Shown here one piece after another: positions 1 to 64,000 of a stretch of 64,000 nt of DNA; positions within the stretch are counted from its first letter, which is position 1, and each line of letters starts with the position of its first letter. The translations under genes and the position numbers were made by a program. The stretch is from positions 38,684 through 102,683 of the forward strand of contig CAVYSE010000005.1 of NCBI GenBank assembly GCA_963771075.1, written 5' to 3'. The notes under the pieces are model-generated. The model made no database searches. It saw nothing but the letters and a program-made list of their open reading frames with translations, and was not told where the DNA came from. The stretch comes from a candidate division FCPU426 bacterium (GTDB taxonomy: Bacteria; Oederibacteriota; Muellerivitia; Muellerivitales; Muellerivitaceae).

Positions 1-1337
1 TCCACCAAGGCATTCCTTCCCGTCGTTTTAAGGTGTTCCCCTTTGAGGGGCTTTTTCAATCCGGGCAAGGCCCATCGGCGTCCAGTCCGTCGGCCGAAAC
101 CCCGTCCAACGGCGACCGTGCCGGCGATAACCATTGGGAGGATGCCCGATCGGGCGACGCGTCGATACGGATCAATGTGGAAAAAATGGACATGCTCTTG
201 GAGGCGGTGGGGGAACTGGCCATTTGCCAGAGCCAGGTTACCGAGGGCATCCTCGATTCCGGCGTTTTGGGCCATTTGGCGGGCGAAGCTTCCCGTTTAT
301 CCAAAATTTCCCGCCTGCTGCAGGAAATCATCCTCTCCCTTCGGATGGTGCCCGTTCACCCGCTGTTCCAGCGCATGAGCCGTTTGGGACGGGACCTTTC
401 CAAAAAAACCGGAAAACTCCTGCGTGTTGAGGTCGAGGGCGGGGAAACGGAATTGGACAAGCGCATGGTGGAGGAACTGGTCGATCCCCTGGTCCACCTG
501 ATCCGCAACGCCGTGGACCACGGTATCGAGGACGCCCAGACGAGGTCGAAAGCGGGAAAACCCGCCGAGGCCCGGGTGGCCTTATGGGCGGGCCACCAGG
601 GCGGGGATTTCATCCTGAAACTGGAAGACGACGGAGCGGGGTTGAATTTCGGGAAGATCACGGGCAAAGCCCGCCAGGCGGGTTACCTGGGCCCCAACGA
701 GACGCCGACCCAGGACCAGCTCATTGAGTTCCTGTTCCGCCCGGGCTTTTCAACCGCCGATCAGGTGACCGAATATTCGGGCCGTGGGGTGGGCCTGGAC
801 GTGGTTCGCCGAAAGATACAGACCCTCCGGGGCACGATTGTCCTGGAGACCGAACCGGGTAAGGGGACCACTTTCAAACTACGCATTCCCCTTACTTTGG
901 CCCTCATGGAGGCGGTTTTGGTTCGCGTCGGCAAGGAACGTTTTGTCCTGCCGGCGGCCCAGGTGATGGGTTTCCTGGCCTTGGACGAGACCGAGGAGCA
1001 CTCCGTGGGCCGGGGGGCCAAGTGGCTCCACTCCCGGCAGGGACAGTGGCCCCTCATCGACCTGGAAAAAACATTCGGGGACCGGGCGGCCGCCCCAAGG
1101 CGGGGCCTGTCCCGCCAATCGGTTGTGGTGCAGGTGGAGGCGGAAGGTCAAAGGGCCTGTCTGGTGGTGGATGAGGTGCTGGGCAAGCGCCAAGTGGTTT
1201 TGAAGGAATTGGGGGAAGCGCTTCATGCAATGCGGGGCGTGTTGGGGGGGGCCATCTTGGGCGATGGGAAGGTCGGCCTGGTTTTGGATATGGAATTTCT
1301 GATCCGGCCGATGTCGGGTCCGATTTCAATTAATTGA
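1..1337 (+). CDS. cheA: Chemotaxis histidine kinase CheA, 5'-partial (dimerisation, HATPase, CheW domains)
   Basis: Motifs IRINVEKMD, HLIRNAVDHGIE, SGRGVGLDVV and a C-terminal CheW domain. The frame is open to the window start and the Hpt domain is missing. Confidence 0.95.
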   Translation, partial: HQGIPSRRFKVFPFEGLFQSGQGPSASSPSAETPSNGDRAGDNHWEDARSGDASIRINVEKMDMLLEAVGELAICQSQVTEGILDSGVLGHLAGEASRLSKISRLLQEIILSLRMVPVHPLFQRMSRLGRDLSKKTGKLLRVEVEGGETELDKRMVEELVDPLVHLIRNAVDHGIEDAQTRSKAGKPAEARVALWAGHQGGDFILKLEDDGAGLNFGKITGKARQAGYLGPNETPTQDQLIEFLFRPGFSTADQVTEYSGRGVGLDVVRRKIQTLRGTIVLETEPGKGTTFKLRIPLTLALMEAVLVRVGKERFVLPAAQVMGFLALDETEEHSVGRGAKWLHSRQGQWPLIDLEKTFGDRAAAPRRGLSRQSVVVQVEAEGQRACLVVDEVLGKRQVVLKELGEALHAMRGVLGGAILGDGKVGLVLDMEFLIRPMSGPISIN

Positions 1338-1353
1338 AGGGGAGCGTTTAAAA

Positions 1354-1830
1354 ATGGAAAAGACGACGCCAATCATTCAGGGCCGGTACATCTTTTTCGC
1401 CATCGCGGGACAAGTCTACGGCGTGGGAATACACCATGTCCGGGAGATCGTGGACTCGAAACTTTTGGAGGTGGTGGGGGACTCGTCCCTTTCGATCCGG
1501 GGTTATTTGGACCTGCGCGGAAGGAACATTCCGGTGGTGGATTTGAGGAACAAGTTGGGGATGGAAGATACCCCGATTCATCCTTGGAGCTCCGTTTTAA
1601 CCATGGTGGCCAAGGGATGGGACGGCCCCCTTTGGATGGGGCTGTTGGTGGATGGGGTGGAGCAAGTGGTTCAGGTCGCTTCCACGGACGTGGAGGCGGT
1701 TCCGGACATGGAGGAGGACCCGAGAGGGCCGTGGCTGATGGGTTTCACCCGGCATCAAGACCGGACGGTTTTGCTGTTGGACCTGGATAAGGTGGCGAAA
1801 GAGGAAGTGGAATCGATTCAACTCGCATAG
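1354..1830 (+). CDS. cheW: CheW adaptor
   Basis: VREIV...GYLDLRGRNIPVVDLR...GLLVDGV pattern. Confidence 0.9.
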   Translation: MEKTTPIIQGRYIFFAIAGQVYGVGIHHVREIVDSKLLEVVGDSSLSIRGYLDLRGRNIPVVDLRNKLGMEDTPIHPWSSVLTMVAKGWDGPLWMGLLVDGVEQVVQVASTDVEAVPDMEEDPRGPWLMGFTRHQDRTVLLLDLDKVAKEEVESIQLA

Positions 1831-1843
1831 GGAGGAATGAAAG

Positions 1844-4066
1844 ATGAAAAGTTTAAATTCGAGGGAGTTGTCCATGAAAAATATCGGAATGATGAGTCTG
1901 ATCCTGGCCGTGGGGATGGCGACCCCCTTGCGGGCACAATTACTGGAAGCCCAAGCGGCTCCCATGCCGCAGAAAACGGCGGTCACCTCGGCGGTGACTC
2001 CCGAGCCCGCCGGGACGGCCCAGGACCTAAGTTCGGAGAGCCTTCAGCAGTTGATGGGGCTGAATGTGGTGGTCTCCTCCTCCTCCAAGAAGGCGGAATC
2101 CCTGAGGGACGCTACCTCGGCCATCTATGTCATCACTCAGGAAGATATCCAGAGAAGCGGGGCCCAGACCGTGCCCGACCTGCTGGCCATGGTGCCAGGC
2201 GTGCAGGTCGCCCGCCAATCGGCCAACGAATGGGCCATCAGCGCCCGCGGGTTCAACGGCCAATACAACAACAAAATGCTGGTCCTGATCGACGGCCGAA
2301 GCGTTTATGACCCGGTCATGGGAGGCGTCAACTGGAACCAGCAGGACGTGATGATGGAGGATATCGACCACATCGAAGTCATCCGCGGGCCCGGGGGAAC
2401 CCTCTGGGGCTCCAACGCGGTCAACGGCGTGGTGAACATCATCACCAAGGACTCGAAAGTGACCCAGGGTCTTTACCTGGGACTCGGGGCGGGTTCGCCC
2501 CTCTATCCCGCGGGAGTGAGCGGGACCACTTCCCTCAACGGAACGGGCGCCTTCCGCTATGGCGGAAAAATGGCCGACGACCTCTATTACCGCATCTACG
2601 GCCAGGTCAATAACGAGAACCCCTTCGCTAACGCCGAGGAGGCCTATTATTACGAGACCGGTCTGGGGACCGCCTGGAACGACGCCTGGTACGATTACCG
2701 GGCCGGGTTGCGGACCGATTGGCATGCCGACCAGGACCAGTTCACGCTGGAAGCGGAGGCCCAGAGCGGCCATTTCAACTACGCCCGACTGACCAACAAC
2801 GTGACCTCTGTCTTCAACCCCGAAACCTTTGTCCAGGCCAACGACCTGAATACGGACATCGACCAGAACGCACATCTGCTGGGCCGCTGGACGAGGGATT
2901 TCAAGGATGACTCCCAGATCCAGGTCTTGGCCTATTACGACTACAACAACCTGACCACGGCCAACGACAACCGAATCACCAACGTGGGACAGGCGGACCT
3001 GGAATTCCAACACCGCTTCCACTTGGGGGGAGTCAACGAGATCACATGGGGAGGCAGCTACCGGAACGTCTCGGACCAGTTTTACAACCCCATCAACTTC
3101 GATTACAGCCCGGAAAACCAGAACCTGAACATCTATGCCGGTTTCGTCCAAGAAAAGTTGACGATCGAGGAAGCCCGGCTCTATCTGACGGGCGGGGTCA
3201 AGCTGGAGAACAACCCCTACACGGGAAGCGAGTGGCAGCCTTCGGGACGCCTTCTCTGGACGCCGGATGATACCAACAGCGTCTGGACGGCGGTCTCCCG
3301 CTCGGTCCGGATCCCGACCCAATATTCGGAATCCGCATACACCTATCTTTACGGAATCCCGGCGAACGCCTATGGGCCCGGCACACCGGCGCAGAACACC
3401 TATCTGGGAGTGATTCCCAATTCCACGCTCGTGGCGGAAACACTGGTTTCCTATGAACTGGGCTACCGGACCAACCCCACCCAGGAAACCTCGGTGGATC
3501 TGGCCGGTTTTTACAACCACTACGACAACCTGGTCTCGTTCCAGAACTACACGGGCCAGCCCGTGAATACCCCCAACGGAGGCGTCATGGACCCTTCCTG
3601 GCTCCAGGTTCTGCAGATGCAGAACACGGGCGTGGGGAACATCTGGGGAGTGGAACTGGCGGGGCAGTGGAATCCCCTGGCCACCCTGAAGGTGAATGTG
3701 TCCTATACCTACCAGGGCTACGACCAGAACATGATCAACTCCTCCAACGCCGAACTGGGCGCGCCGCCGCCGCACAACCTGGCGAACGCGCGGGTCTATT
3801 TCGATCCCATCCAGGGCCTGGAACTCAACACCAGCTTCTACTACACCGACGCCACCTTCATGTATGACCCCCAATCGGGCAATACCATCACCTCCGACTA
3901 CGTTCAATGGAACCTGGGAGCCAGCGTGAAGCCCGCGGATAACCTGGAAATTTCCCTCTGGGGCCTGGACCTGGAAGGGGCCCATGTGGAGACCCTGCAG
4001 TCGGCCTTCATTTCGCCCGCCGAAGTGGTACCGAGCGTTTACGGCAAAGTCGAGCTGCGCTACTAA
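1844..4066 (+). CDS. TonB-dependent outer-membrane receptor (plug plus barrel)
   Basis: Signal peptide, plug motifs AIYVITQEDIQRSGA, LVLIDGRSVY and IEVIRGPGGTLWGSNAVNGVVNIITK, and a C-terminal aromatic residue. The start may be a slightly later ATG. Confidence 0.93.
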   Translation: MKSLNSRELSMKNIGMMSLILAVGMATPLRAQLLEAQAAPMPQKTAVTSAVTPEPAGTAQDLSSESLQQLMGLNVVVSSSSKKAESLRDATSAIYVITQEDIQRSGAQTVPDLLAMVPGVQVARQSANEWAISARGFNGQYNNKMLVLIDGRSVYDPVMGGVNWNQQDVMMEDIDHIEVIRGPGGTLWGSNAVNGVVNIITKDSKVTQGLYLGLGAGSPLYPAGVSGTTSLNGTGAFRYGGKMADDLYYRIYGQVNNENPFANAEEAYYYETGLGTAWNDAWYDYRAGLRTDWHADQDQFTLEAEAQSGHFNYARLTNNVTSVFNPETFVQANDLNTDIDQNAHLLGRWTRDFKDDSQIQVLAYYDYNNLTTANDNRITNVGQADLEFQHRFHLGGVNEITWGGSYRNVSDQFYNPINFDYSPENQNLNIYAGFVQEKLTIEEARLYLTGGVKLENNPYTGSEWQPSGRLLWTPDDTNSVWTAVSRSVRIPTQYSESAYTYLYGIPANAYGPGTPAQNTYLGVIPNSTLVAETLVSYELGYRTNPTQETSVDLAGFYNHYDNLVSFQNYTGQPVNTPNGGVMDPSWLQVLQMQNTGVGNIWGVELAGQWNPLATLKVNVSYTYQGYDQNMINSSNAELGAPPPHNLANARVYFDPIQGLELNTSFYYTDATFMYDPQSGNTITSDYVQWNLGASVKPADNLEISLWGLDLEGAHVETLQSAFISPAEVVPSVYGKVELRY

Positions 4067-4086
4067 GCGCGGGAAAGGAAAAAACC

Positions 4087-4653
4087 ATGAAAAAACGATC
4101 GATTGCTTTTCTCTCCCTTTCTCTGGGTTTGCTTTTCCTTGCCGCCGGCTCAGGGCCGGCGGCGGGGGAAGTGACCGAGTACGGGGTGAAAGCCGCCTAT
4201 CTCTACAACTTCAGCCAGTTCGTGCGCTGGCCCGCGGCGGCTTTCTCCGCCGATGACTCCAATTTCGTGATCGGCGTAGTGGGGGAGGACCCCTTCGGCG
4301 CCACCTTGGACGCGGTGGTGAGCGGGAAAACCGTCGGTGGGCATCCCATGACAGTCAAACGCTTCGGGGCCTTCACCCCGGCCAAGGCGGGAGCCCTGGC
4401 GAAATGCCAGATCCTCTTCATCGCCTATTCGGAAAAAGACCAGGTCAGGGACATTTTGGCGGCCTTGGCGGGGAGCAAGGCGCTCACCGTTTCGGAGATC
4501 GAGAATTTTCCGGTCAAGGGCGGGGCCGTTCAATTTGACCAGGTCGGCCAAAAGATATCGCTGGTCTTGAATGAATCCGCGGCCAAAAAAGCGGGCCTTT
4601 CGGTCAGCGCCCAGCTCCTGCAGGTCGCCAAGCTGTTCAAATCGGAGGAGTAA
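4087..4653 (+). CDS. YfiR/DUF4154 family periplasmic regulator
   Basis: EYGVKAAYLYNFSQFVRWP and C-terminal GLSVSAQLLQVA are typical of the YfiR family. Signal peptide present. Confidence 0.9.
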   Translation: MKKRSIAFLSLSLGLLFLAAGSGPAAGEVTEYGVKAAYLYNFSQFVRWPAAAFSADDSNFVIGVVGEDPFGATLDAVVSGKTVGGHPMTVKRFGAFTPAKAGALAKCQILFIAYSEKDQVRDILAALAGSKALTVSEIENFPVKGGAVQFDQVGQKISLVLNESAAKKAGLSVSAQLLQVAKLFKSEE

Positions 4654-4656
4654 ACC

Positions 4657-6189
4657 ATGCCGCGACTCAACTTCAAGAAAATGCCACTTCGGGACAAGAT
4701 CATCTGGATCACGGGAATTTCCACCACGATCTCCCTGATTTTAGCCTGCTTGGTCCTGGCCGTGAGCGAGAGGGTTTCTTATCCCAAGATTATGGCGGCG
4801 AACCTGTCCGACCTTGCCCAGGTGGTGGGGGATAACAGCACGGCGGCCCTGGCCTTCAACGATTCCAAGACCGCCCAAGGCATGCTGGATACCATGAAGG
4901 GGAACCCGCATATCGTCAACGCCACTCTTTTCGACGCCAAGGGACAGATTTTCGCGTCCTATAGTACGGATAAGAACCCCGCGGTGGTCACGGTCAAACC
5001 GGAAGGGTATGAGTTTTCGGGCGGGACCCTCAAACTTTTTCACGCCATCCAGATGGGCGGGTTGAATGAGGGAACCCTTTACCTTGAATCGGACCTGAAG
5101 GAAATGAATTCCCGCATGGCGGCCTATTTGATGGTCACCCTGCTGGTTCTCATCCTTTCCATATTCGTCTCCTTCCTGACCTCCGCCCGCCTCCAGGCCC
5201 AGATCTCGGACCCCTTGAAAAACATCATCGGGAATTTGAACGACAGCGCCGAGCAGATGGCGTCCAGTTCGAATCAGATATCCACCGCCAGCCAGCAGCT
5301 GGCCGAGGGGGCGAGCGAATCCGCCAGCAGCCTGGAGGAAACCAGCTCTTCCCTGGAGGAAATGGCCTCCATGACCCGGCAAAACGCCGAGAACGCGCAA
5401 AGGGCGCGGGCCCTGACCGAAGAGTCGCAGGAATCCGTCCTGAAGGGGAACCAATGCGTGGCGGAGACCCTGGCCGCCATGAAGGAGATGAATGAGAGCG
5501 CGGAAAAGGTCTCCAAGATCCTCAAGACCATCGAGGAAATCGCCTTCCAGACCAATCTTTTGGCCTTGAACGCCGCGGTTGAGGCGGCCCGGGCCGGGGA
5601 ACAGGGAAGGGGATTCGCGGTAGTGGCCGAGGAGGTTCGCAACCTGGCCCAACGCAGTTCGGCGGCCGCCAAGGACACGGCGGCTTTGATCGAGGAAAAC
5701 GCCAAACGGGCCTCCCAAGGTTTGAAGGTCAGCGAAGAGGCCGGGAAGTCACTCGCCGAGATCGTGGACCGCTCCAAAAAAGTTTCCCACCTCATCCAGG
5801 AGATCGCCGGGGCCAGCGAGGAGCAATCCAAGGGCATATCGGAAGTGAACGGGGCCGTGACCCAGCTGGACACGATCACGCAACGCAACAGCGCCAACGC
5901 GGAGGAAATGTCCTCTTCCAGCGAAGAAATGTCGGCCCAGTCGAAGGTCCTGCGGGAAATGATCGGTTCCCTGGTGATGGTTCTGGAAGGCGACGGGAGG
6001 AAAAAAGAAGTTGTCTTGGCGCGGGATGAAACGATGGACCCGCGGGGGCAGGCGATCCATCACATCGCTCCCGGCAAGACAAAATCCGTCAAACGGTCCT
6101 TGTTGGTCCCCATCGGGGGGATGAAAACGGCCCAGGCCGCCGCCGGAAAGATCATCCCGCTCAGCGACGAAGAAATGCGTAATTTTTAA
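4657..6189 (+). CDS. Methyl-accepting chemotaxis protein with CHASE8-like periplasmic sensor
   Basis: Two TM helices, [10 protein letters not shown] periplasmic motif, and the signalling hairpin [34 protein letters not shown]. Confidence 0.93.
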
Positions 6190-6199
6190 GGAGCCTGGG

Positions 6200-6727
6200 A
6201 TGGAAAAGAGCGAAACGAAATTCGAGGGCAAATACCTTACCTTCCGGGTGGGTAAGGAGGAATACGGGGTGCAGATCCTCAAGGTTCGGGAGATCGTAGG
6301 CCTTTTGGAAATCACCGAGGTACCCATGACCACCACCCATATCCGGGGCGTCATCAACCTGCGGGGCAAGATCATACCGGTGGCCGATATGCGCCACAAA
6401 CTGGGGCTTCCCCCGGAGGTTTCGACCCGGGAGAACTGCATCGTGATCGTCCTGGCCAAAGGTGCCAAGGGAGAATCCCTGGTGGGTCTGCTGGTGGACT
6501 CGGTCAACGAGGTTTTCAACCTGGCCGAAGCCGCCCTGGAGCCGATTCCCCAGTTGGGGGACGGGCGGGCCCTGGACTTCGTGCAGGGGTTGGCCCGCGT
6601 CAAGGGCCGCTTGGTGATCTTATTGGACGTGGATGAGGTGGTGAGCGCGGAAGAGCTGGATGGGTTGGATCTGTTGAAAAAAGCATCCCTGCCGAAAGAC
6701 GGGGAAGCGGTGGCGGCCAAGGTTTAA
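6200..6727 (+). CDS. cheW: CheW adaptor
   Basis: GKYLTF...EYGVQILKVREI...GVINLRGKIIPV. Confidence 0.93.
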   Translation: MEKSETKFEGKYLTFRVGKEEYGVQILKVREIVGLLEITEVPMTTTHIRGVINLRGKIIPVADMRHKLGLPPEVSTRENCIVIVLAKGAKGESLVGLLVDSVNEVFNLAEAALEPIPQLGDGRALDFVQGLARVKGRLVILLDVDEVVSAEELDGLDLLKKASLPKDGEAVAAKV

Positions 6728-6748
6728 GGGCAAAGCGGTCGGGGAGGC

Positions 6749-7597
6749 GTGCCGATGGTGGAAATTAAGATAACCGAAATGGGGATCGGGGAGTTTAACC
6801 AGCTTTCCCGCCTGGTTTACGCCCAAAGCGGTATCCACCTGGAGGAACATAAGCTGGAATTGCTCCAGGCCCGCTTGCGCAAAAGGCTCAGGATCCTTTC
6901 CCTCGGCTCCTTCAAGGAATACTACCGGCATGTGGTCAGCGACGAGTCGGGGGAGGAACTGAGGCACATGTTGGACCATGTCAGTACCCATAAGACCGAA
7001 TTCTTCCGGGAAAACAAGCATTTCATCCTCCTGTCCCAACGCCTTCTGCCGGAACTGGTGGCGGAGACGGCCCGTCGGATGGATAAAACCCTTCGGATCT
7101 GGTGCGCGGCCTGCTCCTCGGGGGAGGAGGCCTACAGCCTGGCCATGTGCGCCCTTGAATCTGCGGCGGGCGCGGGGGTGAAGGTGAAGATCCTGGCCAC
7201 CGACCTATCCAACCGGGTCATCCAAAGTGGCCAGGAAGGTTTGTATGGGCTGGAGAAGGTCCAGCCTATCCCGCCGGCCCTGCTTCAGAAATATTTCATT
7301 TCCCGCAAAAGGGACGGGGAAAAGTTTTATGAGGTCGGGGAAGGCCTGCGCCAGGCGGTCCATTTCCGCCGCTTCAACCTGAACGGGGGGGACTTTTCTT
7401 TCCGGAATACCTTTGACGTTATTTTTTGCCGCAACGTGATGATTTACTTCGACCGCGAAACCCAGGAGGACCTGGTGAAGCGGCTATCGGGGGCGCTCCG
7501 GAAAGAGGGTTACCTCTTCACGGGTCTTTCGGAGAGCCTGTTGGCCATCCGGCATAAGCTGATTTCGGTCGCCTCGTCGGTATACCGGAAACCCTAG
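6749..7597 (+). CDS. cheR: Chemotaxis methyltransferase CheR
   Basis: TEFFRE, IWCAACSSGEEAYSLAM, FDVIFCRNVMIYFD. Confidence 0.95.
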   Translation: MPMVEIKITEMGIGEFNQLSRLVYAQSGIHLEEHKLELLQARLRKRLRILSLGSFKEYYRHVVSDESGEELRHMLDHVSTHKTEFFRENKHFILLSQRLLPELVAETARRMDKTLRIWCAACSSGEEAYSLAMCALESAAGAGVKVKILATDLSNRVIQSGQEGLYGLEKVQPIPPALLQKYFISRKRDGEKFYEVGEGLRQAVHFRRFNLNGGDFSFRNTFDVIFCRNVMIYFDRETQEDLVKRLSGALRKEGYLFTGLSESLLAIRHKLISVASSVYRKP

Positions 7598-7669
7598 CAG
7601 GCTGCGGTTGGAAAATTCGATGAATACAAGGCTCGCCGGTGATAAAACGCCCCGGGGGAGGAAAAGAAC

Positions 7670-8173
7670 TTGAACGCGGGAAAAACGGATAAAAAAAACA
7701 TCGTGATAGGGGTGGGGGACTATTACGTCAGCTCGGACCCGTCCGATTTGCTCGTGACCTATGCCCTGGGTTCCTGCGTGGGAGTGACGGCCTATGACGC
7801 CAGGGCGCGCGTGGGGGGCATCCTGCATTTCAAGCTTCCCCACTCGCAGATCAATCCGGGAATGGCCTCGACCCATCCCGCCATGTTCGGGGACACGGGC
7901 CTGGAGGCCTTCCTGATGGGGATGTTCCAGGCGGGGGCCACGAAGCCGAATTTGGACATCAAACTGGCGGGCGGCGCCAAGGGACTGGCCAGCGCCGGGG
8001 ATTTTTTCAATATCGGGGAACGTAATCTTTTGATCGCCCAGCGCGTGTTTTGGATGAACGGCTTGATCGTTTCGCGCAAGGACACGGGCGGCAACGATTA
8101 CCGGACGGTCAAGCTGGAAATGGCGACAGGCCGGGTCACGATCAAGGACCCTCACAACACTTACGAACTTTAA
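7670..8173 (+). CDS. cheD: Chemoreceptor glutamine deamidase CheD
   Basis: TYALGSCVGV, GGILHFKLP, KLAGGA, IGERN, DTGG motifs. Confidence 0.93.
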   Translation: MNAGKTDKKNIVIGVGDYYVSSDPSDLLVTYALGSCVGVTAYDARARVGGILHFKLPHSQINPGMASTHPAMFGDTGLEAFLMGMFQAGATKPNLDIKLAGGAKGLASAGDFFNIGERNLLIAQRVFWMNGLIVSRKDTGGNDYRTVKLEMATGRVTIKDPHNTYEL

Positions 8174-8190
8174 TTCAAGAGGAGGATGAC

Positions 8191-8586
8191 ATGGCGTTCA
8201 ATTTTTTAGTGGTGGATGACTCGGCCACCAGCCGGGGAATCATCAAGAAAACCCTGAAACTGACCCGGCTTCCCTTGGGGGATATTTGGGAAGCGGCCAA
8301 CGGCCGCGAGGGGTTGGTGCAAATGCGCGCCAATTGGGTGGACCTGGTCCTGGCGGACTTGAACATGCCCGACATGACAGGGCAGGAAATGATCGCCGAG
8401 ATGCAGAAGGACCCCCTCCTGGCCAAGCTTCAGGTGGTGGTGGTGAGTTCGGAGGGGAGCCAGTCGGTCCTGGAAGCCCTCTATCAACAGGGGGTACGCC
8501 AAGTGGTGCGGAAACCCTTTGAGGCCAGCCTGCTGAGGGACGTGATCGAAAAGGCGCTCGGGATACAGGCCGAAGCGAATGGATAA
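8191..8586 (+). CDS. CheY-like single-domain response regulator
   Basis: RBS GAGGAG, then MAFNFLVVDDS...ADLNMPDMTG...KPF. Confidence 0.88.
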   Translation: MAFNFLVVDDSATSRGIIKKTLKLTRLPLGDIWEAANGREGLVQMRANWVDLVLADLNMPDMTGQEMIAEMQKDPLLAKLQVVVVSSEGSQSVLEALYQQGVRQVVRKPFEASLLRDVIEKALGIQAEANG

Positions 8587-9658
8587 GAAGCGGGTGGAAA
8601 GCGGAGATATGGAAAAGGTCAAGGTGCTCATCGTGGACGACTCGACTCTGGTTCGTAAGGCCTTGACGGGCGTTTTCGAGGCGGAGGGTTTGCGGGTGGT
8701 GGGGGAGGCCTCGGACCCTTTTGAGGCCAGGGACCAGATCATCAGGCACCGTCCCGACATCCTGACCCTGGACCTGGAAATGCCCCGGATGGACGGCCTG
8801 ACCTTCCTGGAGCGGCTCATGACCCACCAACCCATGCCGGTCGTGGTTTTTTCCAGCTTCACGGAGAAAAACAGCGCTTTGGCCCTGAAGGCCCTGGACC
8901 TGGGCGCCGTGGAGGTGCTGGAAAAACCCATGAAGGTGAATTTTGCCCCAGCCATGGTCAACTTGGTGAGGGTTTTAAAGGAAAGCGCCCATGCCAAACC
9001 CCGGCGGAGGGTTACCCCGGTGGCGCCGGAGGCGGTAAAAAAGATACCCGGGAATCCCAGCCGTTTAGTCACCGCGATTGGCGCTTCCACGGGCGGGACG
9101 GACGCGATTTCCACGATCTTGCGGGGGCTGCCCGCCCAACATCCCGGACTGGTGATCGTGCAGCATATGCCCCCCTTCTTCACGCGGACCTTCGCCGAGC
9201 GGTTGGACCGGGAAAGCGCGATGCGGGTGAGGGAGGCGGTGGAAGGGGACGTCATCCGGGACGGACTGGCGCTGGTCGCGCCCGGGGGAAAGCATCTGTT
9301 GGTGGAAGGGTTACCCGGCCGGTTCCAAGTGTCCTGTCCTGATGGCCCGCCGGTGAACCATTGCCGGCCGAGCGTGGATGTGTTGTTTCAATCCGTGGCA
9401 CGCGCAGCCGGGCGCCGCGCGGTGGGGGTGATCCTGACCGGTATGGGACAGGATGGGGCGAACGGGCTTATGGCGATGAAAAACAAGGGAGCCGTCACGC
9501 TCTCCCAGGACGAGGCCTCTTGCGTGGTGTTTGGAATGCCCAAAGAGGCGGTAGCCCGTGGGGCCGTGGACGAGGTGGTGTCGTTGAGGGATTTGGCCAA
9601 TATCCTTAAATCGAAAGCCGAGGGTATTTTGGCGTACAGGGAAGGGAGCGAGTCATGA
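8579..9658 (+). CDS. cheB: Chemotaxis methylesterase CheB
   Basis: REC domain plus IGASTGG, IVQHMP, RPSVDVLF and ILTGMGQDGA. Confidence 0.96.
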   Translation: MDKKRVESGDMEKVKVLIVDDSTLVRKALTGVFEAEGLRVVGEASDPFEARDQIIRHRPDILTLDLEMPRMDGLTFLERLMTHQPMPVVVFSSFTEKNSALALKALDLGAVEVLEKPMKVNFAPAMVNLVRVLKESAHAKPRRRVTPVAPEAVKKIPGNPSRLVTAIGASTGGTDAISTILRGLPAQHPGLVIVQHMPPFFTRTFAERLDRESAMRVREAVEGDVIRDGLALVAPGGKHLLVEGLPGRFQVSCPDGPPVNHCRPSVDVLFQSVARAAGRRAVGVILTGMGQDGANGLMAMKNKGAVTLSQDEASCVVFGMPKEAVARGAVDEVVSLRDLANILKSKAEGILAYREGSES

Positions 9659-10452
9659 CAAAAAACCAGAAAAAAACCATTCTGTTGGCGGACGCGAACG
9701 CCACGGCGCGCAAGCTTCTGGCAGTCCGGATCCAATACATGGAATACGCGACCGTCGAGGCGGGCGATGTGAAAGAGATGGACCAATTGATCTCCGACCA
9801 GGCCTTTGACCTGGCGATCGTCGACTCAAAACTGGCCGGGCCGGAGGGCGACGCGATCCTTCAAAAGCTCCAATTCAAAAAAACCCCTGTTTTCTTGGTC
9901 ACGGACCGGTTTCCCCAGGGAGGGGACGTGGAGGGACAGTTTCCCGTGAAGGCGGTGTTCCACCGCAGTCAGCGGACGGAAATGCTTGCCAAGGTGGAGG
10001 CGCATTTCAACGGGCTGGAAGAACAAAAGCCATCGCCCAAGCCAAAAGATATGCAGATCTTGCTGATCGAGGATTCTCCCACGATCCGGGGTTATCTCAA
10101 GCGCATTCTCGTGAAGCACTTTCCGGGTTCGACGGTCCGCGAAGCGGAAGATGGAAGGCAGGCCATGACGGAAATGTCCAGCAAAAGGGTGGATATTATC
10201 GTCACGGATCTGCAGATGCCGGGCATGGACGGCCAGACCTTCCTCAAGATCCTGCACCGGAATCCCATTTTGAAGAATAAGCCGGTGCTGGTCTTATCCG
10301 GGTCCTTCACCCCGCAGCTGCGGGAGGAACTGAAAGCCTATCCCACGGTCAAAACACTGGCCAAGCCATCTTCCGAGGAGGAGATCGCCTCCACCCTCAA
10401 GGATTTGATCGCCTTGACGGATAACATGCCCCGCCTAGTCGCAGGGGAATAA
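9655..10452 (+). CDS. Response regulator with two receiver domains
   Basis: Degenerate N-terminal REC, then ILLIEDS...TDLQMPGMDG...KP. Confidence 0.8.
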   Translation: MTKNQKKTILLADANATARKLLAVRIQYMEYATVEAGDVKEMDQLISDQAFDLAIVDSKLAGPEGDAILQKLQFKKTPVFLVTDRFPQGGDVEGQFPVKAVFHRSQRTEMLAKVEAHFNGLEEQKPSPKPKDMQILLIEDSPTIRGYLKRILVKHFPGSTVREAEDGRQAMTEMSSKRVDIIVTDLQMPGMDGQTFLKILHRNPILKNKPVLVLSGSFTPQLREELKAYPTVKTLAKPSSEEEIASTLKDLIALTDNMPRLVAGE

Positions 10453-10456
10453 AACC

Positions 10457-10807
10457 ATGGCACGAAACATGGACCCAATGAAGGCTTTTTACCTGGACCT
10501 GGAACAGGACCTGCATCTTCTCATTCTGCACTATTCCATGTGCGAGGGGGCTACCGACCCGGAAGTGACCGACTGGGCCCGATTTTTCGTCCGGTGGGCC
10601 GAGAAGGCGACCAAGCACAGCGGACCCTGGAGCTGGAAATTACTGGAATCGGCGCAGAATATCGTGAAGGAGTTGGAAAAATCAAAAGACGGACGGAAGG
10701 GATATGATTCACTGGGTCAGGCGATGGCGCAGGCCTCCAACAAGTTGAACGCGGAGATCAAAACCTTCTTGTTGAAGGGAAATTCCCTCCTGGACATGAT
10801 GAAATAG
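10457..10807 (+). CDS. Small helical hypothetical protein ending the che operon
   Basis: Tightly coupled to the upstream gene. No recognised motif. Confidence 0.6.
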   Translation: MARNMDPMKAFYLDLEQDLHLLILHYSMCEGATDPEVTDWARFFVRWAEKATKHSGPWSWKLLESAQNIVKELEKSKDGRKGYDSLGQAMAQASNKLNAEIKTFLLKGNSLLDMMK

Positions 10808-10812
10808 CCGGA

Positions 10813-11199
10813 TCAGGTTAAGTGGAAGAGCTTTTTTGCCTTGGGCACCGTCTCGCACATCAGACAGGGACCGCGGGAACATTGGGGACTGCGACCGCTC
10901 TCCAATAATTGAATCCGATGATCCCATTGGTTGATCCGGTAAACATGGGGGCCACAGCTGATCAGCAGGTCTTCCGGGACGGCGAATTTGAGGAAATATT
11001 CGCTTTTGGAGAAGAGGTAGACGTTCCGGAAGGTCTGGGCCAGGTTCACCACGTTGCATTGGGTGGGGTCGATATCGATGAAATAGAAACTGCGCCCAAA
11101 GGGTTTGTCAGTGGGCATCCAATAGGCAGGGGGGATTGGGTTCTTGCCCTTGGAAATGGTCTCGAAAACTCCTGCGGTGGCGTATTGAAACAAGTACAT
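10813..11199 (-). CDS. Hypothetical protein
   Basis: 128-aa ORF with an RBS-like GGAG upstream. No recognised family. Confidence 0.45.
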   Translation of the reverse strand: MYLFQYATAGVFETISKGKNPIPPAYWMPTDKPFGRSFYFIDIDPTQCNVVNLAQTFRNVYLFSKSEYFLKFAVPEDLLISCGPHVYRINQWDHRIQLLESGRSPQCSRGPCLMCETVPKAKKLFHLT

Positions 11200-11798
11200 G
11201 GGAGACTCCTTCTGCTCCCCCGCAATTAAAATAACTTCAACCCGAAATTTGATTTATGATTTGCGTCAAGGCTTCATTTCGACAAAACAACCGTTCCGAT
11301 TCAACCGTGGAGCCGTGAGGGGCCCTAATGGAACCATGATTCTCAAATGAGTGATTTCTTTATAAGCTTTATGGAAAGTCGGCATAGGAATCCCGTGTTT
11401 TTCGGTTATTTTTGGCTATTAACTTGAGATTGCCTTGCCGACATTCAACAAATAAATAATGAGGTTGGTATAGTCCCGTTTTCTTTTGCCCTTTGGACCA
11501 AAGGGGACAATGACAACCCTAAGGTACACTACCGCTTCTTTTGATGGGTCTTTGGTTTAAAAGGCTTGGGTTGAATTTCCGTTCATTTTCTGGTTTCTTT
11601 ACTGAAAAAAGGTTCTCTTCTACCTGACTCCTGTAAAATATCGACTACTTTAGCTAACCCAAAGGTGGCTGGGTTTCCGGTTTCAGCCCGGGAAGTAGAG
11701 ATAAACCTTTCGGCTTTTAAAGAAAATCGTTGGTTTTCTTCGCGTCTTCGCGGTGAAAAATCCTGATTTTATTCAAATTCTTCGTTCGGAACGGTGAC

Positions 11799-13671
11799 GT
11801 GCCTCGTCGAAAACCTCCCCATCCTAAATATGGCGCCTCGCCCGAGAAGAAGATCAGCGTTCTTCATTCCATCGTGACCATCGCCTTCGCGGCTATCTTT
11901 TGCAAGCTGTTTTACCTTCAGATCCTTAACTATCCGACTTATCGATCCCTATCGGACTCCAACAGCCTCCGGTTGATCTCCGAAAAGGCGCCCCGGGGCA
12001 TCATCACCGACCGAAACGGCGAGATCCTCGCCACCAACATTCCCACCTACTCCCTCTTCTTGGTGCCCGCGGACATCAAAAGTTATGAAAATACCCTTGT
12101 CCTCTTGAGCCAGATCCTGGGAGAGCCCCTCCAGGACTTGGAAATCCTCATCCAAAGCCGCCGTCGAACCCGTAGGTTCGAGCCGATTCGCCTGGAGTCC
12201 CACCTGGACGATTCCCTGATCGCCAAGATCTCGGAGAACCTGGTGCGCCTCCCAGGGATATATATCCAAATGGAGCCTGAAAGGTATTACCCCCATGGCA
12301 ACCTGGCTTCCCACCTTTTAGGCTATATCGGCGAGATCAGCGAGGGCGACCTGGCCCGAATGCGGGAGTCGGGATACCAGGTGGGGGATTGGGTGGGTAA
12401 AAAGGGGGTTGAAAGAACCTACGACAAGATTCTGCGGGGCCAAAACGGCGGGGTGGAAGTGGAGGTGGATGCCTCGGGCATCCAACGGCGCACCCTGGAC
12501 TACCTCAAACCCATCCAGGGCCAGACGCTCATGCTGACCATCGACTGGAAGATCCAGAAGCTGGCCGAGGATTTAATGGGGGACCAGGTCGGTTCGATCA
12601 TCGTGAACAACCCCAAAACGGGCGATATCCTGGCCATGGTGAGCAAACCCAATTTCGATCCAAACGACTTTGTCAGCGGCATTTCCTTCAAGGATTGGAA
12701 CCACCTCTTGCAGGACAAGAACCGCCCCCTGGAAAACCGCGCCATCCAGGGCCAGTACCCGCCGGGTTCCATATTCAAGCTCATTACCGCTTTGGCGGCC
12801 CTGGAGGACGGCGTCGCCGACTTCGACAAGGTGTTCCTTTGCCGGGGGATCTTCTGGTACAAGACCTGGCCTTACCGCTGTTGGCGCACCTCGGGCCACG
12901 GCTGGATGAACCTGAAAAACGCCATTATCGAATCCTGCGATATTTTCTTTTATCAGCTTGGGTTATTGGTCAAGGTCGATAAGATTTACAAGGTGGCCCG
13001 GTCCCTTGGGCTTGGAAACAAGACGGGCATCGATCTGGACTCGGAGGTACAGGGCCTGGTGCCCAACCCCCGGTGGAAGGAAAGCACCCAGCACATGCCC
13101 TGGTTCCCGGGGAATACCATCCAGATGAGCATCGGCCAGGGATACCTGCTCACCACCCCCCTCCAGATGCTGGACGTGACTTCCGGCCTGGCTATGAACG
13201 GAAAAATCTATCAGCCCCACCTGATTTTCCGGGTGGTGGACCTGAAGACAGGACGGTCGATCTATGAAAAGCAGCCCGAAGTATTGCAGGAAGCGGATCT
13301 GAACCCCAAATTCCTGGATTTCATCAAGGCCACCATGCAGGAGGTGGTGAGTTCGGACCGGGGAACGGGCAAGAAGGCCCGGTTGAAAGGGAGTCAACGT
13401 GGCGGGGAAGACGGGAACCTCGGAAAACCCCCATGGGGACAATCACGCTTGGTTTACCTCCTACGCGCCGGCGGAAGACCCGCAGGTGGCGGACATCGTG
13501 CTGGTGGAGAACGGCGGGGAAGGCGGCGTGGTGGCGGCCCCCATCGCGAAACGCCTGATGGAGCAGGCCCTCGGGATGGAGGTGACGCCCTGGGAAAATC
13601 CTGTCGCTACCCCGGGTGTCTCCTCGGGTCCCCAGCCCGCCCCGACGGTGGTCATGGGGGTAGCGCCATGA
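11799..13671 (+). CDS. mrdA: Penicillin-binding protein 2 (frameshift near 13385-13392)
   Basis: APRGIITDRNG, SxxK (GSIFK) and SCD motifs. The KTG motif (AGKTGTS) continues in the 13399-13671 frame. Confidence 0.92.
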
Positions 13672-14774
13672 AGAGTTATCTAAGGTCCATGGATTGGGTC
13701 TTGATCGGAATGGTTTTAGCGCTATCGATCATTGGTTCGGTCGTGGTTTATTCCGCCACGATCCACAACCCGGATATTTCCAACCTTTGGAGGAAGCAGA
13801 TCTTCTGGTTCAGCATCTCCCTCGCGGTAATGTGGCTATTCTCCCGTATTGATTACCGTTTTTGGATGGAGGCCTCCTACATTTTTTACACTATTTCCGT
13901 TATCTCCCTGATCGTGGTGCTTTTTATCGGGGACGAGACCAACGGCGCCAAACGATGGATCAGGCTGGGCTTTTTTTCCTATCAGCCTTCCGAATTGGCA
14001 AAATTATCCATCATCCTGGTATTGGCCCGTTATATCGGAAGCCGCACGATCGAGATGTTCTACCTGAGGCGCTTTTTCCTTCTCCTCGCCATCCTGGGAT
14101 TTCCCCTTTTGTTGATCTTGAAACAACCCGATTTGGGTTCCGCCCTTCTCCTGGTGCCGGCCTCGTTGGTGATGATGTATGTGGGCGGGGTGCAGGGGCG
14201 ACGATTGATGTGGATGTTCATCTTGGGGGCCGCTTCCTGCCCGCTCATCTGGCATTTCTTGAAGGATTACCAAAAGGAAAGGTTGGAGGTTTTCATCAGC
14301 CCCTCGGATGACCCGCTCGGCGCGGGGTACAACATCATCCAGTCGGTCATCGCCATTGGTTCGGGGGGGGTGGCGGGGAAGGGGTTTTTGCAGGGCAGCC
14401 AGACCCAGCTTTCTTTCATTCCCGAGCACCATACGGATTTCATCTTCTCGGTGGTGGGCGAGGAATGGGGATTCGTGGGCTGCCTGGTGGTGCTGGCTAT
14501 TTACTATTTCATGATCCAAAAGGCCGTTGAAATCGCCCGCAAGGCCCGTGACCGGGAAGGTTCCCTGTTGGCCCTGGGAATCGCCACCATGTTCGCGGTG
14601 CAGGTCATCGTGAATGTGGGCATGACCCTGGGTCTCCTGCCGGTGGCGGGTTTGACCCTGCCCTTCGTAAGCTATGGAGGGTCTTCATTGGTCTTTAGCT
14701 ACGCGGCCATCGGGGTGGTGCTGAATATCTCTTATGCCAACCGCCGGCCGGTTTTGATTGGCCGAAACGCATAA
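13668..14774 (+). CDS. rodA: Rod shape-determining protein RodA
   Basis: ATGA overlap with the mrdA stop. Motifs GAKRWI, QPSELAK, QPDLGSA, IPEHHTDFIF, LPFVSYGGSS. Confidence 0.95.
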   Translation: MKSYLRSMDWVLIGMVLALSIIGSVVVYSATIHNPDISNLWRKQIFWFSISLAVMWLFSRIDYRFWMEASYIFYTISVISLIVVLFIGDETNGAKRWIRLGFFSYQPSELAKLSIILVLARYIGSRTIEMFYLRRFFLLLAILGFPLLLILKQPDLGSALLLVPASLVMMYVGGVQGRRLMWMFILGAASCPLIWHFLKDYQKERLEVFISPSDDPLGAGYNIIQSVIAIGSGGVAGKGFLQGSQTQLSFIPEHHTDFIFSVVGEEWGFVGCLVVLAIYYFMIQKAVEIARKARDREGSLLALGIATMFAVQVIVNVGMTLGLLPVAGLTLPFVSYGGSSLVFSYAAIGVVLNISYANRRPVLIGRNA

Positions 14775-14788
14775 AACCAAAAGGCGAT

Positions 14789-14928
14789 TTTCACCGCCAA
14801 GACACCAAATCACCAAGAATGGCGAAAATGTTTTTCCGGAAAGTAGAAAAAATCTTAACTCGAATGAATTTTAGACTTAAGCTTTAACCGCATTTTACTT
14901 TTGGTTTTCTTAGTGTCTTGGTGGTAAA
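14789..14928. repeat. GxxExxY-type inverted-repeat MITE
   Basis: TTTCACCGCCAAGACACCAA...TTAGTGTCTTGGTGGTAAA terminal inverted repeats around an AT-rich spacer. Confidence 0.65.
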
Positions 14929-14987
14929 TCATTGGTTTGACCGTAAGCTGTTTGGGTTTGTTATACTTCCCGTCGAACGGAGCAGAA

Positions 14988-15446
14988 ATGGCTGAAACCT
15001 ATACCCAACTCACCCCTAAAAAAGGCTGGTTGATCTTTGCCGCTTGTTGGGTAGTTAGTTTTTTCCTTATTTATGGTCTTCGCCAAGCCCTTATCCCTAA
15101 GGAAGAGCTGGATTGTTACGCCCGGGTCCCGGTTTTCCAGAAGGCGGTGGATGCCTGGAACAAGGCCAATCCGGGCCAATCCGTTACCGAGTTGATCGAC
15201 GAGAACGCGTTGGTGAAGGCGGGCTATTTGCCAGCGGGGGACCTGAACTACGATCATGACCGCCATTTCTACTTCGTTGGGCAGACCGCCCATGGGCCCA
15301 GGGTGAAGTGCAATAAGGATGAGGATAACCCGATGATCTTGAAATTAACGGGGGATACCCTCATCGCGGTTCTATTGTTCCTGGTCTATTGCTCAAATAA
15401 GAAATATGCGCTGTTTTCAGACGAGTTGGAATCAGAAAAGCAATAA
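14988..15446 (+). CDS. Hypothetical membrane protein (two TM helices)
   Basis: RBS GGAG before MAETYTQ. Hydrophobic N- and C-terminal segments. Confidence 0.65.
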   Translation: MAETYTQLTPKKGWLIFAACWVVSFFLIYGLRQALIPKEELDCYARVPVFQKAVDAWNKANPGQSVTELIDENALVKAGYLPAGDLNYDHDRHFYFVGQTAHGPRVKCNKDEDNPMILKLTGDTLIAVLLFLVYCSNKKYALFSDELESEKQ

Positions 15447-15648
15447 GCGATGAACCCACTATTTTTTGATTGTGGGTTTTTATCATGCTTTGTCCGGCTT
15501 GTGGTGTGAAGGAATTAATTAGAAACAGTACAACTGATTGTCTGAAATGTCATTTGTTGTTAGATGAGTTTATGTACCCATTAATAGAACTGCATCGATA
15601 TCACTGAGTCGAGTCGTTTAAGACACTTAATTAAAGAAAGGCAACAAA

Positions 15649-16569
15649 ATGTCCGAAGTTCTCATTGTCGGTTCGGTGGCTTATGACGGTTTGACGACCC
15701 CCTACGGCTCAACCCCCAGGACCCTGGGCGGATCCTGCACCTATTCAAGCCTGGCGTCTTCCTTATATACAAAGACCCATATCGTGGGGGTGGTGGGGCA
15801 GGACTTCCGGACGGAAGACATCCAGTTGTTGAAGTCCAAAAAGATCGGGATCGAGGGCCTTGAAAGGGCCAAGGGAAAGACCTTCTTCTGGAAAGGGCAC
15901 TATAAGAAGGAAGACATGAACGTGGCGATCACGGAAAAGACCGAATTGAACGTTTTCGCGCAGTTCAACCCTAAGATTCCCGCCCAGGACCGGAAGATCC
16001 CCTTCCTTTTCCTGGCCAATATCCATCCGGCCCTGCAAATGAACGTCTTGAAACAGGTCCAAAAGCCCAAGTTCGCCTTGCTCGACACCATGAACCTGTG
16101 GATCAACATCGCCAAGAAGGACCTGCTGAAGGTCATGAAGAAGGTGGACCTGATGGTCCTGAATGACCAGGAAGTGCGCATGTTGACGGGGGTTTTGAAC
16201 CTGAAGGAGGCCGCCAAGGCCGTGTTGAGGCTCGGGCCCAAGCGGGTCATCGTGAAGAAGGGCGAGCATGGGGCCATGTTGATCGGCCCGGAGGGGCTCT
16301 TCCTGACGCCCGCCATGCCCCTGGACAAGGTGGTGGACCCGACGGGAGCCGGCGACACCTTCGCCGGGGGTTTCATCGGTTACCTGGCCAAACGGGGAAC
16401 CGTGAACCTGGAAAGCCTCAAGCAAGCCATCGTGGCGGGAACCTTGACCGCTTCCTTCACGGTGCAGGCCCTGGGAGTGAAGGGTGTGGCGGGTTTGACC
16501 TTGGGTAAGGTGCGCCAAAGGGCCAAAGAATTTTATCGATTTGCCAGTCTTCCTCTCATAAAATTGTGA
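15649..16569 (+). CDS. PfkB-family carbohydrate/nucleoside kinase
   Basis: VGSVAYD, LGGS and DPTGAGDTFAGG signature. Confidence 0.93.
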   Translation: MSEVLIVGSVAYDGLTTPYGSTPRTLGGSCTYSSLASSLYTKTHIVGVVGQDFRTEDIQLLKSKKIGIEGLERAKGKTFFWKGHYKKEDMNVAITEKTELNVFAQFNPKIPAQDRKIPFLFLANIHPALQMNVLKQVQKPKFALLDTMNLWINIAKKDLLKVMKKVDLMVLNDQEVRMLTGVLNLKEAAKAVLRLGPKRVIVKKGEHGAMLIGPEGLFLTPAMPLDKVVDPTGAGDTFAGGFIGYLAKRGTVNLESLKQAIVAGTLTASFTVQALGVKGVAGLTLGKVRQRAKEFYRFASLPLIKL

Positions 16570-16641
16570 CCCAACCACGCAAATTCAAAGCCTAAGCGCG
16601 TAAGGCAAACCCTTCGCGCTTAAGTTTTATAGGGACCCCCC

Positions 16642-17823
16642 ATGGCCATCCAGACCGAATCCAAACTCATCAAGAACTTTCCGCCTTATATTTTCGCCCG
16701 TTTGAACGCCGAAAGGCTGGCGGCCCGGCAGAAGGGCATCGATGTCATTGACTTCACCATGGGCAACCCGGATTCACCGACTCCCCAGCCGATCGTGGAC
16801 AAGCTGATTGAGGTGGTGCACGATAAAAAGTCCCACCGTTATTCCACTTCCAAGGGCATCCCGGCCTATTTGAAGGCGGTCTCCCGCTGGTATGACCGCA
16901 AATACGGCGTTTCCATCAACCCCAAGACCGAGGCCGTGTCCGTCATCGGCTCCAAGGAGGGAATCGCCCACCTGGGGTTGGCGGTCATTAACCGGGGCGA
17001 TCAGGTCTATGTGCCCGATCCAACCTATCCCATTCATCAATACAGCATCGTCATCGCGGGCGGGAAGCTTGTCCGAATACCGCTCTTGGGCGGCCCGGAG
17101 GATTTCCTGAAGCGGCTTGAAAAAGCCACTGCCAAGCGCGGCGCCAAACCCAAGATGCTCATCATTAATTTCCCCCATAACCCCACCACCATGTGCGTGG
17201 AAGCGGCTTTTTTTAACGAAATCGTCAAGTGGGCCAAGCGCCACCAAGTGATGGTGGTGCATGACCTGGCTTATGCCGACATTGTTTTTGACGATTACAA
17301 GTCGCCCAGCTTTCTGGCGACCCCCGGCGCCAAGGATGTGGGCGTGGAGGTCTTCACCCTTTCCAAGTCATACAACATGGCGGGTTGGCGCATCGGGTTC
17401 TGCGCCGGCAATGAAAAGGTCATCGCTTCCTTGGCCCGAATCAAAAGTTACATGGATTACGGAATCTTCACACCCATTCAGGTGGCCGCCATTACGGCCC
17501 TGGATAGCCTGGAGGAAAACCTCCATAAACTGGCGGCTGTTTACCAGGAACGGCGGGATATCATGGTGGACGGCATGAACAAGATGGGCTGGCCGGTGGA
17601 GAAACCCCGGGCCGCGATGTATCTCTGGGCCAAGATACCCCGCAAATTCGCCCATATGACCTCGATGGATTTCAGCATGCTGCTCTTAAAGGAAGCCGAG
17701 GCCGCTGTTTCGCCAGGTACGGGTTTTGGGAAGCTGGGTGAAGGCTACGTGCGCATCGCACTGGTGGAAAACAAGGACCGGATTCGGCAGGCCTTGAGGA
17801 ACATCAAAAAACTTTTTTCATAA
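16642..17823 (+). CDS. Class I/II PLP aminotransferase (AlaC/LL-DAP aminotransferase-like)
   Basis: MGNPD, GSKEGIAH, NFPHNPT, DLAY, SKSYNMAGWRIG. Confidence 0.9.
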   Translation: MAIQTESKLIKNFPPYIFARLNAERLAARQKGIDVIDFTMGNPDSPTPQPIVDKLIEVVHDKKSHRYSTSKGIPAYLKAVSRWYDRKYGVSINPKTEAVSVIGSKEGIAHLGLAVINRGDQVYVPDPTYPIHQYSIVIAGGKLVRIPLLGGPEDFLKRLEKATAKRGAKPKMLIINFPHNPTTMCVEAAFFNEIVKWAKRHQVMVVHDLAYADIVFDDYKSPSFLATPGAKDVGVEVFTLSKSYNMAGWRIGFCAGNEKVIASLARIKSYMDYGIFTPIQVAAITALDSLEENLHKLAAVYQERRDIMVDGMNKMGWPVEKPRAAMYLWAKIPRKFAHMTSMDFSMLLLKEAEAAVSPGTGFGKLGEGYVRIALVENKDRIRQALRNIKKLFS

Positions 17824-17846
17824 ACCCAGAGACAAGGCAAACATTA

Positions 17847-18394
17847 TTACCACAGAGGTACAGAGACACAGAGAACGGCAAGAATAATTGGATTTAGATA
17901 AACCAGAGGCAGTCACCCAAGACGGCAAACCTTTTTACCATTGAGACATAAAGAAAGCCCTACATGGCGGAAATCCGGAAACCAATACCTGCAGAACTGA
18001 ATGGAATTACTGCAAAAATAGTAGATGCCGCCTATGAAGTGCATTCGGATTTCAGGCCCTGGTTTGATTGAAAGTATTTACGAATCATGTTTGACCTATG
18101 AACTGACCCGCCGTGAAATAAGATTCGAGAGACAAAAAACAGTGCCAGTTCATTATAAAGACGTTTCCTTTGATCAAGCTTTGCGCGTGGATCTGTTGGT
18201 TGAGGATAAAATCATCGTTGAATTGAAAGCGGTGGAAAAATTATTGCCGGTTCACGAAGCCCAAATTTTGACTTATTTGAAACTTATGGATTGCAGGGTA
18301 GGGTAACTTGTTAACTTTAATGTGCCTTTACTTAAACAAGGGATCAAAAGAATAGTTTTATAATAATGAGTTCTTCTCTGCGTCTCTGTGGTAA
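17847..18394 (+). mobile_element. GxxExxY element: disrupted gene flanked by inverted repeats
   Basis: Left end TTACCACAGAGGTACAGAGACACAGAGAA (17847-17875) and right end TTCTCTGCGTCTCTGTGGTAA (18374-18394) enclose an AT-rich GxxExxY gene. Confidence 0.6.
17964..18363 (+). pseudogene. GxxExxY family PD-(D/E)XK nuclease-like protein, disrupted
   Basis: AAYEVH, then a frameshift near 18050 into GPGLIESIYE...RVDLLVEDKIIVELKAV...AQILTYLK. An internal TAA at 18304 precedes LVNFN. Confidence 0.85.
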
Positions 18395-18463
18395 AAATGA
18401 GGTGTGGATTTTAAAGGTTGGTTAATGATTCTCTGTGGTGAAATCTCTTTTTTGAGGTGCAAA

Positions 18464-19630
18464 ATGGAAATCTCGATCCGTATGAAGGGTGTGGCGCCCT
18501 CAATGACCCTGGCCATCGACGCGAAGGCGAAAAAATTGAAGGAAGAAGGCCTGGATATCCTCAATTTCGGCGCCGGAGAGCCTGATTTCAACACGCCCGG
18601 CCCCATTTGCGAGGCCGCCAAGAAGGCCATCGACGAAGGCCACCACAAGTACACGCCGGTTCCCGGCACCGTGGAATTGCGCAAGGCCATTTGCCAATAC
18701 CTGGAAAAAGAATACAAGGTTAAATACGAACCGGGGGAGATCGTCGCCTCTTGCGGGGCCAAGCATTCCCTCTATAACGTATTCATGGCGGTGATTAACC
18801 CGGGGGACGAGGTCCTGATCCCGTCGCCTTTCTGGGTCAGCTACCCCGAGCAGGTGAAGCTGGCGGGAGGGGTCCCGGTTTATGTCGAGTGCCCGGAATC
18901 GGATGAGTTCAAATTGACCGCCGCGTTCCTTCAATCCAAGATCACTCCGAAGACCAAGGCGCTGGTCCTCAATTCGCCCAGCAACCCGACGGGAGCGGTG
19001 GTGGGACGCAAGGCCATGGAGGGGATCGCCGAGCTGGTCCTTAAACACAAACTCATCGTCATCTCCGACGAGATCTATTCCAAGCTGGTTTACGGGGAAG
19101 AACACGTTTGCTTTCCCTCCCTCTCAAAGGAAATCGCGGCCCAAACGATTCTGATCAACGGCATGTCCAAGGCCTTCGCCATGACGGGCTGGCGTTTGGG
19201 TTACGCGGCGGGACCCGCCAACATCATGAAGGCGGTCGGCGACCTTCAGGGGCAGTCCACCTCCAACCCCACCTCGATCGTTCAAAAAGCGGGCGTGGCG
19301 GCCTTGGCCTTGCCCGATTCGGAGATCCAGAAGATGGTGGAGGTATTCCGCAAGCGCCGGGACATGATCGTGGATGGCCTGAACGCTATTCCCGGGATTC
19401 GATGCCTGAAGCCGGCGGGCGCTTTTTACGTGTTTCCGAACATAAAGGGGCTCCTGAAACCAGGGCGGGCCACCTCCATGGAGCTTTCGGAATTTCTCCT
19501 CGACAAGGCCAAGGTAGCCCTTACGCCGGGCATCGCCTTCGGCGCGGAAGGCTATATGCGGATGTCCTATGCCACGAGTGAGAAGGCCATTTTGGAGGGC
19601 CTGAAGAGGATCCGGGAACATGCCGTGTGA
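18464..19630 (+). CDS. aspC: Aspartate aminotransferase (class I PLP)
   Basis: GAGEPDF, NSPSNPTG, SDEIY, SKAFAMTGWRLGY. Confidence 0.88.
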   Translation: MEISIRMKGVAPSMTLAIDAKAKKLKEEGLDILNFGAGEPDFNTPGPICEAAKKAIDEGHHKYTPVPGTVELRKAICQYLEKEYKVKYEPGEIVASCGAKHSLYNVFMAVINPGDEVLIPSPFWVSYPEQVKLAGGVPVYVECPESDEFKLTAAFLQSKITPKTKALVLNSPSNPTGAVVGRKAMEGIAELVLKHKLIVISDEIYSKLVYGEEHVCFPSLSKEIAAQTILINGMSKAFAMTGWRLGYAAGPANIMKAVGDLQGQSTSNPTSIVQKAGVAALALPDSEIQKMVEVFRKRRDMIVDGLNAIPGIRCLKPAGAFYVFPNIKGLLKPGRATSMELSEFLLDKAKVALTPGIAFGAEGYMRMSYATSEKAILEGLKRIREHAV

Positions 19631-19795
19631 GGTTGGCGGTATTGGAGGTGCGCGGAAGGGCCCGGAAGGGCTTTCGCTTGAAGTGAACCCCGTTTTCCCC
19701 TAATCTATAACTCCTTTCCTAGAAAACGCCCCAAACTCGCTTGGTTTTGGGGCGTTTTGCTATTTATCCCAATTCGATGGTTCGGAGAAAAAGGA

Positions 19796-21118
19796 ATGGC
19801 GGACAACAAGTCAATCATCCAGGTCGGTATGATCGGTTTCGGGACCGTAGGCCAGGGGGTTTACCGCCTCCTGGAAAAAAACCGGTCCGAGATCGAAGCC
19901 AAGATCGGCGCGCCGATCCGGATCAAGAAGATCATCGATAAGGACTGGAGCCTGCCGCGGGATGTCTCCGTGCCTGAGGAAATGAAAGGCACCCAGTTCG
20001 ACGAGATCGTCACCGACCCCGATATCGACATCATTCTGGAGCTCATCGGGGGCTATGAGCCCGCCCGCACCTTCATCCTGGACGCCATGCGCCGGGGGAA
20101 GCACGTAGTCACCGCCAACAAGGCGGTGCTTTCGGTTCATTGGGATGAGATCATCCAGACCGCCCGCCAGCACAAGGTGGACATTTATTTCGAGGCCGCG
20201 GTTTGCAGCGGCACGCCGGTCATCCAGGCCATCAACGATGGGCTCGCCCCCAACAACATCATCTCCATCTACGGGATCCTGAACGGCACCAGCAATTTCG
20301 TGCTCCAGAAGATGACGGAGGAGAAGAAAACCTTCAAGGAAGCCATCCAGATGGCCCAGAAGAAAGGCCTGGCGGAGGCCGACCCCACGCTGGACATCAA
20401 CGGCATGGACGCGGCCCACAAGCTTTCCATCCTGGCCTCCCTGGCCTTTTCCAAGCGCGTCAAGGTCGAGGACATCTACGTGGAGGGGATCGAGCGGATC
20501 TCGGCCCAGGACATCGACTTCGCCCGGGAAGAATTCGGCCGGGTGGTCAAATTGTTCGCGATCGCCGAGCTGGAAGGGGACGAGCTGGAGGTGCGGGTGC
20601 ATCCCACCCTCATCCCCGCGGACCACCTGCTGGCCAAGGTGGATGGCGAGTATAACGGCGTGTTGGTGAAGGGCGACTGGATCGGGACCACCATGTACTA
20701 CGGGCTGGGCGCCGGGCAGAGGCCGACCGCCTCGGGTGTGGTTTCGGACCTGATTTACGTGAGCCGGGCCGTGCATGACAACATCGCGGGCGAGATTTCA
20801 AACGCCTGGTTTCTCAGCGACAACCCGCAGATCAAGCGTATCCGTAAGATGAGCGACGTGAAATGCCGCTACTACCTGAAATTCACCGTGCTGGACCAGG
20901 TGGGCGTGTTGTCCAACATTTCCCGCATCTTGGGTGAGCACCAGATCTCCATCGCCTCCGTCATCCAAAAAGAGCAAAAGAAGGGCGACAAGGTGCCGGT
21001 GGTGATCGTGACCTATGAGGCCCAGGAAAAGAACGTCCAGGAAGCCCTCAAGAAGATCAACGGCCTTCCTTTCGTGCAAGAAGAGACCCTCCTCATACGC
21101 ATGGACCGAGGCGAATAA
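19796..21118 (+). CDS. hom: Homoserine dehydrogenase with ACT domain
   Basis: GFGTVG, VVTANKA, GILNGTSN, EADPTLDING, C-terminal ACT domain. Confidence 0.96.
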   Translation: MADNKSIIQVGMIGFGTVGQGVYRLLEKNRSEIEAKIGAPIRIKKIIDKDWSLPRDVSVPEEMKGTQFDEIVTDPDIDIILELIGGYEPARTFILDAMRRGKHVVTANKAVLSVHWDEIIQTARQHKVDIYFEAAVCSGTPVIQAINDGLAPNNIISIYGILNGTSNFVLQKMTEEKKTFKEAIQMAQKKGLAEADPTLDINGMDAAHKLSILASLAFSKRVKVEDIYVEGIERISAQDIDFAREEFGRVVKLFAIAELEGDELEVRVHPTLIPADHLLAKVDGEYNGVLVKGDWIGTTMYYGLGAGQRPTASGVVSDLIYVSRAVHDNIAGEISNAWFLSDNPQIKRIRKMSDVKCRYYLKFTVLDQVGVLSNISRILGEHQISIASVIQKEQKKGDKVPVVIVTYEAQEKNVQEALKKINGLPFVQEETLLIRMDRGE

Positions 21119-22180
21119 ATGGCATTCTGGCGCGGCGTCATCGAAGAATATCGTTCCTACCTTCCGGTCTCGGAGAAAACCCCGGTGGTTACCCTGAAAG
21201 AGGGCGACACCCCGCTGATCTACGGGCCCCGCATTTCGGAAAAGCTCGGGAACGGCTTGAAGGTTTATTTCAAATTCGAGGGTTTGAATCCCACGGGGTC
21301 CTTCAAGGACCGCGGAATGACCCTGGCCATGTCCAAGGCCGCGGAAGAGGGGGCGAAGGTGGTGGTTTGCGCCTCCACGGGAAACACCTCGGCGGCGGCC
21401 GCCGCCTATTCGGCCCACGCGGGCATTTCATGCGCGGTCTTCCTGCCCCACGGCTCCATCGCGTTGGGCAAGCTGGCCCAATCCATGATCTATGGCGCCC
21501 AGGTTATTGCGGTGGAGGGGAATTTCGACCAGGCCTTGACCCTCACCCGGCAGCTGGCCGACCAGTACCCCGTCACGATGGTGAATTCCAACAATCCCTA
21601 CCGCCTGCAGGGACAAAAAACCGCGGCCTTTGAGATCATCGATACCCTGGGCGACGCGCCCGAATACCACGCCATCCCCGTGGGGAACGCCGGAAACATT
21701 ACCGCCTATTGGATGGGCTACCGGGAATACCATGAAAAAGGCCTTTCCAAGCGGCTTCCTAAAATGTGCGGTTTCCAAGCCGATGGATCGGCCCCCATCG
21801 TGAAGGGCCACGTGATCGAGGATCCCCATACCCTCGCGACCGCCATCAAGATCGGCAATCCATTCTCCTGGAAAAAGGCGGAAGAGGCCCGGGACCAATC
21901 CAAGGGCTTGATCGAGGCCGTGACCGACGAGGAAATCCTGGAGGCCTACCAGATGATGGCCTCGATGGAAGGCATCTTTTGCGAACCGGCTTCCGCCGCG
22001 TCCCTGGCGGGGGTGATCAAGAAGAACAAAACGGGCTATTTCACCGACGGGGAGCGTCGGATCGTCTGTACCCTGACCGGGCACGGCCTGAAAGACCCGG
22101 ACCGGGCGGTCATGATGTGCGCCAAGCCCGAAGTGGTGAAGCCTGAAATGGGTTCTATTCTCAAGGCGTTAAAGCTTTAG
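21119..22180 (+). CDS. thrC: Threonine synthase
   Basis: NPTGSFKDRGM, CASTGNTS, PVGNAGN, TGHGLKD. Confidence 0.95.
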   Translation: MAFWRGVIEEYRSYLPVSEKTPVVTLKEGDTPLIYGPRISEKLGNGLKVYFKFEGLNPTGSFKDRGMTLAMSKAAEEGAKVVVCASTGNTSAAAAAYSAHAGISCAVFLPHGSIALGKLAQSMIYGAQVIAVEGNFDQALTLTRQLADQYPVTMVNSNNPYRLQGQKTAAFEIIDTLGDAPEYHAIPVGNAGNITAYWMGYREYHEKGLSKRLPKMCGFQADGSAPIVKGHVIEDPHTLATAIKIGNPFSWKKAEEARDQSKGLIEAVTDEEILEAYQMMASMEGIFCEPASAASLAGVIKKNKTGYFTDGERRIVCTLTGHGLKDPDRAVMMCAKPEVVKPEMGSILKALKL

Positions 22181-22190
22181 AAAAAAACAT

Positions 22191-22268
22191 TTACCAAAGA
22201 GGCACAGAGACTCAGGGAAAACCAAAAGGATTGATTTAACCATAAATTCCTCTGTGGCTCTGTGGTGA
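22191..22268. repeat. GxxExxY-type inverted-repeat MITE
   Basis: TTACCAAAGAGGCACAGAG...CTCTGTGGCTCTGTGGTGA, the same family as the ends at 17847 and 18374. Confidence 0.7.
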
Positions 22269-22296
22269 GAGGTTTAGATTTAAAAAGGAAAAGAAT

Positions 22297-23529
22297 ATGG
22301 CTCTGATCGTTCAAAAATACGGCGGTTCCTCGGTGGCGGACGCGGGCAAGATGCTTGAAGTGGCGCGCCGCATCGCCAAGAACCGCAAGCAGGGTAACGA
22401 GGTGGTCGTGGTGGTTTCCGCCCCCGGGGACACGACCGATGACCTGATCGCCAAGGCGCAGCAGATCACCGACACTCCGGACGAGCGGGAAATGGACGTG
22501 CTCCTGGCCACGGGCGAGCAGCAGTCCATCGCGCTCCTCTCCATCGCGTTGAAAAGCATGAACTGCGACGCGATTTCCTTCACCGGTCCCCAGGTGGGCA
22601 TCGTCACCGACGACGTGCATACCAAGGCCCGCATCGTGAAGGTGGGGGATTCCAAGATCCGCGCCGCCTTGAACCTGGGCAAGGTGGTCATCGTGGCGGG
22701 CTTCCAGGGCGAGAACAAGGACCATGAGATCACCACCCTGGGCCGGGGGGGGAGCGACCTGACGGCGGTAGCCATCGCGGCGGCCCTGAAGGCCGACGTT
22801 TGCGAGTTTTACAAGGATGTGGACGGCGTCTTCACCGCCAACCCCAGCATCGTCAAGAACGCGCGCAAGCTCGACGCGGTCAGTTACGACGAGATGCTGG
22901 AAATGGCCAGCGCGGGGGCCCAGGTCTTGAACGCCCGCTCGGTGGAGTTCGCGAAAAACTTCGGCATCAAGATCCATGTAAGGCCGACATTCAACGAAAA
23001 GAAAGGGACCTTCGTCATGCGGGAAACCAAAGCGATGGAAAAGGTGGTCATCAGCGGGGTGACCTACAATAAAAACGAGGCCAAGATCACGGTGCGGGGC
23101 GTGCCGGACCGGCCGGGGATCGCCTCCATCCTCTTCTCCAAACTGGGGGCGGCGGGCATCAATGTGGACATGATCATCCAGAACATCGGGGAAAAGGCCC
23201 ACTCCGACCTTTCCTTCACGGTGGACCGTTCGGAGCTGAAAAAAGCCATGAAGGTGGTCAACGACGCGGCCAAGATCCTGAAACCCGCGGGCGTGATCGC
23301 GGACGAGAACATCGCCAAGGTGTCGGTGGTGGGGGTGGGGATGCGTTCCCACTCGGGCGTCGCGGCCAAGATGTTCCAGGCCCTGGCCGAGTGCGAGGTG
23401 AACATCCTCATGATCTCCACCTCGGAGATCAAGATTTCCGTGGTCATCGACCAAAAGGACGTGGCCAAGGCGGTCGCGGCCATTCATGAGAAATTCAAGC
23501 TTGGGAAAAAACCAGCCAGCGAAGGCTGA
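22297..23529 (+). CDS. lysC: Aspartokinase
   Basis: MALIVQKYGGSSV, TTLGRGGSD, two ACT domains, ISTSEIKIS. Confidence 0.96.
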   Translation: MALIVQKYGGSSVADAGKMLEVARRIAKNRKQGNEVVVVVSAPGDTTDDLIAKAQQITDTPDEREMDVLLATGEQQSIALLSIALKSMNCDAISFTGPQVGIVTDDVHTKARIVKVGDSKIRAALNLGKVVIVAGFQGENKDHEITTLGRGGSDLTAVAIAAALKADVCEFYKDVDGVFTANPSIVKNARKLDAVSYDEMLEMASAGAQVLNARSVEFAKNFGIKIHVRPTFNEKKGTFVMRETKAMEKVVISGVTYNKNEAKITVRGVPDRPGIASILFSKLGAAGINVDMIIQNIGEKAHSDLSFTVDRSELKKAMKVVNDAAKILKPAGVIADENIAKVSVVGVGMRSHSGVAAKMFQALAECEVNILMISTSEIKISVVIDQKDVAKAVAAIHEKFKLGKKPASEG

Positions 23530-23625
23530 AAATTCGGGAACCCCGCGATTCCCGCGGGATCTTCGGGGCGGCAGGTTGATTTATCGCGTCGATACAAGCG
23601 ATGGCAACCCACGAAAGGTGGAGCG

Positions 23626-25218
23626 GTGAGCGAGAAAATTGTCCTTTACGACGCCCTCTTGCGGGAGGGCCCCCAGACCCAGGGCATCAACATGTCCGTG
23701 GAGGATAAGCTGTTGCTCGCCCAATCCCTGGATGAGCTCGGCTTGCATTACCTGGAGGGGGGGTGGCCCGGGGCCAACCCCAAGGACACCCTCTTTTTTC
23801 AAAAGGCCAAGAAATTAAGGCTTCGGGCGCGCCTTTCAGCCTTTGGCATGACCCGAAGGGCCAAGCACAAGGCCCACCAGGACCCGAACCTGATCAACCT
23901 GGTTTCGGCAGGCGTTCCCACCATCACGGTGGTCGGAAAGACCTGGGATTTTCATGTGACCCGGGCCCTCAATATTTCCCTCGAGCAAAACCTGGATATC
24001 ATTTTCGATTCGGTCAAATTCCTGAAATCAAGGACGGATGAGGTTTTCCTGGACGCGGAACATTTTTTTGACGGCTATAAACATAATCCCGAGTTCTCCC
24101 TGAAGTGCCTGGAGTCGGCGCTCCAAGCCAAGGCCGACTGCCTGGTGCTTTGCGACACCAACGGCGGGTCCCTGCCCGAGGAGATCGAGGCGGTGGTCAC
24201 GCGGGTCCACCAGCGTTTTCCCGGTGTTTCCCTCGGCATCCATTGCCACAACGATTCGGACCTGGCGGTGGCCAACACCCTGGCGGCCCTGTCGGCGGGC
24301 GCGACCCAGGTTCAAGGCTGCGTGAACGGCTACGGGGAAAGGGTGGGCAATACCAACCTGACTTCCCTGATCCCGACCCTGGCCCTGAAAAAGGGCGTTT
24401 CCTTCCTGCGGCCCGTGCGCTTGGAAAAATTAACCGAGGTTTCCCACCGGGTGGACGAGATCATGAACCAGAATCCGCGTCCCAGCGCCCCCTATGTGGG
24501 CAAGAATGCCTTCACCCACAAGGGCGGCATGCATATCGACGCCATGCGGAAATCCAACAAGGCCTATGAGCATATCAACCCGGAACAGGTGGGGAACCAA
24601 CGCAAACTTGTTTTGTCGGACCAATCGGGGCTCTCTGCCGTCCTACATCAGGCGGGCAAGGGCCAAATTAAGATCCATAAGAACACCCCTGAGGCCAAAG
24701 CCATCATCGAAGAAGTCAAGAAGATGGAAAATGAGGGCTACCAGTTCGAGGGCGCCGAGGCTTCCTTTGAATTACTGCTGAAAAAGGCCATGGGCAAGCA
24801 CCATAACTTTTTCGATCTCGTGGGGTTTCGCGTGATCGATGAGAACCGGGGGGACGGCCTGCTCGTTTCCGAGGCCACCATCAAGGTCAAGGTCAAGGGA
24901 GTCATGGAAAACACCGTGGGCGAGGGGGACGGCCCGGTAAACGCGTTGGATCAGGCCCTTCGGAAGGCCCTGACCAAGTTTTATCCCTCCCTGAAGGACG
25001 TGCGTTTGACCGATTTCAAGGTGCGCGTTCTGGACGCCAAGGAGGGAACCGCCGCCAAGGTCCGCGTCCTTATCGAGAGCCGGGACGACAAGGCCACCTG
25101 GGGCACGGTCGGGGTGTCGGAGAACATTCTGGAAGCCTCCTGGGAGGCCCTGGTCGATTCCATCGACTATAAACTGCTCAAGGACGAGGACCAAAAACGC
25201 AAACGGCGGGCTCGTTGA
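23626..25218 (+). CDS. cimA: Citramalate synthase (LeuA family)
   Basis: LREG, EGGWPGANPKD, DAEHFFDGY, HCHND, HKGGMH, GDGPVNALD. Confidence 0.9.
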   Translation: MSEKIVLYDALLREGPQTQGINMSVEDKLLLAQSLDELGLHYLEGGWPGANPKDTLFFQKAKKLRLRARLSAFGMTRRAKHKAHQDPNLINLVSAGVPTITVVGKTWDFHVTRALNISLEQNLDIIFDSVKFLKSRTDEVFLDAEHFFDGYKHNPEFSLKCLESALQAKADCLVLCDTNGGSLPEEIEAVVTRVHQRFPGVSLGIHCHNDSDLAVANTLAALSAGATQVQGCVNGYGERVGNTNLTSLIPTLALKKGVSFLRPVRLEKLTEVSHRVDEIMNQNPRPSAPYVGKNAFTHKGGMHIDAMRKSNKAYEHINPEQVGNQRKLVLSDQSGLSAVLHQAGKGQIKIHKNTPEAKAIIEEVKKMENEGYQFEGAEASFELLLKKAMGKHHNFFDLVGFRVIDENRGDGLLVSEATIKVKVKGVMENTVGEGDGPVNALDQALRKALTKFYPSLKDVRLTDFKVRVLDAKEGTAAKVRVLIESRDDKATWGTVGVSENILEASWEALVDSIDYKLLKDEDQKRKRRAR

Positions 25219-26060
25219 GCCTGTCACGGAAAGGCACGCGAACCCGTTCGACGGGGGCTTCCCACCGGCCGGTAGGCATCTTCGACTCGGGGCTGGGGGG
25301 GCTGACGGTCGTCAAGGCCATCCGCAAACAGGTGCCCGGCGAAGACCTGGTTTATTTCGGCGATACCGCCCGCATCCCCTACGGCAGCAAGAGCAAAGAC
25401 ACCATCATCCATTACACCCGCCAGATCATCCGATTTCTCATCCAAAAAGAGAAGGTCAAGGTCCTGGTCGTGGCCTGCAACACCTCCTCGGCTTGGGCCT
25501 TGCGGGAAATCCGTAGGGAATTCGATATCCCCATTCTCGGAGTCATCAATCCGGGAGCCCAGGCGGCGGTGGAAGTAACCCGAAACGGCCGCATCGGCGT
25601 GATCGGCACCGAGGGAACCATTTATTCCGGCGCCTATCCGGATGCCATCCATTCCTTGGATCCGCGCCTGAAGGTTTACACCCAGGCTTGCCCCCTTTTA
25701 GTCCCCCTGGTGGAGGAGGGGAAGCTATCCGGACTCGTGACCGAGACGGTCGCGAAAGAATATCTTCGTCCCCTTTTGCGATCTCGGGTGGATACCCTCT
25801 TGCTGGGATGCACCCACTATCCGCTCCTTAAACAAACGCTAAAAAAGATCGCAGGATCGAAGGTTCGCATCGTGGATTCGGCCGAGGAAACGGCCAAGAG
25901 CCTCAAGTTGAACCTGGAGGCCTATGGGGCCGGATCTTCCGGACGGGGAAGCGCCAAGTTTTACGTCAGCGACCTTTCCCGGAAATTCAAGGAACATGCC
26001 CAGCGCTTCCTGGGCCGCCATATCGCCAAGGTGGAAAAAATCTTCATCGAGAAGTATTAG
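25215..26060 (+). CDS. murI: Glutamate racemase
   Basis: FDSGLGGLTV, ACNTSS, LGCTHYP. Confidence 0.96.
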   Translation: MSLSRKGTRTRSTGASHRPVGIFDSGLGGLTVVKAIRKQVPGEDLVYFGDTARIPYGSKSKDTIIHYTRQIIRFLIQKEKVKVLVVACNTSSAWALREIRREFDIPILGVINPGAQAAVEVTRNGRIGVIGTEGTIYSGAYPDAIHSLDPRLKVYTQACPLLVPLVEEGKLSGLVTETVAKEYLRPLLRSRVDTLLLGCTHYPLLKQTLKKIAGSKVRIVDSAEETAKSLKLNLEAYGAGSSGRGSAKFYVSDLSRKFKEHAQRFLGRHIAKVEKIFIEKY

Positions 26061-26316
26061 ATTTGTCCGAAAAAGGGGTACCCCGAAGACGGGAAGAAAA
26101 GAATTTTTTAAAGATCCGTCTTTTCACCCTCTCCCACCCTCACCTGGATATCCGATTCTTCGTGCCGATCCTCAAACGGTTGGTTTAAACACAAATGAGG
26201 CGTTTCTTCGCGGTAAGGGTTTATTGGGCTTGAGCCTTGATTGACATTGCCTTCTTTCAATTTACAATGAGAAACAAAATCGGAGGTTTCCCATCCACAA
26301 ACGAATCCCCCTGCTC

Positions 26317-27021
26317 ATGGTTCTGTCCCTCATCGGTGGGTTTTTCCCGCTCTGGGCGGAAAAGGGCGAATTGGCCTCTTCCCCTACCAATTATGAGATG
26401 GTGGAGGCGCCGACCGCCTACGTGCTCATGCACGGCGGTTACGACATCGTCACCCGCGTCTACGACAATGGCGGGGTCTACGTGCGCGGCAACCTGGGTT
26501 TCAAGGATGTCTTCATGGTGGGATTTTCCTTGAACGGGGCCAATGTCATCGGCAACGGGGAAATCCAGGTGCAAATGCCTGAACTGGCCCTGAAGTTCAA
26601 GGCCCTCGACGAGAAATCCGCCCCCTTTTCCCTCGCGGTGGCATGGGATAACCGGGGCTACGGGACGGAGAATAACGGGATCTTTTCCCCGGGCACCCAA
26701 AAGGGTTTTTATCTCGCTTGCAGCCGGGAATTCCCCGAGGCGGGTTATCTCCAGGCCCATTGGGGCCTGAATGTGGTCACCTTCAACCAGTTCGACTCCA
26801 GCCGGGATTTGGGGGCTTTTTTCGGAACCTCCTTCGCCGTTTGCCCCACCCTCATGTTCAACCTGGAGATGGATAAAATCTTGAACGATGACTGGCAATT
26901 CAACGGAAATTTCCTATTTAATGTGGATAAGCCCTTGCGCGTGGGAATCGATTTCCGGGATATCAACCGGGGGGATCTCTTTTCCCGCATCATCCGAATT
27001 CAATACACCGGGTTTTTCTGA
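26317..27021 (+). CDS. Putative outer-membrane beta-barrel protein (YjbH-like)
   Basis: APTAYVL motif, beta-rich sequence, C-terminal Phe. Start uncertain. Confidence 0.6.
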   Translation: MVLSLIGGFFPLWAEKGELASSPTNYEMVEAPTAYVLMHGGYDIVTRVYDNGGVYVRGNLGFKDVFMVGFSLNGANVIGNGEIQVQMPELALKFKALDEKSAPFSLAVAWDNRGYGTENNGIFSPGTQKGFYLACSREFPEAGYLQAHWGLNVVTFNQFDSSRDLGAFFGTSFAVCPTLMFNLEMDKILNDDWQFNGNFLFNVDKPLRVGIDFRDINRGDLFSRIIRIQYTGFF

Positions 27022-27047
27022 TCCTTCCCCGCGGCCAAAGGCGCTCC

Positions 27048-27585
27048 ATGAAAAAAATGATCCTGTTGTCCCTTTTGACGGTGTTCTTTGCCCTCGCGGG
27101 TTGCGGTTTCTCCCCCTCGATTGAGGTGATCCCGCCGGGAAGCCGGGAGAGGGCGCGGGAGTTCAAGGTGCAGGCGCTTCATAACTGGCACCCCGGTCTC
27201 CAGCTGGCGGAGTCTGAAAGGAAAGGTGGTCCTCCTGGTTTTCTGGGCCACCTGGTGCGGGCCCTGCCGTATGGAGATGCCGGAACTCATCCAGCTTTAT
27301 GACAAGTACCACGCCCAAGGACTGGAGGTCCTCGGCCTTTCCACCGAGGTGCAGGACATGCGGCCCCAGGGTTATTTCAACGATTTCATCTCCAAAATGG
27401 GCGTCGATTATCCCATGGCGCTAGCCGGTACGGAAACGATCGCGGATTACGGAATCCAGGGGATTCCCGCGGTCTTCTTCATCGACAAAAAGGGAAAGGT
27501 CGCCCTCTCCTTCGTAGGGGTCCATCCGAAAGAGGATTTCATCTCGGTCATCGATCAGCTTTTGAAAGAGACGCCGGACCGCTGA
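27048..27585 (+). CDS. TlpA-like thiol-disulfide oxidoreductase lipoprotein (frameshift near 27215)
   Basis: Lipobox LAGC in the 27048 frame and FWATWCGPCRMEMP in the 27226 frame. Confidence 0.85.
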
Positions 27586-27637
27586 ACACCCCGCCCTTTT
27601 GGGGTATAATTCAATAACAGAAGGTTTGGAGGGCCCC

Positions 27638-28072
27638 ATGCCCGAAACCCAGGATAACGAGATTCGCGAGGGTTTTTTGAACCTGTACCGCGATCTTTTC
27701 AACCACGTGCCCTATTTGGAAACGGTCATCGAGCGTCTCCTGCACGACCAGCCCGTGGACCGGGCGATGTTGGAAAATCATTTGGCCCAAATGATCGCCT
27801 CGCTGGCGATGGCCCAAAAAAAGCTCACCCTCCCGCGTGGAACCCGGGCCGCGAAAAAAGGGAAGCCGGATTATTTCCGCAAGGAAATGCAGAAAGTTTC
27901 CAAGATTATCAAGGGCCAATTGGCCGTGCTTTTGAAAACCTCCTTCCTGGTGGATACCCGGGAAGCGGAGGAGGATTACCTGCAAACGCTCAGCGATGTC
28001 ACGGACAATATCGCGGGCGCCTTTCAGCATGTGGTCCGTTCCAACGTGCTCATGCCGGTGATGCTTAATTAA
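27638..28072 (+). CDS. Hypothetical helical protein
   Basis: GGAGG RBS before MPETQD. No family recognised. Confidence 0.6.
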   Translation: MPETQDNEIREGFLNLYRDLFNHVPYLETVIERLLHDQPVDRAMLENHLAQMIASLAMAQKKLTLPRGTRAAKKGKPDYFRKEMQKVSKIIKGQLAVLLKTSFLVDTREAEEDYLQTLSDVTDNIAGAFQHVVRSNVLMPVMLN

Positions 28073-28088
28073 ACAGGCTTTTCCAACC

Positions 28089-28577
28089 ATGAAACGAACG
28101 ACAAAAAGGGGAACGATCGCGATGGATTCGGTCAAGGAACGCCGCGCCGAGATGGACGCCTTCAGCCATTATCTCCGGGAAAAGGCGTTGAAACTGACGC
28201 CCCAGAGGTCGATGATCCTGACCACCCTGCTGGACCATCCGGGCCACATTTCGGCCGAGGAGTTGTTCCAAAGGGCCCGCGAGAAACAGCCGAACGTGGG
28301 GTTCGCCACCGTCTACCGCACGCTCAAGCACCTGACCCTTTGCGGCCTGGCCCGGGAGCTGGATTTCGGGGAGGGCCGGGTCAAATATGAGACCGAATTC
28401 AACCGCCAGCACCACGACCACATGATTTGCACCTCCTGCGGGGTTTATATCGAGTTTTTGAATCCCCAGATCGAGGAACTGCAGGAGCAGGTGAGCCGCA
28501 AGCACGGGTTTAAGATTACCTCCCACCGCATGCAGCTTTATGGGCTTTGCCAGAAGTGCCAGAAAACGAATAAATAA
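28089..28577 (+). CDS. fur: Fur-family transcriptional regulator
   Basis: LTPQR, ATVYRTL, HHDHMICTSCG, GLCQKC. Confidence 0.93.
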   Translation: MKRTTKRGTIAMDSVKERRAEMDAFSHYLREKALKLTPQRSMILTTLLDHPGHISAEELFQRAREKQPNVGFATVYRTLKHLTLCGLARELDFGEGRVKYETEFNRQHHDHMICTSCGVYIEFLNPQIEELQEQVSRKHGFKITSHRMQLYGLCQKCQKTNK

Positions 28578-28609
28578 AACTCATTTCATTCCAAGTTGAG
28601 GAGACAACC

Positions 28610-29089
28610 ATGGTGGATTTCCTTGTATCCCGCGCCACGCGCGACCGGCTTCAGGAGGAATTCAAGGGCCTTAAAACCGTGCGGCGGCCCCAGGTGGCCA
28701 GGGCGCTCGAGGAGGCCCGGGCCCATGGCGACCTGAAGGAAAACGCCGAGTATGACGCGGCCAAGCAGGAACAAAGCCTCCTGGAGGCCCGGATCCGGGA
28801 ACTGGAGGACAAGCTTTCCCGCACCCGACTGCTGGAGGATGAGAACATCACCGGCGAGCATGTTTCCATCGGAACCTCGGTCACGGTGAAAGACCTCAAG
28901 AGCGGGTCCCAGGAGATCTACCGCCTGGTGGGCGAGGAAGAGGCGGACATTCCCAACAACAAGATCTCCATCCGCACCCCCATCGCCCGGGGCATGATCG
29001 GCAAGAAGGTCGGGGAGAAGGTGGATATCCAGGTCCCGGCCGGTCTACTGAAATACGAGATCCTCAAGATAGACATTTCCTTCGATTAA
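28610..29089 (+). CDS. greA: Transcription elongation factor GreA
   Basis: ARAHGDLKENAEYDAAK, TPIARGMIGK. Confidence 0.96.
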   Translation: MVDFLVSRATRDRLQEEFKGLKTVRRPQVARALEEARAHGDLKENAEYDAAKQEQSLLEARIRELEDKLSRTRLLEDENITGEHVSIGTSVTVKDLKSGSQEIYRLVGEEEADIPNNKISIRTPIARGMIGKKVGEKVDIQVPAGLLKYEILKIDISFD

Positions 29090-29135
29090 TTGGCAGGCTC
29101 TCCTAATTAAAAGAAGGGGGCGGGTTTACCCCGTC

Positions 29136-29165
29136 TTGACTTTAAAAAGGGGAGGCCGTTAAACT
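29136..29165 (+). promoter_or_regulatory. Putative sigma70 promoter of the SAM riboswitch leader
   Basis: TTGACT followed by TAAACT at 18-nt spacing, just upstream of the aptamer. Confidence 0.5.
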
Positions 29166-29182
29166 TCACGCACAATTGAATA

Positions 29183-29314
29183 CTCTTATCAAGAGTGGCG
29201 GAGGGACAGGCCCTGCGATGCCACGGCAACCGATGCCCGGGTGAAAACCCGGGGATGCCAGGTGCCAATTCCTGCTTCGGTGCGATTTCCTATGAAACCG
29301 GGCGAAGATGAGAG
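29183..29314 (+). ncRNA. SAM-I (S-box) riboswitch
   Basis: CTCTTATCAAGAG-TGGCGGAGGGACAGGCCC-GCGATGCCACGGCAACC...GGTGCCAATTCC...GATGAGAG matches the SAM-I consensus, including P1. Confidence 0.95.
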
Positions 29315-29330
29315 ATGGAAAACCAGACGC

Positions 29331-29366
29331 AAAAAGGCTTCCATCTCACGGATGGAGGCCTTTTTT
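29331..29366 (+). terminator. Riboswitch expression-platform terminator
   Basis: AAAAAGGCTTCCATC-loop-GATGGAGGCCTTTTTT. The left arm can pair alternatively with GAGATGGAA overlapping the P1 3' strand. Confidence 0.85.
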
Positions 29367-29607
29367 ATTTTTTCACGAATGATTCGCAACCCCGAGTCCA
29401 AACCGGGGACGGGGAGTCCAAGAGTCCCTGCCCTTCATGGACACATTTAGAACTTTTTTGAGGAGAGATGGGCAAGCCAATTTCTCGTTTAAAGATTAAT
29501 AACGAAAAATGGCTGCCCTGCATGGATGCATTTAGAACTAATGATGGAAATGGCCGGGGTGAAAGGTTCGAGTTTTTTAGCTGTTGAAGATAAATGGGGG
29601 AGAAACC

Positions 29608-30844
29608 ATGACCTACGTGAAGTCCTTAAAATGCCGTGAATGCGGGCAGGAATACGAAAAGACCGCGAAGTATGTCTGCGAGTTTTGCTTCGGCCCCCTG
29701 GAAGCGGCCTACGATTACGACGGGATCAAGAAGGACTATTTCTCGCGAGAAGATCATCTCCCGCCCCACGAACATCTGGCGTTACCGTGAGTTCTTGCCC
29801 GTCGAGGGCGAGGTCTTCAACACCCTGGGCGAGGGCTATACGCCCCTCCTGAAGGCCGAAAGGCTGGGCCGGGAACTGGGCCTCTCCAACCTCTATCTCA
29901 AAAATGATTGCGCCAATCCCACCCATTCGTTCAAGGATCGGGTGGTCGCGGTGGCATCCACCCGGGCCCTGGAATTGGGTTTTGACACCCTGGCCTGCGC
30001 CTCCACCGGCAACCTGGCCAACGCCGTGGCCGCCTACGGCGCCCGGGGCGGCATGAAGCGATTCGTGTTCATCCCCTCGAACCTGGAAAAAGGCAAGGTC
30101 ATCGGGGCCCTGGTCTATGACCCCAACCTGATCGGTGTGAACGGCAATTACGATGACGTCAACCGGCTATGTAGCGAGATCGCGGGAAAGTACAAATGGG
30201 CCTTCGTGAACATCAACATGAGGCCCTATTACGCGGAAGGTTCCAAGACGCTGGGCTATGAGACCTGCGAGCAGTTGGGATGGAAGGCGCCGGACCAGGT
30301 GGTGGTGCCGGTCGCGTCGGGGTCGCTCTTGACCAAGATCTGGAAGGGAACCCAGGAATTCGTCAAGACCGGTTTGATTTCTTCGGCCAGGATGAGGGTC
30401 TTCGGCGCGCAGGCGGAAGGTTGCTCGCCCGTGGCCACGGCCTTCAAGAACAAGACGGACACCTTCAAGCCCGTTAAACCCAACACCATCGCCAAATCGC
30501 TCGCCATCGGCAACCCCGCCGACGGTTATTACGCCTTGAAAACCATCGCCGAATCCAACGGGGCGGCCGAAATGGCTTCCGACCCGGAGATCATCGAGGG
30601 CATCAAGCTTTTGGCGCGTACCGAAGGCATCTTCGCCGAGACGGCGGGGGGAGTCACCATCGCCTGCCTGAAAAAACTGGCCGCCTCCGGCCAGTTGGAC
30701 CCGGACGCCTTGACCGTGGCCTATATTACGGGAACGGGGCTCAAGACCCAGGAAGCGGTGGCGGAACATTTGGGCGAAGTGAAGGTGATCCAGCCCAACC
30801 TGGAAGCTTTCGAGGCCACCCTGCGGGTTCCCGCCGGCGTTTAA
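29608..30844 (+). CDS. thrC: Second threonine synthase-like enzyme with N-terminal Zn ribbon (frameshift near 29735)
   Basis: CRECG...CEFCFGPL in one frame, then NPTHSFKDR, CASTGN and TGTGLKT in the next. Confidence 0.85.
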
Positions 30845-30869
30845 AGCCACCGGTTTGAAATACCCGGTC

Positions 30870-31733
30870 CTAAAAAGCCGCCAGTTCCAATCCGCAATCG
30901 TTGCATTTGCCCTTTTCCAGGCTGTACTCCACCTCGCACCTCGGGCAATAGCTTTTCTGGGTAGGTTGGGAGGGTCGGGGGGTGGGTAGGCTCGCCTGGT
31001 AGTTCAAACCCTCCTGAACCAGCCAAAATCGCAATAGCCTCAATTCTGCCCGAGGGTCCTTGGCCAATAAAACCGGGCTGTCCTTGGGCGCCTGCGGGTG
31101 GATGGCGGGGTATTTCAACTCCAGCATCCAACGGCGGTAAAAACGGTTGCGTTCCTCCTCCCCCAATAAAACCATGGCCACCGCGAAGGGGTGATAGGGC
31201 GAAAAAAGCTTTTCCCCCAGCAGGTCCATGGCACGGGAGGACTGCCAGGGCGAAAAGAGGCAAAGAAGCAGGTTTTTCCAACGACTGCCCGGGTCGTCCG
31301 GGAAAAGTTCCCGATGGGCCTGGTCGAAAAAAAAGATCAAGGAAAAATGCAGGCCCAAGAAAAGGGCCATCAGAAAAAGCCATATCAGCCAGGTCCCCCA
31401 CCCGAGCTCATAAAACAGGATGGCCGTCACAACGATTGTCAGCATGGCTTGGGAAAGCGTTCGAAGCCTTTTCGCTTTTTGGCCATAGGTATTCCACAGG
31501 TCTCGGGCTTCCTCCCAATGAAGGCTGGTGGGAGGGAGTGGGCTCCCGGGGGTTGGAAAACGGTAGGCGTAACCCAGGGAAATAGGATTTCGGAAACCCA
31601 GCAGAGGACCCCGGCTCAATGAAAACCGGTTCCACCAGGAAAGCATCAGCCATCCTCCGGGGGGAACCAGGATCAGGCATTCAATCAGGTAAAGGGCAAC
31701 GATGAAAAAAAGGTATAGGTTGAAGTGGATCAA
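30870..31733 (-). CDS. Hypothetical membrane protein with C-terminal Zn ribbon
   Basis: Several TM segments and YCPRC...CNDCG. Confidence 0.65.
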   Translation of the reverse strand: MIHFNLYLFFIVALYLIECLILVPPGGWLMLSWWNRFSLSRGPLLGFRNPISLGYAYRFPTPGSPLPPTSLHWEEARDLWNTYGQKAKRLRTLSQAMLTIVVTAILFYELGWGTWLIWLFLMALFLGLHFSLIFFFDQAHRELFPDDPGSRWKNLLLCLFSPWQSSRAMDLLGEKLFSPYHPFAVAMVLLGEEERNRFYRRWMLELKYPAIHPQAPKDSPVLLAKDPRAELRLLRFWLVQEGLNYQASLPTPRPSQPTQKSYCPRCEVEYSLEKGKCNDCGLELAAF

Positions 31734-31818
31734 GGAAAGCCTTTAAAACGCATCATGACCGCGGAGGCGCGGAAACACGGATGAAAGAATCTGGGATTTA
31801 AGACTTTCAAGGCTTTTT

Positions 31819-32712
31819 TTATTTGATCACCGTCGGGGGTTGGTCGGAGTCGTCCTTTTCCCCGGAGATGGGACCTTTTTTTTGGCCCCCGCCAAAGAGT
31901 TTCTTGAAGAAGGCGCCGATGCCCGCCACGAGGGCCACGATCAAGGCCTTGGCCTTGGCCAGGAGCACCAGGATCATCCCCCCCAGTTTTCCCAAAAGGC
32001 CCGTCTTGGCCGCGAGGGCGCCGCCCCCGCCCAATACCAGGGCCGCCAGGCCGATCTCAGCCACCTTGTCGCCGGTCGTCCATTCGGCGTATTTGTTGCC
32101 GGCCGTGAAATCGAAGCTTTTCACGTCCTCGTTGAACCGGGCCATCACCGCGTCCATGTTGGCGTTGGGCACCAGGGTCACCACCATCACGCCCTTGCGG
32201 CCCAGAAACTTAGTGTGGTAATTGATGAATTGGCCGGATTTATCCTTCAAAATTTCGCCCCACTCCAAGCGGTGGGTTTCGGGGTTGTATTGGGGTTTTA
32301 ACTGCCAGTCCACGAGTTCCATGGTGTCCCAGCCCTTGTCCGTCCTTTCCTTGTTCGCGTCCTCGTTGTTTTTCACCATGGCGGCCCACATCTTGTCCGC
32401 GTCCAGCTTTTCCTTGTCGGCGTCCTTGACGTAGCCTACGTCATCGAAGCTGAAGAGGGCCATGTATCCGTCGCCCTTGTCCTTCCGGATCAACACGCCC
32501 AGGTCCCTGTCTGAATAGAAATTATGGGTCTTGTCCATGAATTCCTTCAGGTCCTTTTGCTGGATGAAGTAATAGCCCTCGGGCACCTGGACTTGGCCAA
32601 TCTCGCCCAATTTACCCATGGCGGGGCCCTTGACGGGCTGGATCTCGGCCAGCAGGGGGGCGGACCAAAGGAATATCAGGCTGAGGACGACGAAATTTGT
32701 TTTGGAGATCAT
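31819..32712 (-). CDS. DUF2167 family membrane-anchored protein
   Basis: GYVKDAD, LGRKGV, GDKVAEIGLAALVLGG, AKTGLL. Confidence 0.85.
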   Translation of the reverse strand: MISKTNFVVLSLIFLWSAPLLAEIQPVKGPAMGKLGEIGQVQVPEGYYFIQQKDLKEFMDKTHNFYSDRDLGVLIRKDKGDGYMALFSFDDVGYVKDADKEKLDADKMWAAMVKNNEDANKERTDKGWDTMELVDWQLKPQYNPETHRLEWGEILKDKSGQFINYHTKFLGRKGVMVVTLVPNANMDAVMARFNEDVKSFDFTAGNKYAEWTTGDKVAEIGLAALVLGGGGALAAKTGLLGKLGGMILVLLAKAKALIVALVAGIGAFFKKLFGGGQKKGPISGEKDDSDQPPTVIK

Positions 32713-32888
32713 TGGATTCCTTCCCAGGGTTTTAAACGCAACGGGCCATAGTATAAGAGAAAGAGGTCCGAAAAGGGCCTGTCTTGGGGCCTGTGAGGGA
32801 TAACGGGTAGGTTAAATTTAATTGATTTGCCCCATGTTCCGTGGTTGTTTAATAGGCGCGTTGAAACAACTTCGTCACGGGAGATCCC

Positions 32889-33710
32889 ATGGAAAGTCTG
32901 CCGAAAATAGCCCAGCTTCTCGCGGAAATCAAAAACAAAAAGCCCCTGGTACACCACCTTACCAATTATGTCACGGTCAACGATTGCGCCAACATCGTGC
33001 TGGCCCTGGGCGCCTCGCCGGTCATGGCGGACGACGAGGGGGAGGTGGCCCAGATGGTGGGGCTGGCCTCGGCCCTGGTCTTGAACATCGGCACGCTCAA
33101 TGACCGGACCATCCGGTCCATGCTGGTGGCGGGCAAAAAAGCCAATGAGAAAGGGATTCCCGTTGTCCTCGACCCGGTGGGCGCGGGGGCCACTAACTTG
33201 AGGACCGAGACCGCCGCCCGATTCCTGAAGGTCATCCAATTGGCGGTGCTTCGGGGCAATATGTCGGAGATTAAGACCCTCAGCGGGGTGGGGGGAGCCA
33301 CCAAGGGGGTGGATTCGACCGCCGATTCCGCCGGAGGGCGGGAGATGGCGGTGGAGATGGCCCGGAAATACAAGTGCGTGGTCGCCATCACGGGTGCGCA
33401 GGACATCATTACGGATGGAACCCGGTTGGCTTTGATCGACAACGGCCACCCCGCCTTGTCCCAGGTGACGGGAACGGGTTGCATGGCCACCTCCCTGGTG
33501 GGCTGTTTTTGCGGGGCGACCAGCGATTATTACCTGGCGGCTTGCGGGGGGATCATGGCCATGGGCCTGGCGGGGGAGTGGGCTCAGGGAGACATGAAAC
33601 TGGGCCGTGGAATCGGGACCTTCCGGGTGAATCTCATGGACGCGATATCCCAAATGACCCCGGAAGATTTCATCAAGGGCGGCAAGATCAGCGAAGGAAC
33701 AGCCAATTGA
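32889..33710 (+). CDS. thiM: Hydroxyethylthiazole kinase
   Basis: PLVHHLTNYVTVNDCAN, LDPVGAGA, RGNMSEI, VTGTGC. Confidence 0.96.
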   Translation: MESLPKIAQLLAEIKNKKPLVHHLTNYVTVNDCANIVLALGASPVMADDEGEVAQMVGLASALVLNIGTLNDRTIRSMLVAGKKANEKGIPVVLDPVGAGATNLRTETAARFLKVIQLAVLRGNMSEIKTLSGVGGATKGVDSTADSAGGREMAVEMARKYKCVVAITGAQDIITDGTRLALIDNGHPALSQVTGTGCMATSLVGCFCGATSDYYLAACGGIMAMGLAGEWAQGDMKLGRGIGTFRVNLMDAISQMTPEDFIKGGKISEGTAN

Positions 33711-33781
33711 GGAGCGGCGCAAACCATGGGAGCAGGTCAGGTATTTACTGGAAAATGAATCGTTTATTCTGGGGAGAGTTA

Positions 33782-33810
33782 TTGACCATGACGGGGACCC
33801 GTCGTGGACA
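33782..33810 (+). repeat. Cassette-boundary palindrome, copy 1
   Basis: TTGACCATGACGGGGACCCGTCGTGGACA. Confidence 0.85.
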
Positions 33811-33920
33811 TGGGAAATAACTCGTTTTAACCCCGATTAGGACAGAACTTTTACCCCTCCTGTTTCGTCCTATAATTATCCAGGTGTTTGTAGTCTCGTT
33901 TTCGGGAAAGAGGTAAAGCT

Positions 33921-34736
33921 ATGAAACCAACCCATGGTTTTCCAAGTCTGTTAAAAATGGCTTTAACCTTGGCGGTTGCCTTTTTATTCAGCGGATGCGC
34001 GCAAAATCCCATGCCGCCCCTCTTCAGCCTTTACGGCTACCAGCGCCTGGCCATCATCCCCTTTGACAACAAAACGCAGGACCCGGCCTTGGCCGACGCC
34101 CTCCAGGATGAAATGGCCAGTGAGATCGTGAACCTCAACGCCCTTCCCGTCATTGAGGCGGGGCAGGTGGCGGCCTACCTGAAGTCCATCGGGGCAAAGG
34201 CTTCCGACGTGCCTACGGATCATGGATTGCGGCAACAAATCGCCCAATATTTCAAATGCGACATCTTCTTATTGGGCACAGCCGATGGATATACCGAGTT
34301 ACTCAAGGATGAGGCGCCCCAAAGGTCGGACTTGGGGTGGGGCTTTTACACGGACCGCAAGGTGGTCATCACCAACAGCGCCAAGCTGATGGACCCGGCC
34401 AGTGGCGGCATCCTCTGGTTCCGAAACAAGAACTGGGGCGCCAGTTGGCACAACACATGGAACCCCCTTCCCGTTCCGCAAACAGTGGTTCTTCCGGGTC
34501 TGTTGGGCCAATTCGTCGACCTGGCTAACATGGTGTTAAACCGGGTGGACCACAATGTGGATGTTGAGCCTCCCACGGTCGACGAAACCTATTCCGGCAG
34601 CCCGATCTACACCCAAAGCAGGGCTTTTGCCAGGCAACGCCAGAAGGCCATTGTCGCCACGGTGAATTCCCTGGTGGATGACTTCCAGGGCCATTACAAC
34701 TGGACGCCGGGGTTAAGGACCAACAACAACCAATAA
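33921..34736 (+). CDS. Putative lipoprotein (CsgG/GNA1162-like fold)
   Basis: Lipobox FSGC and RLAIIPFDN motif. Confidence 0.7.
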   Translation: MKPTHGFPSLLKMALTLAVAFLFSGCAQNPMPPLFSLYGYQRLAIIPFDNKTQDPALADALQDEMASEIVNLNALPVIEAGQVAAYLKSIGAKASDVPTDHGLRQQIAQYFKCDIFLLGTADGYTELLKDEAPQRSDLGWGFYTDRKVVITNSAKLMDPASGGILWFRNKNWGASWHNTWNPLPVPQTVVLPGLLGQFVDLANMVLNRVDHNVDVEPPTVDETYSGSPIYTQSRAFARQRQKAIVATVNSLVDDFQGHYNWTPGLRTNNNQ

Positions 34737-34858
34737 GGCCGCAAGTGCGGGAAATCCGGTTACCGATTCCCTTCGGAAAACAATGAAAAAATGGTATTGA
34801 TTTGTCCGGGATGTGAAGCTGTTTCAAGAATTGGAACAGGGGATTTTAGCGGGACACA

Positions 34859-35689
34859 TTGGAATTCAGAAATATGAATAAAATCCCACAAACCGTATTG
34901 AAAGCATTCAATGTTGAAGCGGAAACGCAATTGTTGGATGGCGGCCAAGGTGAATCTTTTCGGGCGGGTAACATTGTCCTGAAACCAGCCCTCCTCGAAG
35001 CCGAATGGCTTGCCGAAAACCTTAAAGACTTAAAAGAAGATGGTTTCAGAATCCCAAGGCCCGTTTCAACAAGGGATGGGAAGTGGATCTTTGATCGATG
35101 GTGCGCCTGGACTTTTATTTATGGCCGGCATGATCCCACGCGTGTGCAAGAGATAGTCCAAACCGCGAAGGTGTTTAATGCTTCGCTCAAGGGGTTTTCC
35201 AGGCCGGATTTTCTGGATCAACGGCAGGATCCTTGGGCCATAGCGGATCGAATGGCATGGGGTGAGATTCCAATAGCTTGCCACCCCTCCCTTATGGTAC
35301 CGATCAATAGAATTTCCGAACTTTTAAAACCGATTGATCTGCCGAGCCAGCTTATCCACTGTGATCTTATCGGCAACGTTCTTTTTGAGGATGAACATGC
35401 ACCTGGAGTCATTGATTTTTCCCTTAACTGGCGGCCTCCCGATTATTCCCTCGCCATTATTGTGGTTGACGCAATGAACTGGAATGGCGCTGATGAATCA
35501 GTTCTGCGATATATTGGTGATGTTCCTGATTTTTTTCAGCTTTTGATCAGAGCCCAAATATTCCGCCTGGCTGTTTTGGAAGGATTTCGTCAAAGAGGGG
35601 CGGACATATCCCGAGGAATAAGAGGAGAAGAAAGAACCGTTGAACTGATATGCGGAAAGCTCAAAGATAAATACCACAAAACTGCTTAA
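34859..35689 (+). CDS. Aminoglycoside phosphotransferase-like kinase (TIGR02569-like)
   Basis: LDGGQG, VLKP, DPWAIADRMAWGE, QLIHCDLIGNVLF, IDFS. Confidence 0.8.
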   Translation: MEFRNMNKIPQTVLKAFNVEAETQLLDGGQGESFRAGNIVLKPALLEAEWLAENLKDLKEDGFRIPRPVSTRDGKWIFDRWCAWTFIYGRHDPTRVQEIVQTAKVFNASLKGFSRPDFLDQRQDPWAIADRMAWGEIPIACHPSLMVPINRISELLKPIDLPSQLIHCDLIGNVLFEDEHAPGVIDFSLNWRPPDYSLAIIVVDAMNWNGADESVLRYIGDVPDFFQLLIRAQIFRLAVLEGFRQRGADISRGIRGEERTVELICGKLKDKYHKTA

Positions 35690-35694
35690 GTAGG

Positions 35695-35723
35695 TTGTCC
35701 GCGACGGGGACCCATCGCGAACA
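35695..35723 (+). repeat. Cassette-boundary palindrome, copy 2
   Basis: TTGTCCGCGACGGGGACCCATCGCGAACA, with a compensatory G/C change. Confidence 0.85.
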
Positions 35724-35770
35724 TCTAATGTGGGTTGGAGTTATACGATGGGCTATCGTATAATTAAGCT

Positions 35771-35986
35771 ATGAAAGTCACCGCGCTATTACCCGATAAA
35801 CTAGTACGGGAAGTCCAAGGTTTTGCCAAAGGCAAAAACCTCACGGAATCGCTCGTCAAAGCATTATCGGAATGGAACCAACAACAAAAAATCAGGGATT
35901 TGAATCAACTGGTTCTTGAGCATCCCCTGGGTTTCTCCAAAACTTTTTCCGCCCCTCGCGTTCGAGCCAAAAACAGAAAATCATGA
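35771..35986 (+). CDS. VapB-like antitoxin (DUF2191-like)
   Basis: 71 aa, overlaps the PIN gene (ATGA). Palindromic operator and TATAAT at 35741-35764. Confidence 0.75.
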   Translation: MKVTALLPDKLVREVQGFAKGKNLTESLVKALSEWNQQQKIRDLNQLVLEHPLGFSKTFSAPRVRAKNRKS

Positions 35987-36357
35987 TCCTTGTCGATACC
36001 TCCATTTGGGTGGAGTTTCTCAAGGGGCATCAACCCTATTTTGATCAAATGAAACAATTGTTGGAGGAACGCCAAGTCCTTGCGGTCGAACCTGTTTTCG
36101 GCGAATTGCTCCAAGGAGCTAAAGATGACCGTGAAAGGCGGATTCTTCAGGGATTTTGGGAAAATCTTCCCAAAAATAAAATACAGGATGCCTGGGTGAA
36201 GGCGGGGGAATTATCCTCCCGAAAAAAATGGAGTGATCGCGGAATCGGATTGATCGACGTGGTCTTGATTATTTCCTCTCGGGATTCAAACGCAAAGATT
36301 TGGTCTTTAGATAAGAAGTTAAATAGCGTATTGCACAAGAATGAGATTTTTGAATAG
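35983..36357 (+). CDS. vapC: VapC/PIN-domain toxin
   Basis: MILVDTSIWVEF, GELLQG, IGLID, IWSLDK. Confidence 0.9.
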   Translation: MILVDTSIWVEFLKGHQPYFDQMKQLLEERQVLAVEPVFGELLQGAKDDRERRILQGFWENLPKNKIQDAWVKAGELSSRKKWSDRGIGLIDVVLIISSRDSNAKIWSLDKKLNSVLHKNEIFE

Positions 36358-36363
36358 CTTTGC

Positions 36364-36392
36364 TTGTTTACGATGAGGTCCCATCGTGGACA
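36364..36392 (+). repeat. Cassette-boundary palindrome, copy 3
   Basis: TTGTTTACGATGAGGTCCCATCGTGGACA. Confidence 0.8.
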
Positions 36393-36457
36393 TGAAAAAT
36401 CATGGATAATGGGCTTGGTCTCCTTGTTCCACTATCCCAGTGAAAGGTAGTAAATAA

Positions 36458-38071
36458 ATGAAATACCAATGGTTGTTCGCGTTCTTGCTTGCAGTTCCAT
36501 CCTGGGCCCTTCCCGCCGACAAGGCATTTGAATTATTTCCTCCGGCCAATAACGCCGCGCCGGAGACCTTTACCAAGGCGGTCCAACCCTTCCCGGCGGA
36601 GGGCAAGCCCTGGAAGTTCGCTCATGGCGCCAAGGTCCAGGTCAAGGTGGATGCCGCGCAGGTTCTGCAAAAGATCACCCCCTATCAATTCGGGTCCAAT
36701 CTCGCCTGTTGGGATAACAAACAATTCGTGAACGACCCGGATTGCCAGGAAAAGGTCAGGCAGGCGGGCATCCGGTTCTGGCGCTGGCCGGGAGGCAGTA
36801 CCTCGGACAACTACCATTGGGATGGCAAGTATGGGGACCATACCAAGGACCATGACGGGGGGAACCCGCCGAATATGAACGAACCCTGGGCCGCCTCCAC
36901 CGACGATTTCATTTCCTTCTGCCAGAAGACGAATTCGGAAGCCATCGTGACGGTCAACTACGGCGCAGCCCGTTATGAGAATGTCCGGTACGCGGCCGAC
37001 CTGGCCGCCCGGTGGGTGCATTATTTCAACTTCGAGAAGAATTTCAGGGTGCGTTATTGGGAGATTGGCAACGAGAATTTCGGGTCCTGGGAAGAGGGGA
37101 ACCAGCTGGCAGGCAAATCGCAATTGACCGGCGATGTCTATGGCAAGGATTTCCAGGTGATCGCCTCGGCCATGCGAAAAGTGGACCCGGACATCTTTAT
37201 CGGGGCGGTGGCCGTGGACAAGGACAGCGGGGATGATTGGAATGGTTACCACTGGTGGATGAGGGGCCTTCTGCCCCAGCTTCAACGGAAAGCCGATTTC
37301 CTGATCTTCCATGAATATTTCATATGGCCCTTCGATGGCGCGAAAAACTATACCAATCCCAGCAACCAGGTTCTTCTGTCGAACCTTCACGAGATCCCCG
37401 ACGCCAAGGCCGCTTTCGATGACATGGAAGACAAATACGCGCCGACCGAGAAGGGTTTGCCCATCGCCGCGACCGAGTTCAACATGATCAACGGCGATCC
37501 CCCCCAGACGATCCAACTGTTGAACGGGTTATTTGCGGCGGAAGCCCTGGGGGAGATGATCAAGACGGGTTTCAAAAATTCCAACATCTGGGACCTGAAG
37601 AACGGCCTGGATGAGAAGCTCAAGGGGGACCATGGCTTGCTGGCCTATGGGGACTCCCGGATTCCGGCGGGTACACCCCGGCCGACCTATTACACTTACG
37701 CCCTTTATTCCCGGGCTTTCGGGGACACCCTGGTTTCGGCGGAGAGCGCGGACCCAACGGTAAAGATCTATGCCAGCCGTTTTTCGGGCGGGGAACTGGG
37801 TTTGGTCATCGTGAACGAGAATGACCAGAACCGCACGGCCGTTTTTGACCTGGCGGGGTTCAAGCCCCAGGGAAAACTGATGGGATGGGTCATGACCGGC
37901 AAGAATCTTAATGATTTTCAGGTTTCGTGGAACGGCGAAATGGGACCGGCGGGAGGGGGAGGGCCCTATCCCATCCAGACGATCCCGCCATACCGGGCCG
38001 TCTTCAAGACCAATCAACCCCTCCAGCTACCCTTGCAAGCCAGGTCGGTTACGGGCCTTATCCTTTATTAG
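36458..38071 (+). CDS. Secreted clan-A glycoside hydrolase (alpha-L-arabinofuranosidase/GH44-51-like)
   Basis: Signal peptide, RWPGGSTSDNYHW, YWEIGNE (acid/base) and ATEFN (nucleophile). Confidence 0.8.
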   Translation: MKYQWLFAFLLAVPSWALPADKAFELFPPANNAAPETFTKAVQPFPAEGKPWKFAHGAKVQVKVDAAQVLQKITPYQFGSNLACWDNKQFVNDPDCQEKVRQAGIRFWRWPGGSTSDNYHWDGKYGDHTKDHDGGNPPNMNEPWAASTDDFISFCQKTNSEAIVTVNYGAARYENVRYAADLAARWVHYFNFEKNFRVRYWEIGNENFGSWEEGNQLAGKSQLTGDVYGKDFQVIASAMRKVDPDIFIGAVAVDKDSGDDWNGYHWWMRGLLPQLQRKADFLIFHEYFIWPFDGAKNYTNPSNQVLLSNLHEIPDAKAAFDDMEDKYAPTEKGLPIAATEFNMINGDPPQTIQLLNGLFAAEALGEMIKTGFKNSNIWDLKNGLDEKLKGDHGLLAYGDSRIPAGTPRPTYYTYALYSRAFGDTLVSAESADPTVKIYASRFSGGELGLVIVNENDQNRTAVFDLAGFKPQGKLMGWVMTGKNLNDFQVSWNGEMGPAGGGGPYPIQTIPPYRAVFKTNQPLQLPLQARSVTGLILY

Positions 38072-38144
38072 GTCGATAAGGTTGGCTTTCGACCGCAGCC
38101 GATAGATTAAACAGGTCTTGGACTGCCAATAAACCTTTTGTTAC

Positions 38145-38173
38145 TTGTCCACGACGGGGACCCGTCGCGGACA
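38145..38173 (+). repeat. Cassette-boundary palindrome, copy 4
   Basis: TTGTCCACGACGGGGACCCGTCGCGGACA. Confidence 0.9.
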
Positions 38174-38295
38174 GGTAATTCGAACCATGCCAACCCCCTT
38201 TTCAGGTCAAAGATTGAAGAGGTTTTAGATCCCATTGCAGGATTATCGATATAATGATATCATGATATCGTTACCATTCATTTGGGAGGAGACCC

Positions 38296-38547
38296 ATGGC
38301 CCAACTCATCGTTAGAAATTTAGATGACAGCGTGAAGATGAAGCTGAGCCAAAGGGCCCGGAAGAATGGGCACAGCACGGAGGAAGAAGTACGGGATATC
38401 TTGAGAAACGCGGTAGGAAAAGATAGGGGCCTCGCCCCCATGCCATTGGGCGCCAGGTTTAAGGCGCGGTTTAGCAAGATAGGCCTAACTAGGGAAATCC
38501 CCGAATTGCGTGGACAGCAGGCCCAACCCGCCACCCTTGTCCCATGA
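38296..38547 (+). CDS. FitA/StbC-like ribbon-helix-helix antitoxin
   Basis: MAQLIVRNLDD...ARKNGHSTEEEVRDIL, overlapping the PIN gene. Confidence 0.88.
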   Translation: MAQLIVRNLDDSVKMKLSQRARKNGHSTEEEVRDILRNAVGKDRGLAPMPLGARFKARFSKIGLTREIPELRGQQAQPATLVP

Positions 38548-38963
38548 TCCTGCTCGATACAAATGTCCTTTCCGCATTGATGCTTCGGGAACCGGACCCT
38601 ACGGTCGTTTCATGGCTGGATCGCCAGTCCGTTGAATCGGTTTGGACAACGACGATCACGGTATTTGAAATTCGGTTTGGCCTCGAGAACCTGGCGGGTG
38701 GGAAAAGACGGCGTCAGCTGGAAGAAATTTTTAACCAAACCCTGGAAATTGATTTGGAAGGCCGAGTCCTGCCATTTGACCTGGCCGCGGCCCGGGCGTC
38801 TGCCTCGATCGCGGCCCAACAAAGAAAAAGTGGGCGTCCGGTTGAGATACGAGATGTCCAGATTGCCGGGATCACTTTGGCCAGCAAGGCTACATTAGCC
38901 ACCCGCAATATCCGGCATTTCCAAGGGCTTGGTATCCATCTGATCGATCCCTGGAAAGCCTAG
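38544..38963 (+). CDS. vapC: VapC/FitB PIN toxin
   Basis: MILLDTNVLS, DVQIAGI, LATRNIRHF, IDPW. Confidence 0.92.
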   Translation: MILLDTNVLSALMLREPDPTVVSWLDRQSVESVWTTTITVFEIRFGLENLAGGKRRRQLEEIFNQTLEIDLEGRVLPFDLAAARASASIAAQQRKSGRPVEIRDVQIAGITLASKATLATRNIRHFQGLGIHLIDPWKA

Positions 38964-38964
38964 C

Positions 38965-38993
38965 CTGTCCACGATGGGGACCCGGATTGGTCA
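38965..38993 (+). repeat. Cassette-boundary palindrome, copy 5 (right arm degenerate)
   Basis: CTGTCCACGATGGGGACCCGGATTGGTCA, 1 nt after the stop codon. Confidence 0.8.
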
Positions 38994-39011
38994 AAGAAAG
39001 AAGGTTAGACA

Positions 39012-39290
39012 ATGGTAAATAAAAAGACGGTTGTGATGAAGATAAACATCAAGGCGTTCGGATTGGCTTGTGGTTTGTTGTGGGGTCTGGGAGTTTTAGG
39101 CCTGACTTGGTGGGTCATCCTTTTCGAGGGGCCAACCCACGACCTGATGTTGCTTGGACACATCTACCGGGGTTATGACATCAGCCCCGCCGGAAGTTTG
39201 ATTGGGACTGCTTATGGCCTGGTGGATGGAGGGGTGGGCGGCGTCGTTTTCGCCTGGCTTTATAACCTCCTCTGCGTCAAGTTCAAATGA
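39012..39290 (+). CDS. Small two-TM membrane protein (holin-like family)
   Basis: KAFGLACGLLWG...YRGY...GSLIG..YGLVDG...FAWLYN. Confidence 0.7.
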   Translation: MVNKKTVVMKINIKAFGLACGLLWGLGVLGLTWWVILFEGPTHDLMLLGHIYRGYDISPAGSLIGTAYGLVDGGVGGVVFAWLYNLLCVKFK

Positions 39291-39309
39291 TCAGGTGTTG
39301 AGGAATAGC

Positions 39310-39338
39310 TTGTCCACGATGGGGACCCTTCGTGGACA
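39310..39338 (+). repeat. Cassette-boundary palindrome, copy 6 (intron target)
   Basis: TTGTCCACGATGGGGACCCTTCGTGGACA, directly before intron copy 1. Confidence 0.9.
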
Positions 39339-41317
39339 TCGTGCCAGCGAAGGTTTGTAGAGCCAGCAGGTGAGGGAGTAGGCCGAAGAGGGCCAGCCCA
39401 AATCCTGACCAGGTAATCGCCAGAGAGCCTGGAAGTCAGCCCCCGGCGTAGGACCGAGAGGTTCTGCCCGAAACGGGGTCATAAACCTCATTCAGTGAGG
39501 GAACAATCTAGCAGTCCGCAACATCAAGTGAATCCTGCCGCGTCGTGAATGGGACACCGAAAGGTGCAAGAGGATGCCGAGCCGCGTGTCTACCGGCGAA
39601 GGCCACGATCCCGCTGAAGAATCTGGAGCAAGCGGGGCAAGTCCTCCGGCGTATGGGGAACGGAATGCTGGAAAGGCTTTGCAAGCAACCTGGGAGATCC
39701 TACCCGCCAAAAGACTTGCCGCTATAAGGCTAAAACCGAAAAGGGGCAAGGGCGGGAGGAAGTCGGAGGGGGTCACAATACCTGTGAAGGGTGGACAACA
39801 AAACCACCTGGAGGGAAGGACCCCTGCTTCAACCAAGCAACCTTCAAAAGGGAGGCGCTGGAGCATGCCCCAAAGGGCCAACAACTCCGAAGACAAGGCG
39901 CGAACCCTTCAAAGGGCGCTATACCGAGCGGCCAAGAGGAGCCCAAGCCGGAGATTTCATGTACTGCATGACAGGATGACCCGATGGGATGTCCTGACAG
40001 CGGCATGGAAACAGGTGAAGGCTAATAAAGGCCAAGGAGGAGTGGACGGGGAAACGCTGGAATGGATCGAAGAGAAGGTGGGAATTATTCCATTCCTGAA
40101 GGGCATCCAGGAAGAACTCAAAGCTGGGAAGTATCTGCCTAAACCTGTGAGACGAGTGGAAATACCCAAGCCTGATGGAAGCAAGAGACCGTTGGGAATC
40201 CCGGTAATTCGGGATCGGGTAGTTCAAGCGGCTTGCCGGAAGGTGGTGGAACCCATCTTTGAGGCGGACTTTCTGGAAGGCTCGTTTGGATTTCGGCCAA
40301 AACGCGGAGCCCAGCAGGCCCACCGGGAGATCAAGAAGTGGATCAATGGCGGGTACAGATGGGTGGTGGATGGAGATATTCGGAAGTATTTCGATTCCAT
40401 CGACCACGACAAACTGATGGTGCTGGTGCGCCAGAGGATCAGTGACCGGAAGGTTTTGAAACTGATCCGAGGGTGGCTGAAGGCGGGTGTGTTTGAGGAA
40501 GGAAGGCTTACGCCGACTCTCCGAGGGACACCGCAAGGCGGGGTGATCTCACCGCTGTTATCCAATGTTTACCTTCACTTGCTGGACAAGGTTTGGAATA
40601 AGAGGCACAGGAAACTGGGTAGGCTGGTGCGCTACGCCGACGATTTTGTGGTGTTGTGCGGAAGCCAAGCCCATGCGGAAAAGAGCCTGGAAGTCATCAA
40701 GGAATTGATGGGACGACTAGGGCTTGAACTGCACCCCGAAAAGACACGGCTGGTGGAAATGGGGCCTGGGAAGGAAGGGTTTGACTTCCTTGGGTTCCAC
40801 TTTCGAGTAGGTATGCCGGTGGTAGGATTGGGTAAGACCTGTTGCCTGAGCTGGCCGAGCCGGAAGGCCATGAAGAAAATCGCCGAGAAAGTGAAGCAGA
40901 TGACGGCGGGCCGAGAGCGGCTCTTATCTCCAATGGAGGATGTAGCGAAGGCTTTGAACCCGGTGTTAAGGGGGTGGGCCAACTATTTCCGAATTGGGGA
41001 CAGCCAGCCATACTTTTCCAAGCTTCAATTTTACGTACTCGAAAGGCTGACTTTGTTTCGGAGGCATAAGTACGCCTGGGAAGGACGAACATGGTCGATC
41101 GAGGAAGTGAAACGCCTTGGTTTGAACTGGATTCCAGCTTTTGCCTTGAATGCTGCCGGTTGAAAGGTTGTCGGAAAGCCGTATGATCGAAAAGGTCACG
41201 TACGGTTTGATGAGGGGGCGCTGGAAACGTGGTGATGAGAGCCGGACTGAGGCCCAATCCGAAAGGGTTGGATTCGCCACCGTACTCTAAGGCATACGCG
41301 CCAGCGCTCTACTCTGC
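39339..41317 (+). mobile_element. Group II intron, copy 1 (~1.98 kb)
   Basis: Appears identical to the other two copies between these limits. Contains an RT ORF, domain V (AAGCCGTATG...TACGGTTT, 41176-41208) and a domain VI ending CTACTCTGC. Confidence 0.93.
39865..41163 (+). CDS. ltrA: Group II intron reverse transcriptase/maturase (no endonuclease domain)
   Basis: GGAGG RBS, RPLGIPVIRDRVVQ, GTPQGGVISPLLSN, RYADDF, FDFLGF, LRGWANYF. Confidence 0.95.
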   Translation: MPQRANNSEDKARTLQRALYRAAKRSPSRRFHVLHDRMTRWDVLTAAWKQVKANKGQGGVDGETLEWIEEKVGIIPFLKGIQEELKAGKYLPKPVRRVEIPKPDGSKRPLGIPVIRDRVVQAACRKVVEPIFEADFLEGSFGFRPKRGAQQAHREIKKWINGGYRWVVDGDIRKYFDSIDHDKLMVLVRQRISDRKVLKLIRGWLKAGVFEEGRLTPTLRGTPQGGVISPLLSNVYLHLLDKVWNKRHRKLGRLVRYADDFVVLCGSQAHAEKSLEVIKELMGRLGLELHPEKTRLVEMGPGKEGFDFLGFHFRVGMPVVGLGKTCCLSWPSRKAMKKIAEKVKQMTAGRERLLSPMEDVAKALNPVLRGWANYFRIGDSQPYFSKLQFYVLERLTLFRRHKYAWEGRTWSIEEVKRLGLNWIPAFALNAAG

Positions 41318-41353
41318 ACGAAAAGTCACGCATAAGAGGCAGTTTATGATTAG

Positions 41354-41773
41354 TTGGCCAATTTGAAAAAGATTAAACCCTGGGTGAAATTTTGGTTATT
41401 CGCAGGAACTTTATTATTTGGTTACGTGTTTTGGGGGTTGGTTGAAGAAGTTGCTTTCAATAATCGATTTTTTATCCCCACTTTGAGTTCTCGGATGGTT
41501 CGGTTAACCGGGTTCATTCATTTTCGCATAATCGACTTTTGGTGTTCCAATTGTATCTACGTTTTAGACAGTTCTGGCTCCCAAATTAAAGTGATCGTTC
41601 CCCAAAAAGTCCAAGACGAAGTTCGGAGAACAAATTGGGGAGATTTAAAAAAGAACGGGAAAACAGTATTTGTTGACTTGAATGCAATATCTGGGGGTCT
41701 CGGGGATTATTATGTTTGTACGAGAGTCAATTCGATTAATGTCGTTGATGGAGTTGTTTCAGTAAGCAAATAA
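41354..41773 (+). CDS. Hypothetical membrane-anchored cassette protein
   Basis: AT-rich ORF with an N-terminal TM segment, ending 13 nt before a repeat. Confidence 0.6.
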   Translation: MANLKKIKPWVKFWLFAGTLLFGYVFWGLVEEVAFNNRFFIPTLSSRMVRLTGFIHFRIIDFWCSNCIYVLDSSGSQIKVIVPQKVQDEVRRTNWGDLKKNGKTVFVDLNAISGGLGDYYVCTRVNSINVVDGVVSVSK

Positions 41774-41786
41774 TTCACATGAAGAG

Positions 41787-41815
41787 CTGTCCACGACGGG
41801 GACCCGTCGTGGACG
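41787..41815 (+). repeat. Cassette-boundary palindrome, copy 7
   Basis: CTGTCCACGACGGGGACCCGTCGTGGACG. Confidence 0.9.
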
Positions 41816-41867
41816 ATGTTTTTAAGTTTATTACCCAAATTATAAGTTCTTTCAGATTGGATGTTTT

Positions 41868-43253
41868 ATGAAGAACCGATGGCAATGGGCGGTGACGATT
41901 GGGGCTGTCCCACTCTATTACCTCCTTTCGCTTATTCCTCTTTATCATTACCCTAATTTTACTAATTCCCATGTAGGCAATCCGCCTATTGGATTGTTCG
42001 CACTTGGCCCAACACCGATCTATAGTGGTTTTGTATTTGTAGAAATCATTTCCATCCTGGTCAATCCTTTAAAGCGATGGAGAACACAAGGGATGGCAGG
42101 CAGGGAAAAAATACATCGAGTTCAGCTTATTTTTATGTTTCTTGCAGCCATGTTTCAGGGATGGGGCACGGGTGAACTTATTAAAACTTTTGGCCCCGAT
42201 TACACGGTGGAAATATTTGGAACGACCGGACTAGCCGCTCAAATTATTCTGTGTTCCTGTTTGGTTAACGGCGTCTTGATCTTCTACTTGATCGCTACAA
42301 ATGTGTCCCTGTATGGTTTGTTCAATGGTTTTATTCTTTTCCTTTTCGTACGGCCCCTGGTGTCGAAAACTCTGGGTCTCATCGATGGAATCCAAACGGA
42401 CTTACGCTTGCCCGTTGACCTTCACTTTTCTAATTTTGATGAAAAAATGAATTTTATATATTTCTTTTTCGTCCTTGTAGGCGTGGGGTTTGTTCTGTAC
42501 CAAAAACGAAAGAAAATATTAGAACTTATTTATCATTATGTGCTTCGTAACCCATTGGTTGGCTATCAAACAAAAGAAAAATTGTATCAAGTGAAAACTT
42601 CGCCCGTTCCTCAAACGTTAACGGGTGGTTTGGGTGTTTTGGTGCTGATTCTACAAATGGTTTTGTACCAACATGGCGCTTTTTCGGATAACGGGACTTT
42701 GCGAAATGTGCTATGGGTCGGGGCGGATATGATTGATCTGGGTGTGACATCTTTTTTACTTTGGCTTTTATTTACCAACACCTACTGGGTCGATCATCAT
42801 CTGGAAGGACGGGCGTCTTGGCTTCCTGAACGGGACAAATTGAAGCCTTATTTTATTTTTTGGCTTGTGATGTCCGCTTTCGCAGTATTAATAAATGAGT
42901 CACCATTGTTTTTCCATTTTTCATTAACTATTGAAAAATTGAGCCGTATTTTTCTTGAGCCTATTTTCATCCTGACGACGGTCATTTTAGGGATAGAAAT
43001 TTACGAAAAATGGCAATTCGAGCAAAGGTCGATTCAAAAAGTATGCCTGGCCGAAATGGATAATGTGGAATTGGTCCAGCTTTGGGTGGCCCAACTTGAA
43101 GAGGCGAATCTTTCCTTTCATGTGGAGGGCCTTCGTTATAGGCAACTTACGCAATTCTTTGCGCCTTATTTGAAAATGAGGCTGTTTGTGGATGAAAGTC
43201 AGGCCCAGGACGCGGTAAGCATCATTCGTTTAGAAGAAGTTAAGCAAATATAA
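41868..43253 (+). CDS. Polytopic membrane protein, SecY-like N-terminus and DUF2007-like C-terminus
   Basis: GLFALGPTPIYSGFVFVEI resembles SecY SIFALGIxPYI. About 10 TMs. C-terminal LEEANL...MRLFVDESQAQDA. Confidence 0.55.
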   Translation: MKNRWQWAVTIGAVPLYYLLSLIPLYHYPNFTNSHVGNPPIGLFALGPTPIYSGFVFVEIISILVNPLKRWRTQGMAGREKIHRVQLIFMFLAAMFQGWGTGELIKTFGPDYTVEIFGTTGLAAQIILCSCLVNGVLIFYLIATNVSLYGLFNGFILFLFVRPLVSKTLGLIDGIQTDLRLPVDLHFSNFDEKMNFIYFFFVLVGVGFVLYQKRKKILELIYHYVLRNPLVGYQTKEKLYQVKTSPVPQTLTGGLGVLVLILQMVLYQHGAFSDNGTLRNVLWVGADMIDLGVTSFLLWLLFTNTYWVDHHLEGRASWLPERDKLKPYFIFWLVMSAFAVLINESPLFFHFSLTIEKLSRIFLEPIFILTTVILGIEIYEKWQFEQRSIQKVCLAEMDNVELVQLWVAQLEEANLSFHVEGLRYRQLTQFFAPYLKMRLFVDESQAQDAVSIIRLEEVKQI

Positions 43254-43265
43254 TGTGGGAGTTCG

Positions 43266-43294
43266 CTGTCCACGATGGGGACCCGTCGTGGACA
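43266..43294 (+). repeat. Cassette-boundary palindrome, copy 8
   Basis: CTGTCCACGATGGGGACCCGTCGTGGACA. Confidence 0.9.
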
Positions 43295-43374
43295 AGCTTT
43301 AGTCACAAGGCCAAGATGAAAATTCAAAATGGGTGATTATTGAAAACTGAGAAGGTGGAAAGAAGCTTAACCCA

Positions 43375-43875
43375 ATGGAAAATTCTTACAATTTAGAAAA
43401 AACTATTTGGTCAGAAGCCGACTTTGAAAAAATGTGTTGGCATGATGTTCATGTCCATGGAATTTCGTTTGGGCCAATGTCGGAAGAAAACGGAACGGCC
43501 GATTTTTTATTTGATATTGATTACCTCTTTGAATGGATAAAACCCATTGCGCCTGAAATTTTCTATAGCTTTTGGATAGCCCCATGCACTCTCGTTTTTG
43601 AAAACGCGTATGACTTTAAAATGCAAATAGAAGACAAAATAGGTTTTGCTTTCGGTCCCTTTGTAATAGAAGATTTTTCAATGGCTGAGAACCTGGAACG
43701 GGATGGCGTTCATTACGGTTACCGTTGGAAAATCAAACTTAGAACCGGGTGGATAGAATTGAAATCCTACGGATTAAAACAATACGTTCGCCAAAAACCG
43801 AGAGTGGGTGGCCAATGGTTGTTATTTGAAGAACGGGCCGGTGTGAATTATCAAAAAAAATATTCCGGGTCGTAA
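43375..43875 (+). CDS. Conserved-looking hypothetical cassette protein
   Basis: DFEKMCWHD...FDIDYLFEW...FWIAPCTLVFEN. Stop lies 3 nt before a repeat. Confidence 0.7.
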   Translation: MENSYNLEKTIWSEADFEKMCWHDVHVHGISFGPMSEENGTADFLFDIDYLFEWIKPIAPEIFYSFWIAPCTLVFENAYDFKMQIEDKIGFAFGPFVIEDFSMAENLERDGVHYGYRWKIKLRTGWIELKSYGLKQYVRQKPRVGGQWLLFEERAGVNYQKKYSGS

Positions 43876-43878
43876 GGG

Positions 43879-43907
43879 TTGTCCACGATGGGGACCCATC
43901 GTGGACA
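43879..43907 (+). repeat. Cassette-boundary palindrome, copy 9 (intron target)
   Basis: TTGTCCACGATGGGGACCCATCGTGGACA. Confidence 0.9.
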
Positions 43908-45886
43908 TCGTGCCAGCGAAGGTTTGTAGAGCCAGCAGGTGAGGGAGTAGGCCGAAGAGGGCCAGCCCAAATCCTGACCAGGTAATCGCCAGAGAGCCTG
44001 GAAGTCAGCCCCCGGCGTAGGACCGAGAGGTTCTGCCCGAAACGGGGTCATAAACCTCATTCAGTGAGGGAACAATCTAGCAGTCCGCAACATCAAGTGA
44101 ATCCTGCCGCGTCGTGAATGGGACACCGAAAGGTGCAAGAGGATGCCGAGCCGCGTGTCTACCGGCGAAGGCCACGATCCCGCTGAAGAATCTGGAGCAA
44201 GCGGGGCAAGTCCTCCGGCGTATGGGGAACGGAATGCTGGAAAGGCTTTGCAAGCAACCTGGGAGATCCTACCCGCCAAAAGACTTGCCGCTATAAGGCT
44301 AAAACCGAAAAGGGGCAAGGGCGGGAGGAAGTCGGAGGGGGTCACAATACCTGTGAAGGGTGGACAACAAAACCACCTGGAGGGAAGGACCCCTGCTTCA
44401 ACCAAGCAACCTTCAAAAGGGAGGCGCTGGAGCATGCCCCAAAGGGCCAACAACTCCGAAGACAAGGCGCGAACCCTTCAAAGGGCGCTATACCGAGCGG
44501 CCAAGAGGAGCCCAAGCCGGAGATTTCATGTACTGCATGACAGGATGACCCGATGGGATGTCCTGACAGCGGCATGGAAACAGGTGAAGGCTAATAAAGG
44601 CCAAGGAGGAGTGGACGGGGAAACGCTGGAATGGATCGAAGAGAAGGTGGGAATTATTCCATTCCTGAAGGGCATCCAGGAAGAACTCAAAGCTGGGAAG
44701 TATCTGCCTAAACCTGTGAGACGAGTGGAAATACCCAAGCCTGATGGAAGCAAGAGACCGTTGGGAATCCCGGTAATTCGGGATCGGGTAGTTCAAGCGG
44801 CTTGCCGGAAGGTGGTGGAACCCATCTTTGAGGCGGACTTTCTGGAAGGCTCGTTTGGATTTCGGCCAAAACGCGGAGCCCAGCAGGCCCACCGGGAGAT
44901 CAAGAAGTGGATCAATGGCGGGTACAGATGGGTGGTGGATGGAGATATTCGGAAGTATTTCGATTCCATCGACCACGACAAACTGATGGTGCTGGTGCGC
45001 CAGAGGATCAGTGACCGGAAGGTTTTGAAACTGATCCGAGGGTGGCTGAAGGCGGGTGTGTTTGAGGAAGGAAGGCTTACGCCGACTCTCCGAGGGACAC
45101 CGCAAGGCGGGGTGATCTCACCGCTGTTATCCAATGTTTACCTTCACTTGCTGGACAAGGTTTGGAATAAGAGGCACAGGAAACTGGGTAGGCTGGTGCG
45201 CTACGCCGACGATTTTGTGGTGTTGTGCGGAAGCCAAGCCCATGCGGAAAAGAGCCTGGAAGTCATCAAGGAATTGATGGGACGACTAGGGCTTGAACTG
45301 CACCCCGAAAAGACACGGCTGGTGGAAATGGGGCCTGGGAAGGAAGGGTTTGACTTCCTTGGGTTCCACTTTCGAGTAGGTATGCCGGTGGTAGGATTGG
45401 GTAAGACCTGTTGCCTGAGCTGGCCGAGCCGGAAGGCCATGAAGAAAATCGCCGAGAAAGTGAAGCAGATGACGGCGGGCCGAGAGCGGCTCTTATCTCC
45501 AATGGAGGATGTAGCGAAGGCTTTGAACCCGGTGTTAAGGGGGTGGGCCAACTATTTCCGAATTGGGGACAGCCAGCCATACTTTTCCAAGCTTCAATTT
45601 TACGTACTCGAAAGGCTGACTTTGTTTCGGAGGCATAAGTACGCCTGGGAAGGACGAACATGGTCGATCGAGGAAGTGAAACGCCTTGGTTTGAACTGGA
45701 TTCCAGCTTTTGCCTTGAATGCTGCCGGTTGAAAGGTTGTCGGAAAGCCGTATGATCGAAAAGGTCACGTACGGTTTGATGAGGGGGCGCTGGAAACGTG
45801 GTGATGAGAGCCGGACTGAGGCCCAATCCGAAAGGGTTGGATTCGCCACCGTACTCTAAGGCATACGCGCCAGCGCTCTACTCTGC
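43908..45886 (+). mobile_element. Group II intron, copy 2
   Basis: Same sequence as copy 1 (offset 4569) with different flanks. Confidence 0.93.
44434..45732 (+). CDS. ltrA: Group II intron RT/maturase
   Basis: Protein identical to copy 1. Confidence 0.95.
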   Translation: MPQRANNSEDKARTLQRALYRAAKRSPSRRFHVLHDRMTRWDVLTAAWKQVKANKGQGGVDGETLEWIEEKVGIIPFLKGIQEELKAGKYLPKPVRRVEIPKPDGSKRPLGIPVIRDRVVQAACRKVVEPIFEADFLEGSFGFRPKRGAQQAHREIKKWINGGYRWVVDGDIRKYFDSIDHDKLMVLVRQRISDRKVLKLIRGWLKAGVFEEGRLTPTLRGTPQGGVISPLLSNVYLHLLDKVWNKRHRKLGRLVRYADDFVVLCGSQAHAEKSLEVIKELMGRLGLELHPEKTRLVEMGPGKEGFDFLGFHFRVGMPVVGLGKTCCLSWPSRKAMKKIAEKVKQMTAGRERLLSPMEDVAKALNPVLRGWANYFRIGDSQPYFSKLQFYVLERLTLFRRHKYAWEGRTWSIEEVKRLGLNWIPAFALNAAG

Positions 45887-45927
45887 ATGAAAAGTACCAA
45901 TGGAGCGTCTGATAGGGTGAGGTATTA

Positions 45928-46905
45928 ATGGGATTTTTTGAAGAATTCAAAAAACTGCTGTGGCTCTACAACCCCCTTAAAAAATCTGGAAGGCCTGGGG
46001 AGATTAAGAGCCGAGGCATCAACGGAGCTGTTTTTTGCCCCATTTACAACCATTGGATTTCCAACCTTGAGTGTTTAGAAACGAGCGGGGAGCGCGGCTC
46101 CTACGACGAAATTGACAAACCCGATTTAAATCATTTGGAAACCGGCTACAACGATATTCATAACGCGACTAAACGTAGCGGGCATAAATTCCCCCAAGAC
46201 ATTAAAAAAGTGGTCATTACCTGTGAGTATTGTGAAGCCTACTGCCTCGGCCAGGAAAATGGACCTCTAGTAGTCCCTCCCATTGACAGTATCGATCGAA
46301 AGAAATTGTTGTTCGATTTATATGACGAAAGTAAAAGATATTCAAAAGACACCATTGACCCAACGGAATTGGAGAAGATTAAAAAGGCAGCCATGGAACT
46401 GAGCGAAAAAGCCGGAAAATACTTGGCCGAACATCTGAACCTTGAAAAAGAAATACGCGAAATAACAGTCGAATTCGAAGCGCAAGAAACTGGAAAAACG
46501 GGTTTTTGGATCATTCTTTTTGGCCTCGTTTTTGCTGTCGCCGGATTCGGGAATCTTTGGAATGTCAACTGGTTCGCTCATAAAGCCTTTCAGGGGAAAG
46601 GGGCTGTTTTGTCGGTAGAGAAAAAAGAAGCGACCGACAGTGGCAAATGGATTGCCCGGGTCCGATATACCCCTCGGAATTACCCAGAAGTCGTCGCTGA
46701 GCTTGAAGTTGAAAAACCTTATGAAACAAATCAATTGGTAGAATTTCTTTATGACCCACAAAACCCCAATAAGCTACGGCCCGCCAGCTGGTCAAAAAAA
46801 AGTCCGCTGACCAATTTCTTTTTGGCGATAATTGGCATTGTTGTCATCGGGTTCGGCTGGAGCAAATTAAAAGTTGCCAGGCCTTTTTATCCGAAAAGGG
46901 GTTAA
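45928..46905 (+). CDS. Membrane protein with DUF3592-like C-terminal region
   Basis: TM, beta region and VEFLYDPQNP, then TM. Cys-containing N-terminus. Confidence 0.6.
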   Translation: MGFFEEFKKLLWLYNPLKKSGRPGEIKSRGINGAVFCPIYNHWISNLECLETSGERGSYDEIDKPDLNHLETGYNDIHNATKRSGHKFPQDIKKVVITCEYCEAYCLGQENGPLVVPPIDSIDRKKLLFDLYDESKRYSKDTIDPTELEKIKKAAMELSEKAGKYLAEHLNLEKEIREITVEFEAQETGKTGFWIILFGLVFAVAGFGNLWNVNWFAHKAFQGKGAVLSVEKKEATDSGKWIARVRYTPRNYPEVVAELEVEKPYETNQLVEFLYDPQNPNKLRPASWSKKSPLTNFFLAIIGIVVIGFGWSKLKVARPFYPKRG

Positions 46906-46929
46906 AAGGTTGCTATGAGGCCATTCCTC

Positions 46930-47119
46930 AAGTTCAATTAAGCCCACCCGTCAGCCTTTTGGTTTCGCGGATTCACGCTGCTATTCGTGCTCGAGGCACA
47001 AGTTAAAAATTCGATAATCCAGTAGGGAAGCCACCAGCTGTCCATCGTGCCTTACGGCACCACCAAATTCCGTGGTCATTCCAAAGGGATCGAATCACAA
47101 AACCGAGGCTGAAACCTCT
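46930..47119 (-). ncRNA. Putative bridge/seek RNA region of the IS1111 element
   Basis: About 190 nt of non-coding sequence 3' of the transposase, as expected for IS1111. Contains AGCTGTCCA (47036-47044, + strand), which matches the repeat junction. Confidence 0.55.
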
Positions 47120-48196
47120 TTAGCGCATGGGCCGATACACTTCCTTCCGAACCAACATCGTCCAAAGGTGAATCAAAAGCTTGTGCGCCATTGCCACAAT
47201 CGCCTTGTTGACGTGTCCCGTATTACGGACCAGTCGACGAAAAACACGGTAGGCCTGGGTATCCTTTTGGATCCATGACCAGGCCGCTTCAACCAAGGTC
47301 GCTCTCAAAGTGCCTTTTCCGGCCTTCTGTAAATGGCCTTCCTTCCGGGTTTCACCGCTTTGCCTGATCCTAGGGGCCAACCCCACGTAAGCCGCCACTT
47401 GTTTGGCGTTTTCAAAGCGTTCCGGCTGGTAAATCTCCGTTAATACTTGCAGGGTCGTCACTTCGCCCACTCCTGGGTGGGTTCTCAGGATCTTGGCCTT
47501 TTTCTCGTAGGCCTTCTCCTTCATCATGACCCTCAAACGTATGTTCACGTCCTTGAGCTGCCTATCAAAGTAAAAAAGATCTTCCAATAGGCGATCCAAG
47601 GTGAACCTCAGGGCAGGTGGCAGTTCCATTTCCCGTAATATCCCAATGGCTTCGTGGGTCCAGTAATCCAACCCTCTGGGAGTTTTGAGCCCATATTGAA
47701 GGAAGAAGCTCTTGATCCTTTGTTTGGCCTTGCGTTTCTGCTCGACCATCGCGTTCCTCAAACGAACCACCTGCCGGTCAGCTTCTTCCTGGAGGGTTGG
47801 GATCGCCACCGCCTTCAGCAATTCTTTCTCCGCATACTCCGCCAGTTTGCTACAGTCCAAACGGTCGGATTTTGTTTCAAACTGCGACACGCGAGGAGTC
47901 TTGTGCGGGGCGATGACATCCAATGGGTATCCCTCCTCCCGAAGGCGGCGGGCCAGGCCAAAACCGGTAGGGCCTGCCTCGTAGACGACCTTTTTCAACC
48001 CCACCCGATAAGGCGCCAGGACCTTCACCACCGCCTCCCAGTCCGCTGTCAGGGACTTTGTTCCGACTTCCTTTCCGTTAATCCTGATTGCCATATAAAT
48101 ACTTCGTTTGTGGACATCCAATCCCACAAACACAGCGTCCCGCTTGGATACCTCCTTGCCTCGGTATCCTTTTTTGCTAATCTGTTTCATGGCCAT
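47120..48196 (-). CDS. IS110-family DEDD recombinase/transposase
   Basis: FVGLDVHK, YEAGPTG, KSDRLD, PGVG, YVGLAPRIRQSG, AIVAMAHKL. Confidence 0.95.
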   Translation of the reverse strand: MAMKQISKKGYRGKEVSKRDAVFVGLDVHKRSIYMAIRINGKEVGTKSLTADWEAVVKVLAPYRVGLKKVVYEAGPTGFGLARRLREEGYPLDVIAPHKTPRVSQFETKSDRLDCSKLAEYAEKELLKAVAIPTLQEEADRQVVRLRNAMVEQKRKAKQRIKSFFLQYGLKTPRGLDYWTHEAIGILREMELPPALRFTLDRLLEDLFYFDRQLKDVNIRLRVMMKEKAYEKKAKILRTHPGVGEVTTLQVLTEIYQPERFENAKQVAAYVGLAPRIRQSGETRKEGHLQKAGKGTLRATLVEAAWSWIQKDTQAYRVFRRLVRNTGHVNKAIVAMAHKLLIHLWTMLVRKEVYRPMR

Positions 48197-48266
48197 TCCT
48201 CCTTGTGAGTTGCCTGCTCACCGGGACTAGTTTAATCCCGGCGGAGGAATGGCCTTCATGTTACCT

Positions 48267-48293
48267 GTCCACGACGGGGACCCGTCGTGGACA
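48267..48293 (+). repeat. Cassette-boundary palindrome, copy 10 (IS1111 target)
   Basis: GTCCACGACGGGGACCCGTCGTGGACA. The missing TT lies at 46910-46911. Confidence 0.9.
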
Positions 48294-48376
48294 CCTAATT
48301 CTGACGTGGCTTTGGATAAACCTCTTTGCTTTAGTCATGGGTGATAAGGACTGAATTTTAGGACGAAAGGAAAACC

Positions 48377-48961
48377 ATGAAAACCGTTCTTGTTATTTTA
48401 GCATTGATCGTTTTGGTTTTTTTCTTTTGGAAGTTCAAATCCCGGCGTCTTTTTGACCCGGAAGCCCTCATGCCGGGTTACGCACAGAAGGCCATCTCGA
48501 CCGCCAAGGAAAAGTATGGCCTCACTTTGGATCTGGACGAAAAAAACTTGAAAGTTCTTGAGATGAAAATTATGAGGCCGCTAAGTGAAGAGTTTAAGAA
48601 AAAAGCCTTATCGGACGAAGAACTTGCGAACAATTGCATTCTTTGGGGGGCTTATCTGGGGGAAATGTTAAAGAAGGCTTCGCCCTACTGGTCTCAGGCC
48701 CATTGGAGATTAAATGATTCAGAAAAAGGCCAACAAACAATTAATCCAAACCAGATTGGTTTGGCGGGAAAGGATTTTGTGGTTTATCCCGGTGCTTGGG
48801 TTCAAAAACATATCGAAGACCCTATAAACGATAATTTCGTGGGAAAGTATGAATTAGCTTATCAACTGCCAAACACGGATCAGAATAAAAAGGGCACTCA
48901 GGGTCAGCTGATAGATAAAGATGGGAACCCTATCAAAATGCGATATATGCCTGAAAAGTAA
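48377..48961 (+). CDS. Hypothetical membrane-anchored protein (GAYLGE motif, immunity-like)
   Basis: N-terminal TM and WGAYLGEML motif. Confidence 0.6.
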   Translation: MKTVLVILALIVLVFFFWKFKSRRLFDPEALMPGYAQKAISTAKEKYGLTLDLDEKNLKVLEMKIMRPLSEEFKKKALSDEELANNCILWGAYLGEMLKKASPYWSQAHWRLNDSEKGQQTINPNQIGLAGKDFVVYPGAWVQKHIEDPINDNFVGKYELAYQLPNTDQNKKGTQGQLIDKDGNPIKMRYMPEK

Positions 48962-48978
48962 TAGATTGTTTGGTGAAG

Positions 48979-49007
48979 TTGTCCACGACGGGGACCCATC
49001 GTGGACG
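48979..49007 (+). repeat. Cassette-boundary palindrome, copy 11 (intron target)
   Basis: TTGTCCACGACGGGGACCCATCGTGGACG. Confidence 0.9.
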
Positions 49008-50986
49008 TCGTGCCAGCGAAGGTTTGTAGAGCCAGCAGGTGAGGGAGTAGGCCGAAGAGGGCCAGCCCAAATCCTGACCAGGTAATCGCCAGAGAGCCTG
49101 GAAGTCAGCCCCCGGCGTAGGACCGAGAGGTTCTGCCCGAAACGGGGTCATAAACCTCATTCAGTGAGGGAACAATCTAGCAGTCCGCAACATCAAGTGA
49201 ATCCTGCCGCGTCGTGAATGGGACACCGAAAGGTGCAAGAGGATGCCGAGCCGCGTGTCTACCGGCGAAGGCCACGATCCCGCTGAAGAATCTGGAGCAA
49301 GCGGGGCAAGTCCTCCGGCGTATGGGGAACGGAATGCTGGAAAGGCTTTGCAAGCAACCTGGGAGATCCTACCCGCCAAAAGACTTGCCGCTATAAGGCT
49401 AAAACCGAAAAGGGGCAAGGGCGGGAGGAAGTCGGAGGGGGTCACAATACCTGTGAAGGGTGGACAACAAAACCACCTGGAGGGAAGGACCCCTGCTTCA
49501 ACCAAGCAACCTTCAAAAGGGAGGCGCTGGAGCATGCCCCAAAGGGCCAACAACTCCGAAGACAAGGCGCGAACCCTTCAAAGGGCGCTATACCGAGCGG
49601 CCAAGAGGAGCCCAAGCCGGAGATTTCATGTACTGCATGACAGGATGACCCGATGGGATGTCCTGACAGCGGCATGGAAACAGGTGAAGGCTAATAAAGG
49701 CCAAGGAGGAGTGGACGGGGAAACGCTGGAATGGATCGAAGAGAAGGTGGGAATTATTCCATTCCTGAAGGGCATCCAGGAAGAACTCAAAGCTGGGAAG
49801 TATCTGCCTAAACCTGTGAGACGAGTGGAAATACCCAAGCCTGATGGAAGCAAGAGACCGTTGGGAATCCCGGTAATTCGGGATCGGGTAGTTCAAGCGG
49901 CTTGCCGGAAGGTGGTGGAACCCATCTTTGAGGCGGACTTTCTGGAAGGCTCGTTTGGATTTCGGCCAAAACGCGGAGCCCAGCAGGCCCACCGGGAGAT
50001 CAAGAAGTGGATCAATGGCGGGTACAGATGGGTGGTGGATGGAGATATTCGGAAGTATTTCGATTCCATCGACCACGACAAACTGATGGTGCTGGTGCGC
50101 CAGAGGATCAGTGACCGGAAGGTTTTGAAACTGATCCGAGGGTGGCTGAAGGCGGGTGTGTTTGAGGAAGGAAGGCTTACGCCGACTCTCCGAGGGACAC
50201 CGCAAGGCGGGGTGATCTCACCGCTGTTATCCAATGTTTACCTTCACTTGCTGGACAAGGTTTGGAATAAGAGGCACAGGAAACTGGGTAGGCTGGTGCG
50301 CTACGCCGACGATTTTGTGGTGTTGTGCGGAAGCCAAGCCCATGCGGAAAAGAGCCTGGAAGTCATCAAGGAATTGATGGGACGACTAGGGCTTGAACTG
50401 CACCCCGAAAAGACACGGCTGGTGGAAATGGGGCCTGGGAAGGAAGGGTTTGACTTCCTTGGGTTCCACTTTCGAGTAGGTATGCCGGTGGTAGGATTGG
50501 GTAAGACCTGTTGCCTGAGCTGGCCGAGCCGGAAGGCCATGAAGAAAATCGCCGAGAAAGTGAAGCAGATGACGGCGGGCCGAGAGCGGCTCTTATCTCC
50601 AATGGAGGATGTAGCGAAGGCTTTGAACCCGGTGTTAAGGGGGTGGGCCAACTATTTCCGAATTGGGGACAGCCAGCCATACTTTTCCAAGCTTCAATTT
50701 TACGTACTCGAAAGGCTGACTTTGTTTCGGAGGCATAAGTACGCCTGGGAAGGACGAACATGGTCGATCGAGGAAGTGAAACGCCTTGGTTTGAACTGGA
50801 TTCCAGCTTTTGCCTTGAATGCTGCCGGTTGAAAGGTTGTCGGAAAGCCGTATGATCGAAAAGGTCACGTACGGTTTGATGAGGGGGCGCTGGAAACGTG
50901 GTGATGAGAGCCGGACTGAGGCCCAATCCGAAAGGGTTGGATTCGCCACCGTACTCTAAGGCATACGCGCCAGCGCTCTACTCTGC
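49008..50986 (+). mobile_element. Group II intron, copy 3
   Basis: Same sequence as copy 1 (offset 9669) with different flanks. Confidence 0.93.
49534..50832 (+). CDS. ltrA: Group II intron RT/maturase
   Basis: Protein identical to copy 1. Confidence 0.95.
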   Translation: MPQRANNSEDKARTLQRALYRAAKRSPSRRFHVLHDRMTRWDVLTAAWKQVKANKGQGGVDGETLEWIEEKVGIIPFLKGIQEELKAGKYLPKPVRRVEIPKPDGSKRPLGIPVIRDRVVQAACRKVVEPIFEADFLEGSFGFRPKRGAQQAHREIKKWINGGYRWVVDGDIRKYFDSIDHDKLMVLVRQRISDRKVLKLIRGWLKAGVFEEGRLTPTLRGTPQGGVISPLLSNVYLHLLDKVWNKRHRKLGRLVRYADDFVVLCGSQAHAEKSLEVIKELMGRLGLELHPEKTRLVEMGPGKEGFDFLGFHFRVGMPVVGLGKTCCLSWPSRKAMKKIAEKVKQMTAGRERLLSPMEDVAKALNPVLRGWANYFRIGDSQPYFSKLQFYVLERLTLFRRHKYAWEGRTWSIEEVKRLGLNWIPAFALNAAG

Positions 50987-51012
50987 ACCTTTTTTAGTGT
51001 TAAGGAGGTTTA

Positions 51013-51630
51013 ATGGTAGCCCAATTTCCCGATATTACCTTTGAAGGTCCGCTCATATCAGATCAAAATTTTCTAAACGCTCTCCCTGAGGATTTAAAAT
51101 CAATTCTCAAAATAAAAAATGGTTTTATCGCTTTTGCCGGTGGATTTCACATGAGAGGGATTTGCGAAGAACCTAGTTGGCATTCGTGAGAACTGTTTTG
51201 GACCGGTAAGCATTCCTTTTCGAAATTGTATTCTTCTATTCAAAAAGACGATGTACCTTTTGGACAAGATTGCTTGGGTGATCAGTTTATTTTAAGAAAG
51301 AACCAAGTATTACGTCTTAGGGGTGAATCGGGAGACATTGTAGATATGAAAATGGATTTATTAACTTTCTTGGATGAAGCTGAATCAAATCCTTTTGATT
51401 TATTAGAACTAGCTCCTTTGAAGCGAATTCAAAACGAAGGAAAAAAACTGGAGCCCGGCCAATTAATTAATGTGTTTCCTCCCTTTATTACCGCAGAGAG
51501 CCGTAAAGGCGTTTCATTGAAGCCAATACCAACCGTCGAAAGAATCTTGTTTCTTTCCGATCTTGCTAAACAAATTTCCAATATTTCTGACGGTACACAA
51601 GTTAAATTCAATATAAGCTCTAAGGGGTAG
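51013..51630 (+). pseudogene. SMI1/KNR4-like immunity protein with an in-frame TGA at 51187
   Basis: AGGAGG RBS, then LPEDL...NGFIAFAGGFH...WHS*...VPFGQDCLGDQF...PPF in one frame. Confidence 0.65.
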
Positions 51631-51646
51631 TTTGAGGGCTTAGCGA

Positions 51647-51675
51647 TTGTCCACGATGGGGACCCATCGTGAACA
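51647..51675 (+). repeat. Cassette-boundary palindrome, copy 12
   Basis: TTGTCCACGATGGGGACCCATCGTGAACA. Confidence 0.9.
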
Positions 51676-51699
51676 AGGGAATTATGAGGTTTGTAATAA

Positions 51700-51867
51700 A
51701 TGAATAGGTTAAAAAAGATATTAAAGATTTGTGGTTATGCTATCGGCACCTTATTGGTTCTTTTCTGTCTTGCGCGGTTTTGTCTATTCGAATTCATAAA
51801 TGTCATAAACCCGAGAGTGATATTAGGGGAGATCGCCTCTCCGCAAAAGACTTATATATTCCGTTTT
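51700..51867 (+). pseudogene. Truncated cassette gene
   Basis: AT-rich ORF with an N-terminal TM that runs directly into the GC-rich 3' end of the convergent gene. Confidence 0.5.
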
Positions 51868-54800
51868 TTACCGGACGACGAGCAGTTTCATGACTTTGTG
51901 GGTTTCCCGACTGCCGGTTCGTAAGACGAGGTCCACGTAATAAAGCCCGTTGGCGAGGTTCAAGCCCGCTTGGTTCCATTGGAGGGTGTAGAGGTGCTGG
52001 CCCGGCGACATAGGCAACGTGGCATCCTCGTAAATTTTCCGGAAAGAAACGGTGAAAAGCTTGGCCTTCACCTGGTCCACCGGCTGGTCCAGGTTGTAAT
52101 AGAACCGTAAGGGTTGGTTATCTATCACCGGGTTAGGATAAAGAACGTCCACCGACGCGATGGTCGGCGTACCCGTGAGGGTCAGGGTGGGGGTTAAGCT
52201 CGGGGTGGGAGTGAGGGTAGGCGTCGGAGTGGGAGTCAGGGTGGGCGTTTGGGTGGAGGTGAGGGTAGGTGTCGGGGTGGGGGTGTCTGTCGGGGGGTTG
52301 GTGGGCACTAGGGTTTGGGTGGGGGTGAAGCTGGCCGTTCCCGTGGCCGTCCCCGTGGGGCTATAGGTGGGGGTGACGATCCCCGCGGTCGTATAAAACC
52401 CGATCTGGTCGACCTGAAAATTGAAGGCGCCCGTCCCCTGGGTGAAAATCCAGATTCCGGTGCAATCCGTTCCCTGGTATGTCACCGGCAAGCCGGTTTG
52501 GCCGCTCCAGCCCGTTTGGCGAAACATGGAGGTAAAGGGCACCTGGTAAAAAGTCCACTGTCCCGGGGCCGGAGTGATTTGGATGCCGTAATAGTTGTAG
52601 TCGGTGACGGCCTGGCTGGACACGGTCACCCGGTAGGTGCGTCCGTCGCCGTAAAACCAAAATTCCAGCCCGAGGACCCCGGAGCCGCTCAGGTTATAAG
52701 TCGGGGGGGCCACGCGGAACTCAGATTGCTGGTGTAGTTGACGTAGGAGGAATTGGGCGTGGTGCCGGCGCCGATAACCCCCGTGAGCTTGGCCGCGTAG
52801 TGGGTTCCGGCCGCGCCGGACGATACTCCGTATTGGACGGTGATGCCGCTGGTGGCATCCGTGTAAGTGGCCCAGGTTCCGCCCCACAGGTTGGCGCGGG
52901 CGGGGGGACTCCGTCCCGGCTCAAGTCCTCGAAGTCATCCACCAGGGTGACCGGCCCCTCGTTGGGCGTGCAGGTAGGCGAGTGGGTGGGCGTTGGGGTG
53001 ATGGTCGCCGTGAACCAGGTTCCCGTAGGCGTGGCCGTGAAGGTGGGGGTGGGCGTCGAAGTCAGGGTCGGCTGCCCCGAGTTGGTGAATCGCAGGACCG
53101 TGATGGAATAAGGCTGGAAGGTCACGGGGAAGGAGCCGGAAACGCCGGTCAAGGTCACGGCCGTGGGAGCGGTGTCCGGCGCGGCGTGGTAAGGCATTGC
53201 CCCGGTGTTCACCCATTGGTAGTTGGAGGAATCGAATGTCCAGCCGCTGGCGGTGCTGTTGGGCGTGAAAGGCAACCCGGTGATCCGGGTGTTATAGGCA
53301 TTCGCCGGGTCCTTGTTGACCACGGCCAGGGAGACGACGCCATCAGGCCGGTAATCCGAGTAGGCCGCGAACAAGGAAACGGGAACGCCGCCGACCGTTG
53401 TGGATAGGAGCTGGTGGTGGTTGGTATCGCCGGGAATGGCCCAATCGACGGCCATCATCCGCATGGCCCAATAGGAGGCATGGGGCTGGTACTGGTAGGC
53501 GCCGGAGGTACCGCACAGGTAACCCATATCCCCGCCCGCGGGGTTGGTGGCCGCGTCCTCGCCGAGCATGAACACGGCGTAATAGTTGGCGCTGCCCCGG
53601 GCGCCAAAATCGGTGATGAGATGGCCCAAGCTGTCCGCCACCCAAAGGCCGTCCAACAGCTGCACCTGGCCATTCGCGTCAAAGGCATCCTCATTAAATT
53701 GGCTCACGAAAACGGGAATCGTGGCCCCTCCCGCGACACCGCTTAGCCAGGAATTCAGGCTGGCCGGATAGGCGTCCAGGGTGGAGGTGCTGGCCAGGGC
53801 CTGGGACGCCGTGTAAGTTCCGTAATTGGGGAACCAATGAAAATCGATCCCGTTGATGTAGCTGTCATCCCCCTTGGCGTGGAGAAAACCGATGAAATCC
53901 TGGACGTAGCCCTTCCCGTCGTACATGTTGGAATTATCGAAGAAGCTCCCGGACACCGGGCCCAGGACGAGAATGGACGGATCCACCGCCTTCATGGCTT
54001 CGTAATACTCGATATAGCGGCGCACGAAGTCCTCGGCGGGCAGGGGCCCGCCCGGTTCCCATTGGCCCTCGGTCTCGTTGCCAATCTCCCAGTATTTAAT
54101 GTCATAACCCCGAACGATGTTGGCGTAATAAACCCAGGAGGCGGCCTCCTGGGCCGTGCCCGTTCCCAAATTCACCGCGACCATGGGAATGGCGTGGGGA
54201 CTGAAGGAATGGACGTATGTCATGTAGCGCTCGAAATCCAAGGGAGGGGTCCAACCCGTGTTAGGGCTGTTCCCCGGGTCGGTGCTGGAAACCTCGACCT
54301 GGGTTTGGCTGACGCCGGAGGAAGTGTTGACGGTCACTTGGGTGTCGGCGTCGTAAAGCATGACCTCCGCGATGGAATAGGCCCCACTGACCCCCGCCGA
54401 GCTGGCCGTCATGAGAATACGGTAATACCAGGATGAAACGGGGGGGAAGGTCACTCCCTGGGTTCCCGGCGTACCCGTGTAGGTGCCGATGGTCGCCCAA
54501 TGGGATTCGGATTGCCCGCTGTAAAGGGGAAACGAACCAGCCGAGGTCCAATTTTGGATTTGGAACGAAGCCGCGTAGGGCGTTCCCCAGGCGATCGTGA
54601 CGGCGTTGACCGTGACTTGACTGTTAAAATCCAGTTCGACCCATTGGTGGTTTGGAAAATCCGTGTCCACGTTGGAAAGCCAGGCGGTGGAGCTGTTCCC
54701 ATCCGTGATGTTGGAGGGGAACCCGAACTGGGTATCGGTGCCGCTGTAAGTCTCAAGGCAATCGAAACCGGGGGAATAGGTGGTCCCGCTGGGAATCCAG

Positions 54801-55102
54801 TAATGATGGGAGTCGTAGCTACCCGTGCCGTTCCAGTGATTGTAATCCGCGCCGGATCCGCCCGCGTAGCCCAGGAAGAAATTCCCCGCGCCCTGGACCA
54901 GGTTTTGGGTGTTCGTCACGTCGGTGGCGTTGTCATAATCCGCGATGTTATTTCCGAAGATGCTGATGGGGATAAAAGACGACACGGTGACGGCGGAGTT
55001 GATGGTGATCGTGGCCGGCAGGGCCTGGGCCATGGGAGGCATGAAGGCCGGGTAGGCCGCCGCGAAAGCCAGGAAGGTTAGGATCGGCTTTATGTTTTTC
55101 AG
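51868..55102 (-). CDS. Large secreted multidomain glycoside hydrolase: clan-A GH with F5/8-C insert, Thr-Pro linkers, CIA30/CBM11-like domain and C-terminal sorting-like domain (frameshift near 52880)
   Basis: YWEIGNE motif, discoidin-like WVELDF segment, TPTP linkers, VLYPNP...LANGLYYV tail. Split over ORFs 52721-55042 and 51868-52887. The signal peptide extends to about 55102. Confidence 0.75.
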
Positions 55103-55403
55103 GTGGGACCATCCCTTTTGGCCAACACGGCGTTAAAAGGGCGCGAAAACGCTTTTTCCCGCGGCATCCTTCATAATTATTAGATGCCGATTTTCGCGAA
55201 AGTGTCGCCGGAGAAGGGCTGTTTTCAAGGAATGGCGGGTTTCTTGGCCCAAGTCGGGGTTGGAGCCGTACAAATAACCGGGAAAATAAACAAGATGGGA
55301 TAAAAACCGAAGATTGTTATGAGGGTGTGAAATTTTCCTGCATATGGTTCTCGTTAAAAGGATGGTGTGCAACCACGTACAACCAGCTCAACCAGAATTC
55401 CCC

Positions 55404-55474
55404 GGGCCTGGCCCCTTTGACTCTTTGAGCCCCTACGTCCCTGTGAAAAGTTTTAAATGTTGGCCCCTTTGACT
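55404..55474. repeat. Remnant of RAYT-derived element ends
   Basis: GGCCTGGCCCCT plus TTTGAGCCCCTACGTCCCTGTGAAAAGTTTTAAATGTTGGCC, nearly identical to 59338-59379. Confidence 0.6.
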
Positions 55475-55682
55475 CCAGTTCTCGACCCTACGGGACCCAA
55501 CATGGACAACAAAAAACAGATCAAGGGGAATAGACCTCTTGGTTTTGCGCGAATAGGTATTACAGGTATTATAATTTTTTCACCTGTTTCTATTGCCTTT
55601 GCAAGCCCCCATACTCTCCCGGCTAAACCTTGTCGAAAGATTTTGTTGGATCGAAGGTTTTAAATAGAAAAAAGGTCATGCC

Positions 55683-56348
55683 ATGAAACGCCGCCCCTTC
55701 GGTTTATTTTCCAACGATAAAATTTCATCGCTTTTAGCGGTTAGTTTCTGGCTGGTGTTGCTCCCCCATGGGGTCTTCGCCCAATCCAACGCGGATTGGC
55801 AGCAGATCAAGCGCAATTGCGGGCTTGATCCCGGCCTCGCTTACAACACCTGGGTCGCGCAAGGCATGCCTTGCAACAACGGCGGCGGCGCTCAAGCCCA
55901 GCCGGTCGGCCCCTCCCCGGAACAAATTCGCCAAAACCAGCTTATCGCGGACGCGAGGGCTCTCAACCAAAAGGGCTTGGATGCCTTCGAAAGCAACGAC
56001 TACGACGCCGCGCTCGGTTTTTTTCAACAGGCCTTGGATAAAACGCCCAACGATACGGGGATTCAGCAAAACCTCCAAAACGCCCAGAATAAAATCGACG
56101 AAAGGAATAAGTTCAATCAAAACAAGCAGGATGCCCTCAATGATCTCAAGGACCCTTCCGGCGCGAATGGCGGGAATTCGGACACCGGCTTGAAAGACGC
56201 GGTGTCGGATCAAGGCGACTCCTCGGCGGACGGTCAAGGCCTCAAGGACATCCATGTTGATGCGGTCAAACAGGCGGACCAAGTCCATCAAGATCCCGAT
56301 GCGTTTAGAACAACGGGGTCAGGTCTTCATTTTATAATAACTTTGTGA
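55683..56348 (+). CDS. Secreted TPR-containing protein, probably truncated by the RAYT element
   Basis: Signal peptide and TPR (NQKGLDAFESNDYDAALGFFQQALDKTPND). The C-terminus reads into the GGGGTCAGGTCT end. Confidence 0.65.
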   Translation: MKRRPFGLFSNDKISSLLAVSFWLVLLPHGVFAQSNADWQQIKRNCGLDPGLAYNTWVAQGMPCNNGGGAQAQPVGPSPEQIRQNQLIADARALNQKGLDAFESNDYDAALGFFQQALDKTPNDTGIQQNLQNAQNKIDERNKFNQNKQDALNDLKDPSGANGGNSDTGLKDAVSDQGDSSADGQGLKDIHVDAVKQADQVHQDPDAFRTTGSGLHFIITL

Positions 56349-56946
56349 TAAGATCCGCAAATGGCTAGACCGTTAAGAGTGCATTATGAAGGCGCTGTTT
56401 ATCACGTTACCTCGCGGGGGAACGAGCGGAAAAACATTGTCCGGTCGGATAAGGACCGGGAATTGTTTTTGTGGGTATTGGCCCAAGTCGTGGAGGATCA
56501 TCATGTGATGTGCCATGCCTGGGTATTGATGGATAATCATTACCACTTGTTGGTGGAGACGCCGGAAGCCAACTTGTCACGGGCCATACGGCACCTGAAT
56601 GGTGTTTATACCCAGAAATTCAATCGGCGGAATAACCGCAGAAAAAGGGGCCAGGCCTACATATTACACTTTACGTGAAACGCGTCTATCTTGAGGAGGG
56701 TCGGGAAGGTGTATGGGGAAAAGCCGGAGGAGGTATTGAGGGCGGGGCGCAGGAAAAGCGTGGCGCGGGCGGTGGCGATTTACCTGCTCAAGAAGGAATC
56801 GGGTTTGAGCCTGGGGGAAATCGGAAAAAGGATGGAGGTCGGTTTTTCGGCGGTGGGGAACCAATGGTCGAAGATCAAAAAAAGCTGTCCGAGGACCCTG
56901 AATTTGGCCGGATGGTTCTAAAGTGTAAAATGTAGGCCTGGCCCCT
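56315..56946 (+). mobile_element. Internally deleted RAYT (REP-associated HUH/Y1 transposase) element
   Basis: Left end GGGGTCAGGTCT (56315) and right end AGGCCTGGCCCCT (to 56946). An internal inverted copy of the right end lies at 56646-56671. Confidence 0.75.
56361..56921 (+). pseudogene. RAYT transposase fragments (HUH N-terminus plus DnaA-C-like HTH tail)
   Basis: MARPLR...YHVTSRGNER...LMDNHYHLLVETP, then ARAVAIYLLKKESGLSLGEIG. The catalytic Tyr region is missing. Confidence 0.85.
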
Positions 56947-57161
56947 ATGTTACACGGAACCCGTCACCACCCAAAAACCCGCGGGGCTCGTGATTGACCT
57001 CTCCCGTGAGCCGGAGTCGAAGGGGCTTGTGACCGGGGTGAGGGAAATGGTTTTTCCGGGGAAAAAGGGTAACCCGTAAAACAATTTTTTAAGCACTTCA
57101 AGAAAAGATCCAATTACAAAGAAATAATTTTTATGCTCTTGCCTGCTCATGGCGGCGGCTC

Positions 57162-57320
57162 CGAAAACGACCCCTTCAACCCGCCCCGCAGGGCGGTACG
57201 GCTGGTCGCGCCGTGAGGGAAGCGGTTGTTTTAGCGGCCAAACTAGGGTGACCACTAAATCGGGGGAAGTCCACACGACTAAAGGGGTAAAATAGCCGTT
57301 ATCGGGTTGTCTACGATGGG
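57162..57320 (+). repeat. ~160-bp structured non-coding segment, copy A
   Basis: Near-identical to 59392-59550 and runs into a cassette-boundary palindrome. Confidence 0.85.
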
Positions 57321-57335
57321 GACCCGAAGTGGACA
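57307..57335 (+). repeat. Cassette-boundary palindrome, copy 13
   Basis: TTGTCTACGATGGGGACCCGAAGTGGACA. Confidence 0.85.
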
Positions 57336-57458
57336 ATCCACTAAGTGAACAAAAGGCCAAAATCCTTTCTTTCCTTCAATATTGAAACGACCTCCCTTTA
57401 AAGAATTATTTCCAAAAAAAGACTTGCAAAACATTACACCATAAGGTGCAATATAGGC

Positions 57459-57788
57459 ATGGATCACCTGACGGATGTTCTGGCAGCCCTTTCCCACCCC
57501 ACCCGGCGGACAATCCTCCAGCAGCTCGCCAAGGGGCCGGCCCGTTTTTTGGATGTGGCCAAGCCCTTTGACACGGCGCTGAATTCGGTGACAAAACACC
57601 TGAAACTCCTGGAAAGGGCCGGGCTCATCGAGCGCCGGAAACAGGGCAGGGAAGTGTTCATCTCGTTACGGGCGGAGCCCCTTCGGGAGGTGGCGGGCTG
57701 GGTGGATGGGTACGAGCGGTTCTGGAACGAGCGCCTGGACCGGTTCGAGAAGCATTTTAAGGATAAGAAAAAGGGGAGGAAGCGATGA
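57459..57788 (+). CDS. ArsR/SmtB-family regulator
   Basis: ALSHPTRRTIL...KHLKLLERAGLI...GRE. Confidence 0.92.
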   Translation: MDHLTDVLAALSHPTRRTILQQLAKGPARFLDVAKPFDTALNSVTKHLKLLERAGLIERRKQGREVFISLRAEPLREVAGWVDGYERFWNERLDRFEKHFKDKKKGRKR

Positions 57789-58249
57789 AAAATACAGCGA
57801 AGACTCTGGAGCTTAAATTTGAGCGAGTGATCCCGGCGCCTCCGGGCGAGGTGTTCGACGGGTGGCTGGATCCCAAAACTCCGGGCACGCCCTGGAACGA
57901 GAATGACAAGTTGATCTTGAATCCTAAGGTCGACGGGTTCTTTTACTGGCTCATCCACGGGACCTCCCATTACGGGCGTTTCACGAAAATCGAGCGGCCG
58001 GGTCGCGTCCAGCACACCTGGATGTCCCGGTACACCTCCGGGGAAGAATCGACGGTCACGGTGACCTTCAAGAAAAAGGGAAAAGACACCTTGATGACGC
58101 TTTTACATTCCGGACTGCCCGACAACGAGAAGTCAAAAGCCCACAAGGACGGCTGGAATTATTTCCTCGATAAATTGGTGAAAACTTTTTCCGGCGGTTC
58201 GCCGGAAGGCGTTCAGGAACCTAAGGGGTGGCGAGGCCGGAAGAAATAA
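57785..58249 (+). CDS. SRPBCC/AHSA1 domain protein
   Basis: RVIPAPPGEVFDGWLDP...HKDGWNYFLDKL. Confidence 0.85.
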   Translation: MKNTAKTLELKFERVIPAPPGEVFDGWLDPKTPGTPWNENDKLILNPKVDGFFYWLIHGTSHYGRFTKIERPGRVQHTWMSRYTSGEESTVTVTFKKKGKDTLMTLLHSGLPDNEKSKAHKDGWNYFLDKLVKTFSGGSPEGVQEPKGWRGRKK

Positions 58250-58285
58250 GGCGCCGGGGCTTAAAACGACAAGGGGAGGAAAACC

Positions 58286-58762
58286 ATGGCTACATCGACC
58301 TTTGCCTACGTGACCTATATCCGCGTCACGCCGGAAAAGCTGTGGGCGGCGCTGACCGACCCGGAAACCATGAGGCAATACTGGTTCGGCGCCCGGTGCG
58401 AAAGCCGGTTTACGGCGGGGGCCCCCTGGAAGCTGGTGTATCCGGACGGCCGCGCCACCGACGCCGGCGAGATCGCCGAGGCCGAGCCGCCGCGCAGGCT
58501 GGCGATCCGCTGGCGGCACCTGGACAAGATGGAGTTCAAGGCCGAGGGCGAGTCGCTTTGCGTGATGGAGCTGGAAGGGGGCGGCGGGGCGGTCCGGCTC
58601 ACGGTCACCCACAGCCTGGAGCGCGAAAACTCAAAATTCATCGCGGCGGTTTCCGCCGCCTGGCCGATGGTCCTCTCGAACCTGAAGTCCCTACTGGAGA
58701 CCGGCTCCATCGTTCTGCTCAGTCCCTTTCCTGTGGGGAACGATCCCCTGAAAATCAGTTAA
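58286..58762 (+). CDS. SRPBCC/AHSA1 domain protein
   Basis: YVTYIRVTPEKLWAALTDP...WPMVLSNLKSLLETG. Confidence 0.88.
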   Translation: MATSTFAYVTYIRVTPEKLWAALTDPETMRQYWFGARCESRFTAGAPWKLVYPDGRATDAGEIAEAEPPRRLAIRWRHLDKMEFKAEGESLCVMELEGGGGAVRLTVTHSLERENSKFIAAVSAAWPMVLSNLKSLLETGSIVLLSPFPVGNDPLKIS

Positions 58763-58869
58763 CAGCTCTCAGCTCGTAGTCGACGGTTGACAGTCCGTAG
58801 GTTCAGCCTTAAGACAAACTGCCAACTGCCGACTGTCGACCGTGGACTGCCTATTGTGGCCTACTGTTT

Positions 58870-59225
58870 TTAGAAAGGACTCAGCACGAGCCTCCCATAG
58901 GCCACGAACAAGGCCAAAAGGGCGGGCAACCCAGCCCAGAGAATGCCCGGAAACTTGACACCGGTCATCATGGAGACCAACACCGTTTCAACGGCCACGC
59001 CGACAGCCGCAATGGGTGTTAGTTTGGGCAAGACCTTCATCGCGCCAGGCAAGACCAGACCCAACGCGAACAGGGCCTGGAGCAGGCCCAGGGCCACCCA
59101 GGCGGGCTTGGGCATCAATTTCAACCAGACGGGTGGGACCTTGGATACCATCCAGCTCCCGCCCATTAAATAGTACAAACCCAGCAATATTTGAAGAACC
59201 CATAGGGGCCAGGGCAAAAAACAAA
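58870..59225 (-). CDS. DoxX-like membrane protein with its 5' end disrupted by a MITE
   Basis: LWVLQILLGL...GLVLP...LTPIAAVG...FVAYGR. Confidence 0.65.
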
Positions 59226-59385
59226 GGGCCAGGCCAACATTTAACACTTTGCGATCCTTCGAGTGAGTTCTTTTCCTCTCCCATCCTTTTTTTCATTACC
59301 AGCCATCGATTTCCCACCGCGCTGGCCCCAATCCCCATTTGAGCTCCTACGTCCCTGTGAAAAGTGTTAAATGTTGGCCTGGCCC
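59226..59385. mobile_element. RAYT-derived miniature element with perfect 25-bp terminal IRs
   Basis: GGGCCAGGCCAACATTTAACACTTT / AAAGTGTTAAATGTTGGCCTGGCCC. The interior (- strand) encodes MGIGASAVGNRW, resembling the RAYT tail MEVGFSAVGNQW. Confidence 0.75.
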
Positions 59386-59391
59386 CTGATA

Positions 59392-59550
59392 CGAAAACGA
59401 CCCCTTCAACCCGCCCCGCAGGGCGGTACGGCTGGTCGCGCCGTGAGGGAAGCGGTTGTTTTAGCGGCCAAACTAGGGTGACCACTAAATCGGGGAAGTC
59501 CACATGACCAAAGGGGGTAAAATAGCCGTTATCGGGTTGTCTACGATGGG
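59392..59550 (+). repeat. ~160-bp structured non-coding segment, copy B
   Basis: Near-identical to 57162-57320. Confidence 0.85.
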
Positions 59551-59602
59551 CCATGTAGCTAAGCGCAAGCGCATGCTACATGGCGGGGATCCATCGTGGA
59601 TA
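59537..59602 (+). repeat. Cassette-boundary palindrome, copy 14, with a 37-bp insert
   Basis: TTGTCTACGATGGG[CCATGTAGCTAAGCGCAAGCGCATGCTACATGGCGGG]GATCCATCGTGGATA. Confidence 0.85.
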
Positions 59603-59627
59603 GGGCAAATGTGCAATTAATTGAATG

Positions 59628-61040
59628 CACTGCTATCCTAAACAACTCAATCTGACCGCTGCCCCCCAAGAAAAACAAGCGATTTTGGACAGGTTTGTGA
59701 ATTTCCAGGGATAAGCCCCCCCCTTTCGTCCGGATGCTGTCCAAATCACGAGGGTATTAATTCCATCTGTTTTTCCGCCGGTTCCAATCTCGCCACCAGG
59801 AATGGTGCATCCAACCAAGCCCACAAATCGCGGTAGGTCAATAGATTCATCCGCAGCATGGCCGCCAAGTGGGACAGGCTCCAGGCGATATGGCTCTTCA
59901 GTTGAAGGAATTTCAACAGCAGCATGGCAATCAATGCTGTCCAAATCTGCGTCTGAACAGCATTCTCAGTGGTCCCTACGAAAGTCTTCACCCGTAAGTT
60001 CTGCTTGAGAGCCTTGAAGAACAACTCGATCTGCCAACGTTCCTTGTAGATGGCCGCCACCGTCGAGGCAGCAAAACCCATGTGGTTGGTAAGGAATACG
60101 AGTTCCCGCTTCTGGTCTTCGTCCCATACCACCACTCGTCGCATCTCTTTCGGGTAGGCTTCCTGTGACCGAAACGTTGTTAACCGTATCACTTGGTCCT
60201 TCAGGACGTTGCCCGTTTTCGGAACCGGCAGGTTCTTCACCACCTCGTAGGCCATGTTGATCTTGGCACGGGTCACCCACCACACGCCTTGGAACGTCCA
60301 TCGGGCCAGAAGAAAGAAATCCACATATCCCCGATCCATCACTACGATTGAATCCACCGGAAAATCCAGCTTTTGAGCCACTTTCACGTCATGCACGCCT
60401 CCCTCCGTTACGAGTCCCCAGCAGGGCAAGTATCCCTGATGATCCAGCAAGAGATGGAGTTTGATGGCCCCTTTGGTCCTACGGAACTTTGCCCAGTCGA
60501 AGACTGACAAACAAAGATCAATGGTGCTGGAGTCCAGGCTGTAGAGGGGATTCTTGAACTTGAATTTCCTCTTCGAGATGGCCGCCTGTAGCTGACACTT
60601 CGATAGCAGATGGTAGAAAAGACTTTGCTGAACCTGCCAAGGACGGTTGGCGTTAGCGTAAGCCAAGGTGGATTTAGTGGGTGCTTCGCAAAGACCCAAA
60701 TGGGTCAATTTCCCAAGGGCCGTGTGGAGGCCACCACAGATTTCCCTCAAGGAATGGGCGGCTCCCATCTGGCAGAAAAGCATGGAAACAAACTGATTCC
60801 AGCAACTGAACCCCTTGGCGTGTTTTTCGGCTTCAAACTCCCGCACAATTCGTTCAAAAGCCGTGCGATCCACAATTTTCAACACTTGGGCAAAAAGACT
60901 GGTTGGTGGTACCATCGAAATACGCCTCCGGATGTTTGAAGTAGCGACGGCTGGTAACCGTCGCTTTGGGCTTGTCGACTAACCCAATTCTACTTCAGTC
61001 GGAGGTGTCTTTTTTTAGTCCTTTATTTAGGACAAGAGTG
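59628..61040 (-). mobile_element. IS4-family insertion sequence
   Basis: IRs CACTGCTATCCTAAA / TTTAGGACAAGAGTG and a 9-bp TSD AATTGAATG (59619-59627, 61041-61049). Confidence 0.92.
59746..60915 (-). CDS. IS4-family DDE transposase (DUF4372 N-terminus)
   Basis: LDSSTIDL, VMDRGY, YKERWQIELFFKALKQ. Confidence 0.95.
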   Translation of the reverse strand: MVPPTSLFAQVLKIVDRTAFERIVREFEAEKHAKGFSCWNQFVSMLFCQMGAAHSLREICGGLHTALGKLTHLGLCEAPTKSTLAYANANRPWQVQQSLFYHLLSKCQLQAAISKRKFKFKNPLYSLDSSTIDLCLSVFDWAKFRRTKGAIKLHLLLDHQGYLPCWGLVTEGGVHDVKVAQKLDFPVDSIVVMDRGYVDFFLLARWTFQGVWWVTRAKINMAYEVVKNLPVPKTGNVLKDQVIRLTTFRSQEAYPKEMRRVVVWDEDQKRELVFLTNHMGFAASTVAAIYKERWQIELFFKALKQNLRVKTFVGTTENAVQTQIWTALIAMLLLKFLQLKSHIAWSLSHLAAMLRMNLLTYRDLWAWLDAPFLVARLEPAEKQMELIPS

Positions 61041-61046
61041 AATTGA

Positions 61047-61700
61047 ATGTATTTTTTGAAAAGGGAAAAAATGAATTATTTTAATTACCAGATGATGCTT
61101 CCATTAACGTTCGGACTGGTCGCGAGTACCTTTCTCTATATCGGCTTAAGGGGTTTGGTGAAACGAAAGCCGTTTTTAATGCCTTCCAGGTGGATTATCT
61201 TCATGATGATCCCGATTTTGCTTCCTGGTTTCAGCCTGCCTTTTATGGTGCATCAAAATCCTGGCTTTGATCTGATAACCTGGGCCGATCCCCTCCTGCT
61301 TATCCTGATCTTCACCCTTTACTGGAAGATCACAAAAGGATATTCGGTGTATGGCGCGAACGCCGAAACGATCCGTAAATCGCTCCTGGCTGCGGTCAAC
61401 GAGTTAAACCTGCAATACACCGAAAACATGACGGGTATCTATTTGCCCGCCCACGACATTACCTTGACGGCATCGGTGGCAATGTCGATTGGGAAAATTA
61501 GTGTAAAAGGGAAAGATACGGGAGGGTTATTGAAAAGGGTGGCTGTGATCATGAAAAAGGAATTCGCGAATTCCGACTTCGAATGCGACCTGAAGCCTTT
61601 TTTGTTTTTTTTGGCCATTGGCGTGATGATCTTGATCACAGCCTGTAAGGAGGTTTCGTTATTGCAAGAGATCGGAACGCACTACACCCCAAACCCATAA
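61047..61700 (+). CDS. Hypothetical membrane protein (cassette)
   Basis: Four hydrophobic segments. The start may be a later ATG near 61070. Confidence 0.6.
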   Translation: MYFLKREKMNYFNYQMMLPLTFGLVASTFLYIGLRGLVKRKPFLMPSRWIIFMMIPILLPGFSLPFMVHQNPGFDLITWADPLLLILIFTLYWKITKGYSVYGANAETIRKSLLAAVNELNLQYTENMTGIYLPAHDITLTASVAMSIGKISVKGKDTGGLLKRVAVIMKKEFANSDFECDLKPFLFFLAIGVMILITACKEVSLLQEIGTHYTPNP

Positions 61701-61740
61701 TAGGCCCCATTCTGCAGGGGCTTCTGGGCACGCTACGGAT

Positions 61741-61768
61741 TTTCCACTGCGGGTCCCCGTCGTGGGAA
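61741..61768 (-). repeat. Cassette-boundary palindrome, copy 15 (inverted, degenerate)
   Basis: Reverse complement reads TTCCCACGACGGGGACCCGCAGTGGAAA. Confidence 0.65.
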
Positions 61769-61790
61769 GGCAAAATCAGAAAGAACAAGA

Positions 61791-62273
61791 ATGAACAAAG
61801 AAGTTAAAAGTCACCTTTCGACGATCGATAAATTACTTTCGTCTAAAAATGAGAAAAATATCTGGAAGGGGGCCGCGGACCTATGCGGTTACGTTATTGA
61901 CCAGCCTGAACTAATCTGGGATCGAATTGTAAAATATGGTTCCCGAAACAATGGGGAGTTGCAACAGGCCATAGCTTTATGCGTTTTGGAGCATGTTTTT
62001 CAGTATCACTTCAATGAGTATTTCCCAAAAGCCAAGAAAATTATCCTTTCTGGTAATAAACGTTTCCGGGAAACTTTTTGTCAATGTGGTAAATTCGGTC
62101 AATCGGAGAAAAAGTCCAACTCGGCAAAATGGGACAAATTCATTTTTCAAACCGCGACATTTGGGGAAAAGGAAAGAATTCTATATTGGAAAAAATGGAA
62201 TAAGTTAAAGAAAAAGGCAATGACGGGTGACCCCAAAGCAGTTAAGGCTTATCAAAAGTTCCGTTCTGTTTAG
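61791..62273 (+). CDS. Hypothetical helical protein (cassette)
   Basis: AT-rich ORF with AIALCVLEH motif. Confidence 0.6.
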   Translation: MNKEVKSHLSTIDKLLSSKNEKNIWKGAADLCGYVIDQPELIWDRIVKYGSRNNGELQQAIALCVLEHVFQYHFNEYFPKAKKIILSGNKRFRETFCQCGKFGQSEKKSNSAKWDKFIFQTATFGEKERILYWKKWNKLKKKAMTGDPKAVKAYQKFRSV

Positions 62274-62301
62274 AATCGTAAAGTTCGGGTGATATATACG
62301 G

Positions 62302-62331
62302 CTGGCCAATTAGGGGCTCCTTCTTTGACAA
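62302..62331 (+). repeat. Possible highly degenerate boundary palindrome, copy 16
   Basis: CTGGCCAATTAGGGGCTCCTTCTTTGACAA aligns without gaps to the consensus at the expected inter-cassette position. Confidence 0.4.
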
Positions 62332-62377
62332 TAAAAGACCTATATAATGTACGTAATAATACCGTACATATGGTATA

Positions 62378-62680
62378 TTGCCGATGGAGGGTATGACCAT
62401 GACGAAAGCTCTAAAAACCAAAGAAGAACGTATCGAATTGAGGGTGAGGCCCCAGGACAAGCGACTGCTGGAAAAAGCGGCTCAAGCCCAAGGATTGAGC
62501 CTGAGTTCTTATCTTGTGACGAGATCCCTGCATGCGGCCCAGGAAGACGCGGTTCCGGTTAAAACCTACATACCCTCCAAGCGGGATGTGGACTTGTTTC
62601 TTCGGCTTCTGGAAACTCCCCCCCTGCCAAACGAAAAGCTTAAAGCGGCGGCGCGGCGTTATCAAAAAGAAATGTCCTGA
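62378..62680 (+). CDS. DUF1778 (TacA/AtaR-like) antitoxin
   Basis: KEERIELRV...LLEKAAQAQGLSLSSY...PPLPNEKLKAA. Operator-like TGTACG-N-CGTACA upstream. Confidence 0.9.
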   Translation: MPMEGMTMTKALKTKEERIELRVRPQDKRLLEKAAQAQGLSLSSYLVTRSLHAAQEDAVPVKTYIPSKRDVDLFLRLLETPPLPNEKLKAAARRYQKEMS

Positions 62681-62688
62681 TCCGGACT

Positions 62689-63201
62689 ATGCCTGGCCCA
62701 AAATGGAAAATGGTACCCGTCACGGAAAAAGCTGAACTCCAATCTTTCGATTGCGGGATACCTGAACTCAATGATTACCTGAAAAGGTACGCGGGCCAGA
62801 ACCACCGAAAAGGGTTGGGCAGCACTTACGTTCTCGTTCCCGCCGAGGGGGAACCACTGGCAGTCGGGTACCATACCTTAAGTATGGCTCAGGTGGATCT
62901 GCAAAACTTGCCCGAATCCCATTGCAAAAACCTACCGAAGTATCCTGTTCCTGCGGTTCGATTAGGCCGTCTTGCCGTTGACCGCAAATGGCAAGGGGCT
63001 GGATTGGGGGAGATCCTATTGATGGATGCGATTCACCGGTCTGTTGCGGCGGTTCAATCAGTCGCGGCTAAGTATAAGATCGTAGACGCTAAAAACAAAA
63101 AAGCTGAAGAGTTTTACTTGCGCTACGGTTTTCATCCCTTTGAGGGAGGAGCCCATTCCCTGGTTGCCGCTATCGACACGTTAAAAGGGCTTTTTGGGTA
63201 G
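62689..63201 (+). CDS. GNAT acetyltransferase toxin (TacT/AtaT-like)
   Basis: FDCGIPELNDYL, PAVRLGRLAVD..WQGAGLG, VDAKN...FYLRYGF. Confidence 0.92.
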   Translation: MPGPKWKMVPVTEKAELQSFDCGIPELNDYLKRYAGQNHRKGLGSTYVLVPAEGEPLAVGYHTLSMAQVDLQNLPESHCKNLPKYPVPAVRLGRLAVDRKWQGAGLGEILLMDAIHRSVAAVQSVAAKYKIVDAKNKKAEEFYLRYGFHPFEGGAHSLVAAIDTLKGLFG

Positions 63202-63207
63202 AAAGGT

Positions 63208-63237
63208 TTGTCCGCGACGGGGGGCCGGGATGGGCAA
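63208..63237 (+). repeat. Cassette-boundary palindrome, copy 17 (degenerate)
   Basis: TTGTCCGCGACGGGGGGCCGGGATGGGCAA, 6 nt after the stop codon. Confidence 0.65.
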
Positions 63238-63251
63238 ATAAATAATTTGAA

Positions 63252-63749
63252 TTGAGGAGGATGATCGTGCGTAGATTGAAATCGCTTGGGATGATCGGGT
63301 TGGTTCTGGGCCTCGTTTTATTGGGTATGAATCATTGGGGCTGCTCAAGCTCGGATAACGAAGCCGATAGCAAGGCCTACGTGGATAAAGTCGCGCCGGT
63401 CCTATTCAAGGACTGGGATTCGACCCTCATTTTGGCCGAAGCCGATCCGGATCTGAAGAATTTCGCCGACACGAATAAAGACGCCTTCGATAAAGGGATC
63501 CAATCCTTCAAGGACGCGGTTGGCTCCATGAAAACCTACAAAGGCGCGACCCTTTTGGGGAAACCCACCGAAGGGCCGGACCATACGGTCGTCGCCGGTT
63601 ATTCCGTTGAGGCAGATTTCGAGAAAGGGACCAGCAAGGTTTTAGTGACCACTACCCTCCGCGGCGGGAAATGGCAGATGGGTCTTTTTAACCTCGACCC
63701 GCAAGCCGAGTTGCAAAGGATGACCAAGGCCCTGACCCCGAACCCTTAA
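63252..63749 (+). CDS. Putative lipoprotein (cassette)
   Basis: Hydrophobic leader then WGC. ADFEKG...GGKWQ tail. Confidence 0.65.
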   Translation: MRRMIVRRLKSLGMIGLVLGLVLLGMNHWGCSSSDNEADSKAYVDKVAPVLFKDWDSTLILAEADPDLKNFADTNKDAFDKGIQSFKDAVGSMKTYKGATLLGKPTEGPDHTVVAGYSVEADFEKGTSKVLVTTTLRGGKWQMGLFNLDPQAELQRMTKALTPNP

Positions 63750-63812
63750 ACCACCGGATGGGCCGGGAGTTTCGGCGGCCAAACGAACCATCGGCTTTTA
63801 GCTGATAAAGCT

Positions 63813-63867
63813 TTTTCCACGGCGGGCCATGTAGCTAAGCGCAAGCGCATGCTACATGGCGGGAACC
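63813..63867 (+). repeat. Degenerate boundary palindrome, copy 18, with the same 37-bp insert
   Basis: TTTTCCACGGCGGG[CCATGTAGCTAAGCGCAAGCGCATGCTACATGGCGGG]AACC. Confidence 0.7.
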
Positions 63868-63959
63868 AGAATAACCCGCGATTGTACCTTCGCTATTTCA
63901 ATGGGCCGTTTGACAAATTAACTGAGAGTATTACAATGTATTACATATAGGAGGGTTCG

Positions 63960-64000
63960 ATGAAAACCATGTTAAACGTTCGCTTGACGCCCGAATTGGG
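63960..64000 (+). CDS. Start of a probable ribbon-helix-helix (antitoxin-like) gene, 3'-partial
   Basis: TTGACA/TACAAT promoter, GGAGG RBS, MKTMLNVRLTPEL. Confidence 0.5.
   Translation, partial: MKTMLNVRLTPEL

Follow-up and report, generated by a model that had tools for sequence, protein, structure and literature searches.

A conserved 30-bp site bounds arrays of apparently mobile gene cassettes in an FCPU426 bacterium

The window, a stretch of 64,000 nucleotides from genome G000 of a candidate division FCPU426 bacterium (contig G000:C5), carries an array of gene cassettes bounded by a 30-bp site with the consensus YTGTCCACGAY-GGGGACCC-RTCGTGGACAA. The best explanation, to which a probability of about 55% is given, is that this element is the recombination site of an integron-like cassette system devoid of the integron's parts, with a short serine recombinase as the most likely enzyme. 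The site, its arrays and the modularity of the cassettes, with breakpoints at the centre of the site, are established here.

The central GA is the sole deviation of the site from a perfect palindrome. The 30-bp limits are the edges of conservation, and the flanks are not conserved. The 8-bp centre is near-invariant, each of its positions being kept in 61 - 63 of the 63 loci found by a search that left the centre unconstrained. The polarity of the central GA is conserved and is uniform inside arrays. Conservation is higher in the left arm than in the right (0.9 versus 1.7 mismatches on average), which would not be expected of a site bound by a symmetric dimer.

When folded, the canonical copy forms a hairpin of 12 bp (-13.6 kcal/mol, z -4.9). 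At arm pairs 2 - 10, 231 single-arm changes disrupt the pair and 63 retain a wobble pair only; double changes are compensated in 13 cases versus 19 uncompensated. Because the inner right arm (RTCGT/TTCGT) is missing from 78 of the 213 sites, and one such site, at 38965, forms no hairpin, it is the recognition of sequence that is conserved and not a hairpin. There is no T-tract 3' of the site, where positions +3 to +6 are A-rich. The R boxes of attC occur at 5/213 (GTTRRRY) and 3/213 (RYYYAAC) sites, and no extended structure was found outside the 30 bp (flank complementarity 5.83, null 5.86). The site is neither an attC site, as the sequence-only reading of the window had already held, nor a REP element, nor a terminator.

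Ten loci in the window match the 30-mer with at most three mismatches (13 strand matches), the expected number being 0.00 (100 shuffles). If clear sites are defined as those in + orientation with at most five mismatches, 13 of the 18 positions listed in that reading qualify; two more are degenerate, two are true sites interrupted in the centre by a nested 33-bp palindrome, and 62302, listed as doubtful, has 11 mismatches and is unsupported. The site placed at 48267 is real, but starts at 48265. Most sites had been described as lying 1 - 20 nt past stop codons and nearly all as sharing one orientation, with none in the 33 kb of housekeeping DNA. Indeed, the stop of a + strand ORF precedes the start of 9 of the 13 clear sites by 1 - 19 nt, the inverted copy at 61740 is one of the degenerate ones, and no position in 1 - 33700, or in 20 shuffles of 33701 - 64000, comes within nine mismatches of the site. 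The mixed GC content was also confirmed: per 2-kb segment it spans 0.42 - 0.62 within the array versus 0.50 - 0.60 in the first 32 kb. The cargo does include toxin-antitoxin (TA) pairs. One of its two PIN toxins has a FitA-like RHH partner, TacA/GNAT and ArsR/AHSA1 form two further gene pairs, and an APH-like kinase is encoded along with many ORFs without a Pfam family. The array extends to about G000:C5:104300, 1.6 kb past the end of the window (Table 1).

Table 1. Sites and associated features of the array, in window coordinates
Feature	Coordinates	Strand	Remarks
thiM (hydroxyethylthiazole kinase)	32889..33710	+	last gene ahead of first site
Array's first site	33782..33811	+	left arm 2 mismatches; 71 nt past thiM stop
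Site	35695..35724	+	4 mismatches; closes two-gene cassette: 271-aa unknown protein and APH-like kinase
Site	36364..36393	+	5 mismatches; closes cassette of PIN gene and overlapping 71-aa ORF without Pfam family
Site	38145..38174	+	2 mismatches; 3' of 537-aa ORF without Pfam family
Site	38965..38994	+	variant right arm GGATTGGTCAA; closes FitA-like/PIN cassette
Site	39310..39339	+	group II intron copy 1 directly 3'
Group II intron copy 1	39340..41319	+	~1980 nt; RT/maturase ORF 39574-41163
Site	41787..41816	+	2 mismatches
Site	43266..43295	+	1 mismatch; 3' of SecY-like 461-aa ORF
Site	43879..43908	+	1 mismatch; then group II intron copy 2 (43909-45888)
IS110-family element	46911..48264	-	transposase 47120-48196; inserted at left edge of site 48265
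Site	48265..48294	+	2 mismatches
Site	48979..49008	+	2 mismatches; then group II intron copy 3 (49009-50988)
Site	51647..51676	+	1 mismatch
Site	57307..57336	+	3 mismatches; 60-nt upstream flank found again at 59537
Split site	59537..59603	+	nested 33-bp palindrome (59551-59583) in centre; long hairpin, -20 kcal/mol
Degenerate inverted site	61740..61769	-	6 mismatches
Degenerate site	63208..63237	+	7 mismatches; 3' of TacA/GNAT pair
Split site	63813..63878	+	nested palindrome as at 59537

The host is a soil or bog bacterium known from metagenomes alone. Its genome contains 97 copies of the site, 75 of which lie in 11 co-oriented clusters of three or more, and some copies are singletons behind ordinary genes. 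In 47 of the 52 inter-site intervals, whose median length is 788 bp, the longest frame runs in the direction of the sites. The site is present in 28/30 family genomes and in 0/12 from outside the family, and its sequence is kept near-identical across genera.

Sequence comparison indicates that it is the cassettes that move. Two arrays of genome G004, on different contigs, share a 1276-bp unit at 100% identity, which begins and stops at the outer edges of its two sites. Identity is also 100% for a 1020-bp cassette in two MAGs that represent distinct GTDB species, for a 920-bp cassette on four contigs of one MAG and for an 1803-bp unit on two contigs. Other shared pairs are 86 - 91% identical; the FitA-like/PIN cassette at site 38965 has 88.8% identity to a cassette in another MAG. 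In the informative cases identity stops exactly after the 8-bp centre (positions 19|20), although breakpoints are not placeable more finely than the centre, because it is identical in all sites. The thiM gene, 5' of the window array, has a different neighborhood in two genomes of the same genus. Cassette content is thus not syntenic, and the proposal of a gene-capture and shuffling system is supported by cassettes shared between arrays and genomes; recombination is probably active at present.

The site also serves as a target for three kinds of site-specific elements, namely a group IIC intron, IS110 elements and a serine-recombinase junction. All ten full copies of the intron in the genome abut a site, seven co-oriented with it and three inverted. 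A second copy of the IS110-family element, on G000:C9, has the same placement relative to a site as that in the window.

The best candidate for moving the cassettes is a conserved, truncated large serine recombinase (LSR) of 275 - 283 residues, the putative catalyst of the exchange. The recombinase had been expected outside the window, and the candidate gene (protein P0001) is found on another contig, at G000:C8:80002-80835, in an ICE-like element. The only domains of P0001 are Resolvase and Recombinase; the protein ends just short of the CxxC zinc ribbon present in its 505 - 540-residue relatives, which adjoin tRNA genes. Its clade has 19 cluster representatives, 68 - 96% identical, each 275 - 283 residues long and none with the zinc-ribbon family; identity falls to at most 61% in the matches that follow. 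The best NCBIfam matches, far under cut-off, are CcrB and CcrA. The gene is under purifying selection (dN/dS 0.085 - 0.188 in six pairs).

P0001 shares homologous catalytic and recombinase domains with LSRs, with the SCC recombinases CcrA/CcrB and with TnpX/TndX, and LSR att sites also have pseudo-palindromic half-sites flanking an asymmetric central dinucleotide. Several SCC elements can accumulate in tandem at a single att site, and TnpX/TndX elements excise as circles with GA at the joint. Unlike these proteins, the one described here lacks the zinc ribbon and the coiled coil; its presumed sites are 30 bp long and all alike, compared to an attP/attB pair of 40 - 50 bp, and the cassettes have no recombinase of their own. 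No partner supplying the missing domains was found in G000 by tblastn. The phiC31 integrase is reported to be unable to bind DNA without its zinc domain (PMC3152356), which counts against an RD-only candidate. In the solved complex of an LSR with an attP half-site, RD and ZD span 25 bp, with ZD on bp 16 - 24 or 11 - 19 (PMC3783163). By this measure an RD-only protein would cover ~13 - 15 bp per half-site, which fits the 30-bp site.

The recombinase gene is linked to a hybrid site. In G000 it converges on an array and ends ~15 - 40 nt from this site. An inverted site with a degenerate proximal arm lies within the same distance 3' of five of the six intact genes (in G000, G004, G038/L058, G033 and metagenome L092), and that of G034 has a half-site remnant only. 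Besides the intact gene, G000 has three 5'-truncated copies; the four are 96 - 99.8% identical up to the centre of the hybrid site and unrelated past it, each being fused to a different cassette. This junction is also present in G040, G004:C1 and G008.

The presence of the recombinase is associated with site number. The gene, or some trace of it, is present in all six genomes with at least 48 sites, compared to 1/25 of the others. Within genera, carriers and non-carriers have 79 versus 37, 30 and 20 sites (g1), 79 and 50 versus 9 and 12 (g6), and 98 versus 13, 9 and 2 (g3), with g12 as an exception (17 versus 23); as kin are not independent, this amounts to about four within-genus contrasts. 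With a P0001-type query, neither gene nor trace was detected in 24 of the 31 family genomes, most of which have sites (37 in G002, 39 in G031, 30 in G003). ArdC is next to the gene in G000 and G038/L058, and a TraG-like ATPase is upstream of it in G000. The gene may therefore be a mere integrase remnant of a conjugative element for which the site acts as attB, and the richer genomes may just present more targets to such an element.

A cassette system driven by a tyrosine recombinase is a rather unlikely alternative, though a substantial one. The prime candidate for this role is the single divergent Xer-like protein of the family, P0002 (G000:C6:114198-115235), which would exchange strands across the 8-bp centre of an 11-8-11 lox/dif-like site, the serine recombinase being a relic of a site-targeting integrative element. 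Arm-spacer-arm is the anatomy of simple tyrosine recombinase sites, and the site has this layout. Its invariant 8-bp centre is likewise what a tyrosine enzyme would require, since the overlap regions of two partners have to match. The two arms of XerC/XerD sites are unequally conserved, which the arms here resemble. One Xer-like gene, with 55 - 74% identity, occurs in 17/18 family genomes and the 1/1 sister-family genome; two or more matches of ~30% identity occur in 9/11 genomes of the phylum's other families. P0002 is under the XerC and XerD cut-offs (167 versus 335 bits), and a housekeeping enzyme would account for arrays in genomes without the serine recombinase. However, the P0002 gene is far from any array and is present in site-poor genomes and in the site-less G019 (0 matches, even to the outer-arm pattern), and the few sites of G012 lie amid homologs of G000 cassette genes, none in a dif-like solitary position. 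Furthermore, since the centre is palindromic save for 2 bp, it would give a tyrosine enzyme weak polarity, and no tyrosine recombinase gene was found adjoining a site, whereas the serine recombinase gene repeatedly does so. The pdif modules of Acinetobacter (XerC/XerD) are comparable in being small gene modules, including TA pairs, between short arm-centre-arm sites, and in depending on a recombinase with a gene elsewhere for their transfer from one replicon to another. Pdif sites alternate in orientation. They are 11-6-11 copies of the host dif, mainly on plasmids, whereas the sites here have an 8-bp centre and are direct repeats in chromosomal arrays; moreover, this family has one Xer-like gene, and no solitary dif-like copy was found.

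It is improbable that the site is a REP-like palindrome that serves in structure or regulation, by protecting mRNA 3' ends or binding nucleoid proteins, and was amplified by some other route, the cassettes being shared by ordinary homologous recombination and the introns and IS elements merely favoring a hairpin. Like REP/RAYT systems, it is a short GC-rich palindrome of family-specific sequence, with roughly 100 copies, some of them singletons, just 3' of genes, and is targeted by IS110-family elements. The hairpin of the canonical copy fits this explanation, as does the use of the site by group IIC introns as a stem-loop in either orientation, and breakpoints inside 19 identical bases would, taken alone, be compatible with RecA-mediated exchange. 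Unlike REP elements, however, the copies stand in oriented arrays of accessory genes, marking cassette boundaries, and are not scattered as an ordinary repeat would be. None of the 20 Y1-transposase matches, which are roughly 1-kb IS copies, is flanked by sites, and no RAYT-like gene lies between copies. The uncompensated loss of pairing and the uniform polarity of the centre also speak against it, as do the hybrid junctions breaking at the centre; 100% identical cassettes with exact site edges in different species would be hard to obtain through 30 bp of homology.

That the site is a highly reduced attC, and that the arrays are CALINs belonging to a classical integron with an unassembled IntI, is very improbable. 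IS1111 elements target attC. The layout, cargo and parasites of the arrays (group IIC intron, IS110-family elements) do mirror those reported for integrons (PMC7923331). In both, short, mostly promoterless, co-oriented cassettes are each closed by a recombination site, TA pairs and small unknown proteins are carried, many arrays have no neighboring recombinase, and a recombinase gene lies next to a hybrid site at one array end. Nevertheless, none of the 31 genomes, several of them 97 - 99% complete, reaches the 265-bit cut-off of the IntI profile TIGR02249. The self-folded 30-nt site yields only ~12 bp of stem; sequence, not structure, is conserved, and R/L boxes, extrahelical bases and a variable loop are lacking. 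In addition, there are about 10 arrays per chromosome, and the candidate serine enzyme converges on the promoter-distal array end, whereas the integron's diverges from the proximal end. Intrinsic terminators of horizontally acquired genes, suggested by a GC-rich hairpin shortly 3' of stop codons, can hardly explain a near-identical sequence maintained across genera, without a T-tract and with many copies unable to form the hairpin.

In the preferred reading, a serine recombinase acting on cassettes, each cassette would begin with a right arm and a short leader, continue with one or two co-oriented genes that lack promoters, and end with a left arm and the centre. The short recombinase would have derived from an LSR by loss of the zinc-ribbon and coiled-coil domains. 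We infer that it catalyses the exchange on duplex DNA with a 2-bp crossover: a dimer would sit on two 14-bp half-sites and cut at the central GA, the only asymmetric position. Loss of the coiled coil would abolish attP x attB directionality and thereby allow recombination between identical sites both ways. With strand exchange inside the invariant centre, direct-repeat sites could free a cassette as a one-site circle, which could enter any other site. Such re-entry would spread cassettes among the arrays of a chromosome and across genomes.

The 30-bp palindromic sites very probably belong to a site-specific cassette system. A search of the window with the 30-mer, allowing up to 3 mismatches, gives 10 loci compared to 0.00 expected, and no site within 9 mismatches was found in 20 shuffles. 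Scoring of the 18 positions listed in the sequence-only reading left 13 clear sites with 1 - 5 mismatches, all in the + orientation. Positions 59537 and 63813 are also real sites, whose centre is broken by one shared 33-bp palindrome. The copy at 61740 is inverted and has 6 mismatches, the copy at 63208 has 7, and 62302, with 11, did not hold up. The site had been described as absent from the housekeeping DNA, and positions 1 - 33700 indeed hold nothing within 9 mismatches. The array continues for ~1.6 kb beyond the end of the window. The nested palindrome, CCATGTAGC...GCTACATGG, has GGG on its left flank and CGGG on its right; a site that carries it forms a longer hairpin (-20 kcal/mol).

The consensus is YTGTCCACGAY GGGGACCC RTCGTGGACAA, conserved over 30 bp only and palindromic throughout except for the central GA (positions 15 - 16). 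The GA asymmetry is present in 213 of 213 sites chosen for an exact centre, and in 61 - 63 of 63 when the centre is unconstrained. In the crossover site of a serine recombinase, polarity is set by an asymmetric dinucleotide between symmetric half-sites, and the present site has this layout. Among 213 distinct copies from the source MAG (G000) and its relatives, mismatches average 0.9 in the left arm and 1.7 in the right, where many copies have GGATT, GCATT, GGAGT or similar in place of the inner part. Centre variants were also compared with a view to placing the crossover: those in its right half accompany variant right arms, but general decay does so too. In the same copies, single-arm changes at pairs 2 - 10 break the pair in 231 cases and retain it only as a wobble in 63, and double changes are compensated in 13 cases versus 19 uncompensated. 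The canonical copy folds with -13.6 kcal/mol (z -4.9), the variant copy at 38965 has no fold, and complementarity does not extend beyond the site (flank pairing 5.83 versus a null of 5.86). The uncompensated changes, the non-folding variant and the lack of flank pairing, R boxes and a T-tract together indicate that conservation acts on the sequence, as recognized by a protein, and not on a structure.

G000 contains 97 copies of the site (nhmmer E <0.05), of which 75 lie in 11 clusters of 3 - 14 copies each, and thus they are not scattered in the manner of REP sequences. Orientation is uniform within almost all clusters. The integron-type layout proposed earlier, in which co-oriented cassettes are each closed by a site, was recovered, 47 of 52 intervals being co-oriented. 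Several arrays stop at contig ends, beside intron copies. G004, a genome of another genus assembled in 5 contigs, has ~11 arrays distributed around its chromosome. Of 30 other genomes of the family, 28 contain the left arm plus centre; the 27-mer is present in 14 of 18 family genomes compared to 0 of 12 from the phylum's other families. Scanned for exact matches, 185,579 species genomes gave 51 loci, all in MAGs, and viral contigs gave 0.

The cargo includes toxin-antitoxin pairs, as the first reading had it: two PIN toxins, one with a FitA-like RHH partner, and a TacA/GNAT pair. Further cargo in the window comprises an ArsR/AHSA1 pair, an APH-like kinase, a SecY-like protein and numerous ORFs that belong to no family. 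A multi-copy family of low-complexity cassette genes (up to 861 aa) is found beside sites at 12 loci.

Identical cassettes in different surroundings define the moving unit. In G004, two arrays on separate contigs share, at 100% identity, a unit of 1276 bp that consists of a site, a 377-aa gene and a second site, and the outer edges of its sites are the start and the end of identity. Two distinct MAGs share a 1020-bp cassette at 100% identity; within single MAGs, 100% identical copies were found of a 920-bp cassette (4 contigs) and of an 1803-bp unit (2 contigs). Other cassette pairs are 86 - 91% identical, one of them being the FitA/PIN cassette of the window and its counterpart in another MAG. 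Wherever the neighboring sequences diverge, identity stops precisely past the centre, at positions 19|20. A cassette therefore opens (5') with a right arm and closes (3') with a left arm and the centre, which places the exchange inside the 8-bp centre. By these comparisons, the moving unit is the cassette.

The left-flank genes of the window's array are on separate contigs in G001 and G002, two related genomes, and the 1275-aa gene on the right flank has no orthologue in G001 - G003. The gene immediately preceding the first site, thiM, lies in two same-genus genomes within a block syntenic with G000 contig C11, and may itself have relocated. A SAM (S-box) riboswitch is present upstream of the gene for a PLP-dependent enzyme. 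Parts of positions 35600 - 44000 are contained in 19 public sequencing runs from 8 studies of bog and soil. Four runs were inspected for excision, all as Logan contigs of mostly 250 - 2500 nt; 11 of 12 joints have sides of 20 - 32 letters that are the repeated site itself, and the remaining one, X2, joins 39329 to 51667 and has one side of 43 letters, at a depth of 2.8.

The system parallels integrons in having its own parasites, a group IIC intron and IS110 elements. The window's array holds three identical group II introns, an IS110 element and a DDE transposase. All 10 full-length intron copies start 0 - 1 nt past a site, 7 of them co-oriented with it and 3 inverted, which indicates that the intron recognizes the stem and not the centre. 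Group IIC introns require an upstream stem-loop, e.g. an attC site or a terminator (excerpt of PMC7923331). The window's IS110 element has two copies, each adjoining a CTGTCC site at its left edge, and a second IS110 type is found in four other arrays.

The system fails the defining tests for integrons, REP/RAYT elements and terminators. An intrinsic terminator is rejected since no T run follows the site (+3 to +6 is A-rich) and one variant copy does not fold. A RAYT-type arrangement was not found among 20 Y1 transposase hits, of which 15 lie more than 6 kb from any site and 5 lack flanking inverted copies; all are copies of ~1-kb IS elements. These elements, of several families and ~1.03 kb long, have an unusually long Y1/HUH transposase (~317 aa), and their copies are 98 - 100% identical; a fragment of a Y1 IS is present among the window's cassettes. 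The integron integrase IntI (TIGR02249, cut-off 265 bits) is reached in 0 of 31 genomes, the best hit in G000 scoring 41.8 bits. An attC site is ~55 bp or longer and has R''/R' boxes (RYYYAAC and GTTRRRY) and an imperfect stem with extrahelical bases. The sites were said not to be attC and this is borne out: GTTRRRY occurs in 5 of 213 and RYYYAAC in 3 of 213, the conserved length is 30 bp and the flanks pair no better than the null. The array is filed as a new kind of system, integron-like in its working. A full-text literature search gave no match to the 30-bp motif. Searches for serine-recombinase cassette arrays or chromosomal dif-module arrays returned only work on integrons and Acinetobacter pdif, with no description of the present system.

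The recombinase had been expected to lie outside the window, and a candidate, P0001, was found there. It is the sole intact serine recombinase gene of G000. A large serine recombinase consists of a catalytic domain, a recombinase domain and a zinc ribbon with a coiled coil, whereas P0001, with its predicted catalytic serine in a VRVSS motif, has the catalytic (Resolvase) and Recombinase domains only, and its alignment stops short of the CxxC motif and zinc ribbon. The short clade comprises 19 cluster representatives of 68 - 96% identity, all of 275 - 283 aa and none with PF13408 (zinc ribbon); beyond them identity drops to 61% or less. With dN/dS of 0.085 - 0.188 in four genes, the shortness of P0001 is, judged from the sequences, not a one-off truncation. 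Relatives of 505 - 540 aa that possess the zinc ribbon adjoin tRNA genes like ordinary integrases; those in genomes G014 and G019 occupy the same location, next to a glutamyl-tRNA synthetase-like gene. A split recombinase is rejected, because tblastn with three full-length relatives as queries found no C-terminal half in G000.

The recombinase gene is convergent with the array. In five of six intact genes, its stop codon is ~15 - 40 nt from a site with a degenerate gene-proximal arm (hybrid site); the sixth, in G034, has a half-site alone. G000 contains three additional, 5'-truncated copies. Identity among the four copies is 96 - 99.8% as far as the hybrid site's centre; past this point they are unrelated and each leads to a different cassette, which points to recent exchange at this centre. 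Remnants with the same junction are present in G004, G008 and G040. An attP/attB reading of the hybrid arm is rejected: the AAAAGGAACA arm also turns up elsewhere than at the recombinase gene, and G004 and G038 have a different arm. We take it for a right arm that has degenerated, not for another kind of site. Of the family genomes with at least 48 sites, 6 of 6 contain the recombinase gene or a trace, compared to 1 of 25 others, and the carrier has the most sites in three of four informative genera. All-against-all comparison of flanking ORFs in G000, G004 and all loci revealed no other recombinase recurring at array edges; the recurrent mobile genes there encode intron RT, IS proteins and the short serine recombinase.

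The recombinase gene has ArdC as a neighbor in G000 and G038 and a TraG-like ATPase upstream in G000, and it probably travels on a conjugative element. An ICE-like region in G000 ends with the recombinase. A RadC-like gene is upstream of the recombinase in another MAG and past the array in G000, and therefore the array may lie within the ICE-like element.

Gene linkage, selection and co-occurrence with site number make it an even bet at best that the short serine recombinase drives the cassette system. It could be a mere passenger that integrates into the sites, and the missing zinc domain is a real objection to it as the driver (excerpt of PMC3152356). In a solved complex, the recombinase and zinc domains span a 25-bp half-site, with the zinc domain at bp 16 - 24 or 11 - 19 (excerpt of PMC3783163). 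An enzyme having the recombinase domain alone would suit a site of this size, if the step from this complex to a 30-bp full site is allowed.

The main rival for the role of driver is P0002, the family's lone divergent Xer-like recombinase, which would account for arrays where the serine enzyme is absent and would suit the invariant 8-bp overlap region. However, its gene is unlinked to the sites and also occurs without them, G019 having the gene and no site. The family and its sister family have one such gene, scoring under the XerC/XerD cut-offs, whereas 9 of 11 genomes from the phylum's other families have at least two Xer-like hits. G000 has eight tyrosine recombinases (a trio element, four paralogous integrases and the Xer-like protein), none of them near an array. 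In Xer/dif modules, the sites resemble the dif of the host chromosome and are bound by the host's Xer enzymes. No solitary dif-like copy of the 30-bp site was identified here, nor was the dif of this clade; the locus examined for this idea, in genome G012, is set among homologues of G000 cassettes. The sites of G012 are few and degenerate (0 matches to the 27-mer, 1 to the outer-arm pattern and 5 to the left arm plus centre). One of them still has homologues of G000 cassette genes next to it, and the locus looks like a decayed array.

Coordinates of the recombinases and other features (G000, source MAG; C, contig; window, G000:C5:38684-102683)
Feature	Location	Size or number	Remark
Short serine recombinase P0001	G000:C8:80002-80835		
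ICE-like region	G000:C8:~60000-80000		TraG-type ATPase, ArdC with zincin peptidase domain, PD-(D/E)XK nuclease
Full-length P0001 relatives	G014:C6; G019:C28; G004:C2:1375795	509-515 aa	End in or beside tRNA genes
Xer-like recombinase P0002	G000:C6:114198-115235		
Recombinase-in-trio element	G000:C5:131804-135089	449, 315, 331 aa	Consecutive; ~30 kb past window
33-bp palindrome in site centre	window 59551-59583; window 63827-63859; G000:C5:104245; G000:C20:37115	4 sites	
Low-complexity cassette family	G000:C13:436-2589; G000:C6:88218-90803; G000:C3:2020-4397		Example arrays
~1.03-kb IS elements	G000:C3:342571; G000:C26:76902	20 places in G000	Examples
Y1 IS fragment	window 56361-56678		
thiM	window 32889-33710		
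SAM (S-box) riboswitch	window 29183-29314 (+)	72 bits	
PLP-dependent enzyme gene	window 29636-30844		

The whole reading, to which we give a probability of roughly 0.35, is that the system is a serine-recombinase counterpart of the integron, bidirectional on identical 30-bp sites and spread by a conjugative element. With the loss of the zinc ribbon and coiled coil, an ancestral large serine recombinase would, we propose, have given up the attP/attB directionality. The shortened enzyme would recombine identical sites both ways, and would capture, store and swap promoterless gene cassettes across many chromosomal arrays. A conjugative element would carry the enzyme, spreading it and the cassettes through one family of uncultured soil bacteria.

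To our knowledge, integrons are the only well-understood platform for capture of single-gene cassettes, and the array-finding tools that we know of all search for IntI and attC. If the reading is true, cassette platforms arose more than once, and the second solution, unrelated to integrons, uses a sequence-defined 30-bp site and probably a minimal serine recombinase. A small recombinase with a short symmetric site and no directionality control would then be attractive as a genetic tool, and soil bacteria would contain a hidden pool of mobile genes.

Follow-up and report, generated by a model that had tools for sequence, protein, structure and literature searches.

An uncultured soil bacterium carries a mobile group II intron of a lineage other than class C, which has been copied at least 12 times into one spot of a palindromic repeat. 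We consider it likely that this intron is an active retroelement of the IIB type, class F-like and without an endonuclease (En) domain, that retrohomes by base pairing into one arm of a multicopy palindrome. Three of the copies lie in the window, the stretch of 64,000 nt that was analyzed here as a whole. According to the parts of the reviews that are used here (PMC4424553, PMC7306698), only class C introns use hairpins, terminators or attC sites as targets, and other lineages home into ordinary sequence sites. A lineage outside class C that sits at hairpin sites in high copy number is a departure from this rule. In addition, natural covariation between related introns and their targets points to the standard EBS/IBS code, by which the specificity of the intron becomes readable and retargetable.

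Intron copies and their boundaries

The intron copies in the window, with the parts that define their ends and their coding capacity, are:

39339 to 41317, plus strand: group II intron copy 1, 1979 nt, 5' UCGUG ... CUCUGC 3' (Rfam matches, homology of the ends, head-to-tail contig)
43908 to 45886, plus strand: group II intron copy 2, identical to copy 1 (sequence comparison and Rfam)
49008 to 50986, plus strand: group II intron copy 3, identical to copy 1 (sequence comparison and Rfam)
39865 to 41163, plus strand: intron-encoded protein (IEP), 432 aa, RT and maturase (X), YADD, no endonuclease domain; copies at 44434 to 45732 and 49534 to 50832
41210 to 41317, plus strand: domain VI with an insertion of ~80 nt (Rfam match and reading of the sequence)
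41318, plus strand: A that opens the 3' exon of copy 1 (IBS3); copies 2 and 3 likewise have an A there, at 45887 and 50987

A preliminary description of this DNA had reported three identical introns starting at 39339, 43908 and 49008, and these copies are 100% identical over 1980 nt. Each of them matches RF02003 (D1-D4-4) with 60.9 bits (cut-off 49) and RF00029 (domain V/VI) with 43.4 bits (cut-off 40). The same description had placed the insertions directly after GTGGACR of a repeat and before an A; copies 1, 2 and 3 are preceded by GTGGACA, GTGGACA and GTGGACG, respectively, and each is followed by A. In the whole genome, 10 full-length copies and three 5' fragments are present, and all 13 of their 5' junctions lie directly 3' of ...CCCRTCGTGGACR, the 3' arm of the palindrome, where the preceding sequence reads ...CGT(G/A)GACR. 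Each of the 10 full-length copies, like the two detached 3' fragments, is followed by A as the +1 exon base, and the outer flanks of the genomic copies are all different. The single insertion site seen in the window thus holds for every copy that was listed, and likewise for related introns, 74-96% identical, which occupy the same spot in five sister genomes (G008, G013, G016, G025 and G026).

The 3' end of the intron was refined to 41317, with A41318 as exon base, based on the homology of the 3' ends of relatives, the end of the RF00029 match, and a public contig that joins 41317 to 39339, running from 39339-41317 directly into 39339-39368, head to tail. Among the public contigs examined for junctions, none bridged an empty target site, and the joints in X1, with sides of 22-29 nt lying in the repeat, were set aside. 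An RNA-library run showed no coverage of the flanking cassettes, which says nothing for or against their expression. The resulting ends, UCGUG...GC, depart from the GUGYG...AY consensus. Relatives start with GUGUG, GCGUG or UCGUG, and their first and penultimate bases covary, U1 being found with G and G1 with A, which supplies a natural covariation for this pair of bases as well. A candidate branch A (41311), read from the sequence, precedes the 3' end by 6 nt.

The IEP most likely starts at the ATG at 39865, giving 432 aa, and not at the ATG at 39574, the start of the longest ORF, which overlaps domain I. The protein contains the Pfam domains RVT_1 (1.1e-38) and GIIM (2.1e-14) and scores 422.9 bits against TIGR04416 (cut-off 300), and its frame is intact in all 10 full-length copies. 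Eight of these copies are at 100% identity, one is at 99.95%, and one at 99.4%. The nine copies at 99.9-100% identity, together with the intact ORFs, fit the recent activity that had been proposed in the preliminary description, and we infer that the intron, presumably able to splice and to move, is active at present.

The target palindrome and its arrays

The palindromes that carry the three insertions in the window are:

39312 to 39338, plus strand: target palindrome of copy 1 (GTCCACGATGGGGACCCTTCGTGGAC+A), with IBS2 (CCCNU, -13 to -9) and IBS1 (GUGGACR, -7 to -1) in the 3' arm
43881 to 43907, plus strand: target palindrome of copy 2 (pattern search and junction comparison)
48981 to 49007, plus strand: target palindrome of copy 3, ending in G at -1 (pattern search and junction comparison)

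The palindromes are 26-38 nt long, lie 3' of ORFs, and separate gene cassettes, the site being built as a near-perfect palindrome of 12+2+12. In the window, the repeat pattern gave 19 matches (both strands counted; 11 sites) compared to 0 in 100 shuffles. Palindrome and intron are found together in several genomes of the family, as would be expected if the intron made the palindrome or carried it along as part of a mobile unit. However, the genome contains 66 palindromes versus 13 insertions, genome G007 gave 39 matches to the pattern and none to the intron, and in G020, G023 and G028 the palindrome is present and the intron absent, so that a palindrome that does not pre-exist as a target is extremely improbable. 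Hardly more probable is a spread by duplication or recombination of intron-bearing cassettes at the DNA level, instead of by retrohoming. The arrays are rich in repeats, and contig C26 contains two 5' fragments lying head to head with near-identical flanks, but, this pair aside, the copies differ on both sides outside the 26-nt palindrome, and their sequence identity ends exactly at the intron ends. Moreover, 5 of the 13 insertions are opposite in orientation relative to the asymmetric loop, and the other 8 are in sense with the loop and with the cassette direction.

The target had been described before as a cassette or array site. It is indeed one multicopy site, but the term cassette is only an analogy, since a TIGR02249 search found no integron integrase over the cut-off (265) in six genomes (G000, G007, G008, G009, G013 and G026), the best scores being 41.8 bits in G000 and 79 bits in G013. 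For this reason, we rejected the reading of the arrays as an integron. We also rejected the palindrome as a canonical attC site, as it occurs without an integron integrase and is a near-perfect 12+2+12 structure and not the imperfect R''-L''...L'-R' with extrahelical bases. The intron draws attention to an array of ORF-plus-palindrome units, found across the family and lacking an integron integrase, which may represent a separate cassette system. An ORF that adjoins the first palindrome (32712-33722, minus strand) proved to be spurious, as it runs antisense to a ThiM-like gene. A REP/RAYT reading of the repeats was considered as well, and none of the 20 Y1-transposase matches in the genome lies close beside the palindromes, as judged by eye.

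Pairing of the intron with its target

Two segments of the intron are relevant for target pairing:

39581 to 39597, plus strand: EBS1 hairpin of domain I, stem GCCG/CGGC, 9-nt loop CGUGUCUAC; EBS1 UGUCUAC at 39587-39593
39549 to 39553, plus strand: candidate EBS2 (AUGGG), which would pair with CCCAU/CCCGU at exon -13 to -9 (position deduced via L216, L217, L219 and L062)

The loop GCCG-CGTGTCTAC-CGGC is present at 39581-39597, and its positions 3-9 (UGUCUAC) pair with exon positions -1 to -7, giving 7 bp. The same register was found in related introns: of the 44 introns that could be parsed automatically, out of 83 sources, 42 pair at least 3 contiguous bases, and the mean pairing was 4.77 compared to 2.51 in 2000 shuffles, with a shuffle maximum of 3.16. 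The hairpin is conserved as GA-NNNN-(9 nt)-NNNN-GAAGG and alignable across relatives, and in the consensus fold of domain I, where 63 of the 95 pairs show compensatory changes, the EBS1 loop is located at a hairpin tip. Relative L222 shows a compensatory A9:U(-7) change, the relative in G009 combines the target GCAUGGR with EBS1 UUCAUGC and EBS2 GAGAGG:CCUCUC, and the relative in G040 combines the target UUGGCA with EBS1 UGCCA and EBS2 AUGUGCC:GGCACAU. Covariation and consensus folding thus agree that the TGTCTA loop is EBS1, as had been suggested from the window. Folding of domain I had been proposed to confirm EBS3 too, and this element was not located in the intron.

Homing had been attributed to EBS1 pairing. 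The pairing itself stands, but it is insufficient alone: the genome contains 540 empty GT(G/A)GAC(A/G)A sites, 453 of which lie outside the hairpin-arm context, and all insertions lie within this context, the chance of which is ~2e-10 by our own arithmetic. EBS2 probably supplies the remainder. In the window intron, AUGGG would act as EBS2, its position and covariation being taken from relatives L216, L217, L219 and L062. EBS2 runs of at least 5 occurred in 9 of the 19 cognate pairs, compared to 16% of the 304 pairs that are not cognate. The proposed EBS2 pairing is at most 5 bp in the window intron and is interrupted by a T at position -10 in 3 of the 13 occupied sites, including that of copy 1. 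In a sister group with 74-77% identity and the same target, the homologous segment, AGAGUCC, forms no more than 2 bp in this register; by eye, GUCC:GGAC is a possible alternative of 4 bp. A wide-window shuffle test for EBS2 was marginal (6.78 versus 6.37, sd 0.16, some shuffles reaching 6.91).

In the mechanism that we propose, the excised intron RNA with its RT/maturase would reverse-splice between ...GUGGACR and A, in the 3' arm of a family-specific palindrome that follows the ORFs of cassette-like arrays. The site would be chosen by pairing of EBS1 UGUCUAC with exon -1 to -7 and of AUGGG with CCCAU/CCCGU at -13 to -9, and the A at +1 would serve as IBS3. A palindromic repeat would offer the same 13-nt target on both strands, which can explain why both intron orientations are found. 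As the IEP has no endonuclease domain, cDNA synthesis would presumably be primed by replication-fork strands, as in other En-minus introns.

Targeting is in our view quite probably such IIB-like homing, with an EBS1 pairing of 7 bp, an EBS2 pairing of ~5 bp and A as IBS3, and not the recognition of a hairpin shape. The alternative is that the ribonucleoprotein recognizes the DNA hairpin in its folded form, in the way in which IIC introns find terminators and attC sites, and that IBS1 is short and the pairing with the arm secondary. As this alternative would predict, each of the 13 insertions is next to a hairpin and the 453 other IBS1+IBS3 sites are all empty, and the limited EBS2 pairing of the window intron and of the 74-77% group is in line with it. 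However, the hairpin overlaps IBS1, all 7 nt of which lie inside the palindrome stem, so the outer stem must open for pairing. Relative L216 is inserted at GGUGUAAUGGGCA, where the 3' arm is not complementary to the 5' arm, yet EBS1 matches over 7 bp and EBS2 (ACACC:GGUGU) over 5 bp, and for the G040 relative, no hairpin was found in the genome while both EBS1 and EBS2 matched. A sister clade in Firmicutes is located after rho-independent terminators, five different ones in one genome, and this may imply some shape recognition, but these terminator-associated relatives also pair their EBS2 segment with the descending stem and the U tract, over 5-7 bp (up to 12). Considering also that neither the RNA nor the IEP is of class C, as detailed below, recognition of the hairpin shape is unlikely.

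Class of the intron

Class C (IIC) introns are marked by a short domain V with a CGC triad, by a short IBS1 directly preceded by a stem-loop, and by the absence of EBS2. We checked the domain V trait on one class C control (L102), which has the Rfam subtype D1D4-3, a CGC triad, a 3-bp upper helix and a 4-nt domain V loop. The corresponding region of the window intron is:

41176 to 41208, plus strand: domain V, AGC triad at 41177-41179, 4-bp upper helix, 5-nt loop GAAAA

This intron has the Rfam subtype D1D4-4, and the AGC triad that had been noticed before is present. Its IEP is 32.6% identical to that of the control and scores 224 and 220 bits to the solved class C RTs 7uim and 6ar1, compared to 521 and 341 bits for the control, and in the tree the window intron falls outside the branch of the control. 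It further departs from class C in the EBS1 pairing of 7 bp inside the stem, the presence of a candidate EBS2, and a hairpin that is present but overlaps IBS1. The intron is not class C, in agreement with the preliminary description.

The class F-like character that had been put forward is supported by the 5-nt domain V loop, the Rfam subtype and the N-terminal motif, and the tree leaves the deep placement undecided. The part of PMC3753933 that is used here counts a domain V loop of 5 nt among the traits of IIE/IIF introns. The nearest named anchor is an intron on a Nitrobacter hamburgensis plasmid, which has the subtype D1D4-4 and the same domain V type, and whose IEP is 41% identical and has the N-terminal motif LQRxLYxxAK..RF in common with the window intron. 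The label class F depends on this one anchor, matched by species name only to class F/g3, in which Ni.ha.I1 and Ni.ha.I2 were put by Toro 2013 (PMC3552965). In the tree, the anchor stays outside the 78-row clade, and with the deep nodes open no class can be assigned from it. Scans of contigs and metagenomes found relatives with at most 57-58% identity, closer ones being found only by the genome search, and the metagenome loci added no introns of the non-ATG type with reliable starts. The 5' boundaries of a relative on a Leptospira plasmid (L133) and of a second intron (C3b) could not be fixed.

Tentatively, and with the odds somewhat against it, the whole non-IIC, class F-like clade might be specialized on safe hairpin-type sites, i.e. 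terminators in Firmicutes and cassette palindromes in this family. It would do so by pairing with the descending arm, EBS2 with the stem end and U tract or with CCCRU and EBS1 with the following bases, and not by shape, and the palindrome would be the recombination site of an undescribed cassette system without integrase. If true, this would be a convergent and mechanistically different route to a lifestyle thought to be unique to class C.

Comparison with known introns

The comparisons below refer to the parts of the cited papers that are used here. The group IIC-attC introns, S.ma.I2 and relatives (Quiroga 2008, Leon & Roy 2009, as cited in PMC4424553 and PMC7923331), are En-less like the window intron and repeatedly occupy a hairpin-forming site between cassettes, a harmless multicopy harbor. 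They are class C introns with a short domain V, a CGC triad, a short IBS1 and recognition of a bulged stem-loop, whereas the window intron has a IIF-like RNA, a 7-bp EBS1 pairing and a putative EBS2. They also occupy genuine attC sites of integrons, in antisense to the cassettes, whereas 8 of the 13 insertions reported here are in sense, and without integrase.

Class F/IIF introns (Pe.th.I2, Ge.ur.I1, Ni.ha.I1; PMC3753933, PMC3552965) have in common with the window intron the 5-nt domain V loop, a small IIB-like ribozyme, an En-less RT/maturase, EBS1, and EBS2, which is putative in the window intron. The D1D4-4 subtype and the N-terminal motif are common to the window intron and the N. hamburgensis intron. 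The window intron differs in its UCGUG...GC ends, in the 41% identity to the N. hamburgensis IEP, and in the use of a multicopy palindrome versus a single homing site.

The IIB introns UHB.I2 and H.ha.F1/F2 adjoin attC sites in a CALIN or an integron (Sonbol & Siam 2021, PMC7923331). As is the case here, they are non-IIC introns (in their case CL1 and class E) with En-less IEPs, located directly after attC-like hairpins in cassette orientation. They are single or truncated copies, on whose site choice the authors could offer no more than speculation, whereas 13 insertions and the copies in sister genomes, with their covariation, show the site specificity of the window intron and its mechanism.

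RmInt1 (class D), which homes into ISRm2011-2 (PMC1802570, PMC4075523), is likewise an En-less IIB-type intron that colonizes a multicopy repeat by EBS1/2/3 pairing. It belongs to another class, its relative L131 having the Rfam subtype D1D4-2, and its target is an insertion sequence, compared to a 26-nt palindrome that can be used on both strands here.

An intron inserted into one arm of a repeated palindrome

The intron under study, a group II intron, is present three times in the window:

39339-41317, group II intron, copy 1
43908-45886, group II intron, copy 2
49008-50986, group II intron, copy 3

These copies of one element are 100% identical across 1980 nt, and each of them is matched by the Rfam families RF02003 (group II D1-D4 family) and RF00029 (domain V/VI). 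The ORF in each copy contains RVT_1 and GIIM domains and scores 422.9 bits against TIGR04416 (cut-off 300 bits). Translation probably begins at the ATG at 39865, and the resulting intron-encoded protein (IEP; 432 aa) has a YADD motif and lacks an endonuclease domain. The 5' end of each copy adjoins the 3' arm of a palindrome (...CCCNTCGTGGACR), and the identity between copies stops at ...CUCUGC-A, in agreement with the preliminary description, which had placed three identical introns directly after GTGGACR and before an A. The palindrome pattern matches the window 19 times (both strands counted), and 100 shuffles gave 0 matches.

A search of the whole source assembly (4.39 Mb, 28 contigs) identified 10 full-length copies, eight at 100%, one at 99.95% and one at 99.4% identity, all ten with an open IEP frame, as well as three 5' fragments and, from the 3' end, three short pieces. 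This inventory of copies and flanks, proposed in the preliminary description, bore out the single target: 13 of 13 5' junctions follow the same arm (variants GTGGACA, GTGGACG and GTAGACA), and the +1 base is A behind all 10 full-length copies. The flanks beyond the palindrome differ among all copies, except for two head-to-head fragments on contig C26. Relative to the asymmetric centre of the palindrome (GGGGACCC against GGGTCCCC), eight insertions point one way and five the other, which is possible because the identical 12-nt arm occurs on both strands. Intron occupancy differs between sister genomes, and contigs from one RNA library, a type of library that may contain DNA, match parts of the intron at ~100%. 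Together with the near-identical copies and intact ORFs, this would fit recent mobility, as had been suggested before.

Palindrome arrays

The source genome contains 66 palindromes (≤3 mismatches), grouped in arrays. Units of 1-2 ORFs, each with a palindrome ~5-75 nt behind it in the same orientation, recur in the window and in two arrays from a near-complete sister genome. Their genes are accessory ones of unrelated kinds and toxin-antitoxin pairs. Such units resemble integron cassettes. However, no integron integrase above cut-off was found in six genomes of 90-99% completeness, the palindrome is a near-perfect 12+2+12 repeat, and in the compared genome G009 it occurs in at least 10 dispersed clusters. 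The term cassette site is therefore used by analogy with attC. The arrays may represent an undescribed cassette system. Besides the window, arrays were seen on other contigs of the source genome and at two G009 loci (L233 and L234). Window features in and near the array are:

29183-29314, SAM riboswitch (RF00162, 72.4 bits), upstream of the next gene
29636-30844, gene for a PALP-domain enzyme
33784-57334, palindrome array
47123-48196 (-), IS110-family transposase gene, adjoining the palindrome at 48267

Outside the window, on the minus strand of contig C3 (~168470-169985), a second, different group II intron splits one palindrome (GTCCACGACGGGGA and CCCGTCGTGGAC on its two sides). It has the RT motif FADD, is 3'-truncated, and comes closest to a plasmid intron of B. 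mycoides. At the EBS1 position its loop reads CGUCGUG, the complement of CACGACG in the palindrome arm, with the junction 4 nt off the predicted site. At five places in the source genome an identical foreign end (TTGCGCTTAGCTACATGG) abuts the half-site CCCRTCGTGGACAA, a pattern that some other element inserting at the palindrome centre might leave.

Class of the intron

Class C is clearly excluded for this intron, as the preliminary description had argued. Among solved structures its IEP matches class C RTs best, with 224 and 220 bits, against the 521 and 341 bits that a class C control intron from Neobacillus (L102) reaches with the same chains. The control RNA is of Rfam type D1D4-3, starts with GUGUG immediately downstream of a terminator, and has a domain V with a CGC triad, a 3-bp upper helix and a 4-nt loop, whereas the intron under study is of type D1D4-4 and has a domain V with an AGC triad, a 4-bp upper helix and a 5-nt loop. 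Its relatives share D1D4-4 (20/20 scanned) and the domain V type (16/16 compared).

Among the reference introns used as anchors, those of R478 and B. mycoides are D1D4-6 and that of S. meliloti is D1D4-2; the latter we take to be an RmInt1-like class D intron, based on the organism. By IEP identity, a Planctomycetales MAG (56.5%) and a Leptospira plasmid intron (55.1%) come before the plasmid intron of N. hamburgensis (41.0%), and the anchors of class C, class D, R478 and the En+ type all lie at 32-33%. The N. hamburgensis anchor has the D1D4-4 RNA and domain V type of the intron under study, and the N-terminal motif LQRxLYxxAK..RF is common to these two and FADD-type introns and is not found in the class C and D anchors. 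A domain V loop of 5 nt is described as a IIE/IIF trait (PMC3753933), and Ni.ha.I1 and Ni.ha.I2 of N. hamburgensis, to which our anchor is matched by species, are given as class F, regrouped as g3 (PMC3552965).

In an IEP tree of 86 rows (IQ-TREE quick, SH-aLRT support only), the intron joins the related locus L017 (93), then Leptospira (81) and Megaera (80) introns. The sister of this group (82) is a clade of Firmicutes introns (99). None of the anchors, including the class C one, falls in the 78-row clade (89) around them, and the deeper nodes lack resolution, with long branches flagged. In the tree the intron thus lies apart from the class C control. Class F-like, as previously proposed, is the best label given the RNA type, domain V and N-terminal motif.

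Intron ends

Alignment to relatives ending in ...CACUCUAC or ...CUACUCUAC sets the 3' end at C41317 with A41318 as exon, and the RF00029 match also terminates at 41317; in L223, a sister-genome copy, the next base is G instead of A. A 2009-nt contig from a public soil run (X3, record 29) joins 39339-41317 straight to 39339-39368. This head-to-tail contig could stem either from full-length intron circles, a known group II intron product (PMC8266578), or from tandem DNA copies, formed if the intron inserted once more at the 5' junction, which had stayed intact; under both readings the unit is 1979 nt. The termini are UCGUG...GC. Among the close relatives compared, U1 is paired with a penultimate G in this intron, L216, L227 and L230, and G1 with a penultimate A in L219, L017, L220, L222 and L217, a covariation that matches the first-penultimate base interaction (Chanfreau and Jacquier 1993, as cited in PMC4238363). 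Domain VI (window 41210-41317) carries a ~80-nt insertion between basal helix and tip, which is present with a different sequence in close relatives and missing from Paenibacillus relatives.

Target recognition

EBS1 and EBS2 are the intron segments that pair with IBS1 and IBS2 of the 5' exon, and IBS3 is the +1 exon base. A MAFFT alignment revealed a conserved hairpin, GA-NNNN-[9 nt]-NNNN-GAAGG. In the intron under study, UGUCUAC at positions 3-9 of its loop pairs with exon -1 to -7 (GUGGACR), with U taking A or G at -1 and -5. An automatic parse of 83 sources recovered hairpin and start motif in 44 (hairpin unmatched in 5, start motif missing in 34). The same register gives at least 3 contiguous pairs in 42 of these 44 introns, with a mean of 4.77 versus 2.51 in 2000 shuffles (shuffle maximum 3.16). 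In the nearest subclade, exon ends as different as ...ATT, ...GGC, ...GTG, ...TTC, ...TCG, ...CTT and ...TTT are each fitted by their own loop. RNAalifold (11 sequences; 95 pairs, 63 with compensatory changes) places the loop at a hairpin tip in distal domain I. Both the pairing and the fold therefore sustain the EBS1 assignment of the preliminary description.

Of 24 further genomes in the family, 17 carry the palindrome and 11 carry related intron DNA; of 16 genomes not in the family, none has the palindrome. Copies at the same insertion spot are 93-96% identical (G008, G025, G026) or form a 74-77% identical group (G013, G016, G025, G026). Their EBS1 reads UGUCUAC, UGUCCAC, UGUCCAU or UGUCCAA, the last a compensatory change opposite U at -7. 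Relatives elsewhere have other pairs: target ...GCAUGGR with EBS1 UUCAUGC in G009, and ...UUGGCA with UGCCA in G040, a genome in which the pattern search did not find the palindrome.

The earlier proposal that EBS1 pairing finds the site holds for the register but not as a full account: the source genome has 540 empty GT[GA]GAC[AG]A sites, of which 453 lie outside a hairpin-arm context, and none of the 453 is occupied, so EBS1 and the +1 A are insufficient for site choice. The main rival reading, that the hairpin shape is recognised at the target, seems to us improbable. A candidate EBS2 directly precedes a small GNRA hairpin, two helices ahead of EBS1 in the RNAalifold fold, and is complementary to exon -9 to -14 in several relatives, with a different sequence each time.

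Candidate EBS2 pairings in related introns
Locus: pairing
L216: ACACC:GGUGU
L217: GAGAGG:CCUCUC
L219: AUGUGCC:GGCACAU
L062: 7 bp in the cognate-pair test, 12 bp in a separate EBS2 search
L034, L035, L061, L064: 5-6 bp

An EBS2 run of at least 5 was obtained in 9 of 19 cognate pairs versus 16% of 304 non-cognate pairs. In the intron under study, the candidate AUGGG pairs with CCCAU or CCCGU (exon -13 to -9); this pairing is broken where -10 is T, at 3 of 13 occupied sites including that of window copy 1, and the EBS2 segment of the 74-77% identical group is out of fit with this register. Since EBS1 and the +1 A are insufficient, and relatives' EBS2 segments match their own exons, we read site choice as IIB-type homing by EBS1, EBS2 and IBS3, with EBS2 inferred for this intron.

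Relation to other introns

Hairpin or attC targets are ascribed to class C only (PMC4424553, PMC7306698), and one report places IIB introns beside attC sites, with the mechanism not demonstrated there (PMC7923331). Our literature search found nothing closer linking group II introns with REP-type palindromes, or IIB introns with cassettes. Targeting follows the standard mechanism, and the novelty lies in the lineage, in the target and its use on two strands, and in the unusual covarying intron ends.

Introns of the sister Firmicutes clade, of the same non-IIC RNA type, sit after rho-independent terminators (L034, L035, L036, L121 and L128 in Neobacillus; L061, L062 and L064 in Paenibacillus). 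An A-rich segment at their EBS2 position is complementary to the stem end and U tract (up to 12 bp, L062), which looks like terminator targeting through base pairing. In most other introns of the D1D4-4 RNA type (L019-L095, L135-L214), the 5' exon ends in (C)ATG right before GUGCG, with EBS1 CAUG; this arrangement was seen in 31 of 43 non-redundant genome introns and 19 of 25 parsed metagenome introns.

Follow-up and report, generated by a model that had tools for sequence, protein, structure and literature searches.

The closest described counterparts of the element characterized here are insertion sequences of the IS1111 group such as ISEc11, ISKpn4, ISPst6 and ISPa11 (PMC11187229, PMC11208160), with which it shares a DEDD recombinase carrying the motif GL-P----SG and subterminal inverted repeats. 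In this group, the longer non-coding region follows downstream of the gene that encodes the transposase and the C-terminal domain of the protein contains the signature GL-P----S(T)G (PMC11187229). A second study further gives 7-17 bp as the length of the subterminal inverted repeats and finds that 93% of IS1111 elements encode a bridge RNA in their right end (PMC11208160). IS1111 seekRNAs carry the match to the top strand of the target 5' of the match to its bottom strand, and relatives are found to be naturally retargeted (PMC11187229). A second reference is provided by IS621 (PMC11208158, PMC11208160), for which an RNA with two internal loops has been described. Each loop combines a stem, a guide, a hairpin and a second guide, and while one is directed at the target, the other is directed at the joined ends of the element.

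Within the window, by which we refer to the entire stretch of 64,000 nucleotides that was analysed, we find an element that resembles both systems. As in IS1111 elements with seekRNAs, a short left end is combined with a long non-coding region at the right end, the matches to the top and bottom strands appear in the same order and overlap at the core, and relatives have been retargeted in nature by changes that are confined to the strands of the loops. It differs from these elements by a protein that is far from those of the named members, by a different palindrome as target and by a very short pairing in the right half of the site. With IS621, it has in common the organization of both loops, a core dinucleotide that is shared between the partners and two or three letters following the guide that correspond to the partner DNA (termed handshake guides). 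Unlike in IS621, the RNA is encoded in the right instead of the left end, the order of guide strands is reversed (PMC11208158), the core reads CA instead of CT, the subterminal repeats are long and the alignment of the protein is limited to its C-terminal part. We interpret the locus, with a probability of roughly 0.85, as an intact IS110-family element of the IS1111 type that has recently been active and that carries an RNA guide reading the arm of a palindromic repeat. Our comparison establishes the anatomy of the element, a fold that is conserved among relatives and guide strands that track their flanks. It also shows that the same site has been hit more than once. The element adds to the IS1111-type RNA-guided recombinases a divergent clade that appears to be active and that belongs to an uncultured lineage of soil and peat. 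As part of a known class of RNA-guided elements, it opens no new kind of biology.

Anatomy of the element and its recombinase

The insertion sequence is oriented on the minus strand and extends from 46911 to 48267, if the TG dinucleotides found at both junctions (46911-46912 and 48266-48267, reading CA in the orientation of the element) are included, and its length amounts to 1355 bp with one TG counted. Its boundaries are supported by a second copy with other flanks and by the breaks of independent contigs. The core is present at both junctions as originally noted, whereas the end of the element had been placed at 48293, a coordinate that takes in the 26-bp palindromic repeat copy at 48267-48292. 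Latter, which is recognized from the repeat matches in the window, is not part of the element but its target, with the insertion residing at the left edge. Joining both flanks with a single TG retained yields AAAGGT-TG-TCCACGACGGGGACCC, which is a regular copy of this repeat, in agreement with the proposed empty site. The subterminal inverted repeats encompass 46915-46929 at the right end, where they are kept in relatives, and 48243-48259 at the left end, where they participate in the leader fold described below. Both match perfectly over 11 nt and in 15 of 16 positions if one gap is introduced. Their originally noted inset of 3 and 7 nt holds with a cut inside the TG and becomes 2 and 6 nt when counted outside the core. 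As in other members of the IS110 family, there are neither terminal inverted repeats nor a target duplication, the junctions share a core and insertion is site-specific.

A near-identical second copy is found in the same genome on contig C9 (G000:C9, 99.6% over 1393 bases). It is surrounded by unrelated flanks and displays identical junctions (..GGGT-TG-element-TG-TCCACGACGGGGACCC..), which place it at the same position of another copy of the repeat. Common to both genomic insertion sites are also three bases of the opposite flank, GGT at 46908-46910 (ACC in the orientation of the element). Contigs from four public runs, two of them from RNA libraries and two from DNA, break at 46908-46911 and 48266-48298, a pattern that an element with these ends should produce if present in several copies, and one contig each from the runs X16 and X8 crosses the arm of the palindrome beside the left end. 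No circle junction or other joint was observed in the four runs, all of which consist of contigs and are thus unsuited to reveal one. The flanks of further copies had been named as a check of the proposed site preference, which is borne out at both genomic copies, four out of five copies of a close relative and the contigs from X16 and X8, all of which are located at a palindrome edge.

The recombinase gene at 47120-48196 (minus strand) encodes a DEDD transposase of 358 amino acids. Its open reading frame matches PF01548 at 9.6e-12 and PF02371 at 2.1e-24 in Pfam, and the NCBIfam model NF033542 ('IS110 family RNA-guided transposase') with 243 bits compared to a cut-off of 140. Matches in the PDB include ISCro4 (1.2e-16) and IS621 (1.5e-13), with the alignment being confined to the C-terminal part. 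The translation contains the sequence GLAPRIRQSG, which fits the signature GL-P----S(T)G and whose G, L, P, S and G are invariant in an alignment of five proteins. Downstream of the gene, the non-coding region comprises 208 nt, compared to 69 nt in the leader and left end upstream. The length of the inverted repeats, the downstream non-coding region and the motif correspond to the features of the IS1111 group and, as judged by its layout and C-terminal motif, the element is a member of this group, in line with the original prediction. Within this family the protein is remote from described sequences: a comparison to 72,556 plasmid records gives 36.5% identity at best, and the equivalent values for ISSso6, ISLin1, IS1618, IS5708 and ISHvo9 range between 25 and 31% over 92-97% of the length.

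For its mobilization, the element would leave as a circle, whose joined ends would make a promoter. A -35-like TTGAGG in the right end (46926-46931, minus strand) pairs up with TAACAT of the left end (48258-48263) to a promoter-like arrangement that exists across the circle junction only. Joining of the ends results in TTGAGG-17 nt-TAACAT, and the general pattern TTGNNN-17-TANNAT was detected by script in seven of the eight elements compared below and by eye in the eighth (ISg). A junction promoter is reportedly also known for ISEc11. For the leader RNA, a hairpin of -39.9 kcal/mol (z = -5.8) is predicted, in which the ribosome-binding site is paired to the left-end repeat. Its stability is reached by none of 200 shuffles, and this hairpin would silence the translation of read-through transcripts.

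A predicted right-end RNA with a conserved fold and its putative guide strands

To characterize the non-coding region, we have compared the element to seven relatives with fixable ends, whose proteins are 44-92% identical to its own, resulting in a set of eight. The relatives include the G067 type (loci L021-L024, 92% protein identity), ISb (three copies, 61%) and ISc (63%), ISd (55%), ISe (48%), ISf (51%) and ISg (44%), each with one copy. The set leaves out L027, L049, L051, L052 and L053, where the right end is cut, disrupted or not alignable, and about 65 loci at about 30% identity. The closest relative, with 92% identity of the protein and 87% of the DNA, originates from another genome of the same family and is present in four full copies and a partial one. 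Four of these five copies adjoin the palindrome arm ..GTGGA-CA-, at either of its edges, and in the fifth (L022), a perfect right half (9/9) is accompanied by a left flank that differs from the palindrome (4/6). More distant relatives with the same fold reside in heptamer repeats, in a 32-nt tandem repeat and in unique DNA.

The right-end non-coding regions of the eight elements can be aligned and folded into one consensus, which locates the predicted bridge/seek RNA of our element at 46963-47102 on the minus strand. It consists of a stem that closes the structure, another stem that opens into an internal loop with a small hairpin inside, and a further hairpin with single strands on either side. 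After removal of two spurious pairs, standard pairs account for 87.9% of 248 cells (31 pairs in eight elements), compared to 31-51% if the partners are slid by 1-3 columns, and 14 of the 31 pairs show compensatory changes on both sides. These values were reached by none of 500 shuffles. The support for the predicted fold, which derives from eight related sequences, can be considered as good, though not overwhelming. When folded as single sequence, our copy shows no unusual stability (z = -1.24), and a search of Rfam with the region 46880-48320 gave chance-level matches alone and no curated RNA family. A stem of the donor loop formed by GGAUU and AAUCC was rejected as the relatives fail to support it and instead support the closing stem. 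Contigs from two RNA libraries cover 46911-47284 and 46976-47320, although contigs as such cannot show transcription, and stretches that they leave uncovered, such as 48042-48095, are equally uninformative. We propose that the right end, downstream of the DEDD recombinase gene, encodes a bridge/seek RNA of about 140 nt, which would be produced and processed from this region and in which a closing stem is followed by two internal loops, the first presumably binding the target and the second the donor.

The putative target loop is embedded in a frame that is common to all eight RNAs and that consists of CCAC, a 5' strand of 11 nt, a hairpin, a 3' strand of 11-15 nt (12 nt in six of the eight) and GUGG, with latter being replaced by CUGG in ISe and UUGG in ISg. 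In our element, the 5' strand (GGAAUUUGGUG) is located at 47061-47071, the hairpin GUGCC-GUAA-GGCAC at 47047-47060 and the 3' strand (GAUGGACAGCUG) at 47035-47046, all on the minus strand. The hairpin corresponds to helix 3 of the consensus, which is 92.5% paired and contains two compensatory pairs. The 3' strand carries the sequence of the left flank and core, which reads UGGACA in our element and the G067 type, and AUUA, UUA, CCUCA, ACACA or GGGA in the other relatives, in each case according to their own flanks. If compared to the left flank, core and left end, it shows cognate runs of 5-9 letters, with 7 found in our element. On the opposite side of the loop, nine of 14 copies have a longest Watson-Crick run of 6 or more between the 5' strand and their cognate right flank (6, 6, 7, 8, 8, 8, 9, 9 and 10), compared to values of 2-5 in all non-cognate cells. 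Near misses were obtained for L023 (8/9, with one mismatch and a run of 5) and ISc (7/8, with one mismatch and a run of 4). The cell of L021, where the right flank had been taken from the first one of two duplicated ends, was dropped from this comparison.

The strands of the loop are thus complementary to both strands of the target, as expected for a guide RNA, with six of six positions on the bottom strand and three on the top strand in our element, and with the top-strand match located 5' of its counterpart. Together, the set provides eight natural pairs of guide and target, in which both strands of the loop are rewritten when the target changes. In the register suggested by the comparison, the partner of UGGACA, which is part of the 3' strand of the first loop, would be the bottom strand of the palindrome arm and the CA core. 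The 5' strand would in turn bind to the top strand immediately right of the core, which here involves just GGU (G8-G9-U10) and the ACC of the flank, in a register taken from the relatives and consistent with further flanks. In this way, the RNA could bridge the circle junction and the repeat edge TGGA-CA-ACC, to allow the recombinase to swap strands at CA.

The same loop also contains the 9-mer AGCTGTCCA at 47036-47044, which is found again at 41785-41793 in repeat copy 7 and which had been proposed to act as guide. The identity of both segments is present as described and in the RNA, where it reads UGGACAGCU, the 9-mer is located in the 3' strand of the target loop, and thus in a strand of an internal loop of the conserved fold instead of a stem, where its presence had been named as a ground for refuting the proposal. 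Its assignment as guide stands for UGGACA, six of the nine letters, which read arm and core, but not for the GCU that occupies handshake-like positions, where the sequence in relatives follows the left end. Since this position copies the left end in six of the eight elements, the identity to repeat copy 7 is not the relevant match and appears to be largely incidental.

That copy 7 is not itself a site of insertion might be taken as an indication that the recombinase protein recognizes the palindrome directly, as a strong structural signal, and that the matches in the non-coding region are due to chance or structure. We regard this explanation as very improbable, in light of relatives with the same fold that insert into non-palindromic DNA, with both strands of their loops changed to match the flanks, and of the experimental demonstration of RNA guidance in the family (PMC11187229, PMC11208160).

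The putative donor loop, which is supported by helix 4 of the consensus, is located at 46976-47014 (minus strand) and contains a 5' strand (47000-47014), a hairpin (46987-46999) and the 3' strand GAAUAGCAGCG (46976-46986). Its 3' strand includes AUAGCA, the sequence of the right end and the core, in all eight elements, and its 5' strand shows a loose match to the left end. A reciprocal relationship becomes apparent in the letters following both guides. In the target loop, positions 9-11 of the 3' strand repeat the three bases with which the left end begins. This holds for six of the eight elements, as GGU/GGT in the G067 type, ISc, ISd and ISf, as GAU/GAT in ISe and as GUU/GTT in ISg, and they miss by one in ISb (GGU compared to GAT) and our own element (GCU compared to GGT), where GCU fits neither the left end nor, without wobble pairs, the flank. 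In the donor loop, the two letters following AUAGCA equal the first two bases of the flank in six of the eight, with ISc and our element as exceptions. From the analogy to the handshake guides of IS621, we infer that a similar handshake pairing may take place in these RNAs.

Predicted pairing of the right half and the choice of insertion site

The weakest part of the proposed recognition concerns the right half of the site. At both genomic copies, the run of the 5' strand amounts to 3 (GGU with ACC), a value equal to non-cognate background. In the register found in the five closest relatives, the first G of the hairpin pairs with the C of the core, and beyond ACC there is no pairing with the right flank of either copy (ACCTTTTA and ACCCTATA). 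The remainder of the strand would fit ..CCAAATT.., which is absent from both sites. ACC, present at both occupied sites, is the commonest next triplet (10 cases) among 91 TGGAC|A palindrome edges in the genome. The initial notion of a recombinase that is programmed for this site is thus sustained for arm and core, which are read by UGGACA, but falls short in the right half, where three bases of the flank are paired. Two alternative arrangements were considered and rejected. An earlier register of the 5' strand, which assigned the core C to position 11, gives 5/9 with the real flanks and differs from the one used by the five closest relatives. A match to the other edge of the palindrome at 48290-48300 (9/11), which is based on this rejected register, is absent at the copy on C9, and the other register agrees better with all four flanks that are known.

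Two of these four flanks were retrieved from RNA-library contigs that overlap with the element end by 30-33 nt without mismatch, and of which 30 letters each were used. The first, starting with ACCATT.., forms four consecutive pairs with the 5' strand, the second, starting with GCCAAAA.., six pairs including one wobble. With these extra flanks included, the four known flanks share RCC, and the remaining letters of the 5' strand (..AAUUU) fit one of them. A scan of the genome for an ideal target in either register revealed no palindrome edge with fewer than 2-3 mismatches. We read the weak right half as an indication that the element may either have a short pairing requirement on this side or tolerate half-matches. 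Both have precedents, as 4 nt are paired on the equivalent side in natural IS621 (PMC11208158), and insertion at half-matching sites is reported for the same element (10.64898/2026.08.31.748434).

A tentative alternative, which we deem unlikely though worth considering, is that the guide is programmed for a different right half (..RCCAAAUU..) and that the two genomic copies would be half-match insertions relying on the arm, the core and three bases. It would account for the short run at both copies, compared to 6-10 in relatives, and for the better fit of the flank GCCAAAACC from another sample, with its six consecutive pairs including one wobble. It would also find its converse in L022, where the perfect right half is combined with the poor left flank, and a precedent in the half-match insertion reported for IS621 (10.64898/2026.08.31.748434). 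However, none of the occupied sites that were observed matches in full, the best of the unoccupied palindrome edges of the genome contains 3 mismatches in 16, and the better-fitting flanks are defined by the short overlaps with the element end and the 30 letters described above. Moreover, three bases and the core may already be what is normally required, as suggested by the natural pairing of IS621, which comprises 4 nt on that side (PMC11208158). The natural tolerance of the clade for a weak match on one or the other target half is of relevance for the off-target activity of bridge recombinases.

The palindromic repeat as target and its distribution

The core of the palindromic repeat is found 22 times on both strands of the window, compared to an expectation of 0.31. 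Throughout the genome, we have identified 77 repeat loci (with up to 5 mismatches in 26), which are organized in arrays of the same orientation behind open reading frames, among them PIN, GNAT and APH-like genes. With their equally oriented open reading frames, each of which precedes a repeat, the arrays resemble cassettes. A search of the genome for an integron integrase gave no match above the cut-off (best 41.8 bits compared to 265), and a reading of the array as integron was rejected, as the open reading frame at 32709-33722 next to the first repeat matches no family and the integrase score remains below the cut-off. We have also discarded a scenario where an insertion at the right edge was followed by an inversion of palindrome and insertion sequence, because the adjacent palindrome is, at its centre, still oriented in the same way as its array.

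Beyond this genome, 29 of the 31 genomes that represent the family, and 16 of its 17 genera, contain the repeat core, with the reversed control giving a single match across the 31 genomes. Conversely, the clade of the insertion sequence is found in four of the 31 genomes, and two of those elements target the palindrome. The unequal distribution of the repeat and the elements targeting it implies that the element is a parasite of an old and widespread site and not its maker. From the two roles that had initially been considered, parasite or rearranger of the array, the former is favoured by these numbers, whereas the latter is without support.

It is in this context that a more active role of the element has to be weighed, in which it would serve the arrays by building or rearranging cassettes through recombination between copies of the palindrome. 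Such a role would be compatible with the cassette-like organization in open reading frames of equal orientation, each with a repeat after it, with an integron integrase search that stays below its cut-off and with the ability of bridge recombinases to invert and excise DNA, as has been reported (PMC11208160). The described distribution of repeat and insertion sequence speaks against it, and so do the presence of two copies in the genome, both of which are simple insertions, and the orientation of the adjacent palindrome centre, which argues against an inversion of palindrome and element. We thus give this role very little credit and retain the interpretation as RNA-guided parasite of the repeat. 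Similarly speculative, and in our view a long shot, is the extension that a right guide of three bases would accept many palindrome edges and thereby recombine repeat copies, turning the element into a surrogate cassette recombinase in arrays lacking an integron integrase, and that the handshake-like positions would reflect a general, hitherto undescribed rule of IS1111-type guide RNAs.

The use of a repeat with palindromic features is not restricted to the element described here. IS621 is said to insert also into repetitive extragenic palindromes, and IS1111 elements targeting the attC sites of integron cassettes have reportedly been described by Post and Hall in 2009. The attC sites are also used by group IIC-attC introns. 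In both the integron setting and our genome, an element of the IS1111 type and a group II intron employ a recombination-site-like repeat of a cassette-like array, with the difference that the repeat in our case is a near-perfect palindrome of 26 bp that does not display the known features of attC sites, and that the genome search for an integron integrase found none. The introns in question are present in three identical copies, which begin 3 nt past copies of the repeat, and the palindrome that is spread across the family thus appears as a landing pad common to an insertion sequence and a group II intron.

Palindromic repeats as a landing pad for mobile elements

The 26-bp palindrome, one copy of which (48267-48292) carries the IS1111-type element at its left edge, forms arrays of uniform orientation behind open reading frames, both at 33784-63226 of the window and throughout the family Muellerivitaceae, where we find it in 29 of 31 genomes and 16 of 17 genera. 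The reading frames preceding its copies include PIN, GNAT and APH-like genes, and the arrays are cassette-like in their organization; a search for an integron integrase in the genome carrying the window found none.

The same palindrome is also used by group II introns, of which three identical copies reside on the plus strand at 39338-41317, 43907-45886 and 49007-50986 (with approximate starts), each encoding a reverse transcriptase/maturase of 529 amino acids. All three begin 3 nt past a palindrome copy (..GTGGAC-atc/gtc-GTGCCAGCG), and the genome contains further copies of the intron outside these sites. Since introns and insertion sequence are both located at the palindrome, the repeat serves two unrelated mobile elements as landing pad.

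Flanks of the element and its relatives

In the right flank of the IS-bearing palindrome, 9 of the 11 bases of the segment 48290-48300 (CACCTAATTCT) agree with the reverse complement of the predicted target loop's 5' strand if that strand is placed in the rejected register, which pairs the core C with its position 11. No equivalent match is present at the near-identical second copy of the element on another contig, and the one observed here may be due to chance.

In three copies of a 92%-identical relative (L022-L024), the right terminus is itself duplicated in tandem as a 17-bp unit (2768-2801, GGAATGGCCTCATAGCA twice), the second of these units being changed in a further copy, L021. Tandem repeats are, as judged from the flanking DNA, the target of the related elements ISg, found within a 32-nt tandem repeat array (L050), and ISb, found within runs of GGAATTN heptamers (L031, L036 and L038).

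Other features of the window

The repeat region further contains a short Y1 (IS200-like) transposase reading frame of 105 amino acids (56361-56678); across the genome there are 20 Y1_Tnp matches, many of them in reading frames of about 320 amino acids. An unrelated DDE transposase gene (DUF4372 and DDE_Tnp_1) is located on the minus strand at 59746-60915. Finally, a SAM riboswitch (RF00162, 72.4 bits) at 29183-29314 is followed downstream by a gene encoding a PLP-dependent enzyme (29636-30844).
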